Assembly (NCBI GenBank): GCA_043808285.1
Contig: JAZDFA010000015.1
Coordinates: 46,085 to 110,084 of the forward strand
From: an archaeon
GTDB lineage: Archaea > Nanobdellota > Nanobdellia > Pacearchaeales > DTIR01
DNA length: 64,000 nt
Reading direction: 5' to 3'
The translations under genes and the position numbers were made by a program. Positions within the stretch are counted from its first letter, which is position 1, and every line of letters starts with the position of its first letter. Below the pieces are notes generated by a model that did no database searches, was not told the DNA's origin, and saw nothing but the letters and a program-made list of their open reading frames with translations. Below, one piece after another: positions 1 through 64,000 of the stretch.

Positions 1-301
1 CCAGCTTGAAAAATGGTACAAAAACCCATGCAAGCAATATAGGCTTTCTTGGACCCCAATAATCCTGCCAGGATAAAAGATCAAAAGCTATCCTTTTGGA
101 TTTCATCATATACTCTGCTTCATCCCACCACAATGGCTGAGTTTTAGTGATAAAAAAATAGAATAATCTTAATGCTATGGCTATAAAAAATACCCCGAAA
201 AGAGCCTTGTTGTAAGGATCTTTAAACCACAAAGAAATCTTGTCTGCTAATTTAGTCTTTCTTGCAGCTAAAGTTGAATTTTTATCTGTTTCAGTTACCA
301 T
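1..301 (-). CDS. GT-C family glycosyltransferase (ArnT/PMT-like), N-terminal part only; gene continues beyond window start
   Basis: Minus-strand ATG at 299-301; translation MVTETDKNS...LWWDEAEYMMKSKRIAFDLLSWQDYWGPRKP has hydrophobic TM segments and a DEx motif typical of the first periplasmic loop of ArnT/PMT GT-C enzymes. Not in the ORF track because it is truncated by the window edge. Confidence 0.45.
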   Translation of the reverse strand, partial: MVTETDKNSTLAARKTKLADKISLWFKDPYNKALFGVFFIAIALRLFYFFITKTQPLWWDEAEYMMKSKRIAFDLLSWQDYWGPRKPILLAWVFVPFFKL

Positions 302-305
302 TTTT

Positions 306-1343
306 TTAGACAATCCCTTTCCAATTTTTTATTGCAATCTCATATCTCTCCATTGTTCCTGTATCAAACCATTGGGTATCAAATTTGTAACCATATAGCT
401 TCCCTTCTTTTGCAACTCTTGGAAAAATATCTTTTTCAAGCATTGAAAATCCCTTCGAGATATAATCTAAAACCTTGGGATCAATTATGTAGAATCCTGC
501 ACTTATAAAGTTAGATGGTTCCTCTCCCTTTGGAGGTTTTTCAACAAATTCTATTATTTTATCTCCATCAAGCTTTGCAACACCGTAATCATTTGGGTTA
601 TCTATTTTTTTGAGTGCAATAGTTATAAGCGCTTTATTTTTAACATGATTTTCTAACATCTCATCTATGTTTACATTTTTTAGTTCATCTCCATTTGACA
701 CTATAAATGGTTCATGAACCTTGTTTTTTAGATAAAAAAGCGGCCCGGCAGTTCCAAGGGGTTCATCTTCTTCTATATAGCTAACTCTTAATCCCAATTT
801 TAACCCATCTCCAACATGACTCTTTATCTTGTCTTTTAAATAACCAACTGAAAGAGTTATATCTCCTATTTCATACTTCTTAAATAGATCAAAAAGATGC
901 TCCAATATTGGCTTGCCGCACACAGGCAGCAGGGGTTTAGGAATCTCATAAGTGAGAGGTTTTAATCTTGTTACTTTTCCTCCGCAGAGGATTACTGCAG
1001 TTCTTACTTCTCCTCCTCGAATTATCCGATAGGAATCTGAATCCTCATGGTGTGTTGAAAATTCTATTAATTGGGAATCTTCTAATGCCCTTATTTTGTG
1101 TATCTGGCCAGGCGAGACATCTAGTATATCCCCTTCATTCAAAACTATCTCTCCTTTTTCATCAGAAATAATAAATTTTCCGCTTAGTACATAAAAAGTT
1201 TCATCTTTATTTTTATGATAATGGAAAGATGACTGATTGCCTTTTTTTAGAGTTAGCATCTTTCCGCAATAATCTTTGTTTACAATCCATTCTTCCATCC
1301 CCCAGGATTTTTCAACATTCTTGATAAAACTTCTCTTATTCAT
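306..1343 (-). CDS. Bifunctional cupin (PMI-type) / sugar-1-phosphate nucleotidyltransferase fusion
   Basis: N-terminal cupin region (WGMEEWIV...GDILDVSPGQIHKIRA) followed by an NTP_transferase fold (AVILCGGKVTRLKPLTYEIPKPLLPV...EPLGTAG). Confidence 0.65.
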   Translation of the reverse strand: MNKRSFIKNVEKSWGMEEWIVNKDYCGKMLTLKKGNQSSFHYHKNKDETFYVLSGKFIISDEKGEIVLNEGDILDVSPGQIHKIRALEDSQLIEFSTHHEDSDSYRIIRGGEVRTAVILCGGKVTRLKPLTYEIPKPLLPVCGKPILEHLFDLFKKYEIGDITLSVGYLKDKIKSHVGDGLKLGLRVSYIEEDEPLGTAGPLFYLKNKVHEPFIVSNGDELKNVNIDEMLENHVKNKALITIALKKIDNPNDYGVAKLDGDKIIEFVEKPPKGEEPSNFISAGFYIIDPKVLDYISKGFSMLEKDIFPRVAKEGKLYGYKFDTQWFDTGTMERYEIAIKNWKGIV

Positions 1344-1348
1344 TTTAC

Positions 1349-2371
1349 TTAAAAGTTAATCTCCCTTATTCTTAGCTCTTTCTTAGTTCCATTGCATCCT
1401 TCACACAATGGAATTTTGCCCTTATTTTTCAAAATTTGTTTCCTAAGAGAGATATATTTTTTGTTGTTCCATATATATTTAAATGACTGATTAAAAACAT
1501 TTCCAAGAACATATCCGTTATGAGAATCTCTACAGCAGGGTACTACACTACCATCAACATTTACAGTAGTTTCTTCCCAAAGATAATCACAAAAATTTCT
1601 TTTTTGCCCTTCCACCTCATTAGAATATCTCCTTAGCCGAGGATTTTTAGGGAGATAACCTTTTATTGGCTCATAAACAGAAATATCCATTACTCCTACA
1701 GTCTTAAAAAATATAGAATCAACTCCTATTTTTTTGGCAAGTTTTATTGCATCCTTTATTTCATGCTCATTGTGTTTCATGACTATAAACTGGAGCTTTA
1801 TTGCGGGGTATTTGGTATTCTCTTTCTTTTTTTGGGCAACAAGGGTTTGCAATGCTTCTATTACTTTCTTGAAACTTCCATTTTTGCGATATTTACGGTA
1901 GGTTTTTTCACTCGCACCATCTAAACTGATTATTATTTCATCTAATCTGCTTTTTACTATTTCTGCTGCATTATCCTTGGTTAAAAAAAAGCTGTTGGTG
2001 CTTGTATTGACAAAAACGCCTTGTTTTTTGGCGTAACTTATCATTTTAAACAAATTCTTGTTAAGCAAAGGTTCGCCCCAATTCCAAAGCCTTAAATGAA
2101 TTATGTATGGAGAAAATTGATCGAAAACTCTCTTAAAATCTTCAAATCTCATTGCTCCTTTTTCTCTGCCCAATAAACCCAAGCCGGTAGGACATAAAGG
2201 GCATTTAAGATTGCAAAAATTAGTTGGCTCAATCATCAATGTGGTAGGCATTCCAAAAACATGTGGAATTCTCAAAAATTTTGATAATTTTACATGCATC
2301 AGATTGAATAATCTGGAAGGTCTTGTAAGTATACAAGTAAAAAAGTACCTGCCCTTTGTCTTAAAATCCAT
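1349..2371 (-). CDS. Radical SAM enzyme with C-terminal SPASM/twitch domain
   Basis: CxxxCxxC motif (CNLKCPLC) and C-terminal Cys cluster (VVPCCRDSHN...CEGCNG). Confidence 0.8.
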   Translation of the reverse strand: MDFKTKGRYFFTCILTRPSRLFNLMHVKLSKFLRIPHVFGMPTTLMIEPTNFCNLKCPLCPTGLGLLGREKGAMRFEDFKRVFDQFSPYIIHLRLWNWGEPLLNKNLFKMISYAKKQGVFVNTSTNSFFLTKDNAAEIVKSRLDEIIISLDGASEKTYRKYRKNGSFKKVIEALQTLVAQKKKENTKYPAIKLQFIVMKHNEHEIKDAIKLAKKIGVDSIFFKTVGVMDISVYEPIKGYLPKNPRLRRYSNEVEGQKRNFCDYLWEETTVNVDGSVVPCCRDSHNGYVLGNVFNQSFKYIWNNKKYISLRKQILKNKGKIPLCEGCNGTKKELRIREINF

Positions 2372-2447
2372 TGAAAAATAAGCCCCAATTTCCTTTTAAA
2401 GCTTATGAACGAGAAAATCCAAAGCTATTTAAAATATTTAAGGCATT

Positions 2448-2948
2448 TTGCCTATGACTATGAATAAAACTTTGATGATTGTTTTGGGTGGCGGAGGTCA
2501 TACAAAACAGATGCTTAAACTAGTAAGCCTTCTTGGAAAAGAATATGATTATGAGTATTTAGTCTCATCTGGGGATTCTATCTCTGAAAAGAAGATAGAG
2601 ATAAAGGGAAAGGTATTCAGAATAATCAATCCTAGAGGTATGGATGACAAAAACATTCTCAAGGTGATAATAAAGTTTGTTCCTTCAACTATCCAGGCAT
2701 TGTCTGTGCTGTTCAAAAGCAAATCTTGTTGTATTCTCTCTGCAGGACCTGCATTATCTATCCATATCTCTTACCTGGGAAAATTCCTATTTGGCAAAAA
2801 AGTCATATTCCTGGAATCCTGGTCACGAGTGGAGTCCAGCTCTATGGCCGGAAAATTTTGCTATCCTTTCGCAGACCTATTCTTTGTGCAATGGCCAGAA
2901 GGGAAGAAAAATTACCCTCATGCTATCTATGCTGGGAGGTTAGGTTAA
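2448..2948 (+). CDS. Alg14-like membrane-anchor subunit of a split UDP-GlcNAc transferase
   Basis: LMIVLGGGGHTKQML motif characteristic of Alg14/EpsF-like proteins. Stop immediately abuts the Alg13-like ORF. Confidence 0.65.
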   Translation: MPMTMNKTLMIVLGGGGHTKQMLKLVSLLGKEYDYEYLVSSGDSISEKKIEIKGKVFRIINPRGMDDKNILKVIIKFVPSTIQALSVLFKSKSCCILSAGPALSIHISYLGKFLFGKKVIFLESWSRVESSSMAGKFCYPFADLFFVQWPEGKKNYPHAIYAGRLG

Positions 2949-2950
2949 AA

Positions 2951-3394
2951 ATGATATTTGTAACTGTTGGAACTGGCAAATTCGATTCAATTATAAAAGA
3001 GATAGATAGAATTTCCCCCACACTCAAAGAAAAGATAATTGCGCAAATAGGAAACGGAAAATACGTGCCTAAAAACTTCAAGTATTTCAGATTTAATCAA
3101 TCTCTTGATGAATATTACAAAAAATCTAAATTGATAATATCTCATGGGGGTGCTGGAACCATTTATGAGCTTCTCAAAATGAAAAAGAAGGTAATTGCAA
3201 TAGCAAATCTTGATAGAACTGACTCTCATCAGGAAGAGATACTAAATGCATTATCCCAAGAGAATAACTTGATATGGTGCAAAAACGTTAGAGAGATAGA
3301 AGGTATAATAAAAAAATCAAACTCTATTCATCTGAAAAAATATAAGAAACCTCAATGCATGATACATCATAAAATAAAGGAGTTTTTAGGATAG
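2951..3394 (+). CDS. Alg13-like catalytic subunit (GT28 C-terminal domain) of a split UDP-GlcNAc transferase
   Basis: MIFVTVGTGKF...ISHGGAGTIYE motifs. ATG at 2951 lies 2 nt after the Alg14-like stop. The ORF-track entry 2726..3394 is an over-extension in the same frame. Confidence 0.65.
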   Translation: MIFVTVGTGKFDSIIKEIDRISPTLKEKIIAQIGNGKYVPKNFKYFRFNQSLDEYYKKSKLIISHGGAGTIYELLKMKKKVIAIANLDRTDSHQEEILNALSQENNLIWCKNVREIEGIIKKSNSIHLKKYKKPQCMIHHKIKEFLG

Positions 3395-3401
3395 GAATAA
3401 A

Positions 3402-5234
3402 ATGTGTGGAATTTTTGGAGTATATGACAAAGGCAAGAGTACTGATCCTGAAAAGGTAAAGAAAGCGACAAATCTAATGGATCATAGGGGCCCTGATGGA
3501 TTTGGTTTTTATTTTGATAATGAAATTTCATTGGGGCATAGAAGGTTGTCTATAATAGATTTGAGTGAAAATGCCAAACAACCAATGTGCAATGAAAAAC
3601 AGGATATTTGGATTGTATATAATGGTGAAATCTATAATTTCAAGGAAATCAGAGAAGAATTAGAAGTATTGGGCCATGAATTCAAAAGCAATAGTGATAC
3701 AGAAGTCATAATACACGCTTATGAAGAATGGAGAGAGTCTTGTCTTCAAAGATTCAATGGGATGTTTGCATTTGCAATATGGGACTCTGCAAACAAAAGA
3801 CTTTTTTTAGCAAGAGACAGGTCAGGAGTAAAACCACTCTATTATTATATGGACAAGGACAGGTTTATCTTCGCCTCTGAAATAAAATCAATATTGGAGA
3901 TGGACGTTCCAAGAGCAATAAATGAAGATGCATTATATGACTACTTTAACTATTTTATACAGATAGGAGAAGAAACATTATTCAAGAATATAAGAAGCAT
4001 CCCTCCGGCACATTACTTTGTTCTCCAGGACAACAAGATAACTGCTAGAAGATACTGGGACTTTGAATATCTGACAGAAAATAAATCAGAAATTGAGTGG
4101 AGTTCAATAATAGAAAACGAATTATTCCAAAGTGTAAACAAAAGAATGATATCAGATGTCCCGATAGGTGCATTTATCTCTGGAGGTGTTGATAGTTCTG
4201 CAATAGTCTCATTTATGAAAGAGCAGTCTAAAACAGTAAAAACTTTCTGTGTGGGCTCTGGTAATGACCTTGAATTAAAAAGTGCAAGAGCCGCTGCAGA
4301 GGAACTTCAAACAGACCATCATGAAATAATGATAACCGCTGAGGATTTCTCAAAGAATCTCAGAAAGATGATATGGCATTATGACATGCCTGTTTCTTTT
4401 GCATCTTCAATACCACTTTATTTTGTTTCAAAGATGACAAAGGGAAATGCAACAGTGGTATTGACTGGTGAAGGGGCAGATGAAATATTTGCAGGATACA
4501 ATCGCTATAAACTGATGTTAAATGCAAATAACCTTTCAAAAATAACAAAGGTAATCCCAAGTAAAATGAAATCAATATCATCCAACATGATTACATCATT
4601 CTATTCAGATTCCCGCTATAAAAAGAATATAGAGATGTCAATAAATGGATTCAATCTGGATTATGCTACAGGTATAAACATACTGATTGGCAAAGAAAGA
4701 GACGCCTTATTCAAAGGAATAAAACAAAAGACATGGAATAAAAAAGTGGAAAGGTTACTTAACGCCAAACAAACAGACTTCCTCAATAAACTGCTCTATC
4801 TAGATTTCAAGACATATCTTGTGGAGCTCTTAATGAAGCAGGATAAAATGAGCATGGCTGCATCAATTGAAAGCAGAGTTCCTTTCCTAGACTATCATCT
4901 GATACAAACTGTTGCCAAAATACCCTCTAACCTGAAGTTAAACAACGGGATTGGAAAGTATATATTGAAAAAATCTCTGGAGAAAAGGCTTCCAAAAGAA
5001 AGGATATATCAGAAAAAGATAGGTTTTACTGTACCAATCAATAAATGGTTTAGAAAAGACCTGAATAGTTATGTTGCAGATTCTATAATAGATGACTCTA
5101 ACATCATAGGCAAATTTTTTGATGTTTCCAAGGTAAAAAAGATGATTGAAATGCAAAAATCCAAAGACTACTCCCTGCAATTATGGGCAATACTTAATTT
5201 CAAACTATGGATGGAGGAGTTTAAAGTTCAATAA
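3402..5234 (+). CDS. asnB: Asparagine synthase (glutamine-hydrolysing) family amidotransferase
   Basis: N-terminal MCGIFGVY Ntn-hydrolase nucleophile and SGGVDSS PP-loop; 610 aa. Confidence 0.85.
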   Translation: MCGIFGVYDKGKSTDPEKVKKATNLMDHRGPDGFGFYFDNEISLGHRRLSIIDLSENAKQPMCNEKQDIWIVYNGEIYNFKEIREELEVLGHEFKSNSDTEVIIHAYEEWRESCLQRFNGMFAFAIWDSANKRLFLARDRSGVKPLYYYMDKDRFIFASEIKSILEMDVPRAINEDALYDYFNYFIQIGEETLFKNIRSIPPAHYFVLQDNKITARRYWDFEYLTENKSEIEWSSIIENELFQSVNKRMISDVPIGAFISGGVDSSAIVSFMKEQSKTVKTFCVGSGNDLELKSARAAAEELQTDHHEIMITAEDFSKNLRKMIWHYDMPVSFASSIPLYFVSKMTKGNATVVLTGEGADEIFAGYNRYKLMLNANNLSKITKVIPSKMKSISSNMITSFYSDSRYKKNIEMSINGFNLDYATGINILIGKERDALFKGIKQKTWNKKVERLLNAKQTDFLNKLLYLDFKTYLVELLMKQDKMSMAASIESRVPFLDYHLIQTVAKIPSNLKLNNGIGKYILKKSLEKRLPKERIYQKKIGFTVPINKWFRKDLNSYVADSIIDDSNIIGKFFDVSKVKKMIEMQKSKDYSLQLWAILNFKLWMEEFKVQ

Positions 5235-5235
5235 A

Positions 5236-6699
5236 ATGGTAGATGTACTTCTTGTTAACCCACCCAGAATGAACAAAATTCCTACTCCCAGGGAGATAGA
5301 TTGCGCCAATCCGCAAAAAGATTTTTTGGTGCAGCCACTCTATCTTGCATATCTAGCCTCTTCAGCCATTTCTGCAGGTTGCACTGTAAAACTTTTCGAC
5401 CTTAATCTCTCAGACGAAACATATGATTCTATTATTCCCTCTATAAAAGAAGAAAAACCTAAATTAGTAATTGGAGGGTTTGCAATCCCATCTATATATC
5501 TAGATCTGCAGCTTTGCAGTATATCCAAGAAGTATTGCAGTGCTCCTGTAGGAATCTGGGGACCAATACCTTCCTCATTACGAGACGTCCTTTACAAGAA
5601 ATTCCCAGACCTTGATTTCATAATTGAGAATGAGCCTGAATTTGTAATGATTGAAATTGCTAAAAATATCAAGAGAAACAAAAAAGATATCTTCTCGGGT
5701 GTTAAGGGTGTAAGTTACAGAAAAGGCAAGAAGATCATATTCAACGGTTTTAGACCTCTTGGAAATCTTGACAATCTTCCTATTCCCGCTTATGATTTGC
5801 TCCTAATGGAGAAATATCATACTCCTTACAACAGGAGACTTCCTATGACAATAATGAGAACCTCCAGAGGGTGCGTTGCAAGATGCATATTCTGCCTTAT
5901 AGGGGGATTAGATAACCCCTACAAGGGATATGGTACAAAATGGCGTTCCCAGGGTGCCAAAAGAACATTGAAAGAAATAGAGTATGTTGTAAAAAACTTC
6001 GGTGTGAAAGAAATAAACTTTTTTGATGCAGAATTCACAATAGACAAACAAAGGGTAAAAGAAATATGCAAGGAGATAATAGAAAAAAATCTAGATATAA
6101 TGTGGAACTGTAATGCTAGAGTAGACTTAGCAGATTATGAAACATTAACTTGGATGAAGAAAGCTGGCTGCTATGGAGTTAGCTACGGTGTTGAAAGCAT
6201 AAATGAAGAGGTATTAAAAATATGCAAAAAAAACATAAATGAGCACCAAGTAGAAAATGCAGTAATTGTCACTAAAAAAGCAGGCATACAACCGGCACTT
6301 TATTTTATGATTGGGCTTCCTGGAGAAAAAGTTGAAAGTATAAAGCAGACAATAGCCTTTGCTAAAAAAATGGCTCTTAAATATGACTTAAGACCCCAAT
6401 GCACTATTGCAACACCCTATCCTGGAACAGAATTCTGGAATATGGCTAAAAAAGAAGGCTGGATAAAAGAAGATTTTGACAAACTAGAACAGACAACTGC
6501 GTCGATTTCATATCCCTCTCTTTCCCAAAAAGAATTAGAGTATTGGCATAAACAATTTTACAAAGAGATAGTATTAAATCCTCTAAGGCTAATAAAAAGG
6601 GTGTTGAGAATAAGACATTGGAATGAAATTAAAAGTATACCTATGCACATAAAAGAATTCTCTGTTGCATTATTCACAAAAATGAGGTATGTAAGATAA
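5236..6699 (+). CDS. B12-binding-domain radical SAM enzyme (class B)
   Basis: N-terminal B12-binding Rossmann-like region then SRGCVARCIFC radical SAM motif. True ATG at 5236, directly after the asnB stop; track ORF 5146 is over-extended. Confidence 0.8.
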   Translation: MVDVLLVNPPRMNKIPTPREIDCANPQKDFLVQPLYLAYLASSAISAGCTVKLFDLNLSDETYDSIIPSIKEEKPKLVIGGFAIPSIYLDLQLCSISKKYCSAPVGIWGPIPSSLRDVLYKKFPDLDFIIENEPEFVMIEIAKNIKRNKKDIFSGVKGVSYRKGKKIIFNGFRPLGNLDNLPIPAYDLLLMEKYHTPYNRRLPMTIMRTSRGCVARCIFCLIGGLDNPYKGYGTKWRSQGAKRTLKEIEYVVKNFGVKEINFFDAEFTIDKQRVKEICKEIIEKNLDIMWNCNARVDLADYETLTWMKKAGCYGVSYGVESINEEVLKICKKNINEHQVENAVIVTKKAGIQPALYFMIGLPGEKVESIKQTIAFAKKMALKYDLRPQCTIATPYPGTEFWNMAKKEGWIKEDFDKLEQTTASISYPSLSQKELEYWHKQFYKEIVLNPLRLIKRVLRIRHWNEIKSIPMHIKEFSVALFTKMRYVR

Positions 6700-6703
6700 A
6701 AAA

Positions 6704-7558
6704 ATGAATGAAAAAGTGGTTGTTGCAGTATGCACTCACAATAGAAAGCAACATCTTTTACAAACAATAAAAGCATTTAACAAAATAAAAAGAAAAAATT
6801 TCAAACTTGCAATAATTGATTCTTCAGACCAAGAACTCATAAAAAATGAAAAGAAAGGAATAGATTTCTACCTACACATGCCAGATAAAAAACCCCTCTC
6901 TATAAAAAGGAATATTGCAATAAATAAGATTGATTCTTCATTAATATTATTCACAGATGATGATTGCATTCCTTCAAAAAATTGGGTCAACGAAATAACC
7001 AGCCCTTTTAAAGATGATAGGGTAATGTGTGTAACTGGGAAGACAATTCCTTCAGAGGAATTCAAGAAAAGCAACTATGAAAGGATATTCACTTTTGATA
7101 ATCTAGGTAATAATAAAAGAGAAATAATAAAACATTTTGGGCTGCATAATCTCTGGAAAGTAGGTCACGGAAACAATATGGCATTCCGCACTTCAGTATT
7201 TAAGGAAATAAGACTTTTTGATGAAAGTCTAGGAGTAGGCAGCCCAATAAATGCTGGAGAAGATGTAGACATGTTCTATAGAATTTACAAAAAAGGTCAT
7301 AAAATAATATTCAATCCTAATGCAATAATAATTCATAAGCATATATCTAAAGATGATAATCTAATTGTTTGGGCTCGTAAAAATACATATGCATCAAATA
7401 AAGTCCTTCTAAAGAACATTGATTTCAATACATTTGTTATATTTCTCGGAGGGATACTCAAATTATCCTTGCAGACAATTAGTGCATTTATTAAAAAAGA
7501 CCCACTTAAAGGAAAAGTCAAATTCAATTCATTAATCGGATGGATAGGAATAAAATGA
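6704..7558 (+). CDS. Family 2 glycosyltransferase
   Basis: VVAVCTHNRKQ...FTDDDCIPSKNW GT-A DxD-type motifs. Confidence 0.8.
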   Translation: MNEKVVVAVCTHNRKQHLLQTIKAFNKIKRKNFKLAIIDSSDQELIKNEKKGIDFYLHMPDKKPLSIKRNIAINKIDSSLILFTDDDCIPSKNWVNEITSPFKDDRVMCVTGKTIPSEEFKKSNYERIFTFDNLGNNKREIIKHFGLHNLWKVGHGNNMAFRTSVFKEIRLFDESLGVGSPINAGEDVDMFYRIYKKGHKIIFNPNAIIIHKHISKDDNLIVWARKNTYASNKVLLKNIDFNTFVIFLGGILKLSLQTISAFIKKDPLKGKVKFNSLIGWIGIK

Positions 7559-8667
7559 AAATAGATAAGAAAATAGCTGTATTGGCTACATTTTTCTGGC
7601 CTGTTTCTGGAGATGTAAAAGATTATCCATATAACATAGCAAGAGCACTTAAAGAAGAGAAAGTAAAATTCATAATTCAAACGCCTAATATATGGCCAGA
7701 TGGAAAAAAGATTGACAGGCCAACTGATGATGAGTATAAAGGAATAAAGATAAAGAGACTCCCAGTATATTCAAACCTTACATGGTTCGTTAAATTATGG
7801 TTCCCAAAAGTAAAAGATTATGACATAATCCATTCTTGTGGGGGCTATAGGCATCCTGATATGTTAATTGCCTTCCTTAATAAAAAGAAGGGTTCTAAGT
7901 TCCTTCTCTCACCATTTTATCCAATGCATCCAAGAAATAAATTTGTTAATTTCTTAGTATGGCTTTTTGATATGACTATAGGCAAATCCCTAATAATCAA
8001 TTGTGACTGCTGTTTTGCTGAAACCAAGCAAGAAGCTAAATGGTTAAAAAAAATGGGTGCTAAAAAAATAGTTCTATTGCCCAATTCGCTGCCTAAAGAG
8101 TCTTTTCAGAAAGGAGACGGAAAAAAATTCAGAAAAAAATATGGTATAAATGGGAAGATAATTTTTACTCTGGGAAGACATGTTCCAATTAAAAATTTTG
8201 AGGGGATAATAAGAATAATGCCACAGATTGATGCTACATTGGTGATTGGAGGTGAAGAAACAAGTTATACTGCTAAATGCAAACAAATTGCTAAAGAAAT
8301 GAAAGTTGAAAATAAAGTTATGTGGGCAGGCTTTATGAATTCAGCTCAAAAAAGAGATGCCTATTCTGCATGCGATGTATACATCTGTTCAAGCATAAGA
8401 GAAAGCCTTGGTACAAGTGTAATAGAAGCGATGGCTCAAAAAAAACCAGTGATATCTACAAATTCTGGCGGTCTTCCAGAAATAATCCCAGATAGATTCT
8501 GTCTTTATGACTTAAAAAACAAAGAAGAACTGCTAAAAAAGATAAGAATCATTCTTAAAGACGAAAAATTTGCATTAGAACTTGGAAAAAAAGGATATAA
8601 AAAGGCACGGGGGTTCACTTTTGAAAAGATGAAAAGGACATATCTTGAAGCCTTAAAAGAGGTCTAA
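7540..8667 (+). CDS. Family 4 (GT-B) glycosyltransferase
   Basis: C-terminal ESLGTSVIEAMAQKKPVISTNSGGLPEII motif. An alternative start at 7555 forms an ATGA overlap with the upstream stop. Confidence 0.8.
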   Translation: MDRNKMKIDKKIAVLATFFWPVSGDVKDYPYNIARALKEEKVKFIIQTPNIWPDGKKIDRPTDDEYKGIKIKRLPVYSNLTWFVKLWFPKVKDYDIIHSCGGYRHPDMLIAFLNKKKGSKFLLSPFYPMHPRNKFVNFLVWLFDMTIGKSLIINCDCCFAETKQEAKWLKKMGAKKIVLLPNSLPKESFQKGDGKKFRKKYGINGKIIFTLGRHVPIKNFEGIIRIMPQIDATLVIGGEETSYTAKCKQIAKEMKVENKVMWAGFMNSAQKRDAYSACDVYICSSIRESLGTSVIEAMAQKKPVISTNSGGLPEIIPDRFCLYDLKNKEELLKKIRIILKDEKFALELGKKGYKKARGFTFEKMKRTYLEALKEV

Positions 8668-8669
8668 AA

Positions 8670-9395
8670 ATGAAAAAAATAGAAAAGATTTCTGTTGTAA
8701 TGGCAGCATATAATGAAAGGGGGAATGTTGAAGAGTTAGCAATTCGCATAAACAAAATTCTTAAAAAACTTAAGATTAAATTCGAAATTTTGTATATAAT
8801 TGAGGGTGATGATGGGTCATATGAATCTCTATGTAATTTAAAAAGAAAAATAAAACAAATAAAAGTCTATAGGCCAGAGAAAAAAGGTTTTGGACCAGCA
8901 TTTAAATATGGATTTCAAAAAATTTCTTCTGATACGACACATGTAGTAACACTCGATGCAGATTTAAACCACATGCCTGAAGAATTACCGCGGTTTATTA
9001 AAGGATATAAGGAAACTGGCGCAAATATAATTATAGGCTCCAGGCTTGTAGAGGGCGCAGACGTATGCAAACGTCCTTTTATAAAACAATTTATTAGCGA
9101 ACTTTCCAATGCAGTATTTCCTAAAGTCTATGGTCTGGATGCAAAAGATATAACTTCAGGTTATAGATTCCTAGAAATAGATGTTGTAAAGGCAGTCTAC
9201 CCAAAAATCGAATCAGTAAATTTTGAATTTTTGGCAGAGTTCTTAGTAAGAGCTAAAAAGGCAGGTTACACCATGCGAGAAGTGCCTATTAGCTTCAAAC
9301 CCAGAATAAGAGGGGAAAGCAAGATGGACTTCTTTCGAACAGGATTTGGTTACTTAAAGTTAACATTAAAAATGGTTTTTGTTAGATATTTTTAA
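8670..9395 (+). CDS. GT2 polyprenyl-phosphate sugar synthase (DPM1/GtrB-like)
   Basis: ISVVMAAYNERGNVEEL...TLDADLNHMPEE motifs; ~240 aa soluble GT2 typical of dolichyl-phosphate hexose synthases. Confidence 0.75.
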   Translation: MKKIEKISVVMAAYNERGNVEELAIRINKILKKLKIKFEILYIIEGDDGSYESLCNLKRKIKQIKVYRPEKKGFGPAFKYGFQKISSDTTHVVTLDADLNHMPEELPRFIKGYKETGANIIIGSRLVEGADVCKRPFIKQFISELSNAVFPKVYGLDAKDITSGYRFLEIDVVKAVYPKIESVNFEFLAEFLVRAKKAGYTMREVPISFKPRIRGESKMDFFRTGFGYLKLTLKMVFVRYF

Positions 9396-9579
9396 GAATT
9401 CACATAATCTATCTAAATCAAAAAATTGCTCCAGTTTTACTTCCGCCCTAAACAGAGAAAATCAAAGATTTTCTATGCCCAAAAAAACTCTGGTTTTTTG
9501 CGGGGGTGTAAGTTTGCATGCAATTTCGCGAAAAGCAGAAGCTTTTTCAGGACATTGGGAATCTTTAAGATTCCCCCTG

Positions 9580-9692
9580 TTAGGATGCTTGAAGAACACG
9601 CGACTACACACTAAACAGAGGAAATCTTGGTAGATTTCCTATGCATAGAAAAACAAAGTTTTTCTCTGTTTAGTCAAGTGTTCTTGACATAA
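9580..9692. repeat. Left copy of a repeated structured element: 32-nt core TTAGGATGCTTGAAGAACACGCGACTACACAC ... palindrome GTCAAGTGTTCTTGACATAA, with an internal hairpin CTAAACAGAG/CTCTGTTTAG
   Basis: Directly compared with the 10895-10963 copy. Core and terminal palindrome are conserved; the interior differs. Confidence 0.6.
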
Positions 9693-9733
9693 ATAGAATA
9701 AGTAACTACTTTAAAATTAATAATTTAGTAAGA

Positions 9734-9741
9734 TTTATAAA
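9734..9741 (+). promoter_or_regulatory. Candidate archaeal TATA box (TTTATAAA) about 30 nt upstream of the gmd-like ATG
   Basis: AT-rich TATA-like octamer at the expected distance for a short-leader archaeal transcript. Confidence 0.25.
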
Positions 9742-9770
9742 CTCTGAAGCTTGTTTTGGACTAAATTAAG

Positions 9771-10730
9771 ATGACAAAATCATTTATAACAGGAATATCT
9801 GGATTTGCCGGAAGCCATCTTACAGAACTACTTTTGAAAGAAGGGCACGAGGTTACTGGTTTTTTAAGACCTAGAAGCGATATAGATAATATTAAACATT
9901 TACAAAAAGACATAATGCTGTTAGATGGAGATATTCTTGATCCTCATTCTATTGAACTGGCAATAAACGAAGCTCAACCAGATTATGTTTTTCATCTTGC
10001 AGGGCAAAGCTTTGTGCCTCAGTCATGGAGAGCTCCTGCAAACACAATGGAAATAAATGCGGTGGGCACTATAAATTTGCTTGAAGCAATAAAAAAACAA
10101 ACTTCTAAAAAAATAAGAGTCCAGATTGCTGGCAGTTCAGAGGAGTATGGTTATGTGTCTCCAGAAGAGATACCCATAAAAGAAACAAACCCTCTAAGAC
10201 CTCAATCTCCATATGGAGTAAGCAAGGTTGCAGAAGACTTATTGGCAGTGCAATACCATCGTTCATATGGCATAGAAACAATAGTTACTAGGGGATTTAA
10301 TCATGAAGGCCCTAGAAGGGGAAAAGATTTTGTAACAAGCACTTTTGCAAGACAGATTGTAGAAATAGAAAGAGGCAGGGAGCCTATTATCTATGTGGGG
10401 AATTTAAATGCTAAAAGAGATTTCACCGATGTAAGGGATATGGTAAGGGGGTATTTATGCGCAGTAGAAAAAGGTAAAGCTGGCGAACAGTATAATCTAT
10501 GTTCTAATAAGGCGCATTCAATCCAGGAGATGTTAGATATTATGCTAAGCTACTCTAATATGAAAGATAAAATAGAGATTAAACAAGACCCTAAAAGAAT
10601 GAGACCCAGCGATGTTCCTCTGCTTTATGGCTCATATGAAAAATTCAAAAAAGAAACAGGATGGGAACCAGAGATACCATTGGAAAAAACATTAAAAGAT
10701 TTACTTGATTATTGGAGAGAAAAGAGATAA
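9771..10730 (+). CDS. GDP-mannose 4,6-dehydratase / GDP-4-keto-6-deoxymannose reductase family SDR (Gmd/Rmd-like)
   Basis: ITGISGFAGSHLTELLLKEGHEVTG glycine-rich NAD(P) motif and overall similarity to Gmd/Rmd extended SDRs. Confidence 0.65.
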   Translation: MTKSFITGISGFAGSHLTELLLKEGHEVTGFLRPRSDIDNIKHLQKDIMLLDGDILDPHSIELAINEAQPDYVFHLAGQSFVPQSWRAPANTMEINAVGTINLLEAIKKQTSKKIRVQIAGSSEEYGYVSPEEIPIKETNPLRPQSPYGVSKVAEDLLAVQYHRSYGIETIVTRGFNHEGPRRGKDFVTSTFARQIVEIERGREPIIYVGNLNAKRDFTDVRDMVRGYLCAVEKGKAGEQYNLCSNKAHSIQEMLDIMLSYSNMKDKIEIKQDPKRMRPSDVPLLYGSYEKFKKETGWEPEIPLEKTLKDLLDYWREKR

Positions 10731-10894
10731 GTAACCAGGATTGGACCAGACAACGCACCACTTCTTTTGATTTTAGCGAGATTTAATCGTAACATTCTTG
10801 AGTGTAACAAAAGATTTCCAACAAGAGCTAATTTTATAAAATCAAAAAGTTGCTGAGTTTACCACACCCTAAAGGGCGTGGTTTGTGTGCAACT

Positions 10895-10963
10895 TTAGGA
10901 TGCTCAAGAACACGCGACTACACACTTCAAGTGTGTAGTTTTGGTCAAGTGTTCTTGACATAA
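10895..10963. repeat. Right copy of the repeated structured element (core TTAGGATGCTCAAGAACACGCGACTACACAC, perfect 9-bp hairpin ACTACACAC-TTCAA-GTGTGTAGT, palindrome GTCAAGTGTTCTTGACATAA)
   Basis: Directly compared with the 9580-9692 copy. Confidence 0.6.
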
Positions 10964-11062
10964 TAAAACAATATTTTAATATGGACTATGTTAAAAAACT
11001 AATTGAAAAAACAAAAAACCTCAAACAATTCTCTACAGTTATGGGCTTTGTTAAATTTTAAA

Positions 11063-12577
11063 TTATGGGAGGATAATTTCTTTAGAAAATAAACAAGTAT
11101 CTTTATTCATAATTTTGGGATTATATCCACAAACTTTTAAAGTAACACAATCTTGGTTATACCCTATTATCTCTTCAATCTTGAATTTATTTGCAAGATA
11201 AGTAAAGTTCTTGCAGTCTTTTTCTTTCAAGAATTTGTCTAAAGATTGTAAATCATTTATATAATCTGGGGGAGCAACAACAGGATTCCAACCATCAGGA
11301 GTAGAAAGATTGTAGTATATCTGTCCATAAGAATAAAATGCAAGAGGAGAGGTAGGATATGGCATGCTCATAATCCAAAATTTGTCATTTATGCTTATAT
11401 TTGGTAAAATAGAAAGTATTTCTTTATCTACTTCATTATGGACTCTAAAATTAGAGATAACTAATTGTGATGAAACTATAAATCCAATTGGCAGGAGAAT
11501 AAGAGCCAGTTTAATTAATTTGCTTATGCCCTTACCATAAGAATTATGTGGAGTTTTTAATAAAAACAAAAATCCCAAGAAAATGAAAAGCATGTGATAA
11601 GAATCAGGATAGGCTTTATTGATAACTGGGATAAATGCTGCAACCCTTATGAAATAAAGGAAGCTTATAACAAGAGGCACTGTATAAAAAGCAATCTCTT
11701 TTTTTAGCAATTCCCTTTCATTTCTAATACTCTTAAAATAAAAGAGAGCAGTAAAAAATAGGAATAAAGGGACTATAAAGGAAAACACCAAGTCATAAAA
11801 AAAAGTCCTATTGAATACCAGCAGCCTATCCAGCCCGGTTAGAGTGCCTAATAGAGTATGAATTGAGCTTGTTATAAAAGGAAAAAGCCAAAAAGAGGTT
11901 ATTAGTAAAGATATCGCGAAAGATAAAGCAATCATTAATCTTTCTTTTTTATTTTTCAAAATAAAAATTCCAGGAATAAAAAAGGTAGAGAATATCAACC
12001 ACGAAGGTTGTGTGAATATAAGCGAGGAGTAAATTAAAGTAAAAAGCAAGAATCCTGAGAAAGTGATTCTATTGTCTTTAAAGTAAAGAAGCAACGCAAA
12101 GAAGGCAATAAATAAAGTTAATCCAGATAACTCTGGCAATCTGCCAAGTTTAATAAAGTTCCCTATCGCTATTGGATTGGCATAAAAAACAAGATAAAAG
12201 AAAATTGTTTTCGTTATAGAAATTTTTTGCAATTTTCCAACAATAAAGAAAAAAATTAAACCAACCAGATATATAAGAAGATGAGATATAAAAGTAGCCA
12301 CTAATATATTTTCCACTAAATTGTAAATAGGCAGGGTAAAGAAAAACCATCCGGGAGGATATGTAAGAAAAGAGATAAATCCATTATACCAGTTAGGAAC
12401 TAGTTTATGGAAACCATACTGTTTCAATTGATTCAACTGCCCTATATAACTGCTTAGATCATTATTATGATCAAGGGGAAACTGGCTCATTATCTGTGAC
12501 TGATCAAGTATCCTGAATACAAAAAATGCAGCCAAAAGTATTATTGGAATCAAAAGCCACTTGTCAAACTTATCCAT
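11063..12577 (-). CDS. Polytopic integral membrane protein, possibly GT-C glycosyltransferase or Wzy-like polymerase
   Basis: 504 aa with more than 10 predicted hydrophobic helices, inside the glycan island; no diagnostic motif recognised. Confidence 0.4.
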   Translation of the reverse strand: MDKFDKWLLIPIILLAAFFVFRILDQSQIMSQFPLDHNNDLSSYIGQLNQLKQYGFHKLVPNWYNGFISFLTYPPGWFFFTLPIYNLVENILVATFISHLLIYLVGLIFFFIVGKLQKISITKTIFFYLVFYANPIAIGNFIKLGRLPELSGLTLFIAFFALLLYFKDNRITFSGFLLFTLIYSSLIFTQPSWLIFSTFFIPGIFILKNKKERLMIALSFAISLLITSFWLFPFITSSIHTLLGTLTGLDRLLVFNRTFFYDLVFSFIVPLFLFFTALFYFKSIRNERELLKKEIAFYTVPLVISFLYFIRVAAFIPVINKAYPDSYHMLFIFLGFLFLLKTPHNSYGKGISKLIKLALILLPIGFIVSSQLVISNFRVHNEVDKEILSILPNISINDKFWIMSMPYPTSPLAFYSYGQIYYNLSTPDGWNPVVAPPDYINDLQSLDKFLKEKDCKNFTYLANKFKIEEIIGYNQDCVTLKVCGYNPKIMNKDTCLFSKEIILP

Positions 12578-12810
12578 TTTATGTTTGTTATTTATATTCT
12601 TTTTAAATTTTCTGTTATCTGCTTATGATTAATTTAACCAAATGAATGTCTTTTTTGAAATTCCTTTTACTAAAATTAAAATTGCAAATATTAACCATCT
12701 ATCTTTTATTTTCATTTTCTATATCTAGAGATATTTAAATAATTATTAGATATTACAAACAAGTCTAATAAAAGTATTCTAATATACAAAATTACTGAAA
12801 ATTTTTTATA

Positions 12811-14277
12811 TTAATCATTTTTAAAAAGAGATTTTTTAAGTTTCATTCCCAAAATTAAAAAATTTTTCAATCCAATTTTAGTTGTCTTAAGAGTAAAAAA
12901 GGAATAATTTATTTGGGAAATAAAATCAAAAAATTTGTTGGATGGAATTTTTATTATTTGTTTAATTAAAGGTAACAAAAAAGGAAATCTGACAGATAAA
13001 GAAAAAAATCGTTGTAAATTAATAATTTTATTGATATCCTTCATTTTTAAAGGAGTTTTTCCGAGTTGATATGAATTTCCAAAATCAGCTAATTTGAAAT
13101 CTTTTTTTAAAAAACCATTTTTTATAGCATCTTCTGCAATAAGGGTTTTAGGATATATTCTTAATACAGAACACCATGCAAAATCTGGTTTTAATTTTAT
13201 ATTGAATTCTATTGTTTCCAAAGCATTTTCTAAGGTTTCTTCTGGAATCCCAACCATGTTATATGTTTTGAGATATATTCTATATTTTTTGATTATCTTG
13301 CATGCATTTATTATAACATCATTTGATAAATTTTTATTTAATAATACATTTCTTATATGCTCATTTCCACTTTCAACGCCTAAAGCAATCGTGACGCAAT
13401 TGGCTTCTTTTAGGTGTTTAACAATATCCTCATCTATCAAATCTGCTCTAACTTCACAATTAAAGGGGAGATTTATTTCTTTTTTATATATCCTAAGAAA
13501 ATTTTTTAACCATTTTTTATCTAAAATAAATAAATCATCGTATATCATTAAACTTGAAAGTCCGAATTTTTCTTTAACATATTTTATTTCCTCAATCACT
13601 TTTTTAACACTTTTTTTTCTTACATATTTACCTTTTCCATAATAAAATTTCATAAATTCACTATTAAAACAAAAACTACAATTATATGGGCACCCCCTAA
13701 AAAAAACAAAATCCTTGCTTAGCTGATTTTTTAAAAATTCATATTTATAATAAATAGTCCTATCTGGAATAGGTAATTTATCTAAATCCTCTATTAAATT
13801 CCTGATTTCATTCTTAAAAATTTTATTATTATTTTTAATCCATAAATTTTTAATATTTATAATCTCTTCTCCTTTTTCTAATCTATTTAATAATTCGGTA
13901 ATTGCCCCCTCCCCCTCACCTAAACATATAATATCTACATAATCTTTATTGATTACCTCATCTGGATAAAAAGTTACATAAGGCCCCCCAAATATAATTA
14001 AGGATTTAACTTCTTTTTTAATTTTTTTTGCTAAATCAATCTCTTTTCTTTCTAATCCGGCAATTACTGAAAATCCAATTAAATCTGGCTGAATTTTTTT
14101 TAATTGTTCAATCAAATTTTTTTCTTCTGATGCTATAAATAAATCAACCTTATGACCTGATTTCTTTAAGCATGCTGACATACTCATTATACCAACTCTT
14201 GTAAATGGATCTGATTGTATAAATACTATTTTCATTTTATTTTCCATCTGTCGCAATAGAAACATTTTGAATTGCAT
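12811..14277 (-). CDS. B12-binding-domain radical SAM enzyme (class B)
   Basis: N-terminal B12-binding-like region (KIVFIQSDPF...GFSV) and CPYNCSFCFN radical SAM motif. Real start may be the internal MKIVFIQ Met near 14235. Confidence 0.8.
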   Translation of the reverse strand: MQFKMFLLRQMENKMKIVFIQSDPFTRVGIMSMSACLKKSGHKVDLFIASEEKNLIEQLKKIQPDLIGFSVIAGLERKEIDLAKKIKKEVKSLIIFGGPYVTFYPDEVINKDYVDIICLGEGEGAITELLNRLEKGEEIINIKNLWIKNNNKIFKNEIRNLIEDLDKLPIPDRTIYYKYEFLKNQLSKDFVFFRGCPYNCSFCFNSEFMKFYYGKGKYVRKKSVKKVIEEIKYVKEKFGLSSLMIYDDLFILDKKWLKNFLRIYKKEINLPFNCEVRADLIDEDIVKHLKEANCVTIALGVESGNEHIRNVLLNKNLSNDVIINACKIIKKYRIYLKTYNMVGIPEETLENALETIEFNIKLKPDFAWCSVLRIYPKTLIAEDAIKNGFLKKDFKLADFGNSYQLGKTPLKMKDINKIINLQRFFSLSVRFPFLLPLIKQIIKIPSNKFFDFISQINYSFFTLKTTKIGLKNFLILGMKLKKSLFKND

Positions 14278-14465
14278 TTAAAGGTTATATCAAAAGCCAC
14301 AAATAATGGACCTCTTGGCAGAGGTCTGTTTGAGATATAGAACAAGGAATTTGCAAATAAGGTGGCAGATCCTCTGATAAAACTAGAGCCATATCTCCCC
14401 CATATATCATTCGCTTCCAGTATTGTCTTAAGAAAGGACATTTTAATAAAGTAGTATCGATTCAC
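14232..14465 (-). pseudogene. Remnant N-terminus of a radical SAM (SPASM-type) paralog
   Basis: 77-aa ORF ending ...FDITFKCNSKCFYCDRWKIK* matches the N-terminus of the 19369 SPASM enzyme (LKTIL..., CNYRCKYCNSY) but stops just after the CxxxCxxC motif. Overlaps the start of the downstream B12-rSAM. Confidence 0.4.
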
Positions 14466-14758
14466 CCTAAAACTCTAGACATTTTATATAGTTTTCTATG
14501 GCTTTTTGGCTTTTTAGTAAGCTTTAAATAATAAGCCTTTTTTAGAGAAGTTAATCGCTTTTTCGATTAAAAGAAATCTGATAAACCGCTTTATTCTGAA
14601 AAACTAGTAGGGCATAGGAATCCATACCACTCCATTCTATAATCTCTTATTTTATCTGGTATATTTATAATACTGCTGATAAATTATATTATAACTAAAA
14701 GAACTAAAATAGAACAGGAAGTCACAAGATTTAAAAGAAGAAGGCATACATTATTTTT

Positions 14759-15592
14759 ATGAATAAGATAAGAATCGGAGTAATTCCTGCAGCTGGAAAG
14801 GGAGGTAGAATAAGTCCTCTTTCTAAGATACTCCCAAAACCAATGATCCCAGTATTAGATCAGCCTATTCTAGAATTTGTAATAAAAAGAATGGTATATG
14901 AATTTGGCATTGAAGAAGTGTATCTTATAGTTGGCCATATGTCTGATGTTATAAAAAATTATTTTAAAGATGGAAAAGAAATAGGTATAAAGATAAAGTA
15001 TGTATACCAAAACGATCCCAAGGGTATCGCCCAGGCCATAGGCCTAACTGAAAAATACATAAAAGAGCCATTTATGGTTATGTTGGGGGATGATTTTACA
15101 ATAGGATCTACAAAAGAATTAATGAACACTTTCTTCAAAAAAAATGCTTATGTTGTAGAGGCGATGATTAATGAAGAAGACAAAACAACACTAAAAAGAA
15201 CTTGCTGCGCTAGAATAAATAATGAAAAAAAGATAGAAGAGATTATAGAAAAACCAAAAAATCCTATATCAAATATACGGGGTTGCGGCATTTATATTTT
15301 TGACCCCATAGTATTTGATTATCTGAAAAAAATGCCTGCAAGTGCTGAAGAAAAAGGGATAACCGAAATTATAAGAGAGATTTCAAAAGACGGAAAGGCA
15401 TATGGGGAGCTATTAAAAGGTGTTAATGTGAATATAAACACAAAAGAAGATCTCTTTTTAGCAAATCTTATTCTTGCGCATATACTTGAAAAAGAAAAAA
15501 AGATAGATATGGAAAAAATTAAAAGATTCTTGGAAAGAAAATACAATGAGAATAATAACAGTTTTTTTAAAAAGATGGGAATTATAAAGTAA
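14759..15592 (+). CDS. Sugar-1-phosphate nucleotidyltransferase (RmlA/GlmU N-terminal-like)
   Basis: GVIPAAGKGGRISPLSKILPKPMIPV signature. Confidence 0.8.
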   Translation: MNKIRIGVIPAAGKGGRISPLSKILPKPMIPVLDQPILEFVIKRMVYEFGIEEVYLIVGHMSDVIKNYFKDGKEIGIKIKYVYQNDPKGIAQAIGLTEKYIKEPFMVMLGDDFTIGSTKELMNTFFKKNAYVVEAMINEEDKTTLKRTCCARINNEKKIEEIIEKPKNPISNIRGCGIYIFDPIVFDYLKKMPASAEEKGITEIIREISKDGKAYGELLKGVNVNINTKEDLFLANLILAHILEKEKKIDMEKIKRFLERKYNENNNSFFKKMGIIK

Positions 15593-15625
15593 GGTGTACT
15601 AACAAAAAAATAAGCGGGAGATGCC

Positions 15626-16267
15626 ATGAAATCAAAAAAAACAATTTATTTAGATAATGAAAAGAGAGAAGAAATGATGGCAGATCTGGAGCCTCATAAA
15701 GGTTGTTATTATTCAAAAAATCCTTTGCAAAAGAAGCTCCACTGGGAGAGAGTAAGGAATATAAAAAAATTATGCGGAGTGATAAAGGACAAAAAGATAT
15801 TAGATGTGGGAACTGGGGATGGATTCATGCTTAGAGAGCTAAAATGCAAAAAGCTCTATGCTATTGACATTTCAAAAAAAAGATGTATGCGAGCTAGAAA
15901 AATTGTGCCACATGCAAATATTTCCATACAGGATATGCACAAAACAAACTTTAAAGATAATTCTTTTGACGGGATTATATGTGCAGATGTACTGGAACAT
16001 GTGACTAACATAGATATTGCAATAAAAGAGCTTCTAAGAATAACAAAAAAAGGAGGGTTCATTGTTGTATGTGTACCAAACCAAATAGTCTATCTTATAT
16101 TAAGGGCAATTTTTTTAAAATTCCCATTAAATCCAGACCATATAAACTCTATAACTCCTAACTCTATAATCCGGCTATTCAAGTTAAAACCTATTAAATC
16201 ATGCAATATCCCTAACTTTTCCTATCCCTTTTGCATAAATCAATTATACAAGTTTACAAAAATGTAA
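15626..16267 (+). CDS. Class I SAM-dependent methyltransferase
   Basis: ILDVGTGDGFMLREL motif I and ADVLEHV post-I region. Confidence 0.7.
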   Translation: MKSKKTIYLDNEKREEMMADLEPHKGCYYSKNPLQKKLHWERVRNIKKLCGVIKDKKILDVGTGDGFMLRELKCKKLYAIDISKKRCMRARKIVPHANISIQDMHKTNFKDNSFDGIICADVLEHVTNIDIAIKELLRITKKGGFIVVCVPNQIVYLILRAIFLKFPLNPDHINSITPNSIIRLFKLKPIKSCNIPNFSYPFCINQLYKFTKM

Positions 16268-16285
16268 AAAGACTGGAGCTAAAAA

Positions 16286-17905
16286 TTAAAAACAGCTATA
16301 TACAAAATAAATCCCAAACTTTTCTCTTATAGTACAATTAGTGATTATATAATCATGAACTAGTGGGGCATATTCAGAAAATAGTACATTGTCTAATGGC
16401 CATCCATGTCCATAGATTATAAATTTTGGTTTATTTTTTTCTAGTGTATTTATAATATCTATCTGGTCTTCTGTGTCATGATGTCCTGGTAAAAATACTG
16501 GATATTTAACTGGGGTGTCTCTATCAGTCAAAAAATAAAACATTGATTCATAAGGAACTGCGAATATGTAATCTCCTTTGCGAGTATTATTTTCTATAAA
16601 TAAAACAGTATTTCTTATATCTTCTGCAGGGGTAGTCCTAGAATAGATGTCTTTAGCTCTGTCAAGATTCAATTTTCCATATTGCGCTTTATTCTTTAAG
16701 ATTAGAAAATTGGACTCCTGGGAATTTAATATAAAGTTTATAACCAATTGTCCGTATATCATCAGAATAAACAAGATAAATATGCAAAAAAATGTGAGGA
16801 TTCTTTTCCCGAAATTACTCTTGATTTTCAAATAAATGTCTCTTAATATTGGACCGCTTAGCATGATAGCTGGAATCATTGTCTGGAGAAGATCTGGTAG
16901 CTCAAATCTTGCGATAGTTCTCATAAAAGAGATCAAACCAAAAACAAGCAAGATAAGACAAGAATAGTCTCCTTCACAATTATTTTTAAAGGACTCTTTA
17001 AATCTTTTAAAAGAGAGTATATAAATAACTAACAGATAAAAGAATACAAGATACAAAAATAATGTATTTACTAAATAGACTAGTGCATGCAGAGACTGTA
17101 ATTTTATAAAATCCTTAAAATAAAAGATTATATCTGGGGGAGAAAATCCCATTGTCTTGGGATAAACTGCCAAAGGATAGTAAACTAAATAATAAAAAAA
17201 TTGTTTAATTGCATCATTTTTATAAAAGAAATAAATAATAGGTAAAATAACTACTAAAATACCCATTACAAAGAATAAAAGATGATAAAAAATATTTTTC
17301 TTCATACTAATTTTATTAAGATTAACTCTCGCAGTATAGATTCTATAAAGAATAAAAAAGAACACAGAAACAAATAACGCCGCCCCATACTCTTGAGAGA
17401 CCATAGTTGAAAAGCCTACTAAAAACCCTATCATAAAGGAGTGCCAATAAATCTTCTTGTTATTCTTAAAATTAAATAAATCAAAGATTATTGCAAAAAG
17501 AATAGCAATATAAGGAAATAGTAATCTTTCATTTTTAAGTGAAGTAAAAAAGATATAAAGAAGAGAAGATGCTAAAGAGAATGAGATCTTATTTGTAATC
17601 TTCAGAGTTATCAAAAATATAACTACTGCTAAAAGTGAACCAATTAAGAGATAATAAAGTCTCTCGACAAAAATATTGAATCCAAACATCTTCATAAAAA
17701 AACCAGGCAAATAAAATTGTCCGGGGGCATGGCCAAATGAAACAAAATCTCTAAATAACACCTTCCCCTCCATTACTTGTTTAGCGCCATATGCATAGTA
17801 CCCTTCACCCAGCATACTTATACCATAGGGCAAAAAATAGAGATAATAAAAAAAAGATAAAGAAAAAATAAATATTGCAATTGCAAAAAGAGATAATTTC
17901 TTCAT
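16286..17905 (-). CDS. Polytopic membrane protein with C-terminal soluble domain, GT-C (PMT/ArnT)-like candidate
   Basis: Many TM helices; EGYYAYGAKQVMEGKVLFRDF first-loop region; C-terminal ~150 aa hydrophilic. Start set at the internal Met (17903-17905) to avoid overlapping the divergent DPM-like gene; the track ORF runs to 18004. Confidence 0.4.
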   Translation of the reverse strand: MKKLSLFAIAIFIFSLSFFYYLYFLPYGISMLGEGYYAYGAKQVMEGKVLFRDFVSFGHAPGQFYLPGFFMKMFGFNIFVERLYYLLIGSLLAVVIFLITLKITNKISFSLASSLLYIFFTSLKNERLLFPYIAILFAIIFDLFNFKNNKKIYWHSFMIGFLVGFSTMVSQEYGAALFVSVFFFILYRIYTARVNLNKISMKKNIFYHLLFFVMGILVVILPIIYFFYKNDAIKQFFYYLVYYPLAVYPKTMGFSPPDIIFYFKDFIKLQSLHALVYLVNTLFLYLVFFYLLVIYILSFKRFKESFKNNCEGDYSCLILLVFGLISFMRTIARFELPDLLQTMIPAIMLSGPILRDIYLKIKSNFGKRILTFFCIFILFILMIYGQLVINFILNSQESNFLILKNKAQYGKLNLDRAKDIYSRTTPAEDIRNTVLFIENNTRKGDYIFAVPYESMFYFLTDRDTPVKYPVFLPGHHDTEDQIDIINTLEKNKPKFIIYGHGWPLDNVLFSEYAPLVHDYIITNCTIREKFGIYFVYSCF

Positions 17906-17958
17906 ACTAAAATTAATACCACAGAAACCTATATAAATATATCCTTCATTTTTGAGAG

Positions 17959-18660
17959 ATGCAACGAAAAATTTCAATTGTAATACCCACTTACAATGAA
18001 GCACTTAACATAAAAATATTAATAAGCGAAATTTTTTCTGAATTAAAAAAAGCAAAAATTAGTGGAGAATTGATCATAGTGGACGATAATAGCCCGGATG
18101 GTACCGGAAAAATTGCTGACAAACTTTCAAAAAAATATAATATCAAAGTTATACATCGGGCCGGCAAATTAGGTTTAGGATCTGCTGTTTCAGAAGGTTT
18201 CAAAAAAGCAAAAAATAAGATTATAGGTGTAATGGATGCTGATCTAAGTCATCCTCCCAAAATAATACCTAAATTAGCAGAACCACTAATAAAAGATGAA
18301 GCAGACTTTGTAATTGGAAGTAGGTATGAACGTGGCGGAGGAATAGAAAAATGGCCCTTGCACAGAAAGATGGTATCGAATATAGCAAAACTTATGTCAA
18401 GACCTCTTACTAATGCTGGCGATCCAATGAGTGGGTTTTTCTTCCTAAAAAAAGACATCTTAAAGGGAGTAAATCTGCAACACAAAGGATATAAAATTTG
18501 TTTAGAGATACTAGTAAAGGCGAAATACAAAAAATTAAAAGAAGTTCCTTATATATTCAGAAACCGAGAAATAGGGCAAAGCAAACTAGGAATTGGAGAA
18601 TACAAGAATTACATAAAAAATCTATTTAGCCTTCTATTATATAAAATAACAAAAAAATGA
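17959..18660 (+). CDS. Dolichyl-phosphate hexose synthase-like GT2 (DPM1/GtrB family)
   Basis: ISIVIPTYNEALNI...VDDNSPDGT...DADLSHPP classic DPM1 motifs. Confidence 0.85.
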   Translation: MQRKISIVIPTYNEALNIKILISEIFSELKKAKISGELIIVDDNSPDGTGKIADKLSKKYNIKVIHRAGKLGLGSAVSEGFKKAKNKIIGVMDADLSHPPKIIPKLAEPLIKDEADFVIGSRYERGGGIEKWPLHRKMVSNIAKLMSRPLTNAGDPMSGFFFLKKDILKGVNLQHKGYKICLEILVKAKYKKLKEVPYIFRNREIGQSKLGIGEYKNYIKNLFSLLLYKITKK

Positions 18661-18670
18661 ATTTTCCTAA

Positions 18671-19339
18671 ATGAAAATGAAGTTTGTGATACCCAAAAGA
18701 GAATTACTTGTCAAATCTTATATTGGAGACTCTGTTGATCTCTATTACTCAAAAATAACTCCTATAAGAAGTATAATACTTTCAAGAGTAACTAAAACGC
18801 TATCTCTATTAAATAAAAAGAGATACAGCAAGATACTAGAGATAGGCGTAGGTTCAGGATTTACTATCCCCTATCTTGCATCAATCTCAAATAAAGTATA
18901 TGCTACCGATATACACTCACTTATTTCTAAATTAGAACCGCTTCTAAGATACTGTAAGATTAATGACAAAGTAGTGTTAAAAAAATGTAGTGCTGAAAAA
19001 ATGCCATTCAAATCAAAAAGTTTTGATGCAATTATAGGCATATCAGTCCTAGAACATCTAAAAAATCCAGAAATAGGTATAAAAGAAATAAAAAGAGTGT
19101 TAAAAAAAGAAGGAGAAGCAGTATTTGGATTCCCAATCGAAAGTATATTAAACAAGATTTTATTTAAGATACTTGAATTAGTCAAAGCCCATGAACCTGG
19201 AGACCACAAACAACATGCTGCAGAGATTATCCAGATACTTGAAAAATACTTTGTTATAGAAAAAATTGAAGACATGCCCAAATTTTTACCAAAGAGTCTA
19301 AGACTTTATAAAATGGTAAGATGCAGAGCAAAAAAATAA
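18671..19339 (+). CDS. Class I SAM-dependent methyltransferase
   Basis: ILEIGVGSGFT motif I and SVLEHLKNP. Confidence 0.7.
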   Translation: MKMKFVIPKRELLVKSYIGDSVDLYYSKITPIRSIILSRVTKTLSLLNKKRYSKILEIGVGSGFTIPYLASISNKVYATDIHSLISKLEPLLRYCKINDKVVLKKCSAEKMPFKSKSFDAIIGISVLEHLKNPEIGIKEIKRVLKKEGEAVFGFPIESILNKILFKILELVKAHEPGDHKQHAAEIIQILEKYFVIEKIEDMPKFLPKSLRLYKMVRCRAKK

Positions 19340-19368
19340 ATTGTAGATCAGTTGAGACATCTTAAAAA

Positions 19369-20364
19369 ATGAAAGCAATATTAGACCTAAAAACTATCTT
19401 AAGATTTATAGGATTACGTTTATTTAATCGATCTTTTCCTTTTTCAGTAAATCTAATCATAAATTACAACTGCAATTATAGATGTAAATATTGCAATTCT
19501 TACAATACTAAAAAAAAGGAGATGACTACTAAACAAATTTTCAAAATGCTTGACGAATTTAGTGAACTTGGAACTAAAAGATTAGGGATTACTGGGGGTG
19601 AACCGCTATTGAGAAAAGATATTGGAAAAATAGTAGATTATGCAAAAAAGAAGGGAATGAAGACAACTCTCACTACAAATGGCTCTTTGGTTCCGCAAAA
19701 AATAAAAGAACTAAAGAATCTTGATCTGCTTTTGATAAGTTTTGATGGTCCAAAAGAGGTTCATGATAAATACAGAATGAAAGGTTCTTATGAAAGTGTT
19801 ATCCGGGCGATCAAAATAGCAAAAGAAAATGGGATTAATGTCTGGACTACTACTGTGATAACGAATCTTACTGAAAACAATATAGAATTTGTTGTAAAAA
19901 AGGCTAGAGAGATGGGATTTAAGTGCCTATTCCAGCCGGTTTATCATTATTCCTATTCTTCAAATAAAGATACAATAGAAGGAATGTCTGCAAAAAAGGG
20001 ACAGCACAAAATGCTAGTCCAAAAAATAATCGAGCTAAAAAGAAAAGGAGCCCAAATAGCAAATTCTTATCATTACTTAGATTACATTCTAAAATATTGG
20101 CCGGATAAGATTCATGGAAAATGTTATGCTGGAAAATTTTATTGTGGCGTTGATTCAAATGGAGAAGTTGCACCTTGTTCCCTGATATTCGGAAAGTATA
20201 AATGGACCAATGGTGTAAAGTTTGGATTTAAAGAAGCATTCAAAAAAATAAAACAAATTCCATGCAAAGGTTGCTTCTGTGTATCTTTTGTAGACATGAA
20301 TCTACTAAATTCTTACTTAACACCTGAGATAATAATCAATGCATTAAAGGATTATAATTTCTAA
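19369..20364 (+). CDS. Radical SAM enzyme with SPASM/twitch domain
   Basis: CNYRCKYCNSY motif and C-terminal Cys cluster (VAPCSLIF...CKGCFC). Confidence 0.8.
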   Translation: MKAILDLKTILRFIGLRLFNRSFPFSVNLIINYNCNYRCKYCNSYNTKKKEMTTKQIFKMLDEFSELGTKRLGITGGEPLLRKDIGKIVDYAKKKGMKTTLTTNGSLVPQKIKELKNLDLLLISFDGPKEVHDKYRMKGSYESVIRAIKIAKENGINVWTTTVITNLTENNIEFVVKKAREMGFKCLFQPVYHYSYSSNKDTIEGMSAKKGQHKMLVQKIIELKRKGAQIANSYHYLDYILKYWPDKIHGKCYAGKFYCGVDSNGEVAPCSLIFGKYKWTNGVKFGFKEAFKKIKQIPCKGCFCVSFVDMNLLNSYLTPEIIINALKDYNF

Positions 20365-20365
20365 A

Positions 20366-21244
20366 ATGATATTTGTAACTGGAGCAAGTGGATTCTTAGG
20401 GAAGTATGTTGTAAACGAATTGCTAAAATGTAATGAGAAAATAAGATGTTTTTCTAATTCAATTGGAAACTTGCCTAAAAATAATAGGATAGAAATCGTA
20501 ATCGGCGATATAAGAGACAAAGAAGCTGTTAACAAATATGTGAAAGGGGCAAAGTATATAGTGCATTTAGCAGCCGCCTTAAATCCCTACATAACTGGAG
20601 ATTTATATGAAGTAAACATTAAAGGAACAAAAAATCTAGTGGATGCTGCGAAGAAATACAAAATAAAAAAGTTTATTTTTGTAAGCTCTGAAGGTGCAGT
20701 ACAACAATTTGATGAATATGGTAAAAGCAAAATGAAAGCAGAATCAATTGTAAAAAGTCTAAAAAATTATGTCATAATACGACCCACGGTGATTTATGGT
20801 GCTGGAGACAGGAAGAACATCAGTAAACTTATAAAAATTGTTAAAAATTCACCCTTTGTTCCGTTATTCAAGAATGGAAATAACAAACTCCAGCCAGTAT
20901 ATGCTGGAGATGTAGCTGCTGCAATAAAAAATGCTTTGTCTATGGGAAAAGGAACTTACTTCGCAGCTGGAAAAGAACCCCTCTCTTTAAACGAAATAAT
21001 AACAGTCATTGAGTCCTGCTTGGGTATTAAAAGAAGGATAAGAATAAGGATCAATTTAAAGTTAATCAAAATAGTTGTTGCATTAATGAGATTCTACAAA
21101 GGCAAGATGATAAGCCCGAATCTAATAAGCCCAAATATAATAGAATACTTCTCAAAAGATCAAATTTATGACATAAGCAAGACTATAAAAGAATTAAATT
21201 ATAAACCTCTAAGTTTTTATGAGGGAATAAAAAAGTCGATATAA
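20366..21244 (+). CDS. NAD-dependent epimerase/dehydratase (extended SDR)
   Basis: MIFVTGASGFLGKYVVNELL Rossmann motif. Confidence 0.75.
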   Translation: MIFVTGASGFLGKYVVNELLKCNEKIRCFSNSIGNLPKNNRIEIVIGDIRDKEAVNKYVKGAKYIVHLAAALNPYITGDLYEVNIKGTKNLVDAAKKYKIKKFIFVSSEGAVQQFDEYGKSKMKAESIVKSLKNYVIIRPTVIYGAGDRKNISKLIKIVKNSPFVPLFKNGNNKLQPVYAGDVAAAIKNALSMGKGTYFAAGKEPLSLNEIITVIESCLGIKRRIRIRINLKLIKIVVALMRFYKGKMISPNLISPNIIEYFSKDQIYDISKTIKELNYKPLSFYEGIKKSI

Positions 21245-21296
21245 GCTATTTCTCAAGTTAGATTATATTTAAAAAGTAAGAAGAAATTAGGATAAT

Positions 21297-22364
21297 ATGA
21301 AAAACGAAATATTGATGGTTGGAGGTATTTTAAAAAGCAAATTGGTAAAAAAACCATACAAACTTAATTTTGCCGTTACATCTTTATGTAACAGCAAATG
21401 TACTACTTGTAACATCTGGAAAACTTATAAAGATAACCCAAAAAAATTAAAAGAAGAATTAAACTTAAAGGAAATCCAAGAGATATTCTCAAAGCTACCA
21501 AAAACAATTATCTGGTTGAGTCTCACGGGGGGGGAGCCCTTTCTAAAAGAAAATTTTGAAGAAATAATCATTTCTGCAATGAAAACTATGAATAATTTAA
21601 GGATGATAAGTATCCCTTCAAATGGTTTGGCTACTGAAAGAATCCTAAAAATGGTAAACAAGATAATGAAAACAAAAAAGGAGATAAGGATAATCGTCAC
21701 ATTAAGCATAGAAGGCCCTGAAAAGATACACAACAAAATAAGGGGGGTGGGGGATGGTTTTAAAAAATCATGGGAAACCTACGAAAAGCTAAAGGAACTT
21801 TCAAAAAAATACAAGAACTTTAATGTCTCAATTGAGACTACCATCTCAAAATATAATATAGATTATCTTCCGCAATTTATTGAAAAATTAATTAAGGGGG
21901 GGAATGAATTGACTCTTACTATTGCACATAATGCCGCTCTTTACAAGAATGAAAAAAATAGCAAATTGATGCCTTCTCAAATAAACAAGATAAAAAAGAT
22001 AGTACAAATAGCAATAAATGGAAAAAAATATCTCAATCCAAAAAATAGAATAGAATCAATATTCCTAAAAAACCTCCCAGAATATGCCATTAATCCTAAA
22101 AAGAGTGTAATGCCCTGCTATGCACTCAAATCTTCAATTTCTCTTGATCAAAATGGGAATGTCCTGCCTTGTCTTATGTGGGGAATGAATCTTGGGAATG
22201 TAAGAGACTATGGATATGATATAAAAAGGATAATCTCTTCAAAAAAAGCTTTTTGTGTAATGAACACGATAAAAAACAAGAGATGTCCCAATTGCTGGAC
22301 ACCTTGTGAGGGATACCAAAGTGTAATTGGTAATCTTATAAATATGAAAATATCTCCTTTCTAA
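21297..22364 (+). CDS. Radical SAM enzyme with SPASM/twitch domain
   Basis: CNSKCTTCNIW motif, GGEPF motif and C-terminal Cys cluster (VLPCLMWG...CPNCWTPC). Confidence 0.8.
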   Translation: MKNEILMVGGILKSKLVKKPYKLNFAVTSLCNSKCTTCNIWKTYKDNPKKLKEELNLKEIQEIFSKLPKTIIWLSLTGGEPFLKENFEEIIISAMKTMNNLRMISIPSNGLATERILKMVNKIMKTKKEIRIIVTLSIEGPEKIHNKIRGVGDGFKKSWETYEKLKELSKKYKNFNVSIETTISKYNIDYLPQFIEKLIKGGNELTLTIAHNAALYKNEKNSKLMPSQINKIKKIVQIAINGKKYLNPKNRIESIFLKNLPEYAINPKKSVMPCYALKSSISLDQNGNVLPCLMWGMNLGNVRDYGYDIKRIISSKKAFCVMNTIKNKRCPNCWTPCEGYQSVIGNLINMKISPF

Positions 22365-22365
22365 A

Positions 22366-23112
22366 ATGCTCAAAGTATGTCTTGTTATAGATGTTGAAAG
22401 ATTTATCTCATTTAAACAGAATAATCCTGAATGGAATGTGCTTCAAAATCTAAAAAAGATACTTGCTTACTTGCTTAGGGGATTCCTTTATGACCAGAGA
22501 GGTTATGAAAATACTTATAAGATTATATGCAAGCATAGATTTCCAGTTTCATTTATGTTAGTAGGAAGCTTATTCAAACCATTAGAAAAAAAGAATTTTA
22601 TTGATTATGGGTATCATACCTATAGTCATAAACCTCTGACATATCTCCCAGATAAAAAGATACTGGGGGAAATTAAGAATATTTACAATGCAGTTAGCTT
22701 TTCGGCCCCCATGAATCTAATTGATGATCCATTAAAACCTGACAGAATATTAAAGATGCTTAAAAAAGAAGGATATAAAATTATTATTTGGGGTGGTTCA
22801 ACTATAAGGAATAAAAAAAATAAGATTGTTGTAGTTCCTTCAAGAAAAAATATAGTAGAACCAAAGACAGTTGAAGGAATAAAATGTGTTTACATAAGCA
22901 ATCTATTTAATGATAAAACCCCCAAGGAAAATATAATTAAAATGCTGGAAGAGATTGAGCAGAATTCTGGTAAAGAGTCAGTCTATTGCATAACAACACA
23001 TGAATTCTCCCATAAAGATACTTCAAATCTTGAGTATATAATAAAAAGGCTTATTGAACTTAAGGATCAAGGCAGGATAAAAATAGTAAATCTTAGAGAT
23101 ATTGCAAAATGA
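22366..23112 (+). CDS. Putative polysaccharide deacetylase-like (CE4-like) enzyme
   Basis: HTYSHKP resembles the CE4 H[ST]xxHP motif; N-terminal LVIDVE in place of the canonical TFDDG. Weak call. Confidence 0.35.
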   Translation: MLKVCLVIDVERFISFKQNNPEWNVLQNLKKILAYLLRGFLYDQRGYENTYKIICKHRFPVSFMLVGSLFKPLEKKNFIDYGYHTYSHKPLTYLPDKKILGEIKNIYNAVSFSAPMNLIDDPLKPDRILKMLKKEGYKIIIWGGSTIRNKKNKIVVVPSRKNIVEPKTVEGIKCVYISNLFNDKTPKENIIKMLEEIEQNSGKESVYCITTHEFSHKDTSNLEYIIKRLIELKDQGRIKIVNLRDIAK

Positions 23113-23244
23113 AAGAAGTCAAAGAAGTAAGAATATCCCTAAAAAAGATATAGAAAAGGTAGGAGAGATAATCTCAGTTTTTATGAAAGGAAAAAATATT
23201 TTTTCACCCATAACTTTTTTAAACAAGGCATTTGTAGGCTTGAT

Positions 23245-24690
23245 ATGAGAATAATACTCTTAAACTTAAGATCAGATTATACTGGATTCCCATTAGGACT
23301 CGCATACTTATCAGCATGTTTAAAAAAAGCGGGTTTTAAAGACATCAAAGGGATAGACTTGGGGATTGATTCTGAAAAAAATCTTTTAGAGTATATCGAA
23401 AAAGCAGACATATTGGCAATGTCTGTTATGACGAGGAATTATTTTGACGCTATAAGAATATCTAAAAAAGCTAAAAAAATAAATCCTGGTCTAAAAATAA
23501 TAGTTGGTGGTCCTCATCCTACGGTATGCTCAGAAGATATGATGCAGCCTAGTATAGATTTTATAGTAATTGGTGAAGGAGAGATTACAATAGTAGAACT
23601 ATTAAAGAATTTATCAAATAATAAACAAGACCTTTCAGAAATTAAAGGGGTGTGGTATAGATCAAATAATAAATGGAATAAAAATAAAAAAAGAGATTTC
23701 ATAAAAAATTTGGATTCTCTCCCATTTCCAGATCATGAGATATTCCAGATAAATAGATATAATTTCGGTATGCTCAAACATTTTTATAAGCCTCCAATCC
23801 CAATAATAACTTCTAGGAGCTGCCTATATAATTGTGCTAATTGCCAACCAGCTTTATCAAAAATAGCTGGTTCTTTTAGACAAAGGAGTATTAAAAATGT
23901 AATAGAAGAAATAGAATTTCTTATAAAAAAATATAGATATAGAAAATTTGGATTCAATGATAATGATATAACCACTGACAAAAAATGGATAAAAGAATTT
24001 TGTAGAGAGATTATCAGAAAAAAGCTGAAGATTGAATGGGGGGCTAATGCCAGAGCAACTAATATGGACGAAGATGTTATGAAACTGCTCAAAAAATCTG
24101 GCTTTAAAATGTTTTTTATGGGAGTAGAAAGTGGTTCTCAGGAAATTCTTGATAACGTCTTAATAAAAGGAATAACTATTGAAAGAGTTAAAGAAGTTGT
24201 AAACAATGCAAGAAAGGTGGGAATTTCTCCACAATGCAGTTTTATGATTGGTATTCCTGGCGAAACGAAAGAACAAATGCAACAAACTCTTGATTTAGCT
24301 GTAAGTCTAAAGCCAGACATAGCATTCATTTGCCCTGTTGTCCCTTATCCGGAAACGAGATATGAAAAGATACTGAAAGATAAGGGGTGGCTACTGAGTA
24401 ATTCTCATTTTGAATATGGCAATGGGATAAGTATGAGCTATAGAACAGATTATTGGGATAGTTCTTTTCTTGAAGAAATGAAGAAAAAATGTGTTAATCT
24501 ATTTAATAAAAGAGGATATATAGAAATAGATAAAACTTCTACTGGCACAATGGTATTTTACAATGTAAGATCGAACAAAAAAAGGTTATTTATTCTTTTA
24601 GGAAAAGAGATTATTTACTTCAATAAAGATAAAGATATAAGACTACATGTAAAAAATGTTGGGATAATCTTTAAAAATTTATTTCTTTAA
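23245..24690 (+). CDS. B12-binding-domain radical SAM enzyme (class B)
   Basis: N-terminal B12-binding-like domain and SRSCLYNCANCQ radical SAM motif. Confidence 0.8.
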   Translation: MRIILLNLRSDYTGFPLGLAYLSACLKKAGFKDIKGIDLGIDSEKNLLEYIEKADILAMSVMTRNYFDAIRISKKAKKINPGLKIIVGGPHPTVCSEDMMQPSIDFIVIGEGEITIVELLKNLSNNKQDLSEIKGVWYRSNNKWNKNKKRDFIKNLDSLPFPDHEIFQINRYNFGMLKHFYKPPIPIITSRSCLYNCANCQPALSKIAGSFRQRSIKNVIEEIEFLIKKYRYRKFGFNDNDITTDKKWIKEFCREIIRKKLKIEWGANARATNMDEDVMKLLKKSGFKMFFMGVESGSQEILDNVLIKGITIERVKEVVNNARKVGISPQCSFMIGIPGETKEQMQQTLDLAVSLKPDIAFICPVVPYPETRYEKILKDKGWLLSNSHFEYGNGISMSYRTDYWDSSFLEEMKKKCVNLFNKRGYIEIDKTSTGTMVFYNVRSNKKRLFILLGKEIIYFNKDKDIRLHVKNVGIIFKNLFL

Positions 24691-24753
24691 ATATAATGCG
24701 TTTCACAAGATTTAAATGTACTCTTGGATATTCTGTTAAATCTTACTAGATAA

Positions 24754-25428
24754 ATGGCAATTAAATGGGGATATACAAAAAAAGGAAAAATGCAATTTCA
24801 AGATTTTGTTGAAACGATTGAAGTAGACTTGACAAAACCAATAGAAAAATTAAAGAACGCTCTAGATAAAGATGCCAGATGGGGCATAAATAAAGCGATA
24901 AAAGAAGGGCTTACAGTAAAAGAAGCTGATGAAAAAGAGGTAAAAGAATTCTATGAGATTTATAGAGAGATGTGTAAAAGGAATGAGATTAAAATGCATG
25001 ACTTAAATGAGATTATCCTAAATAATCCTCCTTCCTACAACAGAAAAATATTTGTGTGCAAAAAAGGAAACAAAATTATCTCTGGAGTTTCAATAACTGA
25101 GAATAAAACAAATGGTATAATTAGCCTTTATGTAAATGCGTCTAATCCCGAATACCTAAAATTTCAGCCAAATAACTTGTTGTACTGGAGTATAATAGAG
25201 CATGGAAAAAGGATAAATGCAAAAACATTTGATTTGGGCGGCTACGATGCAACCGCTGAGAAAGGTTCTAAAACATATGAGATAAATCGATTTAAAGAAA
25301 GGTGGGGAGGTAAGATAGTCAAATATCCTGTTTACAGCAACAATCCTTTCTATATACTGGGAAGGAAGATTATAAGGAATTCTTCTTTTTTGAGAAGATT
25401 ATTCAAAAAAATAAAACAAAAAAATTAA
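24754..25428 (+). CDS. FemAB-like / GNAT-fold acyl- or aminoacyl-transferase (putative)
   Basis: Resembles the FemAB/Acetyltransf_6 C-terminal domain (...FDLGGYDATAEKGSKTYEINRFKERWGGKIV). Confidence 0.35.
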   Translation: MAIKWGYTKKGKMQFQDFVETIEVDLTKPIEKLKNALDKDARWGINKAIKEGLTVKEADEKEVKEFYEIYREMCKRNEIKMHDLNEIILNNPPSYNRKIFVCKKGNKIISGVSITENKTNGIISLYVNASNPEYLKFQPNNLLYWSIIEHGKRINAKTFDLGGYDATAEKGSKTYEINRFKERWGGKIVKYPVYSNNPFYILGRKIIRNSSFLRRLFKKIKQKN

Positions 25429-25454
25429 AAGTTTATTCTAGGAGCTTAAAAAAA

Positions 25455-26558
25455 TTAGTGGATCCCATATCTGAAATAACACTTTTTGCATGATTCATTG
25501 AGGTCTCTCTTATTATCATATCTCAATGTTTTATAATTACGGTTATTCCATATCTTTTCTATTGACTCTTCATTTAGGTTTCCTAGAATAACTGAAGGCA
25601 TAGTTGTTTCTTTTTTTATCAAGTTGCCTTCATCGATACAAAAGAAATGTTTTCTGGTATCTCTAAAATGTGGGCAGCAGCATACATCTCCATTAATAAA
25701 AAGCATCATCATTTCCCATATAAAAGGACAGGAGCACTTAGAAGTGTTTACTCCAAATATTTTGGGGAGTCTTATTGGCATATTAAGATCCTTTGCTAGA
25801 TTTTCGGTTTCATCAAATATTCTTTTTATATCTCCTTTGTCAAGATTGAATAAAGAACTCTTTACAGAATCCTTATTATGACAAGTAAGTGCAGTAAACC
25901 ACACATTGTCTGCTCCGATTTTCTTTGCAAATCTTACAATAGAAGGCATTTCTTCTATATTCTCCTTTTGCGCAGCAAAACCAATAGCAATTGTTGGTGT
26001 TTTACTCTTCAATTGTCTCTTCCTTTCACATATTTCTCCTAGATGTTGCATAACAATATCAAAAGGAGAGTGCGGAATTGGACGTATCTTCTCATATACC
26101 TCTTTTTTAAGAGAATCCAAAGAGATATCCATGCTATCTGTTCTGTATTTGAATGTTTTCTCTATATTCTCTTTGGTTAGAAGTAACCCATTTGTTGTAT
26201 AATGCACTTTTATTCCGAAGCTTTTAAGATAATTGTGAATCTGCCAAAATTCTGGATTCAACAATGGTTCACCTAAACCTGCCCCTAAGGTGATAAAATT
26301 AACATAAGGCAGTATTGGTTCTAATTTCTTAAAATAAGAAAGAGGCGTATGCTTGTTTAATATCCCTTTAGACATAACACTCCTTTCACATCTTGGGCAC
26401 TCCATATTACACGTGGTGGATAGTTCTATTTGGAGATAAGAAGGATAATATCTTGCTCTTGAGGGGTAGAACTTTCTATAAAATGACTGAAGAACTAGGT
26501 TGCTGTATCTTCTAGGGTATCTTACAGCCCTTGCAAATCTTCGCAACACCTTTTTCAT
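25455..26558 (-). CDS. Radical SAM enzyme with SPASM/twitch domain
   Basis: CNMECPRCE motif and C-terminal CCCPHF...CKKC Cys cluster. Confidence 0.8.
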   Translation of the reverse strand: MKKVLRRFARAVRYPRRYSNLVLQSFYRKFYPSRARYYPSYLQIELSTTCNMECPRCERSVMSKGILNKHTPLSYFKKLEPILPYVNFITLGAGLGEPLLNPEFWQIHNYLKSFGIKVHYTTNGLLLTKENIEKTFKYRTDSMDISLDSLKKEVYEKIRPIPHSPFDIVMQHLGEICERKRQLKSKTPTIAIGFAAQKENIEEMPSIVRFAKKIGADNVWFTALTCHNKDSVKSSLFNLDKGDIKRIFDETENLAKDLNMPIRLPKIFGVNTSKCSCPFIWEMMMLFINGDVCCCPHFRDTRKHFFCIDEGNLIKKETTMPSVILGNLNEESIEKIWNNRNYKTLRYDNKRDLNESCKKCYFRYGIH

Positions 26559-26725
26559 TCTCCCATAATCTCTAAGAGATTTATAAAACTTGTTAATCCA
26601 AGATGTAAAAAATTTAATAAAAATAGATTCAAGCCTAGAGGAGGTGGCAAGATAGTAAAATATCTGGTTGATATCAAGAATCTATTTTACATTATTGTAA
26701 GAAAGATACTTAGAAAATTTTCCTC

Positions 26726-27835
26726 TTAAGAGCAGATTTTTTTGCATAGCTCCTTAAATTTATCCTGAAAATTTTTCGTGCTGTACTCTCTTGCTTTTTT
26801 TACTGCATTTCTGCTCATCTTTTCTCTCAATCCCTCATTCTCAATAAGAAAAGTTATAAAATCCTGGGCCTCTTCAGGATTATTGAATAGGAATCCGGAT
26901 TTCTTATGCTCAACTATCTCTTTTTGTCCCCCCCCATTAAACACCACTGGAACAGCACCTTGAGCCATTGCTTCTGCAGTAACCATCCCGAAATGTTCCA
27001 TCTCCTGCGGCTCTTTTAGCTCATTTCTTCCATATCCCTTTGCATGAAAGAATATCTTTGACTTGGAATAATTTTCCCTAAGCTTTGAACTCTCTAAATG
27101 TCCTGCAAATCTGACTGGAAAATTCTTTGCTTCCTTCTTTAATCCTGAAAAATCCCCCTCTCCGCAGATTAGATATTCATAATCTCTGTGCTTTTCTGAA
27201 ATTTTTTTGAAGCAGCTTATCATAAAAGAATAATTCTTATCCTTTGCTATCCTTCCAGCACTCAGGATGATGTTTAATTTTTTTCTTTTTATCCTATCTA
27301 TATCTATAGGCGGATTAAGAACAAAAGCATTGATGATCCATAACATCTTAAGCCATCTCTTGGTATACTCTGAATTGCAAAGCACCAAATCATAGCTTCT
27401 GGAGTGATTACCATAGAGGGTTTTAATCAATGCATATCCCAGCAGTATAATTCCATCGGCAAGATTTCTAGCATTTCGGTAAATCTTTCTTTCTGGAAAA
27501 TGAAAGTAGATTATGCTTTTTCTGCTCTGGGGGATTACTGTCTCATGATTTGAATTGATAAACAAATCATAATTTGAAGAGATTCTTGATACTTTGCCTG
27601 CTGAAAGAGTATGGAAATAGCTTTCTTTTTTATAATCTTTTGAATTGAATAAGAAGATTAAGTTCACTTTTGAAAGGTCTGCAGAATAAATTTTTTCAAG
27701 ATCCTTTTTATCAACATTATACAAACTGAGTAATTCTACCTTATGATTTTCAGAGAGGGCTTCCGCCATCTTTATAAAAACTTTTTGCCCTCCGCCTATT
27801 CTATGCATTGCCCATTCATATATGCAGATATTCAT
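26726..27835 (-). CDS. Family 4 (GT-B) glycosyltransferase
   Basis: EHFGMVTAEAMAQGAVPVVFNGGGQKEIV motif. Confidence 0.8.
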   Translation of the reverse strand: MNICIYEWAMHRIGGGQKVFIKMAEALSENHKVELLSLYNVDKKDLEKIYSADLSKVNLIFLFNSKDYKKESYFHTLSAGKVSRISSNYDLFINSNHETVIPQSRKSIIYFHFPERKIYRNARNLADGIILLGYALIKTLYGNHSRSYDLVLCNSEYTKRWLKMLWIINAFVLNPPIDIDRIKRKKLNIILSAGRIAKDKNYSFMISCFKKISEKHRDYEYLICGEGDFSGLKKEAKNFPVRFAGHLESSKLRENYSKSKIFFHAKGYGRNELKEPQEMEHFGMVTAEAMAQGAVPVVFNGGGQKEIVEHKKSGFLFNNPEEAQDFITFLIENEGLREKMSRNAVKKAREYSTKNFQDKFKELCKKICS

Positions 27836-27887
27836 GTAATAACTCTAACAAAAAGCTATATAAATATTATTTTGATTTACTTCTTTA

Positions 27888-29117
27888 ATGAGAGTTTGCC
27901 ATGTAACGAATAATCTTGTAGGGTATCATAAAGCCTGGGGAGGGGCTGAGCAAGCCGCCGATAGGATTATAAGGCTTCTTGAAAAAAATGGTATTGAAAA
28001 TATGGTGCTTGCAACAAAACCTTTAAGAGAAGTAAAGGAAAGTTTTGAGTTTTATTCTGTCCCAGTGATCCAGGATTTTATTGGAGAGCACCTTGGCAGC
28101 CTTTTCAAAAGGCCCTATGACCTAGTAGCTTACAATTATTGCTACAACCTTCTTAAGGAAAAGAAACCAGATTTAGTCCTGCTTTATAACTTTGGGAATA
28201 TAGGTTTTGGCGTTATACTAGCTGCAAAGAAACTGAATATCCCAGTAATATTTATTGCATGTGACTTCTGGTTTTTATGCCCCTTGCAAACTCTGATAAA
28301 AAAAGATGGCACAAATTGCACCGATTTTCACAGTTATAGATGTATAGACTGCTTAGAGAATAAAAGAGACCTCCTTCAAAAGATATCTTTAAGATGGAGA
28401 AAGAATCTTTTCGACAAATATTTTTTCAGCAAAGTGGACAGGATAATTGTTCTTGCAGATTATTGGAAGGACCTTCTTAAAAAATATGGCTTGTCCCAAG
28501 AAAAGATCAAAGTAATCCCTCTGCCATTAAAAAAAGAGAGAGTTAAGAAAGAGAAAGTTGAAAAGGATTCTATATTATACACTGGCTGGATTGTCCCAAG
28601 AAAAGGTCTTCATATTGTTCTTGAAGCAATGCCAGAAATATTAAAGAAAATTCCTAATATAAAATTGTATGTGATTGGTGAAAATGACCCCTCAGAAATA
28701 GAGTACAAGAATAAAATAGACAAAATAATCTCTGAAAATAAGCTTGAGAAAAATGTCTTTCTTCTTGGCAAAAAGCCCTACAAGGAAGTTCAAAGGATAG
28801 TGCAAAAATCAGAGTTGGTTGTTGTGCCAGAACAATGGCAGATTGCCCTGTCTACATTTATGAATGAGGCAATGATTTATGGAAAGCCTGTTGTTGCAAG
28901 CAGAATAGGGGGAATTCCGGAGTATCTCCAAGATGGAAAATGTGGCCTTCTTGCAGAACCAAGAGATTCTAAGGATTTTGCCCAGAAGATTATAAACCTT
29001 CTGAAAAATAAGCAAAGGGCTAAGAATATGGGAAGAAATGCTGCCCTGTTCATGTCTAAAAAAACAGATGAGAGAAAAATCTTTGACGAGTTGAACAATG
29101 TTTACAAAGATTTATAA
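27888..29117 (+). CDS. Family 4 (GT-B) glycosyltransferase
   Basis: FMNEAMIYGKPVVASRIGGIPEYLQDG motif. Confidence 0.8.
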   Translation: MRVCHVTNNLVGYHKAWGGAEQAADRIIRLLEKNGIENMVLATKPLREVKESFEFYSVPVIQDFIGEHLGSLFKRPYDLVAYNYCYNLLKEKKPDLVLLYNFGNIGFGVILAAKKLNIPVIFIACDFWFLCPLQTLIKKDGTNCTDFHSYRCIDCLENKRDLLQKISLRWRKNLFDKYFFSKVDRIIVLADYWKDLLKKYGLSQEKIKVIPLPLKKERVKKEKVEKDSILYTGWIVPRKGLHIVLEAMPEILKKIPNIKLYVIGENDPSEIEYKNKIDKIISENKLEKNVFLLGKKPYKEVQRIVQKSELVVVPEQWQIALSTFMNEAMIYGKPVVASRIGGIPEYLQDGKCGLLAEPRDSKDFAQKIINLLKNKQRAKNMGRNAALFMSKKTDERKIFDELNNVYKDL

Positions 29118-29158
29118 GAGATTTATAGCATAATTTATAATTCAATTTATATTCAAAA

Positions 29159-30358
29159 ATGATACAAGAATTAAAGTTTTACGTTAATGTTTTAAGCAAG
29201 GGTATGAAGTATAGGAGTCATTTTCTTAAGCAGATAAATTATCTTATAAAAAAAGGAAAATTCAGGAATGCCTACAACTATATCTGGGACTTCACCATGA
29301 GCGATGAAGAGGGAGTAGGATTGCTTAGCCCTATTTACAGAAGAAACCCCATGTTAGTCCCCTATCCCAGCAGGCTTGAACTAGAACCCACAAATGCTTG
29401 CAATCTTAAATGCATAAAATGCGAGCATACTTATTGGAAAGAAAAAGAAAAGAAGATGACTTTTGAGCAGTTCAAATATATTATAGACCAATTCCCCCAC
29501 CTTAAGGCAATAAGCCTCACGGGAATAGGGCATGCGTTCCAGGGAGATAATGAGGTGTTTAAAGAAGAATACCTCAAGATGCTAAGGTATCTTAAATCAA
29601 AACAGATTTTTGTACAATTCTTTGATCCCTTCTTACACATAAATGAGAATCTTGCAAGAGAGCTTATAAAAATAGGAGTTGATGTAATCTGGATGTCAAT
29701 AGATGGAGCAACAAAAAAGACCTACAACAAGCTCCAGATAAATTCAGACTTTGACACGGTAATAAAAAACGTCTCTACTATGATAAGGCTCAAGAAAGAG
29801 ATGAAATCAATGTTCCCGGAAATACACTTCCATTACATTGTCCAAAAGCTTAATGTTGATGAAATGCCGCAGTTTGTTGACCTCATAAATAAGATAACAA
29901 AAGACGACCCCACAGATCAGCGTTCAATAAGATTTACTAGACTTATTCCTTTTGAAAAAAATCTATGGCTAAAGCCGGAAGTAAGTGATGAGCTTATTGA
30001 AGAGACGAGGAAAAAGATAAGCAAATCAAAGAATCTCTTCAGAATAGGATTCCCATTGGCTGAGAAAAAATCTCCAATAAACTGCTGCACTTCCTGGGCT
30101 GTGCCATTCATAACTGTTGATGGCAGTGTATATCCCTGCTGTGGTTTCACAGAATTAAACAAGAGATCAGAAGTGAGAAAGATGCTTGAGCCAATATTCG
30201 GCAATGTATTCAAAAAGCCTTTCAAAGAAATATGGAACTCAAAACAATTTAAAGAGTTTAAGATTATGATACATAATAATCAAGTTCCCGCAGTTTGTAA
30301 TACTTTCAGAGAATGCCCAGCATTCGCAACTGGATGCATTGCAAAAAGAAAAAAATGA
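29159..30358 (+). CDS. Radical SAM enzyme with SPASM/twitch domain
   Basis: CNLKCIKCEH motif, closest paralog of 1349..2371 (EPTN.CNLKC); C-terminal VYPCCGF...CPAFATGC cluster. Confidence 0.8.
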   Translation: MIQELKFYVNVLSKGMKYRSHFLKQINYLIKKGKFRNAYNYIWDFTMSDEEGVGLLSPIYRRNPMLVPYPSRLELEPTNACNLKCIKCEHTYWKEKEKKMTFEQFKYIIDQFPHLKAISLTGIGHAFQGDNEVFKEEYLKMLRYLKSKQIFVQFFDPFLHINENLARELIKIGVDVIWMSIDGATKKTYNKLQINSDFDTVIKNVSTMIRLKKEMKSMFPEIHFHYIVQKLNVDEMPQFVDLINKITKDDPTDQRSIRFTRLIPFEKNLWLKPEVSDELIEETRKKISKSKNLFRIGFPLAEKKSPINCCTSWAVPFITVDGSVYPCCGFTELNKRSEVRKMLEPIFGNVFKKPFKEIWNSKQFKEFKIMIHNNQVPAVCNTFRECPAFATGCIAKRKK

Positions 30359-31275
30359 AATTCTTGATTACTGGTGGTGCAGGATTTATAGGAAGCCATA
30401 TAGCAAGAGCGCTTATTTCTGAGAATAAATGCAAGCCTGAAGATATAACTGTTTTTGATAATCTTAGTGTTGGAAAGGAAGAGAACATCCCTAAAGGATG
30501 CAAGTTCATAAAAGGAGACTTGAAAAATAAAGAGGAGATTATGAATGCTCTTAAAGGGATAGATCTGATATTCCATAATGCTGCATTTGTTTCTATCCGG
30601 GGCAGTTTTGAAAAATTAAGAGAAGAAATAGACACCAATTGCTCCGGCACATTGAATGTTTTTGAAGCCTGTCTTAAAAATAAGGTGAAGAAGGTGGTTT
30701 TTGCATCCTCCATGGCAGTATATGGAGAGCCAATAAATCTGCCTGTGGATGAAAAACACCCCCTTAATACTATCTCTCCCTATGGGTTGAGTAAAATAAG
30801 AGGAGAGATGTACTGCAGGATATTTGAAGAGCAGGGAATAGACTATGTAATACTGAGATACTTCAATACCTATGGAACAAAGCAGACTCCTTCCCCCTAT
30901 GTGGGGGTTATAACTACTTTTATTAATCAGGCTATTGATAAAAAGCCAATTACAATTTATGGTGATGGCAATCAAACAAGAGATTTTATCTGGGTAGAAG
31001 ATATCGCAAAGGCAAACTTGCTTGCAGCCTTCTCTAAAAAAAATGGAGTCTATAATGTTGCAAGCGGAACTGAAATCTCAATAAACCAAATAGCAGAAAA
31101 GATAATAGAATCAATTGGAGGGGGGAAAGAATATCTTCCAAATCCGTTTGGAGAGATAACTAGAATAAAGGCGGACATCTCTCTCATAAAAAAAGATTTG
31201 GGTTTTAAGCCTGTTGGCAAGGTATTGGAAAAAATATCGGAATTAGTGGATTTCTGGAGAAAACAGAAGAAATAA
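30355..31275 (+). CDS. NAD-dependent epimerase (UDP-hexose 4-epimerase-like SDR)
   Basis: MKFLITGGAGFIGSHIARALI. ATG 30355 overlaps the upstream stop (ATGA); the track ORF is over-extended to 30313. Confidence 0.75.
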   Translation: MKFLITGGAGFIGSHIARALISENKCKPEDITVFDNLSVGKEENIPKGCKFIKGDLKNKEEIMNALKGIDLIFHNAAFVSIRGSFEKLREEIDTNCSGTLNVFEACLKNKVKKVVFASSMAVYGEPINLPVDEKHPLNTISPYGLSKIRGEMYCRIFEEQGIDYVILRYFNTYGTKQTPSPYVGVITTFINQAIDKKPITIYGDGNQTRDFIWVEDIAKANLLAAFSKKNGVYNVASGTEISINQIAEKIIESIGGGKEYLPNPFGEITRIKADISLIKKDLGFKPVGKVLEKISELVDFWRKQKK

Positions 31276-31280
31276 CCAAT

Positions 31281-32678
31281 ATGAAAGTTTTATTTATACT
31301 TCCAGAAATTGGCTCCTATATCTCAATGCACCCAGGTATCGGGCAACTTTCTTCAGTTCTAAAAAAAGCAGGGCATAAAACTGACTTAATAGAATTTGGA
31401 AAATATGATATAAATCAAGTTTTCAGCAAGATTGATTCATGGAAGCCAGAAATAATTGCAATTTCAATAAATACCCACATGTTTTCCTATACTAAAAGAA
31501 TAACTAAAGAGATAAAAAGCAAATATCCTAATATGAAGATATTTGTCGGGGGAGTTCATATGAAGTTGTCCCCCGAATCTATAAATGAGTTGGAAGTTGA
31601 TGGTGTCTGTATAGGTGATGGAGATAATAAATTTCTTGAACTTGTAAATAAGATAGCAAAAAAACAGAACTATCTTAAAACTGGGAATTTCTGGTTTAAG
31701 AAAGGAAAAAAGATAATAAAAAATCCAATAACAGACTTTGCAGAGGATTTGAATAAACTTCCCATACCAGATTACTCTATCTTTAAGGAATTCAAAAGAA
31801 ATGGCAAAGAGGTCATCCCCCATTTTATGTTCTCAAGAGGATGCCCATTTAATTGTACGTACTGCTGCAATAGTGCCTTAATAAAAAAATTTCCCAATCC
31901 CTCCAAGTATGTTAGGATGCTAAGTGTCAAAAGAGTCATGGAAATTATGGATTATTTCGAGAAAAATTATAAGTTTAACCATTTTGAGATAGATGATGAT
32001 ACTTTCTCCCTAAATAAAAAATGGATATTGGAATTCTGCAGGGAATTCAAGAAAGGGTTCAAGAAAACATTTGTATGCAATATAAGAGTTGAAACTGCAG
32101 ATGAAGAGATTCTGCAGTCATTAAAAGATGCTGGTTGTGTGTTGATAAAAGTGGGTGTTGAAACAGGCAATGAAAATCTCAGAAAGACAATACTTGGAAG
32201 ATTTATGAAAAATGAGCAGATAATCAAGGTTTTTGAAATAGCAAGAAGAATAGGATTGAAAACATGCACATTTAATATGATTGGTGTTCCGGGTGAAACA
32301 AAGCAGACAATATTAGACAGCATAGAACTTAACAAGAAATTAAAGCCAGACTACATGCAAGTATCTCTTTTCTATCCATATAAAAATACCCCGCTTTATA
32401 ACACATGCATAAGAAATCATTATATTAGGGAAAAAGTAAAAGAAGAGGCGTTCACAGATTATTTTAAAGACAGCATACTTAACCTTCCAACCATCTCAAG
32501 AAAAGAACTAATCCATTATAAGAAGTATTTTAAGTTCAACATTTACAGAAGTTATTCTATGGAAAAGGCGTTTGTCTCCCTTATTGTGGATAGCAAAATT
32601 TACAGATCATTAAGAGGCACTAAAATTCTTTCATTAATTAAAAAAATGAAAAATGCTGTAATACCAGAAAAGAGGTAA
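31281..32678 (+). CDS. B12-binding-domain radical SAM enzyme (class B)
   Basis: N-terminal B12-binding-like domain and SRGCPFNCTYCCNS radical SAM motif. Confidence 0.8.
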   Translation: MKVLFILPEIGSYISMHPGIGQLSSVLKKAGHKTDLIEFGKYDINQVFSKIDSWKPEIIAISINTHMFSYTKRITKEIKSKYPNMKIFVGGVHMKLSPESINELEVDGVCIGDGDNKFLELVNKIAKKQNYLKTGNFWFKKGKKIIKNPITDFAEDLNKLPIPDYSIFKEFKRNGKEVIPHFMFSRGCPFNCTYCCNSALIKKFPNPSKYVRMLSVKRVMEIMDYFEKNYKFNHFEIDDDTFSLNKKWILEFCREFKKGFKKTFVCNIRVETADEEILQSLKDAGCVLIKVGVETGNENLRKTILGRFMKNEQIIKVFEIARRIGLKTCTFNMIGVPGETKQTILDSIELNKKLKPDYMQVSLFYPYKNTPLYNTCIRNHYIREKVKEEAFTDYFKDSILNLPTISRKELIHYKKYFKFNIYRSYSMEKAFVSLIVDSKIYRSLRGTKILSLIKKMKNAVIPEKR

Positions 32679-32679
32679 A

Positions 32680-32924
32680 ATGAATAAAAGGCTCATAGTT
32701 ATAGGAATTGAGGGGCAGACCTAAGGATATATTGAAAAAGCTCTAAAATCTGGGAGAATGCCTACATTTGCAAGGTTAATTGAAAATGGAATCTATGGCA
32801 AATTAAAAAGCAATATTTTACTTATCCTTCGGAAGAAGTTAATAGAGTAATGATTACTGCAATAGACAATATAGCAGAAGGAGGTTATTATCTCCCAGAG
32901 ATAGAACAAGAAATAGAAAAATAG
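32680..32924 (+). pseudogene. Degraded alkaline-phosphatase-superfamily (type I phosphodiesterase / nucleotide pyrophosphatase-like) gene with in-frame stop and internal deletion
   Basis: MNKRLIVIGIEGQT*GYIEKALKSGRMPTFARLIENGIYGKLKS...* then a separate-frame tail MITAIDNIAEGGYYLPEIEQEIEK*. The N-terminus matches the LxVIGIDG phosphodiesterase start. Confidence 0.45.
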
Positions 32925-32935
32925 TAATTTAAGAA

Positions 32936-33868
32936 TTATTTTTTTGTTCCAAGAACTGCAAAGCCTATTCTATCTTCCATCTTAAGTTCTGTTTTAAAGC
33001 CTTCTTTCCTAAACCATTCTTCTATCTCTGTTATTGTGTGCCTATGTACATACTCTGGAGAGAAATGGTCAAAAAGGCTCCACATAAATTCTTTCGTTGT
33101 TTTGTTGAATGCGGGCCTTCTTCCATTTCTAGTATTAATTTCTGCATACACCTTTGCAAAGGGTGCAAGAATCCAGCAGATAGCATAAATCATTGTTATG
33201 GGCAGCTTGTTTACAAATCCTCTTGATGCATAAATTAGAGATACTATCTTTGTATCATCTTTTCTATCCTTCCTGTATAGCCCAAGATAAAATTTTCCCC
33301 TCTTCTTTAATAATGGAAGCAGAGTCTTGAAGGCATTGTAAGTATTTGGCGTATGATGCAAGACTCCAAAAGAATAAATCATATCAAATGACCCTTTCTT
33401 AAATGGAGCCCTATCAATATTTCCCCTAACATACTGCGCAGAATCTGGAATTTTACTAAGATTATTCTTCCTATTAGAGTACATCATTATACTAGTGCTC
33501 ATATCCAGTCCTACTGCTAATCCCCTTTTTCCAACTAGTTCTGAAACAGCCATTTCAAGGTAGCCTCTTCCACAGCCTGCTTCAAGGGTATATTTTCCTT
33601 TCATCTTTTCTTTAGTTGTATTAAAATCATTTAAGAAAAGCTTTCTTACATTATCCATATCTGGAATGCCTTCTTTTTTCATTATCCCCCATTCTTTACT
33701 GAAGCTTAGTTCAGTTTTCTTGTATCTCTCTATTTGGGGGATAAGATTAGGTATTCCATCAACTACTAGAAACATATGCCCCTCCCCGCAAGTTATAGTC
33801 TTGCCCGAATACCTAAAACTGCTCTTGCATAAAGGGCAGCTCAAAATTCCTAACAACTTATCATTCAT
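32936..33868 (-). CDS. SAM-dependent methyltransferase with N-terminal Trm112-like zinc-ribbon domain
   Basis: N-terminal LGILSCPLCKSSF...TCGEGHMFLVVDGIPNL (Trm112/DUF343-like) then LEAGCGRGYL...VGLDMS class I MTase motifs. Confidence 0.65.
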   Translation of the reverse strand: MNDKLLGILSCPLCKSSFRYSGKTITCGEGHMFLVVDGIPNLIPQIERYKKTELSFSKEWGIMKKEGIPDMDNVRKLFLNDFNTTKEKMKGKYTLEAGCGRGYLEMAVSELVGKRGLAVGLDMSTSIMMYSNRKNNLSKIPDSAQYVRGNIDRAPFKKGSFDMIYSFGVLHHTPNTYNAFKTLLPLLKKRGKFYLGLYRKDRKDDTKIVSLIYASRGFVNKLPITMIYAICWILAPFAKVYAEINTRNGRRPAFNKTTKEFMWSLFDHFSPEYVHRHTITEIEEWFRKEGFKTELKMEDRIGFAVLGTKK

Positions 33869-33942
33869 TTTATAGTCGAATGATAAAAAAAAATTTTATT
33901 TATATATTTTTCTATCTAACCCCATTAGAGGAGAACAAAAAA

Positions 33943-35469
33943 CTAGATCTTATCAATAGATTTCTTCCTTAGTATCAAAAGTTTAAGCAGTTTAATGTCT
34001 TCTCTATTAATCCCTTTAATAAAAATTAATACTGTAAAATATAAAATTGCCCCTATAACAATTGCTATAGTACTAAATAAAATGGAAAGCGGCTGAATAT
34101 TGGAGATAATTATCATGGGAATTACCATGATAATGCTTGCAAAAATAGGCTTCAAAATCAAAGACATCCTGACCCCCACATTAAGTTCCCTCTTTGAAAT
34201 TATTGCCAATGAAAAAACATAAAAATATCTACTTATAAATGCAGCAATTGCGGCCCCTAAAGCGCCATATATCGGTTTTATTGAACTTAGCCATTTTATA
34301 AAAATAAAATTAAGGAGTATACTGATAATTGCAGTAACCAAGGTTATCTTTGCAACGTATTGCGGTTTTCCTTTAGATATAAGAATTGTATTGAAAAAAA
34401 CCCCAGTTACCATCTCAACAATTAAAAAAGAGAGGATGTAAAGAGGTATTATTGCTGCGAGGTATTCAGTTCCGAAAAGATATATTATAAATGGTTTCAC
34501 AACAAAAATCAATCCAATTGCAGAAGGTATTGATATGATTGCAGAATAATAAACAAACTTTTCAAAAAATTTAGCGAGTTTTTTCCCCCTAAGTTGTGCA
34601 AAAACTGGGAAGCTTACTTGAGCAAAGGACATTAGTGCAGCTATACCTGTAACTATGTTTAATGCAACCTGATAAAATCCCACCACAGAAGTATCTGAAA
34701 TCAAGGCACCAAGCATTACAGTGTCTACATGTAAGAAAAATGTGGTTGAAATACCTGCAATAGAAGTGAAAAAAAGAAATTTCATCAACCTCTTTTTATC
34801 TATTTCTACAGTTTCTCCATGCAATAAGAAAGGATATTTCTTTTTTGTAATTATGAATAAAAAAACAAGGGAAAATGAAGATGAAAGAATCAATGCAAAA
34901 AGAATAGATTCAACCCTGTATTTTAGTATACCGATGAATAAAGAAACTAATAGTATCCTAGAAACTTGGAAAATGGCTTCTGAGGCAAAAACATACTTTA
35001 TCTTTTTTACAGAATATGCGAAATAAAGAAAACTTGTAAGAAGCGAAGTTACAAAAAGGTAGAGTGCTCCAATTTGCAATGACAAGCTTATGTAAGGCTT
35101 ATTAAGTATGTTCTCTGAGATAACTCTTGAAAGCAGGAAAAGCGCTATAGCCAAAAATCCTGCTACAAATATCTTCATTAAAAGGCAAAATTTGAAATAA
35201 CTTCTTGCCCTTACTTTGTTATTCTTTCCAAGCTCTTCTGAAACATATTTTAATGAAGTGAGATTGATGCCATACTCTATTAATCCCAGCAGAAGTAATA
35301 TGACGCTTAATGCTAAGGCGTACTGCCCAAATAATTCTGGCAGAAGCAATCTTGCCATCACTATTGTGAATATCAATCCTCCTGCTTTTGTGACTATATT
35401 AAAAAAGAAATTCCAGAAAGTATTCTTTAGTGTGCTCTGCCCTAGATTCTCTTTACCTATTTTTGCCAT
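33943..35469 (-). CDS. MOP-superfamily oligosaccharide flippase (Wzx-like)
   Basis: 508 aa, ~12-14 TM helices, composition typical of polysaccharide biosynthesis/Wzx proteins. Confidence 0.7.
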   Translation of the reverse strand: MAKIGKENLGQSTLKNTFWNFFFNIVTKAGGLIFTIVMARLLLPELFGQYALALSVILLLLGLIEYGINLTSLKYVSEELGKNNKVRARSYFKFCLLMKIFVAGFLAIALFLLSRVISENILNKPYISLSLQIGALYLFVTSLLTSFLYFAYSVKKIKYVFASEAIFQVSRILLVSLFIGILKYRVESILFALILSSSFSLVFLFIITKKKYPFLLHGETVEIDKKRLMKFLFFTSIAGISTTFFLHVDTVMLGALISDTSVVGFYQVALNIVTGIAALMSFAQVSFPVFAQLRGKKLAKFFEKFVYYSAIISIPSAIGLIFVVKPFIIYLFGTEYLAAIIPLYILSFLIVEMVTGVFFNTILISKGKPQYVAKITLVTAIISILLNFIFIKWLSSIKPIYGALGAAIAAFISRYFYVFSLAIISKRELNVGVRMSLILKPIFASIIMVIPMIIISNIQPLSILFSTIAIVIGAILYFTVLIFIKGINREDIKLLKLLILRKKSIDKI

Positions 35470-35471
35470 GA

Positions 35472-36401
35472 TTAATCTTCCTTTCGGTAGTATTCAATAG
35501 TTTCCTTTAAACCTTGTTCAAGAGAGATTGTTGGCTGCCATTCAAGATATTTTTTTGCTTTTGTTATATCTGGGCATCTCCTCTCAGGATCATCAGCTGG
35601 GAGGTTCTTGAAAGAAAGCTGAGATTCAGAATGCAATAACTCCAACACTTTTTTTGCAAGATCTACAATAGTTCTCTCATCAGGATTTCCAAGGTTGATT
35701 ACTTTTCCTTTTAAATTACTTGTGAACATCAGCTTCATCAATCCCTCCACCATGTCAGATACGTAACAACAACTTCTTGTTTGTTTTCCATCACCATAAA
35801 TTGTTATTTCCTTTCCCCCTAATGCCTGATTTATGAAGTTAGAAACAACTCTCCCATCATCCCTTTGCATTCTTGGGCCATAGGTATTGAATATTCTTGC
35901 TATCCTTAAGTCAATATTATACTTCCTCATATAGGCCATACACAATGCTTCTCCGAATCTCTTACTTTCGTCATACATTGAACGAATCCCATTAGGATTT
36001 ACATTCCCAAAATATTCTTCTGTTTGTGGATGCTGTAAGGGATTTCCATAAACCTCGCTTGTAGAAGTAAAAAGAAACCTTGCATTGTTCTTTCTTGCGA
36101 TCTCTAGCAAATTAAGTGTTCCAACAGAATTGGCCAGTAATGTTTCAATAGGCATGTTCTGATAATCTTTTGGAGAAGCAGGACTAGCCATATGAAGAAC
36201 AAAATTCAATTTTTCATCCAAATCGAATAGTTTAGTTATATCCTGTTGTAAAAAATTAAAGTTATTTTGTATGTGCTCTATGTTCTTTTTTCTTCCAGTG
36301 CAAAGATTATCTACGCATATGACCTCATATTTCTTAGATAATTTTTCGCAGATCCAAGAACCAATAAATCCTGCCCCTCCAGCAACCAAAACCCTTTCCA
36401 T
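35472..36401 (-). CDS. UDP-glucuronate decarboxylase (UDP-xylose synthase-like SDR)
   Basis: VLVAGGAGFIGSWICEKL...VICVDNLCTGRKKNIEH closely matches the UXS signature; immediately downstream of ugd. Confidence 0.75.
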   Translation of the reverse strand: MERVLVAGGAGFIGSWICEKLSKKYEVICVDNLCTGRKKNIEHIQNNFNFLQQDITKLFDLDEKLNFVLHMASPASPKDYQNMPIETLLANSVGTLNLLEIARKNNARFLFTSTSEVYGNPLQHPQTEEYFGNVNPNGIRSMYDESKRFGEALCMAYMRKYNIDLRIARIFNTYGPRMQRDDGRVVSNFINQALGGKEITIYGDGKQTRSCCYVSDMVEGLMKLMFTSNLKGKVINLGNPDERTIVDLAKKVLELLHSESQLSFKNLPADDPERRCPDITKAKKYLEWQPTISLEQGLKETIEYYRKED

Positions 36402-36403
36402 GA

Positions 36404-37693
36404 TTATCTCCCCACCGAGAGGTACTTAAAACCTAATTTTTTCATTCTTTCTTTATTGAAAATATTTCTGCCGTCTATTATTATATTTCCTTTAAGCTTT
36501 TCTTTTATTACAGTTAAATCTAAATCCTTAAATTCCGGCCAGTCAGTAAGGATAACTAAAGCGTCTGCATCTTTTGCAGCATCATAAGGATTCTTGCAAT
36601 ATTCTATATCCTTAAATATACCTTTTGCAACTTCCATTGCCTTAGGATCATATGCTTTAATTATTGCCCCTCTTTCTTTCATCTTCTCGATTATTTCAAT
36701 TGAAGGTGCTAGTCTCATATCATCTGTATTGGCTTTGAACGCCAATCCCAAAATAGCCACCTTTTTTCCCTTCAAAGTACCTAGGGATTTTTCTATTTTA
36801 AAAACAAAATGCTTTCTCATATTCTTATTTATTTTTTGCACTTGTTCAAATAATCCAGAATTAATCGAGTTCTTCCTTAATATATGAATTAATGCGTCTA
36901 GGTCTTTTGGAAAACAAAATCCTCCATAGCCTATTCCTGCTTTCAAAAAGTTAGTTCCAATTCTTTTATCCATTCCTACCCCTTTTGCAACAGTCTCTAT
37001 ATCTGCATTTGTCTTCTCGCAGAGTAATGCAATTAAATTTATTGTTGAAATCTTCTGTGCAAGCATTGCATTGCTTAGATGTTTTATCAATTCTGCAGAA
37101 TTTATGTCCGTAAATAATATGGGGGCATTAAGTGGTTTATAGATCTCTGAAAGCAAAGAGTACGCTCTTGAATTCTCAGCACCTATCACTATCCTGTCTG
37201 GATTCATGAAATCATAAACTGCAGAGCCCTCTCTTAAAAACTCTGGATTTACTGCTATATCAAACTCTGATTTCATGTTTGAAATTATGCTTTTAAGCCA
37301 CTTCGCAGTCTGTACAGGAACTGTGCTTTTTTCCACTATGACTTTGTATTTATCTGAAACAGATGCGATTTCTTTTGCAACATTGCCCACTGCACTTAAG
37401 TCTGGCTCTCCATTCTCTTTTGGAGGAGTGCCAACGCATATGAATATAATCTCTGATTCTCTTGCTGCTTTTTTTATGTCAGTTGTGAAAAAAAGTCTTC
37501 CTTCCTTGTAATTTCGCTTTACTAAATTATCTAATCCTGGCTCATATATTGGAATTTTATTATTTGTCAAATCTGAAATTTTTTCTTTGTTGTTATCAAC
37601 ACAAATTACTTTGTTTCCCAATTCTGCAAAACACGCCCCAGTAACCAACCCGACATATCCTGAACCTATAACTGCAATATTTCTAGAGGCCAT
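36404..37693 (-). CDS. ugd: UDP-glucose 6-dehydrogenase
   Basis: IAVIGSGYVGLVTGACFAELGNKVICVD, catalytic GGFCFPKD motif. Confidence 0.9.
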   Translation of the reverse strand: MASRNIAVIGSGYVGLVTGACFAELGNKVICVDNNKEKISDLTNNKIPIYEPGLDNLVKRNYKEGRLFFTTDIKKAARESEIIFICVGTPPKENGEPDLSAVGNVAKEIASVSDKYKVIVEKSTVPVQTAKWLKSIISNMKSEFDIAVNPEFLREGSAVYDFMNPDRIVIGAENSRAYSLLSEIYKPLNAPILFTDINSAELIKHLSNAMLAQKISTINLIALLCEKTNADIETVAKGVGMDKRIGTNFLKAGIGYGGFCFPKDLDALIHILRKNSINSGLFEQVQKINKNMRKHFVFKIEKSLGTLKGKKVAILGLAFKANTDDMRLAPSIEIIEKMKERGAIIKAYDPKAMEVAKGIFKDIEYCKNPYDAAKDADALVILTDWPEFKDLDLTVIKEKLKGNIIIDGRNIFNKERMKKLGFKYLSVGR

Positions 37694-37699
37694 AAAAAA

Positions 37700-39418
37700 T
37701 TATTTCTCCTGCATCTGTTTTATAATATCAGCAAATGCTGGCCTTGTTATAAAAACTCCCAGGCTTATGCCTATAAATGTGGTTATTGCAAATCCCCTTA
37801 ATAGCCCAGCTCCTGCCCAAAACAATGGGAGCAATGACGCAACAACAGTAGAATATGCCCCAAATATTATTATCATTGCCCTCTTTAATCTCTCCTTAAT
37901 TCCAGACTCTTTGCCCTCCATTCTGGATTCATCTACTATTACTATTTGATCGTCTACTCCTGTTCCTATTGCTGCTATTATCCCTGCAATGCTAGCCAAA
38001 TCAAGATTCCATTTTATTAATGCTGCAAGACCTAGAGTCATTATAACCTCTGAGGTCATTGTCCCAAATATCAAAAAACATATTTTCAAATTCTTGAACC
38101 TGAAGTATAATACTGCAAAAACTCCCCCAAATGCTAAAGCTGCAGCAACAAATATTGCTCTTAAAAATTCTCCGCCCAACAAGGGAGAGATTGAATCTAG
38201 TTTAACAATTTCTAGTTTGAATGGAAGACTCCCAGTAATAAGAACTGTTTGAAGCTTGTTCATAGATTTTGATGCTGCTTCATAGGCTTCTTCTCTTGTT
38301 TTTCCAACTCCTGACCCCTGAACTTGTACTTGAGTTGTAATCTTTCCCCTTAAGTCTTCAGAAATAAGCAAAGAGTCTGCAAGCTTATCATCTAGATATA
38401 GGTTAAGTTTTTTATTCAAATATGTTCCTTGTTCTGTGGTATTCACAGATAAAATCTTTGTTATTTCTGCATGTTTTTTGGCAGATTCTTCACTTAGATA
38501 AACAACAAACCTAAATCTGCAAGCGTATCCATCTTGAATTTCCAAGCAGGAATCTATGCCCGCACATGTCGCATCATTTCTGCAAACAGATGTTATATCC
38601 TTCTTGCCCCCAATAAATGCAGTCTCATTGCCTATCCTTGCTTCAAATTTTCCCTGCTGACCAATTAATTCCTTCAAATCTTTAGGAGTTGCTCCTGCAA
38701 CCTCTACTAACATGTATGTATTGCCGCTCAAATCATTTGCAGCCCTTACACTTACATCACTAATACCATAAACATTAAGTCTGTAACTTGAAATTGAGAT
38801 GAGGTCTGCAAGTTCTTTTTGAGTGAGCTTTCTTTCTGGTTTTACTAACCCTCTTGCCCCACCCTGCAGATCTAATCCTGTCTTTACTTTAGTCCTTGGA
38901 ACTTCCCCCACCCCTATATCTAGAGGAGAATTGAGTATAAGCTGATAAGACTTCTTGTTAGTCTTTATGCTTAATTTTACTTTTGTTTCAATTAAATTTT
39001 TTGAAGTATAAAAGTCAAAATCATTTTTTAATTCTATGTCATTTATCTTTACTAATGTCATATTCTCTGCTATACCCGATTCCTTAGCCTCTCCCTCTGA
39101 AGAGATAATCGTGAGATTGTCTACTTCGAATCCTAATGTTGTACTATTGTAGCTAAAATTGCCCTCTTTAGTCACCACATAAAATGTTTGCAATGGAATC
39201 TCTATTGCCGATACAATCTTGGTGTAATCTTGCATATTTTTTATTGCCTTGCCGTCTATTTCTTTGATTATCTCCCCTTTTTGCATTCCTGCAATTGATG
39301 CAGAAGAATTTTCATTCAATGTTTTGATTATTACACCTGTTTCAAAATTTGGAGAGATTGCGATTAGCATTACTATAAAAGTGAATGCAAAAACCCATAA
39401 TCTAAAAGTCATTTTCAT
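37700..39418 (-). CDS. secD: Protein-export membrane protein SecD
   Basis: Large extracytoplasmic domain plus C-terminal 6-TM bundle (AIGTGVDDQIVIVDE...). Confidence 0.75.
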   Translation of the reverse strand: MKMTFRLWVFAFTFIVMLIAISPNFETGVIIKTLNENSSASIAGMQKGEIIKEIDGKAIKNMQDYTKIVSAIEIPLQTFYVVTKEGNFSYNSTTLGFEVDNLTIISSEGEAKESGIAENMTLVKINDIELKNDFDFYTSKNLIETKVKLSIKTNKKSYQLILNSPLDIGVGEVPRTKVKTGLDLQGGARGLVKPERKLTQKELADLISISSYRLNVYGISDVSVRAANDLSGNTYMLVEVAGATPKDLKELIGQQGKFEARIGNETAFIGGKKDITSVCRNDATCAGIDSCLEIQDGYACRFRFVVYLSEESAKKHAEITKILSVNTTEQGTYLNKKLNLYLDDKLADSLLISEDLRGKITTQVQVQGSGVGKTREEAYEAASKSMNKLQTVLITGSLPFKLEIVKLDSISPLLGGEFLRAIFVAAALAFGGVFAVLYFRFKNLKICFLIFGTMTSEVIMTLGLAALIKWNLDLASIAGIIAAIGTGVDDQIVIVDESRMEGKESGIKERLKRAMIIIFGAYSTVVASLLPLFWAGAGLLRGFAITTFIGISLGVFITRPAFADIIKQMQEK

Positions 39419-39456
39419 TTTTTCTTATACCACTCCACGGTTTTCTTCAATCCTTC

Positions 39457-40341
39457 TTAAACATTAGTCTTAGGACTCCACCCAAGAATATTTTTTGCCT
39501 TGTCATAATTTAGAATCATCCTTCTTACTTCTCCTTTTCTGGGCTTGCTATGCAAAACTCCCCCAGCATAACCTGTTGTCTTCTTCAAAAAATGATAGAT
39601 AGTATTAACGCTTGTAGAGGTGCATGAAGAGATATTAAATGCCTGATTAACCCCCTTAACAGATTCTATCGCAGAGATATTTGCATCAACAACATCACCT
39701 ACAAAAACAAAATCTCTTTCCTGCAAGCCATCCCCGTAAATAGCGGGGGCTATATTTGCAAGCATTTTTGTTGTAAAAATAGAAACTACTCCTGCTTCTC
39801 CTTCTGCATTCTGCCTAGGACCAAATACATTAGCATATCTTAAACAAACATAATTTAACCCGTATGTTTTGTTGTAAAAATCAAGGTATATTTCTCCAAA
39901 TAATTTATTTATCCCATATGGGCTTTTTGGTTTTATCTGGCTTGTTTCATATGCAGGAATTTTATTTTCAGAATATAGTGCCCCCCCTGTTGAAGCAAAA
40001 ACCACTTTTTCAACTTTGTATTTCCTGCAGCATTCCAAAAGATTAATCATCCCTATCACATTTGTCTCTATATCTTTTATGGGGTTGTCAACAGATTCTC
40101 TTAAGTCTATATGGGCAGCATGATGATTCACAAAATTTGGCTGTTCTTTCTGGAATATTCTTTCTAAATCCTTGCTCTTTATATCTACCTTGTAGAATCT
40201 TGCTTTCTTGTTGACATTTTCAAGCTTTCCGGTTGAAAGATTGTCTACTACTGCAACATCAAATCCGCCCTCGATTAGTGCATCAACTATATGGCTCCCT
40301 ATAAAGCCAGCACCCCCAGTTACTAATACTTTCTTTTTCAT
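39457..40341 (-). CDS. NAD-dependent epimerase/dehydratase (GalE-like)
   Basis: KVLVTGGAGFIGSHIVDALIEGGFDVAVVDNLSTG. Confidence 0.75.
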   Translation of the reverse strand: MKKKVLVTGGAGFIGSHIVDALIEGGFDVAVVDNLSTGKLENVNKKARFYKVDIKSKDLERIFQKEQPNFVNHHAAHIDLRESVDNPIKDIETNVIGMINLLECCRKYKVEKVVFASTGGALYSENKIPAYETSQIKPKSPYGINKLFGEIYLDFYNKTYGLNYVCLRYANVFGPRQNAEGEAGVVSIFTTKMLANIAPAIYGDGLQERDFVFVGDVVDANISAIESVKGVNQAFNISSCTSTSVNTIYHFLKKTTGYAGGVLHSKPRKGEVRRMILNYDKAKNILGWSPKTNV

Positions 40342-40342
40342 T

Positions 40343-41230
40343 TTAGTATATCTTCTTTTTCTCGCAATACCATTTTAACAACCCTGCATTCCCAAGCCAA
40401 GTTGAGAATATATCCACTATAAGCCCCAGGCTTAATATCATGAATATTTCTGTCAAAACACTTGATATATTTCTTACAACAAAGAATGCAATCAATACTG
40501 CAATCAAGGAGGTTAATGTCATGGTTATTCCAGTGAGAAAAGAATTCCATATCCTATCATTTATTTTTAATTCCCTCTTCCTTAATGCTCGATTAGTAAG
40601 CATTATGTCTGTATCTACTGAATAACCTATTAACATGAGTAATGCTGCAATTCCTGCTCCGGAAACTTTGAATCCCATCAAATCCAGTACTGCTAAGGGG
40701 ACTAATATGTCTGTCACTGCTGCCTGTATTACTGCTATTGCTGGAATAAATGTTCTAAACAAAAAGAATATGACTATCGCCATCAAGACAAAAGCTATTA
40801 GCATTGCATTTCTTAGCTCTTTATAAAAACTCTCGCTTAATGAAGACCCTGTAAATTCTATACTTGAGTTTTCTTCTGTAAGAGTATATCCTAAATATTT
40901 TTCCACTAGGGGCTTAATCTCGTTTATGTCCTTGTTTGTTTCTATAATAAATGCTATCTGCTTGCCAGTATTTAGTTCGCTCAACTTCCTTATTGATACT
41001 CCCTCTGGCAACGATTTCTCTAAGGGAGAAATATCCATTCCAGAATTAACAGTTAAGATTGTTCCACCGCTCAAGCTAACATCTTTGTACATTATATCTC
41101 CAGTACTAAAATAAAAGAAGATTAGATATCCTATCGTAACTAATGTCACTGTAAAAGAAATAGCTATTAATGTCTTGTAATTCTTGTCATACCAGTCACT
41201 TAATCTCTTTCCCTTCTCAATATCATTCAT
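40343..41230 (-). CDS. secF: Protein-export membrane protein SecF
   Basis: N-terminal TM, periplasmic domain, C-terminal TM bundle (TDILVPLAVLDLMGFKVSGAGIAALLMLIGYSVDTDIML). Confidence 0.75.
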   Translation of the reverse strand: MNDIEKGKRLSDWYDKNYKTLIAISFTVTLVTIGYLIFFYFSTGDIMYKDVSLSGGTILTVNSGMDISPLEKSLPEGVSIRKLSELNTGKQIAFIIETNKDINEIKPLVEKYLGYTLTEENSSIEFTGSSLSESFYKELRNAMLIAFVLMAIVIFFLFRTFIPAIAVIQAAVTDILVPLAVLDLMGFKVSGAGIAALLMLIGYSVDTDIMLTNRALRKRELKINDRIWNSFLTGITMTLTSLIAVLIAFFVVRNISSVLTEIFMILSLGLIVDIFSTWLGNAGLLKWYCEKKKIY

Positions 41231-41263
41231 CTTTCATCAAAATATCGGTGTTTTAAAAACCTT

Positions 41264-41271
41264 TTTAAATG
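41264..41271 (+). promoter_or_regulatory. Candidate TATA box (TTTAAATG) about 25-30 nt upstream of tRNA-Gly
   Basis: AT-rich box at the canonical archaeal distance from the mature tRNA 5' end. Confidence 0.25.
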
Positions 41272-41293
41272 TCTTATTATTAGGGAATTAAAT

Positions 41294-41365
41294 GCGCTGG
41301 TGGTCCAATGGCTAAGACTTCAGCCTTCCAAGCTGATTATCCGGGTTCGAATCCCGGCCGGCGCA
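41294..41365 (+). tRNA. tRNA-Gly (anticodon UCC)
   Basis: Hand-folded cloverleaf: acceptor GCGCTGG/CCGGCGC, anticodon stem TCAGC/GCTGA, loop CTTCCAA, T-arm CCGGG-TTCGAAT-CCCGG. Confidence 0.7.
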
Positions 41366-41368
41366 TCC

Positions 41369-42070
41369 CTAATATTTCTTGTTAAAATAAAGAAACCTTT
41401 TATGTCCTTCAAAAACTCCTAGGAATTCATTAACCTTGCCCTCTAAATCTTCTTTATTGCAAGATTTGGGAGGTTCTAGGGGAGTCAAATAATCAATATA
41501 GAGGGAATTTAGTTTAGGATGAAGCACATTGTTTACATCTTTGCTATTCTTGCTTATGTAAACTGGAAGTATCTTTCTTTTAGAATGAGCAGAAAGCCAT
41601 GCAATCCCCCAATACATTCTCCTGTCCTCTGTTAGATGTGCTGGTCCTTCTGGGAAAATGCCTACGCATTCTCCATTGTCAAGATATCTAAGTCCTTGTC
41701 TAATCTTATTAGATGAGAATGTCTCTAAACGCTCTAGATATCTCTTTGTGGCTAGTTTCATATATTGGATATCCTGAACCATAAAATGAACTTTCTTAGG
41801 ATATTTTGCACCGACAAAAAGATGATCTATCCATCTTGTCCTTTTGTCTTTATCCCTCAAAAAAGGATTAACTAATACCTTTAGTTTATGATTAATCGCC
41901 AAAATAACGGGTTCACTTGGAATCTCACCAGATTCATAAACCCTAAATCCTGCATAAGGTACAATAGATAAAAAGTCTATTGTTTTATTTAATGCCCCGA
42001 TTGTTTGATCATACGATTTATTTGACATATTATGTCTCAGAAAGAGTCTGAGGTCCCTAACCACCCCCAA
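41369..42070 (-). CDS. Lysophospholipid acyltransferase (PlsC-like) family protein
   Basis: AINHKL...VGIFPEGPAH resembles acyltransferase motifs I and III. Confidence 0.5.
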   Translation of the reverse strand: MGVVRDLRLFLRHNMSNKSYDQTIGALNKTIDFLSIVPYAGFRVYESGEIPSEPVILAINHKLKVLVNPFLRDKDKRTRWIDHLFVGAKYPKKVHFMVQDIQYMKLATKRYLERLETFSSNKIRQGLRYLDNGECVGIFPEGPAHLTEDRRMYWGIAWLSAHSKRKILPVYISKNSKDVNNVLHPKLNSLYIDYLTPLEPPKSCNKEDLEGKVNEFLGVFEGHKRFLYFNKKY

Positions 42071-42114
42071 AATTATCTAAATAATGTTAGTTTTGCTATT
42101 TAAAAAATTATCTA

Positions 42115-42203
42115 CGCCCCCCCGAGGATTTGAACCCCGGACCCTCTCATTTCTTCCAGACTATTAGGAGTGAGATGCTCTATCCAAGCTGAGCTAGGAG
42201 GGC
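42115..42203 (-). tRNA. tRNA-Arg (anticodon CCU) with a 14-nt intron next to the anticodon loop
   Basis: Minus strand reads GCCCTCC-TA-GCTC...GAGC-A-TCTCA-CTCCTA[ATAGTCTGGAAGAA]A-TGAGA-GGGTC-CGGGG-TTCAAAT-CCTCG-GGGGGGC-G. All stems pair once the 14 nt are removed. Confidence 0.65.
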
Positions 42204-42260
42204 ACAAAAACAAAACGTTGTTTTGTCAGGAAAACTTAAGAAAAAGGGTATATAAAAGGC

Positions 42261-42776
42261 TTACTTTTTGCCGAAAATAAAAAATCCCTTCTTTTTTTCC
42301 TTTGGTTCATTCTTCCTTATAAAAAGAACAGGTACATTATATGCCTGTGCTGTTTTTGCCTGAACTAAATCTGCGGTTATGAGTGTGGCATTATTTTTTC
42401 TTGCAATCTCCCTAATCAATGCGTCAATCTCTCCAGATTTTGCAAATTTTATCTGGTGCTCATTGGGCCTTAACCCCTCAAAATAAACCGAGAAATTATG
42501 GTGCTTCTTTAGTTGATGCAACATTGTTATTTCTTCCAATCCTATAAATCCTGCTTCAACTCCCTTGTTTGCAAGATTCTCTAGCTCAGCCATAACTGCA
42601 TTAGGAATTATGAATTTTCCCTTAAGCCCTCTTTTTATCAGCTTTCTAATTGATTGGTTTATTGCTACATTCGTATCTATTACGTAAGTCTTTATGTCCG
42701 TGCTTATCTGCCTATTTAGCCCTCTTCTTGCCTTTCTCTTTATTTGCTCGCTAACGCCTTTTTTTTTCTTATCCAT
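42261..42776 (-). CDS. PIN-domain protein (putative ribonuclease)
   Basis: YVIDTNVAINQ PIN-type acidic motif near the N-terminus. Confidence 0.45.
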   Translation of the reverse strand: MDKKKKGVSEQIKRKARRGLNRQISTDIKTYVIDTNVAINQSIRKLIKRGLKGKFIIPNAVMAELENLANKGVEAGFIGLEEITMLHQLKKHHNFSVYFEGLRPNEHQIKFAKSGEIDALIREIARKNNATLITADLVQAKTAQAYNVPVLFIRKNEPKEKKKGFFIFGKK

Positions 42777-42783
42777 TTTTAGA

Positions 42784-42867
42784 TGCGGGAGATAGGATTC
42801 GAACCTATGTAGGCACTAAGCCAATACGTCTTGAGCGTATCCCGTTTGGCCACTCCGGCACCCCCGC
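42784..42867 (-). tRNA. tRNA-Leu (anticodon CAA), class II with long variable arm
   Basis: Acceptor GCGGGGG/CTCCCGC, anticodon arm ATACG-CTCAAGA-CGTAT, 15-nt variable arm, T-arm ATAGG-TTCGAAT-CCTAT. Confidence 0.7.
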
Positions 42868-42957
42868 ATAATCCTAAACATTAAGAGAGACTTATAAAGA
42901 TTTCTTTGAATATTACATAGAAGTCATGTCATAATTTCAATTATTAAAACCGAAACA

Positions 42958-42969
42958 ATAAGATTTAAA
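42958..42969 (+). promoter_or_regulatory. Candidate TATA box (ATTTAAAAA) about 25 nt upstream of the 5S rRNA
   Basis: Position and composition only. Confidence 0.25.
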
Positions 42970-42989
42970 AACCCCCCTTCATAGCCTAT

Positions 42990-43107
42990 ATTGAAGACGG
43001 CCATAGCAAGTAGGAAACACCTCTTCCCATCAGAACAGAGAAGTTAAGCTGCTTGCGTTTTAGGTTGTAGTCTCTTCGGAGGCGAACCCCAAAAGCTGTC
43101 CTCACTT
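42990..43107 (+). rRNA. 5S ribosomal RNA (ends approximate)
   Basis: GGCCATAGC...GGAAACACC...CCCATCAGAACAGAGAAGTTAAGC 5S-like core; terminal helix GAAGACGGC/GCTGTC; followed by a T-run. Confidence 0.55.
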
Positions 43108-43189
43108 TTTATAATCTCTTAGATTTTTCAATTAGATTTTTAAGCGTATTTACCTCCCTTATTCTTGTCATAAGTTTCAATTTACGGAC

Positions 43190-43477
43190 ATGAGCAAAAA
43201 AAAGGAAAAGGCTATTGCAGAGAGGCAAATTAGAATGTTATTTGCAAAAGCGAAAAAAAGCTCTTTTGACTCTCAAATCTCTAAAGAATTTGTTAGAAAA
43301 GCAAGAAAAGAAGCGATGCATCTAAACATAAAACTTTCTAAAGAAACAAGGCAAAAGTTCTGTAAAAAATGCCTCAGTTACTTCAATACTAACAATTGCC
43401 AAATTAGAATTAAAAAAGGATTTAGAGTAATAAAATGCACTAATTGCAAGTGCCTTTCAAGATATAAACTGCTTTAA
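43190..43477 (+). CDS. RNase P protein component 4 (Rpp21/Rpr2 zinc-ribbon subunit)
   Basis: Basic N-terminus and CKKC...CTNCKC zinc-ribbon arrangement typical of archaeal Rpp21. Confidence 0.55.
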   Translation: MSKKKEKAIAERQIRMLFAKAKKSSFDSQISKEFVRKARKEAMHLNIKLSKETRQKFCKKCLSYFNTNNCQIRIKKGFRVIKCTNCKCLSRYKLL

Positions 43478-43483
43478 GAAAAA

Positions 43484-43681
43484 TTAAAATTTCTTGAATT
43501 TTCCAACTAATTCTATCAAATCTACATGTCCAATAAATATAGCTCGGCAGCAGTATCTTTCTAAACCCAAGTTATCTAAAACCTTTTTAGGGTCTTCTCC
43601 TTTAGCAACTCTCTCTTTGAATTCTTCCCAAAGATGTGCAATTGGTTTGCCGCATGAAAAACATCTTACCGGTATTATCAT
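43484..43681 (-). CDS. rpoN: DNA-directed RNA polymerase subunit N (Rpo10)
   Basis: [21 protein letters not shown]... Confidence 0.85.
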
Positions 43682-43711
43682 TTTTGTGTATATCTTGATT
43701 GTTTTTTAAAT

Positions 43712-44134
43712 TTATCTGTATGATTTTTGTCTCTTTGCTCTTGCTTTACTGTCATTTGGCTTGTACTGTTCCTTTCTTCTTACATCTGCAACAAGCAAAA
43801 ATCTGTCATAAGAAGTAAATGCCTTCTTTAATTCTGCACTTTTAGTGTATGCAACAATTGCTCTTGCTATTGCTAATCTTGAAGCTTCTATCTGGCTTTC
43901 TACACCTCCACCAATAACATTAACAGAAATATCAAATTGCAATGGTTCTTGCTTCAATGTTTCGCAAGCAATTCTTAGAGGTTCTTCTACCATGAATCTT
44001 CTTATAGTACTTAAAAAAGTTAGAGGCCTCTTGTTAATTCTTATTATTCCAGTTCCTGGTTTTATTGATGCCCTAGCTATTGCTGTTTTTCTCTTTCCTG
44101 AAATTGTTATTGTATCTGATTTTTTCTTTACCAT
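43712..44134 (-). CDS. rps9: 30S ribosomal protein S9 (uS9)
   Basis: C-terminal ...ARAKRQKSYR and GGG..SQ core. Confidence 0.9.
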   Translation of the reverse strand: MVKKKSDTITISGKRKTAIARASIKPGTGIIRINKRPLTFLSTIRRFMVEEPLRIACETLKQEPLQFDISVNVIGGGVESQIEASRLAIARAIVAYTKSAELKKAFTSYDRFLLVADVRRKEQYKPNDSKARAKRQKSYR

Positions 44135-44136
44135 TT

Positions 44137-44535
44137 TTAATTAGAATTAAGCTCCTTTACTTTTAAAGATTTTATCCTTTTCTTTACTGCAATAGTTATC
44201 TTTTTCGAATCAGTATATTTTAAAGGCGTAGCCCCATAGCATAAAACTCTCTTGTATGCCATGAGTCCTCTTCCTTTTTTATACGCAAGCATGCCTCTTA
44301 CTGCTCTTTTTACTATTCTTGCAGGAGTTTTTGGGAAGAAAGGACCTTTAATATCTCCCCTGCTAGTTTTTCTTCTATAATCCTCTATTATATTTGCCTT
44401 GTTTCCAAGTATTACTGCCTTGTCGCAATTAAGAATGAATACCTTATTTCCGAGAAGAGCTTGCTTTGCAGCAAAACTTGCTAATCTTCCCAAGACAGAA
44501 TCTGCAGCATCAATAATAAATTCTTCTGATTTCAT
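44137..44535 (-). CDS. rpl13: 50S ribosomal protein L13 (uL13)
   Basis: IIDAADSVLGRLAS... Start set at the internal Met to avoid overlap with L18e; track ORF extends to 44592. Confidence 0.8.
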   Translation of the reverse strand: MKSEEFIIDAADSVLGRLASFAAKQALLGNKVFILNCDKAVILGNKANIIEDYRRKTSRGDIKGPFFPKTPARIVKRAVRGMLAYKKGRGLMAYKRVLCYGATPLKYTDSKKITIAVKKRIKSLKVKELNSN

Positions 44536-44882
44536 TTTAATATCCTGGCGTCCTTTTCTTTTGCCATCTCTTCTATGCTCTTTACTAAGCAATTTTTTAA
44601 TTTGTTTTTTGCATCTGAAGAAAATGAAACTGCTGCAATTGTTATCTTATGATTTATATCTCCAGAACCTAATACTTTTCCAGGAACTATTATTTTATCC
44701 CCCTCTTTTGTTTCTCTTGCTAATCTGCCGATGTTTACAGTTATGTTCTTTCTCCTAGGAAATGAAAGCAATGAAGCTAAATCTATTTTATTCTGCTTTT
44801 TCATAGTTATGACTATTTGTTTGAGTTCCTGATTTGTTTTTCTTCTTATCTGTTTGTCTATTTTTGTTTTGCTTTTTGTCAT
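44532..44882 (-). CDS. rpl18e: 50S ribosomal protein L18e
   Basis: Basic N-terminus, ...NVNIGRLARETKEGDKIIVPGKVLGSG. Confidence 0.7.
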   Translation of the reverse strand: MTKSKTKIDKQIRRKTNQELKQIVITMKKQNKIDLASLLSFPRRKNITVNIGRLARETKEGDKIIVPGKVLGSGDINHKITIAAVSFSSDAKNKLKNCLVKSIEEMAKEKDARILK

Positions 44883-44912
44883 TTTCTTAGTTTTTAACTT
44901 TAGATTATTATA

Positions 44913-44996
44913 TGCGGGGGATAGGGATCGAACCTATGTAGGCACTAAGCCACTTGGTCCTTAGCCAAGTCCGTTTGACCGCTCCGGCACTCCCGC
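44913..44996 (-). tRNA. tRNA-Leu, class II, anticodon loop CTAAGGA (apparent anticodon AAG)
   Basis: Paralog of the 42784 tRNA (same D-arm, variable arm, T-arm). Anticodon arm CTTGG-CTAAGGA-CCAAG. One A-C mismatch in the acceptor stem. Confidence 0.6.
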
Positions 44997-45102
44997 GCTA
45001 ACCTCCTAGTTAGAGAAATCCTTGATTCCCCTGTTAGCGGGGGTTTTTTGCTGTTTATAATCTTTATTATGTCAAGAAAATCTTAACTGATTTTCTTAGG
45101 TC

Positions 45103-45879
45103 TCAAATCTTATCTGCTTTCTTTTCTAATTCTTTGAGGTTTTCATTTAATGCTTTAACTGCTTCTATAAACATATCTTTTGCACTTATTTGTCCCCAAG
45201 ATTCCATAATAAATATAAAATCGGTGTTTGAAGCCTTTATGTCTAAGGCATTCTTTCCGCATTTGTTGCATGCATCTAGACAAGCCTCACATATATCGCA
45301 ATCTTCTATATTTTCAATAACAATCTTCCCTTCTTTCTCCTTCAAAATATTAAGAGGACAAGATTTTACACATTCCTTGCAAAAATCACAATTTTTATTG
45401 ATATTTATTGAACATGAAGGCTTGTAATAAAAGAGACCTGGTGAAAACTTAGCATGCTCTTTTGCTTTACCTAATCTGGCTGTAGCACTTAACTCTAGTT
45501 CCTGTCCATCAGCCAAAATAACTAGGGGCATTTTTTCATAAACTACGTCTGCTTTTCCTTTCAAATCTGAAGAATATACCGTACATGGGCCTTTTCTCTC
45601 CAGTTTGAATGTGATAGTGCATTTGCTGCAGCCCTTCCCATTGCAATCGCATTCTTCTTGCAGATTCAATTTCTCTGACTTGAAAACAACCAATCCAATC
45701 CTTAATGCAAGAATTTCATCATAAAGCGCAGAATCATTTTTTGAAAATTCAACTGTGTCTATAGCCAATATAGGAACTTCTTGCAAAGACCTTCTTAATG
45801 AATTTGCAATTGTTTCATTTATTCCGCTTACTAAAAATTTTATCTGATTATCTTTTTTGCTTATTGCTTTTATTTCCAT
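45103..45879 (-). CDS. rpoD: DNA-directed RNA polymerase subunit D (Rpo3) with 4Fe-4S cluster domain
   Basis: Rpo3 fold with Cys-rich ferredoxin-like insert (CDCNGKGCSKC...CDICEACLDAC). Start set at MEIKAIS, 1 nt after the S11 stop. Confidence 0.8.
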   Translation of the reverse strand: MEIKAISKKDNQIKFLVSGINETIANSLRRSLQEVPILAIDTVEFSKNDSALYDEILALRIGLVVFKSEKLNLQEECDCNGKGCSKCTITFKLERKGPCTVYSSDLKGKADVVYEKMPLVILADGQELELSATARLGKAKEHAKFSPGLFYYKPSCSININKNCDFCKECVKSCPLNILKEKEGKIVIENIEDCDICEACLDACNKCGKNALDIKASNTDFIFIMESWGQISAKDMFIEAVKALNENLKELEKKADKI

Positions 45880-45880
45880 T

Positions 45881-46294
45881 TTACACTCTCCTTCCTCTCT
45901 TTCCCCCAGGAGCTTTAGGACCCCCCCTAGGCAATGCAGTAGTATCAATGATATTTATTATATGTATTCCCTCTCTTGAAATGCTTTTTACTGCTGCATG
46001 TGCTCCAGGACCCGGAGCAGGACTTCCTGTTTTAGCTTTTATTCTTACATATAGGCTTTTTATTCCAAATTCCTTCGCTTTTTCAGCAGCCCTTTTTGCA
46101 GAGAACATTGCAACAGTAGGATTTGCCTTTAATCTATCTTGTTTTGTTACCATTCCACCAGACATTCTTGCAAGAGTATTGCCAGCTAAATCGGTTATAT
46201 GGACTATAGTATTATTAAAGCTAGTATAAATATAAGCTATCCCAGTATCGTCAATCTTTTTTCTGGTTTCTTCTTTTATTTGTGTTGTTTCCAT
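45881..46294 (-). CDS. rps11: 30S ribosomal protein S11 (uS11)
   Basis: ...GIAYIYTSFNNTIVHITDLAGNTL... Confidence 0.9.
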   Translation of the reverse strand: METTQIKEETRKKIDDTGIAYIYTSFNNTIVHITDLAGNTLARMSGGMVTKQDRLKANPTVAMFSAKRAAEKAKEFGIKSLYVRIKAKTGSPAPGPGAHAAVKSISREGIHIINIIDTTALPRGGPKAPGGKRGRRV

Positions 46295-46325
46295 TTTTTA
46301 CTCTTCTTTTACCTCTTCAATTTTT
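46279..46325. repeat. Copy 1 of a 47-nt direct repeat spanning the S11 start codon and upstream region
   Basis: Identical to 46368-46414 (offset 89 nt). Confidence 0.8.
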
Positions 46326-46367
46326 TCTGTTTTCTTCTAATTCTTACTTGCAACATCCTTTTTGTCG

Positions 46368-46414
46368 TTTGTGTTGTTTCCATTTTTTACTCTTCTTTTA
46401 CCTCTTCAATTTTT
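46368..46414. repeat. Copy 2 of the 47-nt direct repeat, spanning the S4 stop codon
   Basis: Identical to 46279-46325. Confidence 0.8.
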
Positions 46415-46887
46415 GAAGTTTTTTTATCTTTCTTGAGCTCAAGTACTATTTTTATATCCTTCTCTAATTTTACTGGAACGGGATAAGAAGGAATATTAAT
46501 TATTCTTCCTGCAACCCAGATATGCTTGTGAGTTATTAATTGTCTAGCCTGTTTTAGAGTTTTTGCTATGCCTTTTTTAAAGATTATTGTCTGTAATCTC
46601 CTTTCCAGTAGGTCTTCTTTCTTAAGTCCCAATACTTCGTCAATAGTCTTTACATTCAATCCATAATCTTGCATTTTTTCTAAAAACTTTTTCTGTTTAG
46701 AGGTATCTGATAAAATTGTCTTTGCCAAAGTCCTTAAATTATTCAGTTTGAACTCTATCTTCCATATCTCTCTCTTATTCTTTAATCCATATTGCTTCTC
46801 TAGTATATTTTCTTCAGCAATTCTATTCTTCTCGAACATCTTTCTGGGTCTTGCAAATCTTTTGTGTATTCTTCTTGGGTCTCCCAT
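46387..46887 (-). CDS. rps4: 30S ribosomal protein S4 (uS4)
   Basis: [19 protein letters not shown]... N-terminus. Confidence 0.85.
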
Positions 46888-46895
46888 TTTTGTTC

Positions 46896-47462
46896 CTACT
46901 TCTTACCTGCCTTTGCGGTTGCCTTTGCAGCAGGTGATGCTGCGGGCTTAGATTTTGTTTTGTGAACTCCTAATGATTTGCCAGAAGTCCTAAAGTGACT
47001 CTTTGTTCTTTGCCCTCTTACTGGCTGTCCTGAAGCGTGTCTCCAGCCCTTATAACTTCTTATCTTCTTCATATTCCTTATATCAAACTCCTTTTGAAGG
47101 TCTAAATCTGTTTTAATAAGATGCTTATCTACTCCGCTCTCAACATCTCTTCTCCTATTCATTATAAATACTGGTAGGGAAGGTTTTTTTAAGAATTCAG
47201 TTATTTTTTCTATCTCCGATTCAGTCAGAGAATTCATTTTCTTTTTTCCATCTAATTTAAGAAGATGACACATTGCATTTGAAATGCTCCAAGAGATCCC
47301 TTTTATCTTTGTAAGCCCGCAATAAATTGCTGATGTGGCCGGAATATCTGTAGCCATAATTCTAACTATGCCTGCTGCATAGATTTTTTCTTCTTTCTGC
47401 ATTTTATTCTGTCTCTCTTGCTTATTACTGTCTTGCCTTTCTTGCTTATCTTGTTTTTCCAT
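46896..47462 (-). CDS. rps13: 30S ribosomal protein S13 (uS13) with N-terminal extension
   Basis: ...[25 protein letters not shown]...; lysine-rich C-terminus. Confidence 0.85.
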
Positions 47463-47470
47463 TTTTTTGT

Positions 47471-48013
47471 TTATGCTACGAATAATCTGTACCTCTCAGA
47501 TTGTTCTAATTCTTTCAATATCCTTTTTTCTATTGCTTTTTTAGGATCTGGAAGATTGGGTATTCTTTTCTTTATATCTTCAAAATTTTCAAATAGGCTT
47601 TTTTCCCTTTCTTCAACTACTGCCTTGGTATGCTTTATTCCAAACCCGGGCAATAACTCAAGTTGATGTAACCTAGTATTTATCGGCTGAGCATTATTGA
47701 AAAAATCAACAAATTTTTTCTCTTCCTTATTAACAGCTTCTTCTACAAACTCTTGGAGCTGTAATTTTGCGGTCTCAGTAATCTTCTCTTTTGGGATTCT
47801 TCCAAAAATATAGTATATCTTATCCCTTTTACCTTCTCCAATATAAACCTCTTCCTTGAGTTGTAATGTAACTCCTCTTCTTGGAATAAGCTGCAGTAAT
47901 GTAAAATTTACTGTCCCTATAGCCTGGGCTAGGGGCATCATTTTTCCCTCTAAGGGATAACCATTCGGTAAAAAATCTAGTATTATCGCTTTTTCTTCTT
48001 TTTCCATGTTCAT
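47471..48013 (-). CDS. Conserved archaeal nucleic-acid-binding protein (COG1491/DUF655-like)
   Basis: Position downstream of rpoF and L21e matches the conserved archaeal L21e-RpoF-COG1491 neighbourhood; HhH-like C-terminus. Confidence 0.45.
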   Translation of the reverse strand: MNMEKEEKAIILDFLPNGYPLEGKMMPLAQAIGTVNFTLLQLIPRRGVTLQLKEEVYIGEGKRDKIYYIFGRIPKEKITETAKLQLQEFVEEAVNKEEKKFVDFFNNAQPINTRLHQLELLPGFGIKHTKAVVEEREKSLFENFEDIKKRIPNLPDPKKAIEKRILKELEQSERYRLFVA

Positions 48014-48324
48014 TAAAGGTATTTTTTAGTAACCTCAAGTATTTTGCTGATTTCATTTTCATCTAAACTAGCCTCTGAAAATATTTTTCTTACATCATCT
48101 GCATCTTCTGGGAGAATATCAATTATCTTGGCTATATTTTCTTGTTTGAGCTTTATTAATCCCATTCCTTCTAACTCCTGATTAAGTTTTTTTGAATCTA
48201 CTGATTTAATTTTTAAAAATTTTTTTGCATAATCTTTTACTTGATTTATCTTTTCTGTTTCTTCTTTCTCTGAGAGGATATCATTAACCTCTGAAATAGA
48301 CAATGGTTTTACTGATTTTATCAT
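48013..48324 (-). CDS. rpoF: DNA-directed RNA polymerase subunit F (Rpo4)
   Basis: ~100 aa acidic protein adjacent to L21e as in other archaea. Confidence 0.55.
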   Translation of the reverse strand: MIKSVKPLSISEVNDILSEKEETEKINQVKDYAKKFLKIKSVDSKKLNQELEGMGLIKLKQENIAKIIDILPEDADDVRKIFSEASLDENEISKILEVTKKYL

Positions 48325-48340
48325 TTTTTGGTTCCTTAAT

Positions 48341-48595
48341 TTATTTTTTAAGCTTTTTTAAATGTGCCGCTTCTGTTGTAAACTCTTTTTCTTTATTTCC
48401 TTGATTAAGCCTTACAACGTAACATTTTCCCCTCTTTCCAACAACTGTTCCACATAAACCTTGTATCCTTTTTGGAAAGTATGCTGGGAGTGTATAATCT
48501 TCAACTATTGCTACCTTATCTCCTTGTTTAAGCTCTTTAAAATAACTACTGAGGCTTAATTTTCCCCGTTTCCTTATTTGTTTTTGTCTTGACAT
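48341..48595 (-). CDS. rpl21e: 50S ribosomal protein L21e
   Basis: MSRQKQIRKRGKLS...KVAIVEDYTLP...GKRGKCYVV. Confidence 0.8.
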   Translation of the reverse strand: MSRQKQIRKRGKLSLSSYFKELKQGDKVAIVEDYTLPAYFPKRIQGLCGTVVGKRGKCYVVRLNQGNKEKEFTTEAAHLKKLKK

Positions 48596-48597
48596 TT

Positions 48598-48945
48598 TTA
48601 TATCTTTAATTTTGTTTCTGCTTCATTCAAAAGCTTTTCCATCACGCTTGCTAGTGCGCTATAAAGGTTATAGTCTTGCATTGAAGAACTTAATATTATC
48701 TCTTCTCCGCCTTCTCTATCCTTTAACAATATTACTTCAGCAGTTAATTCATTAAGGAAGCTTTTTCCATGTTCGTGCTGTTTGAGTCTTAATTTTAGCT
48801 CCTTATATCCTACCTTATCTGCCAATTTTCTAGCATAATTGCCTACTAACTTTTTTACTACTATCATCTCCATAGGAGATAGCTTAAAGTTGACGAGACT
48901 TATATTTCCGCCAAGCTTTTTTTCATCAAAATCGGCTTCCGTCAT
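48598..48945 (-). CDS. Hypothetical protein (conserved-cluster member, function not recognised)
   Basis: 115-aa ORF tightly packed (2-nt gap) upstream of L21e; no motif recognised. Confidence 0.3.
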   Translation of the reverse strand: MTEADFDEKKLGGNISLVNFKLSPMEMIVVKKLVGNYARKLADKVGYKELKLRLKQHEHGKSFLNELTAEVILLKDREGGEEIILSSSMQDYNLYSALASVMEKLLNEAETKLKI

Positions 48946-49140
48946 ATTAGTTATTCATTTGAAGGCTTTAAAAAGCTTTTTATCTCTATTTTCTTAAGTA
49001 TTTCTACCACCCCCAATCCTATCAATCTACCCTTAAATTTATAATAAATGAAAACAACCTATCCTAAAAAACAGAGTTATGCTGGGTAAATGGCTCTTTT
49101 GGAGGTTTCTTTCAAATAAGGGAGAACTACACAAAACATC

Positions 49141-49959
49141 TTATAATGAATCTAGAGGCGTATTAATCTTGCTCATCCATTCTATTAAAATTGAAGGAGA
49201 CATCGAAGAATTTGAGCTATTTAAGTCAAGCAAAAACTCCCGAATATTGTCAATATTTACCCCAGACCCTGAAAGGTGTGCTGCAAAACTGCTTCTTAGG
49301 GTATTGGGAGTCACCTTTTTTGATATTCCTGCTTTTTTTGCTGCATTTTTTATTAATTTTTGGATATTGCGGGCTGTAAGCTTCCCCTTATAGCCTGCAA
49401 ATACAAAATCTTGAGGGTTTTTGCATTCAATGTATTTTTTGAGGCTGTCGGTTATCCTCTGAGGGAGTATAAATGAGATACTCCTCTTTTCATCTCCATT
49501 TCTTACAGTGCCAATTCTGTCTTCAATATTCAAATCTTCTTTCTTAAGATTAACAAGCTGTCCCACTTTCAGCCCGCAACCGTAAAGCAGTCCGATTACC
49601 AATGCAGTCTTTTCCAAAGAAAGTTCAATCATCCTCTTCACTTCCTCTTTTTCTAAAAACTCCCGATCTTTATGCTCTTTTTTTGGCATTCTTATCTCAA
49701 AAAATAGTTCTTTATTCAAAATCTTGTCATAATAAAATCTTAATGAGGAAATCGCAAGTGCTACAGTATTTCTGGATTTTTTTTCAGATAGATGATCTAC
49801 ATATTTTTTTATGTCTTCTGCCTCTACTTCTTGGGCAGTTTTGCCCGTGAATTCTATAAATCTGGAATTAAAAAAGACATAAGAAGCAATCGTCTTATCG
49901 CTAGCACCATTAGACTTAAGTTTTTCAGTGAGCTTTTGAATTGGATTTTCAGTTTCCAT
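49141..49959 (-). CDS. Tyrosine recombinase / integrase (XerA-like)
   Basis: N-terminal SAM-like core-binding domain, C-terminal catalytic region ...NTLRSSFAAHL. Confidence 0.7.
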   Translation of the reverse strand: METENPIQKLTEKLKSNGASDKTIASYVFFNSRFIEFTGKTAQEVEAEDIKKYVDHLSEKKSRNTVALAISSLRFYYDKILNKELFFEIRMPKKEHKDREFLEKEEVKRMIELSLEKTALVIGLLYGCGLKVGQLVNLKKEDLNIEDRIGTVRNGDEKRSISFILPQRITDSLKKYIECKNPQDFVFAGYKGKLTARNIQKLIKNAAKKAGISKKVTPNTLRSSFAAHLSGSGVNIDNIREFLLDLNSSNSSMSPSILIEWMSKINTPLDSL

Positions 49960-50000
49960 TTTTTTGATTAAATAACACTCTCTTATAAAAAATATCCCGT

Positions 50001-50765
50001 TTATCTCTTCTTTCTAGTCTTTTGTTTAGTTTTTTGTTTAATCTCTGGAAGTTTTTTTTGGAGGATTTTAGAAATAATGAGTAATATCAACCCCACCCCT
50101 AAAGAAATGCAGCATAGAATAAAGAAATAGTCTAAAAAGGAAGAGACAAATAAATCTAAACCGCTAAATTGAGTCTTAGAAAGATTAGACAAAATTTTAG
50201 GCTTAACAAAAAAGCCTAAAGAGGATAACCCATTCAATAAGAATATCCAAGAAATTTTTCTGATTTTTAAGAGGGGTGAAAAAAAAAGAAGTAGCAATAT
50301 CAAAACTGCAAGAAGTATATAACTTAATTTTAGCGTTACATCCTGACATTTTTTTGAGAATAAAAATGAAGAATTAAATGAATTCTTAAAGCAATCAAAA
50401 AATACACATTCATACTCTGTATAATACAATTTCTCAAACATAGATTCTGAGATAAATTTATTTATTCCTCCCTTTCCTGCTGTTTTTAACTCCTTGCAGT
50501 TTATCTGCAGGAAATCATCTCCAGATTTACTTAATGGCAAATTAATCTCTTCTTTTCCATCGCAAATCTGTTCTAATTCAGTATACTGGCTGCTTAGGTC
50601 TGCTTCACCATTCATAGATGCCAAAAATAATTGGGTTAATGAAGGTTTTAAGACTTCTTCACTAATAGAATTTGCAAATGAAAAAGAGAAGATAAAAGAG
50701 GAAAGTAAGAATAAAGACAAAGAGATTACTAAAAAAGAAATTAACCCCTTGATTATGCCAGCCAT
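50001..50765 (-). CDS. Hypothetical membrane protein (N-terminal TM, Cys-containing ectodomain, C-terminal TMs)
   Basis: Hydrophobicity pattern only. Confidence 0.3.
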   Translation of the reverse strand: MAGIIKGLISFLVISLSLFLLSSFIFSFSFANSISEEVLKPSLTQLFLASMNGEADLSSQYTELEQICDGKEEINLPLSKSGDDFLQINCKELKTAGKGGINKFISESMFEKLYYTEYECVFFDCFKNSFNSSFLFSKKCQDVTLKLSYILLAVLILLLLFFSPLLKIRKISWIFLLNGLSSLGFFVKPKILSNLSKTQFSGLDLFVSSFLDYFFILCCISLGVGLILLIISKILQKKLPEIKQKTKQKTRKKR

Positions 50766-50828
50766 TAGATTATAGAATACTCTTGCTATTTTATAAATAT
50801 TTATAACATACTAATTTCTGTAGATGAC

Positions 50829-51464
50829 ATGAAAATAGTAGTTGATTCAAGAGAGAAAAACAGTATGGTAATAGCTAATCTTATTGAGCAAAAACAAGAA
50901 ATAGAGATAAAAACATTGGAGATCGGAGATTATATAATCGGAGACATAGCAATTGAGAGAAAAACTATCCAAGATTTTATTTCTTCAACTATCAATAAAA
51001 GACTTTCAGCACAGCTTGAAAATCTTAAAAAGTATAAAAGAAAAATCCTAATTTTAGAAGGTTTTGACTATAATCGAGAGATATCTGGGATGCACCCCAA
51101 TGCAATAAGAGGCATGTTCCTTTCTATAGAATTAGATTATGATACTCCGATTATATTTGTGAAAGATGATGAAGAAACTGCCAAATATCTTATATTGCTT
51201 GCAAAAAGGTTTGAAAAAACAAAAGTTTATTCTCTAAATCCTAAAAGAACTTCCAGGAATTTAAAGCAGCAGCAGCAATTTGTTTTAGAAGGATTCCCAG
51301 GCATAGGACCAGTTATTGCAAAATCTTTATTGAAAGAATTCAAAACTTTAAAGAATATTATTAATGCAGATTTAGACAAATTAACTGGCAGTAAAAAAAT
51401 TACCGAGTCTGTTGCAAAAGAAATGAAAAGAATCTTAGATTCTCAATATTCTAAATTAGACTAA
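50829..51464 (+). CDS. ERCC4-type nuclease (short archaeal XPF-like) with C-terminal HhH2
   Basis: IVVDSREK...GDYIIGDIAIERKTIQDF (GDXnERKX3D nuclease motif); C-terminal HhH-like GFPGIGPVIAKSLL. Confidence 0.7.
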   Translation: MKIVVDSREKNSMVIANLIEQKQEIEIKTLEIGDYIIGDIAIERKTIQDFISSTINKRLSAQLENLKKYKRKILILEGFDYNREISGMHPNAIRGMFLSIELDYDTPIIFVKDDEETAKYLILLAKRFEKTKVYSLNPKRTSRNLKQQQQFVLEGFPGIGPVIAKSLLKEFKTLKNIINADLDKLTGSKKITESVAKEMKRILDSQYSKLD

Positions 51465-51984
51465 ATCTGGATATTTCTTCATAAATTGGTCCTTTTTTTG
51501 TAAGCGCAGATTTCATTAATGAAAAATAGTTCACTTCAAATTCCTTCTTGATTATCTCTATTTTTTTGAATTCATCAAAAAAATCTGAATACTTTTTAAA
51601 AGACGTTGCCCTAAAAAGAGTTATATGAGATTCAAATCTATTATCGATACTGAAGTTTTTCTTTAGCTGATTTTTTATTAAAGTATTTAATTCTTTGAAA
51701 TTTTCTTTTGGCTCTAGAGAAATCCATATTACTCTAACTTCTCTTTCAGATGGAAAAAATCCGAAATTTCCTAAAGAAGCCTTGAGGGGAGAATATTTTA
51801 TTTCTTTAAGAGAAGAGATACATTTTTCTTTCATCTCCTCACTTATCTCTCCAAGAAAAGCCAAAGTCAAATGCAAATTATCTTTTTTTACAATATTTAA
51901 TCCTGCTAAAGAGATTAAAGATTGAATTCTTGCAGCTTCTTCTTTTATTGTATCTGGAAGATTTATAGATATAAAGCATCTCAT
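51451..51984 (-). CDS. RNA 2',3'-cyclic phosphodiesterase / 2'-5' RNA ligase (LigT/ThpR family)
   Basis: Two HxT/Sx motifs (HLTLAFLGE and HITLFRA). Confidence 0.75.
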   Translation of the reverse strand: MRCFISINLPDTIKEEAARIQSLISLAGLNIVKKDNLHLTLAFLGEISEEMKEKCISSLKEIKYSPLKASLGNFGFFPSEREVRVIWISLEPKENFKELNTLIKNQLKKNFSIDNRFESHITLFRATSFKKYSDFFDEFKKIEIIKKEFEVNYFSLMKSALTKKGPIYEEISRFSLI

Positions 51985-52586
51985 TTCATTACTTCTTGCT
52001 TATAGATTATGTATTTGTATTTGAGTCCTACTTTCTTACCATTATCCAACCAGAAAAGGATAAATAACCCAATGAGGGATAATGCTCCAACAATTATGAA
52101 GATATTCTTAAAGCCGATTATAATTGTTAATTGTGCTCCAAAAAATGCAGCTAGTGCAGTTCCTAGGCCAACAAATGTTTCATAAAAGGCCCATTCAAAA
52201 CTTTCTCTATTCTTATCTAAATTTGAGCTGAAAAGTCCCATCCAAGTTGGATAAGCCATTGCTGCCCCTATTCCATGGATGATCTGTGCAAGGTAAATAT
52301 GGTAGATATTGTTTGAAAAAAAGAACAAAAATGGAACTAAGGTTAAGAAAAAAGAACCTAAAATAAGCAGAAAAACCCTGCTTTCATACTTGTCTGCATA
52401 AGATGCAAATGGAACTTGAAACAAAGATTTTGTCACTAAGAATAATGTGCTTGCAATTCCTACTGCTGCAATGTTGCCCCCAGACAAAGAGTCATTTATA
52501 AAAATTGCAAAAATAGGGTCTATTAAACCAAATCCTGTAATTACAAATATATCTGAGAATATTAATAGTTTTATTGTGCGATTCAT
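51981..52586 (-). CDS. MFS-like 6-TM membrane protein (half-size)
   Basis: Six hydrophobic segments; 201 aa. Confidence 0.35.
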   Translation of the reverse strand: MNRTIKLLIFSDIFVITGFGLIDPIFAIFINDSLSGGNIAAVGIASTLFLVTKSLFQVPFASYADKYESRVFLLILGSFFLTLVPFLFFFSNNIYHIYLAQIIHGIGAAMAYPTWMGLFSSNLDKNRESFEWAFYETFVGLGTALAAFFGAQLTIIIGFKNIFIIVGALSLIGLFILFWLDNGKKVGLKYKYIIYKQEVMK

Positions 52587-52629
52587 AAAAAAGAATAATA
52601 GATGGGCTTACTTAAAGGTTTTTATGATA

Positions 52630-53319
52630 TTACTGCATTTCAGATACTGCTTTTGCAATAAGCTTAAATGTAGATTCAGATGGGTCATTTCCTTCTCCGA
52701 TTCCACATATCTCTATGACTGGAGGATTTAACAACCTAATTCTTTGCAAAAGATAAATTAGATCCCTAAAAGACAATCCTCCAGGTTCTGGATTAAAAAT
52801 CAATGGAGCGAAAGCAGGATCAAGAACATTTAGATTAACAGAAACATGCACTAGACTAAATTGCCTAGTCATCTCAATTAAGTCATCTGATTCTTCCTCT
52901 AAATTCATGAATATATCTTTGTAGGAAAAGAGATTCACATTTTTCTCTTTTAAAAAAGAAAGGTCATTTTTAGAAAAACTTCTCGTGCAAACAATAAATA
53001 TCTGTCTTGGATTAAATCCTAGGTTTATCAATTCTGTTGCTTTTTTATAAGTTGCATCAAATAAGATGATGCAATTCCTATTATTTATTTCTAAAAAAGA
53101 GGGAGATATCTCTTCGATTATAGATGATTCACTACCTATGAAGATAGAAGGCTCTTCAAAAGAATTCCATTTTAGATTCTTGAGAAATTTTCTCTCTTTA
53201 AAAGAGATATTTTTGCCAGATTCATTACAAGAAATAAGTTTCAAATAATGAATTATCCTAGAGTAATTATTATTCTTCTCTTTATTCTTCTCCTCCGAAA
53301 GAAGGTCTATGAGTATCAT
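52630..53319 (-). CDS. Arginase/agmatinase/formiminoglutamase family protein
   Basis: C-terminal ...SVNLNVLDPAFAP...EPGGLSFRDL ureohydrolase-like motifs. Start trimmed to an internal Met to avoid a 92-nt overlap with uppS. Confidence 0.45.
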   Translation of the reverse strand: MILIDLLSEEKNKEKNNNYSRIIHYLKLISCNESGKNISFKERKFLKNLKWNSFEEPSIFIGSESSIIEEISPSFLEINNRNCIILFDATYKKATELINLGFNPRQIFIVCTRSFSKNDLSFLKEKNVNLFSYKDIFMNLEEESDDLIEMTRQFSLVHVSVNLNVLDPAFAPLIFNPEPGGLSFRDLIYLLQRIRLLNPPVIEICGIGEGNDPSESTFKLIAKAVSEMQ

Positions 53320-53320
53320 T

Positions 53321-54028
53321 TTATTTGCCAAATCTTCTTTGTCTATTTGAAAATTCTTCAAGAACCTTAACAAAATCATCTTTTGTAAGTTCTGGGAAAA
53401 GTTTATCTTCAAGAAAAATCATCTCTGAATAAGTAGATTGCCAGGTCATAAATCCTGACACCCTCTGTTCAGAAGTCCTTATAATCAAGTCTACATCAGG
53501 CAATTGAGCATAAAGATTACTTGAAAAAATAGACTCATTTATTTCTGCTAAAGAAAGTTTTCCCTCTTTTACTTTTTTTGCGATTTTTCTTGTCGCCTCA
53601 AGTATCTCCTCTCTACCACAATATGCTATTGCTAGATTAAGATAATAATCTGAATGTTTCTTTGTTGCTTCTTCTAGCTTAGATATCAAAGATTGCATAT
53701 CTTTTGACAAAGAATCTTTTTTACCCAATACCCTTACTCTAACCTCTTTCTTCATTACATCGCTGTCTTTTTCAAGCATGCTGTTTAATTTTCTTTTTAA
53801 TATCCCTAAAAGAAAAGTAACCTCTGAGGGGGGTCTTGATAAATTTTCTGTAGAAAGAACATAGATAGTAATCATCTTTATTCCAAACTCTTGGCACCAT
53901 TGTATAATATCTTCTATTCTCTTTAGCCCTTCTTCATGTCCCTTCCAAGGCTTCAGATTTCTTAATTTAGCCCACCTTCTGTTCCCATCCGGTATAATCC
54001 CTAAATGTTTAGGTAAATTTGATAACAT
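53321..54028 (-). CDS. uppS: cis-Prenyltransferase (undecaprenyl/dehydrodolichyl diphosphate synthase)
   Basis: HLGIIPDGNRRWAK...; ...RTSEQRVSGFMTWQSTYSE... Confidence 0.85.
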   Translation of the reverse strand: MLSNLPKHLGIIPDGNRRWAKLRNLKPWKGHEEGLKRIEDIIQWCQEFGIKMITIYVLSTENLSRPPSEVTFLLGILKRKLNSMLEKDSDVMKKEVRVRVLGKKDSLSKDMQSLISKLEEATKKHSDYYLNLAIAYCGREEILEATRKIAKKVKEGKLSLAEINESIFSSNLYAQLPDVDLIIRTSEQRVSGFMTWQSTYSEMIFLEDKLFPELTKDDFVKVLEEFSNRQRRFGK

Positions 54029-54135
54029 AGATAATCTTAAAATAAATGTTATTTAAATCTTTTCGGTTGAATTTTTGTATGGAAAAGCTTATATATTTAT
54101 TTTATAATAATTCAGAAATAGAAAGGGGGGGAAAA

Positions 54136-54555
54136 ATGGGAAGCTGCCTTGACTTAAGAAAATATGTAAATGACCAAAGAACATTTGATGCTTTTTCTCA
54201 GTTAGTAAGTGGTGGCAAGGCTAATTACAAGACAGTTATTGAAAGAAAAAAAGAAATTCCAAGATGTAGCAAATGTGGAATTGAATTAGAAGGTATCGAG
54301 AAGTTCTGCCCAGAATGTGGAGAAAAAACTTCCTGGCAAAAGAAATCAGAAGAGCCAAAAATACTGCTTACAACTACCGAACTAGAAACACAATTTAAAT
54401 GCGGTCAAAAAAAAGATCCAGACGTGCTGGCATATTTAAGAGATGAACTAAAAATTACAGAATCAACTGCATTTGAGCTTATTGAAAAATGGAGAAAAGA
54501 GTCTCTACAAAAAGAGAGTATAACTGAAATAGATTTAAATCAATTCAAGGGTTAA
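54136..54555 (+). CDS. Zinc-ribbon protein, hypothetical
   Basis: CSKCG...CPECG zinc ribbon. Start placed at the MGSCLD Met preceded by a G-rich RBS-like run. Confidence 0.35.
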   Translation: MGSCLDLRKYVNDQRTFDAFSQLVSGGKANYKTVIERKKEIPRCSKCGIELEGIEKFCPECGEKTSWQKKSEEPKILLTTTELETQFKCGQKKDPDVLAYLRDELKITESTAFELIEKWRKESLQKESITEIDLNQFKG

Positions 54556-55364
54556 GAAGAAAGAAACTTCTTTAGTTTAGGAATCATTTTCTCTGCTTCT
54601 TTTCTTCCTGCCTCTATTAGTTCTTTTGCCTTGTAAAATTCTAAAGAACCAGTCCTAGGAATTTTGGGTTTTATTATAAATTCTCTTTTTCTTTTTCTCC
54701 TCATGGATAGTTTCGCCATATTCCTCTGCATTATTACTATAGAATCCTCAATTATATCCAAGATATTCTGATGGACAATTCCTTTTTCAGTCTTGATATG
54801 CTCCATTCTTGCAAGAACATCTATTACTATAATCTTTTTTGCATACTTGCTTGCAATGTCTACTGGTACTGGGTCTACTATCCCCCCATCAACAAGTATC
54901 ATCCCCTTATTATGTATTGGAACAAATATTCCCGGAATAGATATAGAACTCCTTATTGCATCTACTAAGCTTCCCTTGCCAATTATTACTGTTTTTCCAG
55001 TTTCTAGGTCTGCTGAAACAGCTATAAAAGGCATACTCAAATCTTCTATCTTTTTGTTATCTGTAAATTTTGAAATCATTGAGGTAATGCTATTCCCCCT
55101 ACTTAATCCTTCCATACTGGGTTTTTCTATGAACATTTTAAAAACATCTCTTTTATTTAATGAAAGGAATTTTTTCTTTAGTTCTCTGAGGTTCCCGCTA
55201 AGATATGCCCCTCCGACTAATGCACCCATGCTTGTACCAATTATCATATCTATAGGGATTTTTTCTTTTTCAAAGACTTCTAAGACACCTATATGTGCAA
55301 GTCCTCTAGCACCACCACCACTCAAAACCAAAGCGATCTCTTTCTTGAATAATGGAGATTTCAT
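54552..55364 (-). CDS. Patatin-like phospholipase
   Basis: LVLSGGGARGLAHIGVL and GTSMGA (GxSxG) motifs. Confidence 0.8.
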   Translation of the reverse strand: MKSPLFKKEIALVLSGGGARGLAHIGVLEVFEKEKIPIDMIIGTSMGALVGGAYLSGNLRELKKKFLSLNKRDVFKMFIEKPSMEGLSRGNSITSMISKFTDNKKIEDLSMPFIAVSADLETGKTVIIGKGSLVDAIRSSISIPGIFVPIHNKGMILVDGGIVDPVPVDIASKYAKKIIVIDVLARMEHIKTEKGIVHQNILDIIEDSIVIMQRNMAKLSMRRKRKREFIIKPKIPRTGSLEFYKAKELIEAGRKEAEKMIPKLKKFLSS

Positions 55365-55414
55365 GATAGTTATTAAACAACAACTCTTTTAAATTTTGTT
55401 TATTCAAAGATAAT

Positions 55415-56320
55415 ATGGTTGTAAATGCCACGCCCGCATATCAAACAGCTGAAAAACAATATTTGATTGCGAAAAGTACTGAAGAGAAGATAAATGCAGT
55501 GAAAAATATGATCACCTTATGCCCAAAGCATAAAGGCAGTGAAAAGATGCTTGCAGCATTAAAAAAAAGGCTTGCGAGGCTAAAAGAAGAAATTCTAAAA
55601 GAAAAAGAGGTAAGAAAAAGAAGGGGGCATAACCTCAATATAAAAAAAGAGCAAGATGCTCAGGTAGTAATGATCGGCATGGCTAATTCTGGAAAATCTA
55701 CTATTCTTTCAAAAATAACAAATGCTTCCCCTCAAATTTCAGAGTTACCATATACTACCTTCAAACCAGAAATAGGAACTTTGGAAATGGGCTGCAAGAT
55801 ACAAATAATAGAAGTGCCTTCTTTAAAACCGGGGGCAGATAACAAAGAATTGCTTTCTCTTGCTGAAACAGCAGATTTGATTCTTGCAGTTGTTTCAAGT
55901 ATAGAAGATCTAAAATTTATTGGGGAAGAACTAAAGCAGCACGATAACAAGGTGCTTGTAATCAATAAAAAAGACATAATCAAAGAAGAGAAATTAAAGA
56001 TGTTATTAAACATGAAAAATTCTATTGCAATCTCTGCAAAAAATGAAGAAGGTATTAAAGAACTTAAGCAAAAAATTTTTGACAGCCTATGCATAATGAG
56101 AGTTTATACCAAAGAGCCCGGCAAAAAACAAACCTTAGAACCATTAGTATTGAAAAAAGGAAAATGTATAGAGGATGTATCAAGAAAAATAAGGCAAGAT
56201 TATGTAAAAAGATTTGTTTATGCTAGGGTTTGGGGAGACAGTGCAAAGTTTGCAGGTCAAAAGGTAGGAATAAAACATATTCTTAAAGACAAAGATGTTA
56301 TAGAAATTCATCTAGACTGA
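55415..56320 (+). CDS. OBG/DRG-family GTPase with C-terminal TGS domain
   Basis: G1 MIGMANSGKST, ...YTTFKPE...; C-terminal TGS-like region. Confidence 0.65.
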   Translation: MVVNATPAYQTAEKQYLIAKSTEEKINAVKNMITLCPKHKGSEKMLAALKKRLARLKEEILKEKEVRKRRGHNLNIKKEQDAQVVMIGMANSGKSTILSKITNASPQISELPYTTFKPEIGTLEMGCKIQIIEVPSLKPGADNKELLSLAETADLILAVVSSIEDLKFIGEELKQHDNKVLVINKKDIIKEEKLKMLLNMKNSIAISAKNEEGIKELKQKIFDSLCIMRVYTKEPGKKQTLEPLVLKKGKCIEDVSRKIRQDYVKRFVYARVWGDSAKFAGQKVGIKHILKDKDVIEIHLD

Positions 56321-57355
56321 TTATATCTCTTTTGGAGGGTAAGCTTCATCTGCTAGTTTATAGAGTTCCTTATTCTTTTGCAATTCCTTGAGTAATTTGC
56401 AGATCTCTTCTGCAAGGGCATTCTTCAGATCTAGGGGATGTATCTTTTTTTCCTTGAAATCTTGTTCAAGCTCTTCATAAGAAGAGTAAGAAAGGTCTCC
56501 CCCATATTTCTGGTCTCGCTTTATCACAAATTTTTCTTGATTGTCTGATTTTATAACCATTATCACATACTTAATGAAAGCAATTATTCCACTGTTACAA
56601 TCTCCTGCTAGACATTCTGCCGAATTAATCTTCTGTTTTACTACTTCTGGATCATCTAACAAATCTATTTTAGATTTAGGATCTGAAGCAGACATCTTCT
56701 TCCCCACTAACCCTGGGATTAATGGATTCATTATTTCGATTCTTTTTTCATAATCTAATCTGGGCAAGTTTTCTCTTGCCAAAACCATTATTTTTCTTTG
56801 GTCTGTACCTCCTAATTGCGCATCTACATCTAAGTATTGTTCATCTAATGCCTGCATGATTGGATAGATTAATCCTGAAAGTCTCGGATTATCTCCTAGC
56901 TTCACTACCTCTGAAGCTGCTTTGTGTGCATCATGAACTGAAACCATTGAGGACATTTGAAGAACATCATACATATACTCTGGTTTGAGCTGAAAATCGC
57001 TTCCTTTAACAAATTCTAGGTCTTTGGGCTCTACACCTATTGCTTTTATCATTGCAGAAATTATCTTAGAATAATACAGATACCTTTTTTCTAACACATT
57101 CCAAGGAGTATTATCCATTGCAGCATGTAGGTCTGCTAGTAAAATTTTCACCTTAAATCCTGCTTTTAAAAAATCTGCAATTTTTAATGCTGGAAAAAAA
57201 TAAGCTATATGCGGCTTGCCAGTGGGGGCAGTTCCCCAATAAAGTGATGGCTTCTTCTTGTTTTGAAGAAGCTTGATTAATTCCTCCTCTGATATGATCT
57301 CTGCAGTATTTCTGGTTATCAAATCGAATCTCTCTCTTACTCCCAAGTTAACCAT
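56321..57355 (-). CDS. tyrS: Tyrosyl-tRNA synthetase (archaeal type)
   Basis: Strong recall-based match to archaeal TyrRS: RNTAEIISEEEL, ILLADLHA, GSDFQL, IYPIMQ, QRKIMVLARE, KMSAS, GGDLSYSSYEELE, HPLDLKNALAEE. Confidence 0.85.
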   Translation of the reverse strand: MVNLGVRERFDLITRNTAEIISEEELIKLLQNKKKPSLYWGTAPTGKPHIAYFFPALKIADFLKAGFKVKILLADLHAAMDNTPWNVLEKRYLYYSKIISAMIKAIGVEPKDLEFVKGSDFQLKPEYMYDVLQMSSMVSVHDAHKAASEVVKLGDNPRLSGLIYPIMQALDEQYLDVDAQLGGTDQRKIMVLARENLPRLDYEKRIEIMNPLIPGLVGKKMSASDPKSKIDLLDDPEVVKQKINSAECLAGDCNSGIIAFIKYVIMVIKSDNQEKFVIKRDQKYGGDLSYSSYEELEQDFKEKKIHPLDLKNALAEEICKLLKELQKNKELYKLADEAYPPKEI

Positions 57356-57432
57356 AAGAAACTTAGTAGCAAACGTTTCTTAAATCTTTCGAAAAGAGAA
57401 AGATATAAAAGATTTATCTGACTATTAAAAAA

Positions 57433-57852
57433 ATGATAGAGGTATCAAAACTGATAATAAATATAATTCTGGCAATTTTTCTTGCAGGTAGTATAGGATA
57501 TGAAAGGCAGGTAAGAAGAGGAATATATTCTGTAGGAATAAGAACGCACATACTCTTATGTTTTGTGGTTATGATTCTTACCTCTGTAAGCATAGATGGT
57601 TTCCCGCTAGATTCTGCTAGGATAATTGCAGGAGTAATAAGTGCAGTAGGATTCATAGCAGCAGGAACAATAATAGGCCATAGAGAAGAAGTTCTTGGGC
57701 TTACTACTGGAATAGGGCTTCTAGTGGTTTCAGGAATAGGCATACTCATCGCAATGGGATATTATATCGTTGCAGTAATCGTGACAATTTCTTCCTGGAT
57801 GATACTGGAATTATGGAGATTTGAAGTTAAAGTTGGCTTGAAGAAAAAGTAA
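57433..57852 (+). CDS. MgtC/SapB family membrane protein
   Basis: LAGSIGYERQ signature near the N-terminus. Confidence 0.65.
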   Translation: MIEVSKLIINIILAIFLAGSIGYERQVRRGIYSVGIRTHILLCFVVMILTSVSIDGFPLDSARIIAGVISAVGFIAAGTIIGHREEVLGLTTGIGLLVVSGIGILIAMGYYIVAVIVTISSWMILELWRFEVKVGLKKK

Positions 57853-57894
57853 TAACTTTATAAGATATATAAAGAGATTTTTCATGCGAGAATT

Positions 57895-59094
57895 ATGATT
57901 TTAGAGTTATTGATCCCAATTATTTTAGGCATATTTGCTGGAATATTTACAGGCTTAATGCCAGGAATACATATTAATCTTATCTCAATGATGCTCCTTC
58001 TTTACTATAATAAAATCTCTTCTTTCTTTGAGCCATTGCCTATTGCGTCTTTTATTGTTTCTATGTCAATAACTCACTCTTTTCTAGATTTTATTCCTAG
58101 TATATTCTTATCTGCTCCAAATTCCCAAACTGCATTGTCTGTAATGCCGGGACATAAACTTCTATTGAATGGAAAAGGGTATGCCGCTACAATGCTTGCA
58201 GTAAAGGGTTGTTTTGTGGGAGTAATCCTTCTTATTATCACAACTCCAATATTCATATTTTCTATGCCTTTAATTTATGACTTCATCAAAAGATTTATGG
58301 CGCCAATATTAATTGGGTCTGTAGTTTTTCTTATTCTGGGGGAAAGAAAAATTATCTGGGCTTCTCTGCTCTTTATTATTTCAGGATTGCTGGGAGTAAT
58401 CTCCTTTAACATGCAGATTAATGAACCTTTATTCCCCTTGCTTACTGGTTTGTTTGGCACTTCTATGCTTGTTGCAAGCATAAGCGAAAAGACGAAAGTG
58501 CCTAGCCAAAAGATAAGTACAATAAGATTATCTATAAAAGAGGTATTCAAATCCTCTTTTTCAGGAGTAATTGGCTCATCATTATGTAGTTTTCTTCCAG
58601 GCCTTGGAGCCTCCCAGGCAGCAGTAATTGCTTCAGACATTAATGGCAAAACAAACTCTAAAAGTTTTCTATTTCTAATTGGGCTAATAAGCACATTAGT
58701 TACCGGGCTCAATTTTGTTGCAATATATGCAATAAACAAACCAAGAAGCGGCGTTGCAATTGCAGTGTCTAAAATAGTTCCTAGCTTGGGGATATTTCAA
58801 CTGGAAGTTTTACTTGCTTCATGCTTTATTTCAGCAGTAATCTCATTTTATTTGGCAATTTACTTCTCTAAAATATTTGCAAGAAACATCTCAAAGATAG
58901 AATATAGCTCCATCTCAAAATCTATCTTAATCTTTTTGATATTAATGACCTTCTTAATTTCAGGATTAGAGGGGATTATCATATTAATTACTGGCACTAT
59001 AATAGGAGTTTTAGCAATCAAACAAGGAATAAGAAAAATGCACCTTATGGGCTGTATAATGCTGCCAGTAATAACCTATTTTTTAAGCAATTAA
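57895..59094 (+). CDS. Polytopic membrane protein, TctA/DUF112-like (putative)
   Basis: Repeated G.PG motifs in TM context (GLMPGIH, SFLPGLGASQAAV). Confidence 0.35.
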   Translation: MILELLIPIILGIFAGIFTGLMPGIHINLISMMLLLYYNKISSFFEPLPIASFIVSMSITHSFLDFIPSIFLSAPNSQTALSVMPGHKLLLNGKGYAATMLAVKGCFVGVILLIITTPIFIFSMPLIYDFIKRFMAPILIGSVVFLILGERKIIWASLLFIISGLLGVISFNMQINEPLFPLLTGLFGTSMLVASISEKTKVPSQKISTIRLSIKEVFKSSFSGVIGSSLCSFLPGLGASQAAVIASDINGKTNSKSFLFLIGLISTLVTGLNFVAIYAINKPRSGVAIAVSKIVPSLGIFQLEVLLASCFISAVISFYLAIYFSKIFARNISKIEYSSISKSILIFLILMTFLISGLEGIIILITGTIIGVLAIKQGIRKMHLMGCIMLPVITYFLSN

Positions 59095-62000
59095 TTTGCA
59101 AACCATTTCTGCAAAGCTTCCTGTTTTTCCATTTCTCTTCCAAATATGCTTTCTATGTATTTTTTAGTTAATTCTAAATTTTGTTTTACGTAGGGTGGAA
59201 CATTATACTTTTGCGCAAGAGATAATGCAGGTTCAAGATATTTAGTTATGCCTCCCTGAGAAATTGTAAAAATTATTTTTCCCCCGCAGTTAGAACATGT
59301 TCCTTGCAATGGGGGTCTTCTGAATTTTTCATTGCATTTTACACATCTAAATTCCTGGGTACTAAATTTTCTTAGATTTCCTCTGATATCCCTTATAAGA
59401 TGCCTCTCAATTATTAGTCTTGCAACATCTGTTGTATCTACTGCCCTTATCTTCTCTACAAGCTCCATTTGTTTTTGAACTTTTTCCTGCATAGTTGGAA
59501 TTTTTTTGTATGCAGAGCAAGTTACTCCATCATTGATATTTGTTGTTTCATGAGTATAATTAATATTTTTAAATACCCCAAATTCATCTGATAACTTGTC
59601 TTTAATTTGATCTATCTTAACGCTCCATGCAGGTTTGAATATCTCTCCCCCCTCATAAAGTTCTAAAGGAAATTCTTTTACTGTCTCTATATCAAATATC
59701 ATGTCATCCACCTCTCCCGCCCTTAATCTTGAGTTCAGTACCAGAGGCGCGTCTTGTGTGCCTCCCCTATGTGCTGGGAGGAATTCTCTAGAAAAATTGA
59801 GAAGCATGTCTAAAAGTAACATCACTGCCGCCTCATCTCCATCACAATCTCTCCTCATTGCTGCATGTATATATGGAGAGGCCAATAAAGCCTGCATCTT
59901 ACTAAATCCGATTATTCTCCCTACAACTGCTGCAGAATTATGCGGAGCTATGCATCCAACAAGATGCCCGCATAAATCCTCTCTTGATTTCAAATCATAA
60001 AAAGGCTTTAATCCGTAAAATCTTACAAGAAGATTATCTATGAACTTTGCAATATTTGCAAAAACAATATCTGCATTCTCATCCAGGCTATCTGGACAAA
60101 TCGGAAGTATTATGTCATGAGGCTTCAATTCCAAAATTTGATTTTCATCCTTAAGAGGGGCATTGTTCATATCCTGATTATAACCCATCTCTTTTAATTT
60201 CTGTATGCTTGTTCCAATCTCTAATGGCTTAAAATGAGTTATCGGAAGCTCTGTTGCATCATACCTTATCGTGCCGTCTTTGTTTACGTTTAATCCAAAG
60301 ATAGCCCTTAAAACCCCTTTGCCTAAATGCTCCGGAGTATGCTGCAAAGAACTGGTCCCTTTTACCCCCTTAATCAACTCTGGCACTTCTATTTTTTGAA
60401 GGTTTAATTGTCTTGATGCAGCATCCAGATAATGATTTAAGTCTATTCTTTTTGTCATAAAATCTTGTGCTTTTCCATGTATGTGGCAGGATTCTGAGTT
60501 TAATTTGCGGTCACAATCTTTGCAATAATACATTTTTCTTGTTTTGCTATTGCAGTTTTCACAAACAAAATAAATAGTTTCAAGGTTGCATTTATCGCAG
60601 AAATAAATAGGAAACTCTGCCTTTACATTAGTTTCACACGCTTCTTGAACACTCCTCATCCTGCCTCCTGCTTCTCCTACTGGAAAAAGGACATGAGGAT
60701 TCCCCGTAAGCTTTCTCATCTTTGCTTTTTCTGGTCTGCCCATTCTTGCACCAATAAAAGATCCTGCGCGGTCTCTTATCTTAAATTTAGAAATTGTGTT
60801 TACTATCTCCAATAAATTTTTATCGGGATTATTTTTTATTATCTCTATTACTTCTTTTATTTTTTCAATGGAATATTCTTTAGGTTCTATTCCCAGATTA
60901 ATAAGAAATGCTGAGGATTCCTCCTCCTTTACTACGAAATCCTCTGTTGCAGCTATATGTTCTACCCCTAAAATTTCCAAAGCTCTTTTTGCATTATTAA
61001 ATTTTTCATTATGGGGTAAAATAAATTTCTCTTCAAATCTGGATTCAAGAATCCATTCTAAAATTAAGTTAAATTGAAGAGGAGTTATTTGAGACCAATA
61101 AAAAATAAATTGAGGATGTAATGGAATGGCATACTCCTTACTTAGTTCAATTGCTTTTTCTAAATTTACTTTGTATGGGTCTACAGAAATAGATGTTTTG
61201 CTCTTCAGTTCGGCAGCCCAATAACCCTCATTGTAACCGCAAGGCATTAAAACATGGTTCCTATTAAAAAAATCTCCATAGCTGATTAATATATCTCCTA
61301 CATAAACTATCTCTTTTATATCCTTTCTGATCTTTTCTGCTTGGATAGTCGTCTTTAGTTTTATCAAACTTCCGTCAGACAGCTTCACAATTGGGCCTTC
61401 TATCCCATCGCAGGAAACTATTGCCGCTGATTTTCCAGGCCTTTCCATTCTAAATTGAGAACCCAGTGCAATAAAATCATCAAAAGCGATCATTGTAGCT
61501 GGATGAATTGCTGCAGCACTATATCCTGTTGTTCTTGTTCTTCCATATCTGAGCCTAAATCCTCCAGCTCTCGAAGGGTGAGATAACACTGGTCTTCCTG
61601 CAACTAAATCTTGTATGTACTTATCGGAAGGAGAAGGCTTGGTATCTGCCATTACCTTCTTTTGAAGTTTTGCTATATCTTGCAAAAAATCCCATGAAGA
61701 AAGTTTGAGTCCTTTTTCATTCAGCCCTTTTACAATCTTTATAAGCTTAGCACACTTTTGTGCAATTCCTTCTGCAAGAACAAGGCAAATGCCACTTCTT
61801 ATGCAATTAGTTTCTATTCTTTGCAAATCCTTATAATTTGAAACCTCCTTTTCTTCTGAGGGCTCTCCAGTTACCTGCACTGGAATATTTGAAGCAAGTA
61901 TTTCTACTTCTTTTTCACTTGGAAGATACTGCAAATTAGTCACTCTTTCATGATAATCTTGTATTTCTGTAATTGTCCTCTTCACTTCCTCTGGTGTAGG

Positions 62001-62528
62001 GTCATATTTGGCATATCCAAATCTCTCTCTAAGATAATCTGCGATTACAACAGAAAAAGCTGCAGCTGTTCCTCCTGCACTTCTTATAGGCCCGGAAAAA
62101 TATATCGCAAAATAGTCTTCCCCAGAAGCAGTTTTCTTCAATTTTAATTCTGTGAATCCTTCCAGAGGGGAAGAGACCACACCCAGAGTGCTATATGCTA
62201 TGCCTATCCTTATTGCTGCATCCATAGCTTCTATTTTATCCTTGAACTTACAAAATTTTTCTAATGAAATCTCCTCTGCAATTTTAATGGCAACTGCAGG
62301 ATTAAGTAAACCATGTTCCTTCTCTAGTTCTACTATCCTTCTTTCTATTGCTTCATCTTTTACTTGGGGATATTTTATTGAAACAAGTCCTGTAACTTTT
62401 TCAGAAAGTCTTGTAGCAAGAGAAATCTCTACTGTTGACTTGGGGTCTAATCCCTTTGCCCTGGCTTCTTCTGCAATACTATATGCTACTTTTACCTTTC
62501 TTTCTAACTCTGTGAAATATTGCTGCAT
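59091..62528 (-). CDS. polC: DNA polymerase II (PolD) large subunit DP2
   Basis: 1145 aa; N-terminus MQQYF.ELE...EARAKGLDP...; C-terminal zinc modules (CVKCNEKF...CSNCGGK). Confidence 0.95.
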   Translation of the reverse strand: MQQYFTELERKVKVAYSIAEEARAKGLDPKSTVEISLATRLSEKVTGLVSIKYPQVKDEAIERRIVELEKEHGLLNPAVAIKIAEEISLEKFCKFKDKIEAMDAAIRIGIAYSTLGVVSSPLEGFTELKLKKTASGEDYFAIYFSGPIRSAGGTAAAFSVVIADYLRERFGYAKYDPTPEEVKRTITEIQDYHERVTNLQYLPSEKEVEILASNIPVQVTGEPSEEKEVSNYKDLQRIETNCIRSGICLVLAEGIAQKCAKLIKIVKGLNEKGLKLSSWDFLQDIAKLQKKVMADTKPSPSDKYIQDLVAGRPVLSHPSRAGGFRLRYGRTRTTGYSAAAIHPATMIAFDDFIALGSQFRMERPGKSAAIVSCDGIEGPIVKLSDGSLIKLKTTIQAEKIRKDIKEIVYVGDILISYGDFFNRNHVLMPCGYNEGYWAAELKSKTSISVDPYKVNLEKAIELSKEYAIPLHPQFIFYWSQITPLQFNLILEWILESRFEEKFILPHNEKFNNAKRALEILGVEHIAATEDFVVKEEESSAFLINLGIEPKEYSIEKIKEVIEIIKNNPDKNLLEIVNTISKFKIRDRAGSFIGARMGRPEKAKMRKLTGNPHVLFPVGEAGGRMRSVQEACETNVKAEFPIYFCDKCNLETIYFVCENCNSKTRKMYYCKDCDRKLNSESCHIHGKAQDFMTKRIDLNHYLDAASRQLNLQKIEVPELIKGVKGTSSLQHTPEHLGKGVLRAIFGLNVNKDGTIRYDATELPITHFKPLEIGTSIQKLKEMGYNQDMNNAPLKDENQILELKPHDIILPICPDSLDENADIVFANIAKFIDNLLVRFYGLKPFYDLKSREDLCGHLVGCIAPHNSAAVVGRIIGFSKMQALLASPYIHAAMRRDCDGDEAAVMLLLDMLLNFSREFLPAHRGGTQDAPLVLNSRLRAGEVDDMIFDIETVKEFPLELYEGGEIFKPAWSVKIDQIKDKLSDEFGVFKNINYTHETTNINDGVTCSAYKKIPTMQEKVQKQMELVEKIRAVDTTDVARLIIERHLIRDIRGNLRKFSTQEFRCVKCNEKFRRPPLQGTCSNCGGKIIFTISQGGITKYLEPALSLAQKYNVPPYVKQNLELTKKYIESIFGREMEKQEALQKWFAN

Positions 62529-62529
62529 T

Positions 62530-63177
62530 TTATGCCCTCAAAATTTTATTTATTTCTTTAAAATCATCTATACAATACCTTGCACTTTTTGTAGTCCTGT
62601 CGGTTTTAGGATTGAATGCAATTGGCAATCCTACTCTTTCAAAACAAGATATATCATTTTCGTTGTCTCCTATAAAACAAATGCTGTCTAGAGAGATATT
62701 CAAACCATCTGAAATCTCCTTCAGTTTATCTGCTTTCCCCCATAGTTTCACTCTGGAATCATAAGTGCCATCAAATAATTCATTTTTATGATTTAATATA
62801 AATGATAATGCAAAATTCATGTTAAGCTCTTCTCTTGCAGCCTCTGCAACAAAGCTGATTCCCGTGGTTAATATCCCTCGAATATATTTAGTGCTCAAAT
62901 CTTTGAAAAAAGGCTTTACGCCTTTAGAATAAGGTATTGGAAACAGATTTTCTATTCCTTTCTTGATTGGAAGGCCCTTAAGAAGACCAACCAATTTATC
63001 TGTCCATTCATTCTCCAATTCTTTCTTATCATGATAATAATCCCATAAGTCCATGTTCTCTTTTTGCAATCCATACCCTTGATATAATGCATCCCATGTG
63101 CTTTTGAATTGGCCTTTTTCATAATGGACAATGGTGCCATCCATATCACTAATGATCATTCTTATTTTGTTTTTCAT
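62530..63177 (-). CDS. HAD-superfamily phosphatase (phosphoserine-phosphatase-like)
   Basis: ISDMDGTIV motif I; ...GDNENDI motif IV. Confidence 0.7.
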   Translation of the reverse strand: MKNKIRMIISDMDGTIVHYEKGQFKSTWDALYQGYGLQKENMDLWDYYHDKKELENEWTDKLVGLLKGLPIKKGIENLFPIPYSKGVKPFFKDLSTKYIRGILTTGISFVAEAAREELNMNFALSFILNHKNELFDGTYDSRVKLWGKADKLKEISDGLNISLDSICFIGDNENDISCFERVGLPIAFNPKTDRTTKSARYCIDDFKEINKILRA

Positions 63178-63179
63178 TT

Positions 63180-64000
63180 TTATTCTGTAAAATCTAATAT
63201 GTTCACTTGCCCTGTTTTCATATTTAGTATTGGTACCTTGCAGGGATCTGGCTCGTTTCCGACCTTTTCTTCATAAGGAGTAATACTTTGCCAACAAGAG
63301 CATGCTATTGTCAGGATGTTATTGTACGAAGAAACATCAGTTTTATGCATTTCTCCAGTTGTGATTATGTCTGGGATTATTAGAATTGCAAGAGGGTCTG
63401 AGATTTCTGTAGGAATATAGACTACTGAGGAATGTGTTGGAGAAAGATGCCTTCTTTTCAATACATGTTTAACTACCTTCGAAGGGCAATGATGAGCATT
63501 TGTTAGCCTTAATTCTTCTATATCACTTATAAGACTGTGGAAGGAGGCACCATGATACATCAAAACTTTTAATCCTGAAAAAGAAGCAGTTGATCCTATG
63601 TTTATTAATGCAGGATTGCTTACAAGAATAAGATTCTCTATATTATGGAGAGGTTCTGCAAAGTGTTTGTCTATAGGTGGTTGGGGTTCTGCAACTCTTA
63701 CAGAGTCGTGCTGGCCAGGAGACATTATTATCTTTACATCTTTTCTTATTTTACTCAGATAGCTTGCAAGAAGTTCATATTGCCTCTTGATATCTTTTAT
63801 CGAAAGAAAATTCTCTTGATTAGGATAAATTCCTATCCCGTCAACAGTATCGCCTACTATAAAGAGGTATTTCACTTTTTTTGCTAATTCTCTTTGGGAT
63901 TCAGAACCGATCTCTCCATTAAGCCATTTTATAAATTTAGCGAAATTTGCTTCTAAAAACCTTGTTGAGCCTACGTGAATATCTGAAGTAAATGCCGCAT
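63180..64000 (-). CDS. polB: DNA polymerase II (PolD) small subunit DP1, C-terminal phosphodiesterase domain; gene continues beyond window end
   Basis: Frame stays open upstream of the track start to the window edge (...SDIHVGSTRFLEANFAKFIKWLNGE...). Calcineurin-like phosphoesterase motifs (VGDTVDG, SPGQHDS). Confidence 0.8.
   Translation of the reverse strand, partial: AAFTSDIHVGSTRFLEANFAKFIKWLNGEIGSESQRELAKKVKYLFIVGDTVDGIGIYPNQENFLSIKDIKRQYELLASYLSKIRKDVKIIMSPGQHDSVRVAEPQPPIDKHFAEPLHNIENLILVSNPALINIGSTASFSGLKVLMYHGASFHSLISDIEELRLTNAHHCPSKVVKHVLKRRHLSPTHSSVVYIPTEISDPLAILIIPDIITTGEMHKTDVSSYNNILTIACSCWQSITPYEEKVGNEPDPCKVPILNMKTGQVNILDFTE

Follow-up and report, generated by a model that had tools for sequence, protein, structure and literature searches.

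The radical SAM (rSAM) enzymes BtrN, AprD4 and HpnJ have sugars or cyclitols as substrates, and these carbohydrate/cyclitol enzymes are the nearest characterised relatives of the rSAM proteins encoded in the archaeal gene island described here. For HpnJ and Cds, contraction of the ring of a lipid-linked hexose has been described (PMC13459092). Among cobalamin rSAMs, MoeK5, Fom3 and HpnJ co-cluster, and the reaction of MoeK5 in moenomycin A is methylation of a carbon centre (PMC9204698). No description of a system like this island was found in the literature searched, and the proposal of a first-pass annotation, that it represents an essentially uncharacterised rSAM glycan-modification system, is supported.

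The window, a stretch of 64 000 nucleotides, contained nine intact rSAM genes and one N-terminal fragment, as first annotated, among about 34 closely packed glycan-biosynthesis genes, with rSAM genes making up about a quarter of the island. All nine ORFs matched PF04055 (Radical_SAM) above the curated Pfam cut-off and each had a single, intact canonical CxxxCxxC motif. From 37.7 to 64 kb of the window no rSAM-like ORF was found; position 1 is the window edge and not the left end of the island. With an assumed, not measured, frequency of 2% rSAM genes, the binomial probability of nine in about 34 genes is ~1e-8, and this proportion far exceeds any plausible genome-wide frequency. The density had been called exceptional, but this is relative and the density is not unique: of the related loci in other MAGs, L022 has six rSAMs in 14 kb and L030 has eight in 14 kb.

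Pfam and NCBIfam searches bore out the earlier inventory of glycan genes: four GT2 and four GT4 glycosyltransferases, a split Alg14/Alg13-like pair, an AsnB-type amidotransferase, two NDP-sugar nucleotidyltransferases, four SAM methyltransferases, a FemAB-like gene, Wzx, UDP-glucose 6-dehydrogenase (UGD), a UXS-like gene and two polytopic membrane proteins, with five SDR genes within positions 1–37693. No AglB/STT3 oligosaccharyltransferase was found in the window. About 93% of the island is coding, and the rSAMs lie in tight operon-like runs with glycosyltransferases, SDRs, the amidotransferase and a CE4 deacetylase. The tight packing reported initially was thus confirmed, many gene junctions being 1–7 nt, although these are mostly of the TAAAATG type and seldom literal ATGA overlaps.

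Sugar activation is represented by a cupin plus sugar-1-phosphate nucleotidyltransferase protein (306–1343, − strand; Pfam Cupin_2 and NTP_transferase; best NCBIfam match mannose-1-P guanylyltransferase, below cut-off) and by a sugar-1-phosphate nucleotidyltransferase (14759–15592, +; NTP_transferase; best NCBIfam matches rmlA_long and AglF-like). The split glycosyltransferase comprises an Alg14/PssD-like membrane half (2448–2948, +; NCBIfam PssD/Cps14F, 134 bits against a cut-off of 110) and an Alg13-like catalytic half with a GT28 C-terminal domain (2951–3394, +; Glyco_tran_28_C), the start Met of which is at position 2951 judging from the translation. It is followed by the AsnB-type glutamine amidotransferase (3402–5234, +; Asn_synthase and GATase_7). 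Further glycosyltransferases are a GT2 (6704–7558, +; Glycos_transf_2) and GT4 enzymes at 7540–8667 (+; Glycos_transf_1), 26726–27835 (−; Glycos_transf_1) and 27888–29117 (+; Glycos_transf_1 and Glyco_transf_4). Two GT2 proteins resemble polyprenyl-phosphate-sugar synthases by NCBIfam, with all best matches below cut-off: AglJ, Dol-P hexose transferase and ArnC for 8670–9395 (+), and AglJ, PgfS, ArnC and PpgS for 17959–18660 (+). The SDRs include a GDP-mannose-4,6-dehydratase-like protein (9771–10730, +; GDP_Man_Dehyd), an HpnA-like sugar epimerase/reductase (20366–21244, +; Epimerase and 3Beta_HSD; NCBIfam HpnA 103 bits, below cut-off) and a GalE/LegB-like NDP-sugar epimerase/dehydratase (30313–31275, +; Epimerase; NCBIfam galE 174 bits, below cut-off). 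A short direct repeat lies on both sides of the 9771–10730 gene. SAM methyltransferases (Methyltransf_11) are encoded at 15626–16267 (+), 18671–19339 (+) and 32936–33868 (−), a FemAB-family/GNAT-like transferase at 24754–25428 (+; FemAB and Acetyltransf_6) and a Wzx-type flippase with ~13 TM segments at 33943–35469 (−; Polysacc_synt). The product of 22366–23112 (+) was identified by profile match to PDB deacetylases as a divergent CE4 (NodB-type) deacetylase. Its family is rare, a set of 1.84 billion proteins yielding just 34 representatives; the family profile matched polysaccharide deacetylases in the PDB (E 2e-8), G-x-H-x-x-x-H and a C-terminal His are invariant, and an N-terminal D-x-E is largely conserved. 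The polytopic proteins at 11063–12577 (−) and 16286–17905 (−, 539 aa), each with ~8 TM segments, are probable GT-C (the latter PMT_2/ArnT-like) glycosyltransferases on profile similarity. The former had no Pfam match and aligned with a PMT_2-like cluster over its N-terminal 130 columns only (hhalign 85%); the latter matched a PMT_2-like cluster at 92.7% and its homologue P0205 contains PF13231 (E 2e-19), the AF2 model of 16286–17905 being too poor to use.

The host is represented by an archaeal MAG, to which the closest genome is that of a Pacearchaeota. Beside the island lies a conserved backbone of a UXS/ArnA-C-like SDR (35472–36401, −; Epimerase), UGD (36404–37693, −; N-terminal, central and C-terminal UDPG_MGDP_dh domains) and a right flank of SecD, an SDR epimerase and SecF (37700–41230, −; Pfam). 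Identity to the Pacearchaeota locus L079 is 63% for SecD, 63% for SecF, 69% for UGD and 66% for UXS, and the best rSAM matches there reach just 26–31%. The SecD-SDR-SecF order is the same in L079, and SecD and SecF also flank the islands of L001 and L022. In L001, the complete 648-kb genome of an archaeon, the island at this SecDF position is smaller and contains a single rSAM of each type, SPASM and B12. The island is a variable slot adjoining a conserved UXS-Wzx-UGD-SecD-SDR-SecF backbone, and its content differs between relatives.

Four of the rSAMs had been annotated as B12-binding. A PF02310 domain accompanies PF04055 in three, 12811–14277 (−; GC content 24% against ~33% for the island), 23245–24690 (+; PF02310 at 82 bits) and 31281–32678 (+), for which cobalamin binding is predicted from this domain. 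The fourth, 5236–6699 (+), is HpnJ/AprD4-like and matched PF04055 only, with no detectable B12 domain (PF02310 E 0.11). Its best NCBIfam match was HpnJ (215 bits against a cut-off of 577.6) and its best PDB match AprD4 (E 2e-27). AprD4 was also the top PDB match of 23245–24690, which scored 203 bits with BchE and 201 bits with HpnJ, both below cut-offs. For each of the four proteins HpnJ ranked first or close to first among NCBIfam families, with rSAM NCBIfam scores throughout the island far below equivalog cut-offs.

The other five rSAMs had been called SPASM enzymes, and PF13186 was matched by four of them. The exception, 19369–20364 (+; PF04055, 110 bits), gave no PF13186 match despite six Cys in its Cys-rich C-terminus; its best NCBIfam match was the PTO1314 family, with HpnH weaker, both below cut-offs, and its nearest PDB matches were CteB and BlsE. 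A SPASM-type C-terminus with six Cys is present in 21297–22364 (+; PF13186 at 23.5 bits). An N-terminal rSAM remnant, a 77-aa ORF (14232–14465, −) with the motif CNSKCFYC, ends ...FDITFKCNSKCFYCDRWKIK, an rSAM N-terminus with cluster motif, and is weakly similar to 21297–22364 (phmmer E 1e-3). The remaining three, 1349–2371 (−), 25455–26558 (−) and 29159–30358 (+), matched PF13186 but are better described as BtrN-like. The first, with CNLKCPLC at residue 53 and five C-terminal Cys, is 27–29% identical to the other two, and in the alignment of their family only four C-terminal Cys are conserved (C277/C295/C357/C360 in 25455–26558), all aligning with the four auxiliary-cluster Cys of the BtrN C-terminal domain. 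These four residues fit a single auxiliary cluster, and the three proteins are therefore predicted to be twitch-like rather than to carry a full 7-Cys SPASM domain.

SPASM-type enzymes could instead signal a cluster modifying RiPP peptides, a reading that is not supported. BtrN was the top PDB match of the twitch-family profile (E 2e-31), above the peptide maturases. A structure search with the AF2 model of 25455–26558 (pLDDT 92.8) did not separate the sugar-acting DesII and BlsE from the peptide-acting SuiB, CteB and SkfB. The few intergenic gaps held no precursor-like ORFs, in line with the initial observation around the SPASM genes. Of the five non-B12 rSAMs, four have a cluster motif that begins at residues 31–53, too close to the N-terminus for a peptide-recognition domain to fit; in the fifth, 29159–30358, it begins at residue 81, leaving ~80 N-terminal residues outside this argument. 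Close homologues in other genomes again lie among glycosyltransferase and NDP-sugar genes. Distant twitch-family homologues (⩽28% identity) are mostly outside glycan contexts.

Close homologues of both rSAM classes are found among glycosyltransferase, NDP-sugar, Wzx and AsnB genes elsewhere. JGI contig 3300042731 contains four rSAMs in 16 kb and shares with the window the blocks AsnB-rSAM-GT2-GT4, B12-Fem-SPASM and SPASM-GT4-GT4, so that the AsnB-type gene adjoins the next rSAM, and the FemAB-like gene adjoins rSAMs, in both. L002 repeats the order methyltransferase–GT-C–GT2–methyltransferase–rSAM–SPASM–CE4–B12. Because they are fairly close relatives, the order shared with the JGI contig and L002 is a weak sign of functional coupling. 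L089 (GT4–NTP-transferase–twitch–SDR–twitch–B12–Wzx) keeps the order GT4 (27888–29117)–twitch rSAM–SDR and encodes a homologue of 29159–30358 (E 8e-128). A similar gene is paired with one like 25455–26558 in L086–L088, and L004 has four rSAMs with a Bac_transf (sugar-transferase family) gene and Wzy. We also surveyed 80 loci from genomes, each anchored on a member of the B12 family, with 152 B12-rSAM genes. A large polytopic membrane protein lay within 3.5 kb of 74 of these genes, in 42 loci; 75 such proteins were scanned, including the window's own two and five from L002/L003, and of these 28 matched PMT_2, 7 PMT and 2 STT3. The full triad of GT2, membrane protein and B12 rSAM was present in 14 loci, from Woese-, Aenigmat-, Nano- and Undinarchaeota, Parcubacteria, Omnitrophota, Clostridia and deltaproteobacteria, and large membrane proteins and glycosyltransferases were 3.5–4 times more frequent in B12-anchored than in control loci. 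The B12 family as a whole is not exclusively glycan-linked, since phmmer labelling placed a glycosyltransferase in only 33 of the 80 loci and many Bathyarchaeia loci have arrays of rSAMs but no detectable glycan genes. The earlier statement that neither rSAM class is normal in surface-glycan loci does not hold for uncultivated archaea or for uncultivated bacteria, CPR included, in which the combination recurs. The position of B12-type rSAMs beside polyprenyl-phosphate-sugar-synthase-like GT2 and GT-C proteins suggests that radical tailoring acts on lipid-linked sugars that have yet to be exported.

Tailoring of a glycan or lipid-linked glycan, as originally proposed over RiPP modification, is supported by this comparative evidence, with substrates and reactions predicted from gene context and distant homology. 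We consider it somewhat probable (about 60%) that the island is the variable part of a surface-glycan locus of a small, uncultivated DPANN archaeon, probably related to Pacearchaeota, in which the rSAMs are integral sugar-tailoring enzymes. At the NDP-sugar level, a nucleotidyltransferase and the GalE/LegB-like SDR would work with the twitch rSAMs 1349–2371, 25455–26558 and 29159–30358, which may abstract hydrogen, as an H atom, from a carbinol carbon in either a nucleotide sugar or the growing glycan. Oxidation would yield a ketone (BtrN chemistry), or the H might be returned to the opposite face (NeoN/HygY-type epimerisation), giving sugars in keto, epimeric or deoxy form with no need for NAD chemistry. 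At the lipid-linked level, the AglJ/ArnC-like GT2 proteins (8670–9395 and 17959–18660) would place a hexosamine or hexuronate on polyprenyl phosphate, and at the cytoplasmic face this sugar could be deacetylated (CE4-like 22366–23112), amidated (AsnB) and O-methylated (methyltransferases). The class-B-like rSAMs 12811–14277, 23245–24690 and 31281–32678, and 5236–6699 lacking the B12 domain, would act at unactivated carbons, most likely by C-methylation as with MoeK5 in moenomycin biosynthesis, or alternatively by HpnJ/Cds-like ring contraction or AprD4-like dehydration. After flipping, the putative GT-C proteins 11063–12577 and 16286–17905 would pass the modified sugar to a surface acceptor. 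The main oligosaccharide would be built by the cytoplasmic GT4, GT2 and Alg13/14 enzymes and flipped with Wzx. The rSAMs of the island most likely provide sugar modifications beyond the reach of ordinary enzymes, and similar unstudied islands are present in many uncultivated microbes.

All nine intact radical SAM enzymes placed by the first-pass annotation in the glycan island at 1-37693 were recovered in Pfam searches, with PF04055 scores of 36-110 bits against a cut-off of 29.5, and each of the nine ORFs contained one CxxxCxxC motif of the Fe-S/SAM core. The reported remnant corresponds to a 77-amino-acid ORF on the reverse strand (14232-14465 (-)), which has FDITFKCNSKCFYCDRWKIK at its end and extends into the beginning of the radical SAM gene 12811-14277. 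The subdivision of the set stood for most of its members. A SPASM domain, claimed for five enzymes, was detected with PF13186 in 1349-2371, 21297-22364, 25455-26558 and 29159-30358 and not in 19369-20364; both 19369-20364 and 21297-22364 have six C-terminal cysteines. A B12-binding domain, claimed for four, was detected with PF02310 in 12811-14277 (55 bits), 23245-24690 (82 bits) and 31281-32678 (63 bits; cut-off 32.1) and not in 5236-6699 (12.8 bits, E 0.11), whose orthologue on the JGI contig, a metagenome contig (3300042731) of a closer relative, likewise matched PF04055 only. With the B12-binding domain fused to the core, these three of the four B12-like enzymes are predicted class B proteins by domain architecture. 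The remainder of the window (37.7-64 kb), made up of housekeeping genes, has no radical SAM-like ORF. The paralogues are mutually just 24-35% identical, which rules out recent tandem duplication as the source of their density and indicates an accumulation of old, distinct enzymes. The remaining island genes matched the polysaccharide and lipid-linked oligosaccharide functions first assigned to them (Pfam, NCBIfam), and the tight packing was borne out, with ~93% of the island coding and many junctions of 1-7 nt. Radical SAM genes lie 1-5 nt from SDR, AsnB, CE4 and nucleotidyltransferase neighbours, and gaps of this size in same-strand runs indicate co-transcription. We consider it probable (roughly 0.6) that the radical SAM enzymes of the island tailor glycan precursors, with lower confidence for the specific chemistry.

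The window is archaeal chromosomal DNA of ~33% GC, and also carries the gene for the large subunit DP2 of DNA polymerase D (59091-62528), genes for ribosomal proteins and an Rpb3-type RNA polymerase subunit, tRNAs and a 5S rRNA. The best-conserved relative among the loci fetched from other genomes was that of Candidatus Pacearchaeota archaeon RIFCSPLOWO2_01_FULL_38_24 (L079), in which the order UXS - Wzx - UGD - SecD - SDR - SecF is the same and identities to the window are 63% (SecD), 63% (SecF), 69% (UGD) and 66% (UXS-like SDR). In both, an SDR epimerase gene lies between secD and secF (37700-41230 in the window). The identities point to a Pacearchaeota-like DPANN archaeon as the most likely host. 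Glycan/radical SAM islands adjoin secD/secF in several DPANN lineages, comprising Pacearchaeota, Aenigmatarchaeota and a complete 648-kb archaeal genome (loci L001, L021, L022 and L079). A dip in GC content at 12578-14758 (24% in gene 12811-14277 and 17% in the gap 12578-12810, against ~33% in the island) coincides with the truncated fragment 14232-14465, which suggests that an insertion or replacement destroyed an older radical SAM gene here in the recent past. The GMD-like gene 9771-10730 is flanked by a direct repeat (elements at 9583-9692 and 10897-10963) consisting of 21 nt that match exactly (9592-9612 and 10906-10926) and 24 nt that are 96% identical (9669-9692 and 10940-10963). The second copy is able to form a hairpin, the first has an insertion of ~57 nt, and the 21-nt core occurs only twice within the window; the repeat could be the mark of a gene cassette or a terminator-like element. 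The only Rfam matches in the window were tRNAs and 5S rRNA, and the island gave no riboswitch match. ARAGORN assigned a 4-base anticodon to the tRNA at 42114-42204 (Rfam tRNA at 42115-42203), which is probably an intron-containing archaeal tRNA; a stand-alone 5S rRNA (42993-43104) and a PIN-domain gene (42261-42776) lie close to it. Among the housekeeping genes, a tyrosine recombinase (49141-49959; Phage_integrase with an N-terminal SAM-like domain) may be a chromosome resolvase of the archaeal XerA type instead of an integrase from a mobile element.

Three of the enzymes with Pfam SPASM matches (1349-2371, 25455-26558 and 29159-30358) are members of one family, being 24-29% identical pairwise and 340-399 amino acids long with a complete barrel. 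Their best NCBIfam match was the tungsten-cofactor oxidoreductase maturase TIGR04317, with 150, 158 and 141 bits, well under half of the cut-off of 380, and they are therefore not assigned to that equivalog. Alignments of 7 and 38 members contained only four conserved C-terminal cysteines, C277, C295, C357 and C360 in the numbering of 25455-26558, which represent the first half-motif plus CX2C; the seven-Cys SPASM motif (CX9-15GX4C ... CX2CX5CX3C ... C) is not present in the 25455-26558 family. A PDB search with the single sequence of 25455-26558 returned nothing at E 1e-3 or better, and a search with the family profile (the 25455-26558 alignment, including 1349-2371 and 29159-30358) identified BtrN as the best match (E 2e-31), ahead of SkfB, PqqE, CteB and SuiB. 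The profile aligned with BtrN in two stretches, in which all four conserved cysteines pair with the BtrN C-terminal domain. Based on these aligned cysteines, the three proteins are of the BtrN-like twitch type, with one predicted auxiliary cluster, and not full SPASM maturases.

An AlphaFold (AF2) model of 25455-26558 (pLDDT 92.8) has just two short helices before the barrel, indicating that there is no RiPP recognition domain. Foldseek searches with this model returned peptide-acting and sugar-acting radical SAM enzymes mixed together with similar scores (TM ~0.6), including SuiB, DesII, BlsE and viperins, so that the fold alone does not separate functions and the sequence-profile search is more informative. 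BtrN is the 2-deoxy-scyllo-inosamine dehydrogenase of butirosin biosynthesis and NeoN and HygY are twitch radical SAM carbohydrate epimerases; like the family described here, they combine a radical SAM core with a short C-terminal auxiliary-cluster domain containing four cysteines, NeoN and HygY being likened to it by description and not by sequence. The substrates of NeoN, HygY, BtrN and the avilamycin epimerase are sugars or cyclitols, attacked in each case at a carbinol carbon (PMC10991966). The island proteins differ from BtrN (~250 amino acids) in their greater length, complete barrel and SPASM matches, and in belonging to a primary archaeal surface-glycan locus, whereas BtrN-type enzymes belong to aminoglycoside clusters of actinomycetes or Bacillus. 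Among distant homologues (<=28% identity) the glycan context is mostly absent, and the association with glycan genes is specific to this twitch subfamily.

For the four B12-like enzymes (5236-6699, 12811-14277, 23245-24690 and 31281-32678), which are 28-35% identical to one another, HpnJ was the top NCBIfam family in three cases, with a near-tie for 23245-24690 (BchE 203 bits, HpnJ 201), every score being far under its cut-off. HpnJ (TIGR03471) scores were 215, 201, 138 and 122 bits, far below the curated cut-off of 577.6. The best PDB match for 5236-6699 (E 2e-27) and 23245-24690 was AprD4. These relationships bear on an alternative with the same role in glycan synthesis, in which the class-B-like enzymes would catalyse not C-methylation but either an HpnJ/Cds-like ring contraction that makes a cyclitol (carbasugar) from a lipid-linked (amino)hexose, or an AprD4-like diol dehydration leading to deoxysugars. 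The block 17959-24690, with a GT2, a CE4-like deacetylase and an HpnJ-like radical SAM enzyme, mirrors HpnI, HpnK and HpnJ of bacteriohopanetetrol cyclitol ether synthesis. In that pathway GlcNAc transfer by HpnI and deacetylation by HpnK precede HpnJ, and for both HpnJ and the archaeal calditol synthase Cds the proposed reaction is contraction of the ring of a membrane-lipid-attached hexose after the action of a GT2 and a deacetylase (PMC13459092). Cds is compared with the window enzymes by description, not by sequence. The window departs from these systems in its low HpnJ scores, in having no hopanoid or GDGT pathway context and in the CE4-like character of its deacetylase, HpnK being from another deacetylase family. 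Also in favour of the alternative is 5236-6699, which has no detectable B12 domain; AprD4 is not known to use cobalamin either. Both proteins have a radical SAM core and an N-terminal Rossmann-like domain that fails B12 detection, and both have a sugar context with SDR genes nearby; however, 5236-6699 scored 128 bits against the NCBIfam AprD4 cut-off of 500, and no AprD3-type partner of the kind that acts with AprD4 in apramycin C3' deoxygenation (sugar diol-dehydratase) was assigned. Against either conversion, three of the four enzymes retain a good B12-binding domain, and that all four paralogues should perform one rare rearrangement such as ring contraction is unlikely. Moreover, the cobalamin radical SAM enzymes acting on glycosides that have been characterised so far are mostly methylases, for example, GenK, GenD1, Fms7 and MoeK5 (PMC9204698). 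We consider ring contraction or dehydration as the general activity of this group fairly unlikely.

MoeK5, the Cbl-dependent carbon methylase of moenomycin biosynthesis, co-clusters with Fom3 and HpnJ (PMC9204698). The moenomycin A pathway (MoeK5/MoeF5) resembles the window in combining a class B radical SAM enzyme, an AsnB-like amidotransferase, glycosyltransferases (GTs), a supply of uronic acid and a lipid-anchored saccharide; in the window the AsnB gene 3402-5234 lies 1 nt from the HpnJ-like radical SAM gene 5236-6699, and UGD is encoded at 36404-37693. Ostash et al. in 2009 reportedly found MoeF5 to perform an AsnB-type amidation and MoeK5 a C-methylation on the lipid-linked uronic acid. 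The parallel, which for MoeK5 is drawn by description and not by sequence, differs in that 5236-6699 has no detectable B12 domain and that moenomycin is no surface glycan but an antibiotic that the cell secretes. No cobalamin uptake genes were found within the window.

Candidate partners of the B12-type enzymes include two GT-C candidates and two GT2 enzymes. The membrane protein 16286-17905 matched P0205, a PF13231 protein (E 2e-19), and a PMT_2-like cluster (hhalign 92.7%, 379 columns), and is related to PMT_2 proteins, placing it among predicted GT-C (PMT_2/ArnT-like) enzymes. This assignment draws on sequence and profile homology, not structure, the AF2 model built from a 6-sequence alignment (pLDDT 51) being unfit for a fold search. 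The second membrane protein, 11063-12577, reached just 85% over 130 columns with a PMT_2-like cluster and is assigned to GT-C tentatively. Starting from either protein, iterative HMM searches of the fetched loci gathered no more than 2-3 members. The GT2 proteins 8670-9395 and 17959-18660 had AglJ, ArnC, PgfS and PpgS as best NCBIfam matches, below the equivalog cut-offs. The 248-amino-acid protein 22366-23112 is from a rare family (34 cluster representatives at E<=1e-3 among 1.84 billion proteins) in which G82, the pair H84/H88 of the metal-binding H-x-x-x-H motif and the C-terminal H212 are invariant, while the acidic D-x-E near the N-terminus is conserved in most members; the family profile matched polysaccharide deacetylases in the PDB at E 2e-8, the single sequence reaching E 0.005 in Pfam, and these motifs and profile similarity make it a CE4/NodB-like putative deacetylase. 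No match to the AglB/STT3 oligosaccharyltransferase was found among the window proteins scanned. Between a B12-type and a twitch radical SAM gene lies a FemAB-family/GNAT-like gene (24754-25428), an arrangement also seen on the JGI contig, and this position raises the possibility that the glycan is decorated with aminoacyl or acyl groups.

The AglJ/ArnC-like GT2s, the PMT_2/ArnT-like protein 16286-17905 and the CE4-like protein 22366-23112 recall the ArnC/ArnD/ArnT, GtrB/Gtr and AglJ/AglS pathways, in which a polyprenyl-P-monosaccharide is made inside the cell, tailored, flipped and used by a GT-C transferase; ArnD is CE4-like. We know of no Arn/Gtr/Agl-type pathway in which the lipid-linked sugar is tailored by a radical SAM enzyme.

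Homologous loci in other genomes combined radical SAM genes with glycan genes. GTs and other products in these loci were labelled by phmmer with the window proteins, so that the counts are lower bounds, except for the large membrane proteins, which were scanned by Pfam. The complete 648-kb genome (L001) has a smaller island in the same SecDF position, with one SPASM-type and one B12-type radical SAM gene among genes for GT4s, Alg13/14, Wzx, an SDR and a nucleotidyltransferase. The JGI contig carries four radical SAM genes in 16 kb and has the blocks AsnB-rSAM-GT2-GT4, B12-Fem-SPASM and SPASM-GT4-GT4 (rSAM, radical SAM) in common with the window. A further locus (L002) has the block methyltransferase - membrane protein - GT2 - methyltransferase - rSAM - SPASM - 248-amino-acid protein - B12 as in the window; in L004, four radical SAM genes are accompanied by genes for a Wzy polymerase and a member of the sugar-transferase family Bac_transf; and L089 has the order GT4 - nucleotidyltransferase - twitch - SDR - twitch - B12 - Wzx, the twitch-twitch pair also being kept on three short contigs (L086-L088). 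Radical SAM genes are packed more densely still in Aenigmatarchaeota (L022), where five B12-type and one SPASM-type genes occupy 14 kb beside SecDF, together with GT2s and methyltransferases. A locus of a CPR bacterium (Nealsonbacteria; L030, JACOYG010000020.1, 2254-16338) is likewise denser than the window, with eight B12-type genes in 14 kb. This array also includes one methyltransferase and one 566-amino-acid protein, and no GT by phmmer labelling. In a Woesearchaeota MAG (L007, JAZDKJ010000013.1, 3500-21050), GT2s, proteins of 500-580 amino acids (possibly membrane proteins) and B12-type radical SAM enzymes recur over 18 kb, at least two sets being triads of adjacent GT2, putative membrane protein and B12-type genes.

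A broader sample of the B12-type family, 80 genome loci found with a 10-sequence alignment, contained 152 B12-type radical SAM genes, of which 74, in 42 loci, lie <=3.5 kb from a gene for a protein of >=400 amino acids with >=6 TM segments. Pfam scans of 75 large membrane proteins (including the window's two and 5 from L002/L003) identified 28 PMT_2, 7 PMT and 2 STT3 proteins, all GT-C glycosyltransferases. Large membrane proteins (75/1141 genes) and GTs (74/1141) were 3.5-4 times more frequent in the B12 loci than in a crude control set (12/631 and 10/631, respectively). In 14 loci from very different lineages, an AglJ/ArnC-like GT2 also lies beside a B12-type radical SAM gene and a membrane protein. 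The window has two such triads, one formed by GT2 8670-9395, membrane protein 11063-12577 and B12-type radical SAM 12811-14277, the other by GT2 17959-18660, membrane protein 16286-17905 and the radical SAM enzymes of 19369-24690.

That membrane proteins are the strongest associates of the B12-type enzymes would also fit a role in lipid modification, in which the radical SAM enzymes methylate, cross-link or form rings in the polyprenyl/dolichyl carrier or scavenged archaeal membrane lipids, as do Tes, Gms/Gmm and HpnP/R, and the glycan genes are neighbours since both systems act on membrane-bound isoprenoids. Several characterised archaeal radical SAM enzymes act on isoprenoid lipids, those of the B12 type methylate GMGT or hopanoid carbons, and many Bathyarchaeia loci contain B12-type arrays with no detectable GTs. 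However, the associated membrane proteins are mostly GT-C glycosyltransferases, no NCBIfam model of a lipid-modifying radical SAM enzyme came near its cut-off (best Tes score 28 bits), the genes packed against those for radical SAM enzymes encode sugar-acting SDR, AsnB, CE4 and nucleotidyltransferase proteins, and the twitch family is closest to BtrN; we regard a lipid substrate as quite improbable. It is very unlikely that the radical SAM genes are unrelated cargo of a recombination-prone, hypervariable island with no pathway in common with the glycan genes. The gene content of the island does vary among relatives, and it contains a gene remnant as well as a gene of low GC content and genes flanked by repeats, but the same radical SAM families occur with GT, NDP-sugar and GT-C genes in distant archaea and bacteria, specific sets recur (twitch-twitch, AsnB-rSAM and GT2 + GT-C + B12), and the short same-strand gaps point to co-transcription. 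Maturation of a ribosomal peptide or a secreted or surface protein (RiPP-like modification by B12 C-methylases and SPASM cross-linkers, cf. proteusin and sactipeptide), which would suit two enzyme classes best known from RiPPs, the weak NCBIfam matches to PapB (72 bits), rSAM_ocin_1 (up to 121) and ApyD (up to 136) and the top Foldseek rank of SuiB, is rejected as highly improbable, failing on every testable feature: as first noted from the sequence, precursor-like ORFs are absent, the gaps of this 93% coding island holding only short, TTG-started or low-complexity ORFs; the core begins at residues 31-53 in four of the five non-B12 enzymes, leaving no room for an RRE domain (29159-30358, with ~80 residues ahead of a core that starts at residue 81, falls outside this argument), in agreement with the AF2 model of 25455-26558; Pfam identified no peptidase or ABC exporter in the island; no RiPP-family model comes anywhere near its cut-off; in the family-profile search every peptide maturase ranks behind BtrN; and the homologous loci likewise lack precursor, peptidase and exporter genes.

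Under the preferred reading, that of glycan-precursor tailoring, two modules may be envisaged. In the first, the neighbouring nucleotidyltransferases and SDRs would provide nucleotide sugars, and BtrN-like twitch enzymes would then oxidise these sugars at carbinol carbons or epimerise them there. In the second, an AglJ/ArnC-like GT2 would place a sugar on polyprenyl phosphate; CE4, AsnB, methyltransferases and the class-B-like radical SAM enzymes would modify the lipid-linked sugar, the latter most likely by C-methylation, with ring contraction or dehydration as alternatives; and a GT-C enzyme would transfer the modified sugar outside the cell. The soluble GTs and Wzx would make the main oligosaccharide. 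More tentatively, and as a possibility that we would not yet favour, the second module may represent a widespread and unrecognised three-part pathway in DPANN archaea, CPR bacteria, Omnitrophota and others. A polyprenyl-phosphate-sugar synthase (GT2) would load a monosaccharide on the lipid carrier, a cobalamin-type radical SAM enzyme would alkylate or rearrange the lipid-linked sugar at an unactivated carbon, and a GT-C enzyme would move the resulting non-canonical sugar to the cell surface.

For antibiotic pathways, and for two cases involving lipid head groups, the tailoring of glycosides by radical chemistry is well established. A literature search of incomplete coverage returned no description of radical SAM-rich glycan islands in DPANN or CPR, nor of a module of GT2, B12-type radical SAM and GT-C. 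Surface glycans are the main interface of ultrasmall DPANN and CPR cells with hosts and viruses, and to our knowledge almost nothing is known of their chemistry. If the radical SAM enzymes tailor sugars, C-methylated, epimerised, deoxygenated or carbocyclic sugars would be common on much of uncultivated microbial diversity, made by enzymes known so far chiefly from work on antibiotics and on the biosynthesis of lipids and cofactors. The island also offers two compact enzyme sets in which new radical carbohydrate chemistry may be sought, a twitch pair with an SDR and a nucleotidyltransferase, and a GT2 with a CE4-like deacetylase, a B12-type radical SAM enzyme and a GT-C transferase. A need for cobalamin and low-potential reductants would extend the known host dependencies of these organisms. 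If the three-part pathway exists, this island would be among its richest examples; the pathway and the BtrN-like twitch enzymes acting on NDP-sugars would together mean that ultrasmall symbionts routinely diversify their surface glycans by radical chemistry.

Follow-up and report, generated by a model that had tools for sequence, protein, structure and literature searches.

Are the two sets of radical SAM (rSAM) and SDR genes in this locus, each read as rSAM, SDR, rSAM, copies of one cassette, or were they assembled separately? Within the window (the whole 64,000-nucleotide stretch analysed), both trios lie in a cell-surface glycan island of ~37 kb, at about 300-37700 (Table 1), in an uncultured archaeon. 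The island encodes an Alg13/14-like pair, GT2s, GT4s, a flippase, a UDP-Glc dehydrogenase, AsnB, two NTases, polytopic membrane proteins (including 16286 and 11063), SDRs and methyltransferases; with nine radical-SAM genes and one remnant, this archaeal surface-sugar island is unusually rich in radical-SAM enzymes. A sugar-tailoring context for the region is supported, and tailoring of sugars by its enzymes is plausible. Signs of an archaeal host comprised a PolD large subunit annotation, an RpoD carrying a 4Fe-4S domain and encoded within a ribosomal-protein operon, and a solitary 5S rRNA.

Table 1. Genes of the glycan island discussed in the text, named there by their first coordinate
Position	Strand	Feature	Match or remark
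306-1343	-	Cupin-NTase, second nucleotidyltransferase of the island	Paired with rSAM 1349
1349-2371	-	W-maturase-like SPASM rSAM	Third of its kind
5146-6699	+	Class-B-like radical SAM	HpnJ-like, 215 bits, below cut-off
12811-14277	-	Class B (B12-binding) radical SAM	Closest paralogue of 31281
14759-15592	+	Sugar-1-phosphate nucleotidyltransferase	Pfam NTP_transferase, 118.6 bits
17959-18660	+	GT2 glycosyltransferase, AglJ/ArnC/PpgS-like polyprenyl-phosphate sugar synthase type	Pfam Glycos_transf_2, 121.8 bits
18671-19339	+	Class I SAM methyltransferase	Pfam Methyltransf_11
19369-20364	+	Radical SAM, twitch/SPASM-like C-terminal Cys cluster (trio 1)	Pfam Radical_SAM, 110.5 bits
20366-21244	+	Short extended SDR, NDUFA9/HpnA/3-beta-HSD-like (trio 1)	Pfam Epimerase/3Beta_HSD
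21297-22364	+	Radical SAM/SPASM, third gene of trio 1	Pfam Radical_SAM and SPASM
22366-23112	+	248-aa protein without assigned function	Pfam Polysacc_deac_1 weak, E = 0.005, below cut-off
23245-24690	+	Class B (B12-binding) radical SAM	Pfam B12-binding 81.9 and Radical_SAM 85.3
25455-26558	-	SPASM radical SAM, W-maturase-like clade	Paralogue of 29159 and 1349
27888-29117	+	GT4 glycosyltransferase, first gene of block B	Pfam Glycos_transf_1, 123 bits
29159-30358	+	SPASM/twitch radical SAM, first gene of trio 2	Pfam SPASM 48.6 and Radical_SAM 36.3
30355-31275	+	GalE/WbpP-like extended SDR, NDP-hexose 4-epimerase/dehydratase type (trio 2)	Pfam Epimerase, 198.9 bits
31281-32678	+	Class B (B12-binding) radical SAM, third gene of trio 2	Pfam B12-binding 62.7 and Radical_SAM 88.5
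32686-32891	+	Pseudogene remnant, type I phosphodiesterase/nucleotide-pyrophosphatase family	tblastn

Architecture of the two trios

All six genes were found where the initial annotation had placed them, with the same order and strand in both trios, and the ORFs agreed with those deposited as MFH1249417-19 and MFH1249426-28, the start of 30355 included. The enzyme classes given to them were supported by Pfam for five genes; 19369, which had been called a SPASM enzyme, matched Radical_SAM and gave no match to Pfam SPASM, although a SPASM/twitch-like C-terminal Cys pattern (C252...G265x4C270...C299xxC302xC) is conserved in its family. The CxxxCxxC motif was intact in every rSAM of the trios, and GxxGxxG and YxxxK were present in both SDRs. 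Spacings of 0-6 nt, reported for each junction, were confirmed at three of the four: 1 nt at 20364/20366, a 4-nt ATGA overlap (30355-30358) between 29159 and 30355, and 5 nt at 31275/31281. At the remaining junction, 21244/21297, the genes stand 52 nt apart, and the AT-rich spacer carries a TATA-like TTATATTT. The translational coupling proposed for both trios is plausible at the three tight junctions. Both trios are slices of longer co-directional blocks, A (17959-25428) and B (27888-32678).

When the order of the island's 33 genes (9 rSAM, 4 SDR) was shuffled, 0.2-0.6% of shuffles gave a pair of same-strand rSAM-SDR-rSAM trios and 2.3% gave a pair irrespective of strand; the pattern had been picked post hoc, after the data were seen, and these frequencies therefore point to only mild non-randomness. 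The rSAM/SDR adjacency count was not unusual relative to the shuffles (P = 0.14). Two SDRs each flanked by rSAMs are somewhat unlikely in random order (P = 0.002-0.02), and SDRs may thus have a functional affinity for rSAM neighbours in general.

Comparison between the trios and with sister loci

The repeated architecture could reflect an ancestral SPASM rSAM-SDR-rSAM NDP-sugar cassette that was duplicated within the locus and later had its third gene swapped; the recurrence within 13 kb of the same domain classes in the same order and on the same strand, the tightness of three of four boundaries and the rarity of two such trios under random gene order all favour it. The proteins argued otherwise. 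BLASTP of 19369 against 29159 yielded 24% identity over 140 aa (37 bits), and a profile-profile alignment of the two families 20% identity; 20366 and 30355 were 28% identical (69 bits), and pairwise comparison of 21297 with 31281 gave no similarity. For scale, orthologues in sister loci score 422-451 bits. Corresponding members were alike only at the superfamily level, which had been named beforehand as the outcome refuting a duplicated cassette. Moreover, every trio gene had a closer paralogue elsewhere in the window, the best outside the opposite trio being 21297 for 19369, 1349 (29% over 319 aa, 118 bits) followed by 25455 for 29159, 9771 for 30355 and 12811 (33% over 422 aa, 249 bits) for 31281. 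The SDRs belong to different subfamilies, 20366 being NDUFA9/HpnA-like and 30355 GalE/WbpP-like, and a search for a DNA repeat between the two trio regions found none. The suggested swap of the third gene between SPASM and B12 classes is refuted together with the duplication; in the sister locus L174 a phosphodiesterase-family gene stands at the place of 31281. Given also that trio 1's SDR and trio 2's B12-rSAM are missing from sister loci, and that the 19369 family almost never stands beside an SDR (1 of 38), we regard duplication as highly improbable.

Synteny in relatives, an anticipated test of the cassette, did not bear it out. L171 is syntenic with block A at 57-77% amino acid identity and L174 with block B at 55-68%; the two come from one sequencing run and may or may not be one organism. 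A 473-aa B12-rSAM replaces SDR 20366 in L171, where no SDR remnant was found in the slot, and in L174 a Phosphodiest gene follows the SDR in place of 31281. Each trio contains one variable slot, the 20366 position in trio 1 and the 31281 position in trio 2.

Around the first slot, block A keeps a conserved backbone of a GT2, a methyltransferase, a 19369-type rSAM, the variable slot, a 21297-type rSAM, the 248-aa protein and a B12 rSAM. Orthologues in L171 were identical at 71-76% for 17959 (the first gene of block A; best NCBIfam matches AglJ, PgfS and ArnC-like, all below cut-off), 72% for 19369, 57% for 21297 and 67% for 23245 (BchE 203 and HpnJ 201 bits, tied, below cut-offs). The 248-aa protein 22366, with no match in a PDB search, is a conserved partner of 21297 and 23245, with a 57% orthologue at the same position. 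For 19369, the best NCBIfam match was the PTO1314 family (138 bits vs a cut-off of 306); the enzyme has no N-terminal peptide-recognition extension, and its AF2 model (pLDDT 92) is nearest in full-length fold to BlsE (TM 0.71/0.72). The slot occupant 20366 is probably a ketoreductase or epimerase, judging by its matches to HpnA (103 bits vs a cut-off of 368) and, best in the PDB, NDUFA9 (63 bits). Its distant homologues in L165 and L167 overlap by 4 nt an upstream rSAM of a different, class-B-like kind, and in L167 a GT2, a PMT_2 GT-C protein and a flippase follow.

In block B, rSAM followed by SDR was kept in L085, L087, L125 and L174, with SDR orthologues 53-68% identical and junctions ranging from a 4-nt overlap (L085 and L087) or a 25-nt overlap as called (L125) to a 57-nt spacer (L174). 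A GT4 and/or an NTase lies upstream in all four. Next to the rSAM in L174, on its upstream side, stands a 63% orthologue of GT4 27888, and homologues at 35-40% hold the corresponding place in L087 and L125; NTase 14759 (RmlA-long, archaeal GlmU and AglF-like in NCBIfam, all below cut-offs) is 34-40% identical to the cassette NTases that stand between GT4 and rSAM in the latter two. The widely conserved unit is thus a GT4, often a sugar-1-phosphate nucleotidyltransferase, a 29159-type SPASM rSAM (W_rSAM_matur, 141 bits vs a cut-off of 380; AF2 pLDDT 92) and a 30355-type GalE-like SDR (GalE, 174 bits vs 262; PDB 6dnt, 210 bits), and the only widely conserved enzyme pair of trio 2 is rSAM 29159 with SDR 30355. 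31281 is a lineage-specific occupant of the position after the SDR and is absent there in L174, L087 and L085. Immediately downstream of 31281, tblastn with the 488-aa L174 Phosphodiest protein (PF01663; intact after the SDR there) detected a remnant, at 57% over 44 aa (32686-32817) and 58% over 26 aa (32814-32891).

With 1,971 clusters at E<=1e-30, the 29159-type family is a large one, and eight of ten long members examined were fused to glycosyltransferases, with Anp1-like, GT4 or MT+GT2 domains; P0248 is a further such case. Within three genes on either side (59 loci), GT4 occurred in 64%, SDR in 54%, NTase in 44% and B12-rSAM in 42%, compared with SDR in 3% (1/38) near the 19369 family, neighbours having been called as crude ORFs and classed by BLAST against proteins of the window, and the two surveys drawing on different collections (genomes vs metagenomes). 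Relatives of 19369 cluster with GT2s, B12-rSAMs and large unannotated proteins, and not with NTases.

Interpretation and alternatives

Taken as a whole, the explanation we consider probable is that each trio is a segment of a different co-directional sub-operon within a glycan island, that they are not copies of one cassette, and that gene turnover in variable slots assembled each separately, with sugar tailoring as a putative role. In such a pathway, the nucleotidyltransferase would activate a hexose-1-phosphate, the SDR would carry out NAD(P)-dependent C4 oxidation/epimerisation or keto-reduction, and the SPASM/twitch rSAM would take a hydrogen from the sugar, with dehydrogenation, epimerisation at an unactivated carbon, dehydration or decarboxylation as the possible outcome. 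Class B rSAMs may add a C-methyl group or dehydrate, and the GT4 would put the tailored sugar onto a lipid-linked glycan. In the lineage of the window, the gene after the SDR of block B is now a class B rSAM, and the phosphodiesterase-family gene seen there in L174 has decayed. No enzyme reached an NCBIfam curated cut-off, and family match therefore does not establish substrate or reaction; fold searches did not separate sugar-acting from peptide-acting rSAMs, SkfB, SuiB, CteB and anSME scoring like BlsE, DesII and viperin.

With nine rSAMs among 33 genes, SDRs might simply fall between them, with no functional rSAM-SDR coupling in either trio. The ordinary adjacency count and the post hoc choice of pattern agree with this, as do the slot replacement in L171, which shows that the rSAMs on either side can do without this SDR, and the 19369 family's want of SDR association; yet several distant metagenomes keep the 29159-30355 pair with its stop and start overlapping, the 29159 family has SDR neighbours more often than the 19369 family, and in L165 and L167 the 20366-type SDR overlaps the rSAM before it, making coincidence quite unlikely. 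We also think it unlikely that the substrate of block A, or perhaps of the class B rSAMs as a group, is a sugar linked to a lipid, or a lipid head group, instead of a soluble NDP-sugar, in parallel with enzymes of the hopanoid side chain (HpnH, HpnA, HpnI/K and HpnJ) or with calditol-type ring contraction. HpnJ is the best NCBIfam match for 5146 (215), 31281 (138) and 12811 (122 bits) and ties with BchE for 23245, 20366 matches HpnA best, and 19369 has HpnH as one of its matches (83.5); but all Hpn scores fall far under curated cut-offs (368-578 bits), and the class B enzymes match BchE and PhpK just as closely. Also in favour of a lipid-linked route are the likeness of GT2 17959 to polyprenyl-phosphate sugar synthases, the polytopic membrane proteins 16286 and 11063, the weak deacetylase match of 22366, the company that 19369-family relatives keep with GT2s rather than NTases, and the genes after the 20366-type SDR in L167. 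Against this, lipid-synthesis genes are absent from the block, and to our knowledge Archaea do not make hopanoids.

It is very unlikely that the SPASM enzymes mature peptides (RiPPs) or metalloenzyme cofactors and only happen to lie in a glycan island. Their top NCBIfam and fold matches do include PapB, SkfB, SuiB, CteB and a tungsten-enzyme maturase, but none of these scores reached a family cut-off, and a search beside every SPASM gene found no candidate precursor ORF. Furthermore, about 30 aa precede the cluster motif in 19369 and 21297, too few for a peptide-recognition domain, glycan genes run throughout the context, and family members are fused to glycosyltransferases.

Relation to known systems

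The rSAM AprD4 works with the reductase AprD3, and GenK and GenD1 are class B rSAMs that methylate sugar carbons (PMC5461906). In apramycin C3-deoxygenation, AprD4 is a diol dehydratase with AprD3 as its NADPH-dependent partner, resembling the pairing proposed here of an rSAM and an NAD(P)-dependent reductase acting in sequence on a sugar hydroxyl. Among solved structures, AprD4 is the best match of 31281 (5e-19, over the rSAM core only, residues 180-393), but 31281 scores 85.6 against the NCBIfam AprD4 cut-off of 500, has a clear B12-binding domain match and is not conserved as an SDR partner, and the AprD4 substrate is an aminoglycoside pseudodisaccharide. By analogy with GenK and GenD1, 31281, 23245 and 12811, which combine B12-binding and Radical_SAM domains within a sugar pathway, may be sugar C-methylases; unlike them, they gave no equivalog match, HpnJ, BchE, PhpK and ApyD being best at 120-215 bits, below cut-offs.

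BtrN and DesII oxidise or deaminate a sugar or TDP-sugar, DesII acting on an NDP-sugar, and share with the 29159 family a twitch/SPASM-type auxiliary Cys pattern. They were the only solved structures best-matched by the family profile (BtrN in the auxiliary-cluster domain, 5e-10; DesII in the core, 1e-5), matches that are weak and partial, with fold TM of 0.4-0.56, no better than for peptide maturases. In contrast to the DesI/DesII route, no aminotransferase or 4,6-dehydratase partner was found beside 29159. BlsE, a twitch rSAM and cytosylglucuronate decarboxylase with a nucleoside-sugar substrate, aligns with the 19369 model over 329 columns, is of similar size and likewise has no peptide-recognition domain; identity is 17%, and viperins and PqqE score similarly, so its function is not transferable.

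We know of no rSAM of this island as a characterised component of a described agl pathway, and a literature search for such an rSAM-rich surface-glycan system found none. Archaeal agl clusters and bacterial O-antigen and capsule loci share with the island a dense mix of NTases, SDRs, GTs, methyltransferases, flippases and an Alg13/14-like pair, from which it differs in its nine radical-SAM genes plus remnant. Replacement of gene slots between close relatives is a trait that it has in common with variable surface-glycan islands, and if the proposed mechanism is true, slot turnover between relatives would generate glycan diversity.

Gene models and domain order of the two trios

All six trio ORFs (named here by their start coordinates) were recovered on the + strand as the initial annotation had placed them, in agreement with the deposited annotation (MFH1249417-19 and MFH1249426-28), in which the second SDR starts at 30355. 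ORF calls and Pfam searches confirmed that the two trios share the same order of domain classes. The CxxxCxxC motif and a Radical_SAM match above the Pfam cut-off, which define the radical SAM (rSAM) superfamily, were found in nine genes of the glycan island, among them the four rSAM genes of the trios. The N-terminal B12-binding domain preceding the Radical_SAM domain of 31281 assigns this predicted protein to class B. Among the C-terminal domains, a SPASM/twitch assignment (a Pfam SPASM match or a conserved CX9-15GX4C-type cysteine pattern) is supported for 21297, 29159 and 19369. Although 19369 has no Pfam SPASM match, the SPASM label given to it is approximately right, because C252, G265, C270, C299 and C302 are invariant in a 50-sequence alignment of its family and form a C-terminal pattern of the SPASM/twitch type. 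Both SDRs have the features of NDP-sugar epimerase/dehydratase-type extended SDRs and score below equivalog cut-offs: 20366 carries GASGFLG (GxxGxxG) and Y118GKSK (YxxxK), with a Pfam Epimerase score of 101 bits, and 30355 carries GGAGFIG and Y143GLSK, with a score of 199 bits.

Each trio is a portion of a longer co-directional block (A and B). The four junctions consist of a 1-nt spacing, a 52-nt spacing, a 4-nt ATGA overlap and a 5-nt spacing, so that the initially described spacing of 0-6 nt holds at three of the four but not at 21244/21297, where the 52-nt spacer occurs. This spacer is AT-rich, with a TATA-like TTATATTT approximately 30 nt upstream of the ATG, and may represent an internal archaeal promoter. 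A promoter and terminator scan, which applied bacterial models to an archaeal host, gave counts equal to those of shuffled sequence and was uninformative.

The island (about 300-37700) further encodes an Alg14/Alg13-like pair, an AsnB-type amidotransferase, GT2 and GT4 glycosyltransferases, three methyltransferases, two sugar-1-phosphate nucleotidyltransferases (NTases; one is cupin-fused and adjoins a further SPASM rSAM), a FemAB-like protein, a flippase, a UDP-glucose dehydrogenase, SDRs and two polytopic membrane proteins. The right flank carries SecD/F, tRNAs and a solitary 5S rRNA, together with an archaeal operon for ribosomal proteins that includes RpoD with a 4Fe-4S domain; PolD is further on.

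Features of the window and their coordinates; trio genes are listed by start coordinate.
Coordinates	Strand	Unit	Description
306-2371	-		W-maturase-like SPASM rSAM (1349-2371), the third such rSAM, adjoining an NTase with fused N-terminal cupin (306-1343)
2448-3394	+		Alg14-like ORF (2448-2948), then overlapping Glyco_tran_28_C (Alg13-like) ORF; split UDP-GlcNAc transferase pair of eukaryote-type N-glycan synthesis
5146-6699	+		Listed TTG start overlaps AsnB-like gene 3402-5234 by 89 nt, true start probably further downstream; no Pfam B12-binding domain detected, yet groups with class B rSAMs
14232-14441	-		69-codon ORF in the 481-nt gap 14278-14758, ending in FDITFKCNSKCFYCDRWKIK, with radical-SAM CxxxCxxC; 44% over 27 aa to the 21297 N-terminus; overlaps start of 12811-14277; probably what remains of a tenth rSAM gene, of SPASM type
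17959-25428	+	Block A	Co-directional genes including trio 1
19369	+	Trio 1	Pfam Radical_SAM; no SPASM match
20366	+	Trio 1	Epimerase/3Beta_HSD-type SDR (Pfam)
21297	+	Trio 1	Pfam Radical_SAM and SPASM (SPASM 23.5 bits, cut-off 21.5)
27888-32678	+	Block B	Co-directional genes including trio 2
27888-31275	+	Block B	GT4, 29159-type rSAM and 30355-type SDR
29159	+	Trio 2	Pfam Radical_SAM and SPASM (SPASM 48.6 bits)
30355	+	Trio 2	Epimerase-type SDR (Pfam)
31281	+	Trio 2	B12-binding PF02310 (62.7 bits, cut-off 32.1) and Radical_SAM PF04055 (88.5)
32686-32891	+		Two fragments matching a Phosphodiest gene, directly after 31281
42114-42204	-		91-nt tRNA-like gene, ARAGORN four-base anticodon 'ctaa', Rfam tRNA 46 bits; probably an intron-containing archaeal tRNA
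42993-43104	+		Lone 5S rRNA between tRNA genes and ribosomal-protein operon; 16S/23S not nearby
49141-49959	-		Tyrosine recombinase (Phage_integrase, N-terminal SAM-like domain), probably XerA-like; adjoins a 254-aa protein without Pfam match; GC dip (0.287 at 50-52 kb)

Probable separate origins of the trios

The initial annotation had read the trios as a duplicated NDP-sugar tailoring cassette whose third gene had been swapped between SPASM and B12 classes, and had held that likeness confined to the generic family level would make the arrangement coincidental. When all proteins of the locus were compared with each other by BLASTP, 19369 and 29159 aligned at 24% over 140 aa (37 bits) and 20366 and 30355 at 28% over 280 aa (69 bits), and 21297 showed no similarity to 31281. 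Profile-profile comparison of the 19369 and 29159 families gave only 20% identity and confirmed common ancestry at the superfamily level. No trio gene has its best paralogue in the other trio: 19369 and 21297 are closest to one another, 29159 to 1349 (118 bits) and 25455, 30355 to 9771, and 31281 to 12811 (249 bits). The SDRs belong to different subfamilies, 30355 giving GalE/WbpP-type epimerase matches (6dnt, 210 bits) and 20366 weak NDUFA9/CapD-type matches (63 bits), with HpnA as its best NCBIfam match. At the DNA level, the only repeats between the two trio regions were AT-rich chance repeats of 25-36 nt. Nor was either trio kept as a unit in the sister loci, L171 and L174 (which derive from the same sequencing run and represent one or two organisms); a B12-rSAM replaces the SDR in L171, and a Phosphodiest-family gene replaces the B12-rSAM in L174. 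Duplication of a paralogous module was thus rejected, as corresponding genes are neither mutual closest paralogues, nor measurably alike beyond the superfamily, nor conserved together; the outcome is the one that the initial annotation had itself named as fatal to its proposal.

The order of the genes was also compared with shuffles of the island (33 genes, including 9 rSAM and 4 SDR). Two rSAM-SDR-rSAM trios on the same strand arose in 0.2-0.6% of shuffles; with strand ignored, the figure was 2.3%, and the count of rSAM/SDR adjacencies was unremarkable (P = 0.14). This is weak evidence of order, because the pattern was selected after inspection.

Relatives of the trio genes were examined in collections that differed between the 19369 and 29159 families, using crude ORF calls on the fetched loci and neighbour classes assigned by BLAST to the window's proteins. 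The genome-collection scan for 19369 relied on a generic GGEPLLRxD pattern, and most of the 80 loci retrieved encode generic MoaA-like enzymes; approximately 12 are true relatives (33-54% identity), from Woesearchaeota, Iainarchaeota, Omnitrophota, Planctomycetia, Methanosarcinales and Myxococcota. None of these is directly followed by an SDR, and an SDR lies within three genes of a 19369-family gene at only one of 38 loci; the recurrent neighbours are B12-rSAMs, more MoaA-like rSAMs, GT2s and large unannotated proteins. Three bacterial loci around a 19369-type enzyme (L002, GCA_040960315.1, JBFOMO010000003.1, 5822-13652; L017; L010) form a recurring type of multi-rSAM cluster, with 4-7 consecutive rSAM and B12-rSAM genes plus unannotated proteins of 600-1,100 aa; among the fetched ORFs, L002 and L017 gave no glycosyltransferase matches and L010 gave three weak GT2-like ones.

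L171 is syntenic with block A at 57-77% amino-acid identity, in the order 16286-like (-), GT2, methyltransferase, 19369-like (72%), a 473-aa B12-rSAM, 21297-like (57%), 22366-like (57%), 23245-like (67%) and 25455-like (-); 22366 itself has no solved relative. Since L171 has the B12-rSAM instead of the SDR and holds no SDR remnant, the position of 20366 is a variable slot. An SDR 71% identical to 20366, followed by a 352-aa rSAM, is found on another contig, and the window's variant of the slot therefore exists beyond the window. In SDRs of the 20366 type that are less closely related (37-40%), there is a 4-nt overlap with an upstream class-B-like rSAM of approximately 430 aa, and not with a 19369-type enzyme; this subfamily therefore tends to pair with radical enzymes, and its partners change. 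The B12-rSAM in the L171 slot was considered as an orthologue of the SDR-coupled class-B-like rSAMs at two other loci (L165 and L167), and was rejected as such at 26-29% identity.

A widespread cassette around 29159

Among 80 metagenomic loci inspected for relatives of 29159, the closest ones (L087, L125 and, in part, L085) encode, in this order, a GT4 (27888-like), an NTase (14759-like), the rSAM and an SDR (30355-like, 53-61%), with the SDR overlapping the rSAM by 4 nt in L085 and L087. In distant relatives the same gene classes lie no more than three genes away in shuffled order; at the 59 loci used for neighbour frequencies, a GT4 was found within three genes in 64%, an SDR in 54%, an NTase in 44% and a B12-rSAM in 42%. 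The window, L174, L125, L087 and L085 all have a GT4 upstream of a 29159-type rSAM that is directly followed by an SDR of the 30355 type; the window's NTase lies outside block B, at 14759. The GT4-NTase-SPASM rSAM-SDR cassette is defined by this analysis and corresponds to no curated family, and its conserved part starts at 27888, upstream of the trio 2 start given in the initial annotation.

In L174 (55-68% identity), GT4, rSAM and SDR are followed by a 488-aa Phosphodiest-family gene. By tblastn, its fragments (57% over 44 aa and 58% over 26 aa) lie directly after 31281, where they form a decayed pseudogene of the type I phosphodiesterase/nucleotide-pyrophosphatase-family gene that stands intact after the SDR in L174. 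Occupation of the third position by the B12-rSAM 31281 is therefore lineage-specific.

An exhaustive profile search returned 1,971 representatives of the 29159 family at E<=1e-30; at 50% identity these amount to about 2,000 clusters, and the family is found in DPANN archaea and CPR bacteria as well as in many other anaerobes. Eight of ten long members inspected are fused to glycosyltransferase domains (five Anp1-like, two GT4 and one methyltransferase plus GT2), as is P0248, another relative. The remaining two of the ten contain inteins, and so does one of the Anp1-like fusions. In the relatives P0380, P0411 and P0416, the intein domains (Intein_splicing, Hint and LAGLIDADG) lie within or before the rSAM domain.

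Proposed chemistry and comparison with known systems

The gene complement, its conservation, the fusions and the turnover of slots were observed, and the following catalytic steps are inferred. The NTase would make an NDP-hexose, the GalE-like SDR would oxidise or epimerise C4 or reduce a keto intermediate, the SPASM rSAM would perform hydrogen-abstraction chemistry on the sugar, and the GT4 would transfer the product. Class B rSAMs could, by analogy, add C-methyl groups, as GenK and GenD1 do, or carry out a dehydration of the AprD4/AprD3 type (PMC5461906). The idea of sugar tailoring is reasonable and is supported mainly for the 29159-30355 pair, part of a widespread uncharacterised cassette. 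We tentatively suggest, at less than even odds, that the 29159-type SPASM rSAMs form a large family, as yet uncharacterised, of radical enzymes dedicated to glycans, which together with the GalE-like SDR, NTase and GT4 make and install an undescribed radical-modified surface sugar.

A live alternative for block A is that its enzymes act on a lipid-linked substrate. It draws on resemblances to hopanoid side-chain enzymes, all of them below the curated thresholds: 19369 scored 83.5 bits against HpnH (cut-off 225), 20366 scored 103 against HpnA (368), and 23245 and 5146 scored 201 and 215 against HpnJ (578). A role in RiPP maturation, which would call for an adjacent precursor gene and a peptide-recognition (RRE) domain, was rejected, as no plausible precursor ORF lies beside the SPASM genes and the N-termini of 19369 and 21297 are short. 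Fold searches with the two high-confidence AlphaFold models (pLDDT 92 each) did not distinguish rSAMs acting on sugars from those acting on peptides. The 29159 model has no close structural neighbour, its top TM scores being 0.5-0.6 (SkfB, BlsE, viperin, SuiB, DesII), and the best full-length matches of the 19369 model are BlsE (TM 0.71/0.72) and viperins.

Should the glycan-dedicated reading of the 29159 family hold, the nine-rSAM island would encode a heavily radical-tailored archaeal glycan. The duplication claim, which does not hold, carries no consequence of its own; the comparison shows how trios that look alike at the domain level can arise through slot turnover in glycan islands. The value of the locus lies instead in its density of rSAM genes and in the conserved cassette. 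This four-gene unit (GT4, NTase, SPASM rSAM, SDR), now delimited, is widespread and uncharacterised and is accompanied by Rosetta-stone glycosyltransferase fusions; it offers a concrete target in the search for new radical chemistry on sugars, both in anaerobes and in archaea and bacteria with small genomes.

Literature searches, broader ones included, returned no relevant account of an rSAM/SPASM plus nucleotidyltransferase or glycan system in archaea or DPANN, an absence that is not proof, and no scored protein reached a curated NCBIfam cut-off. Against the AprD4 family diol dehydratase model (NF033070, cut-off 500 bits), 31281 scored 85.6, 12811 scored 77 and 5146 scored 127.6. No DesI-type aminotransferase partner was present among the island genes scanned. 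By sequence, the best solved relatives of the 29159-family profile are BtrN, for the auxiliary domain, and DesII, for the core; the likeness of 29159 to DesII is a 28-bit profile match confined to the core (TM 0.5) and does not extend over the full length. AprD4 is the best solved match of 31281, over the core only.
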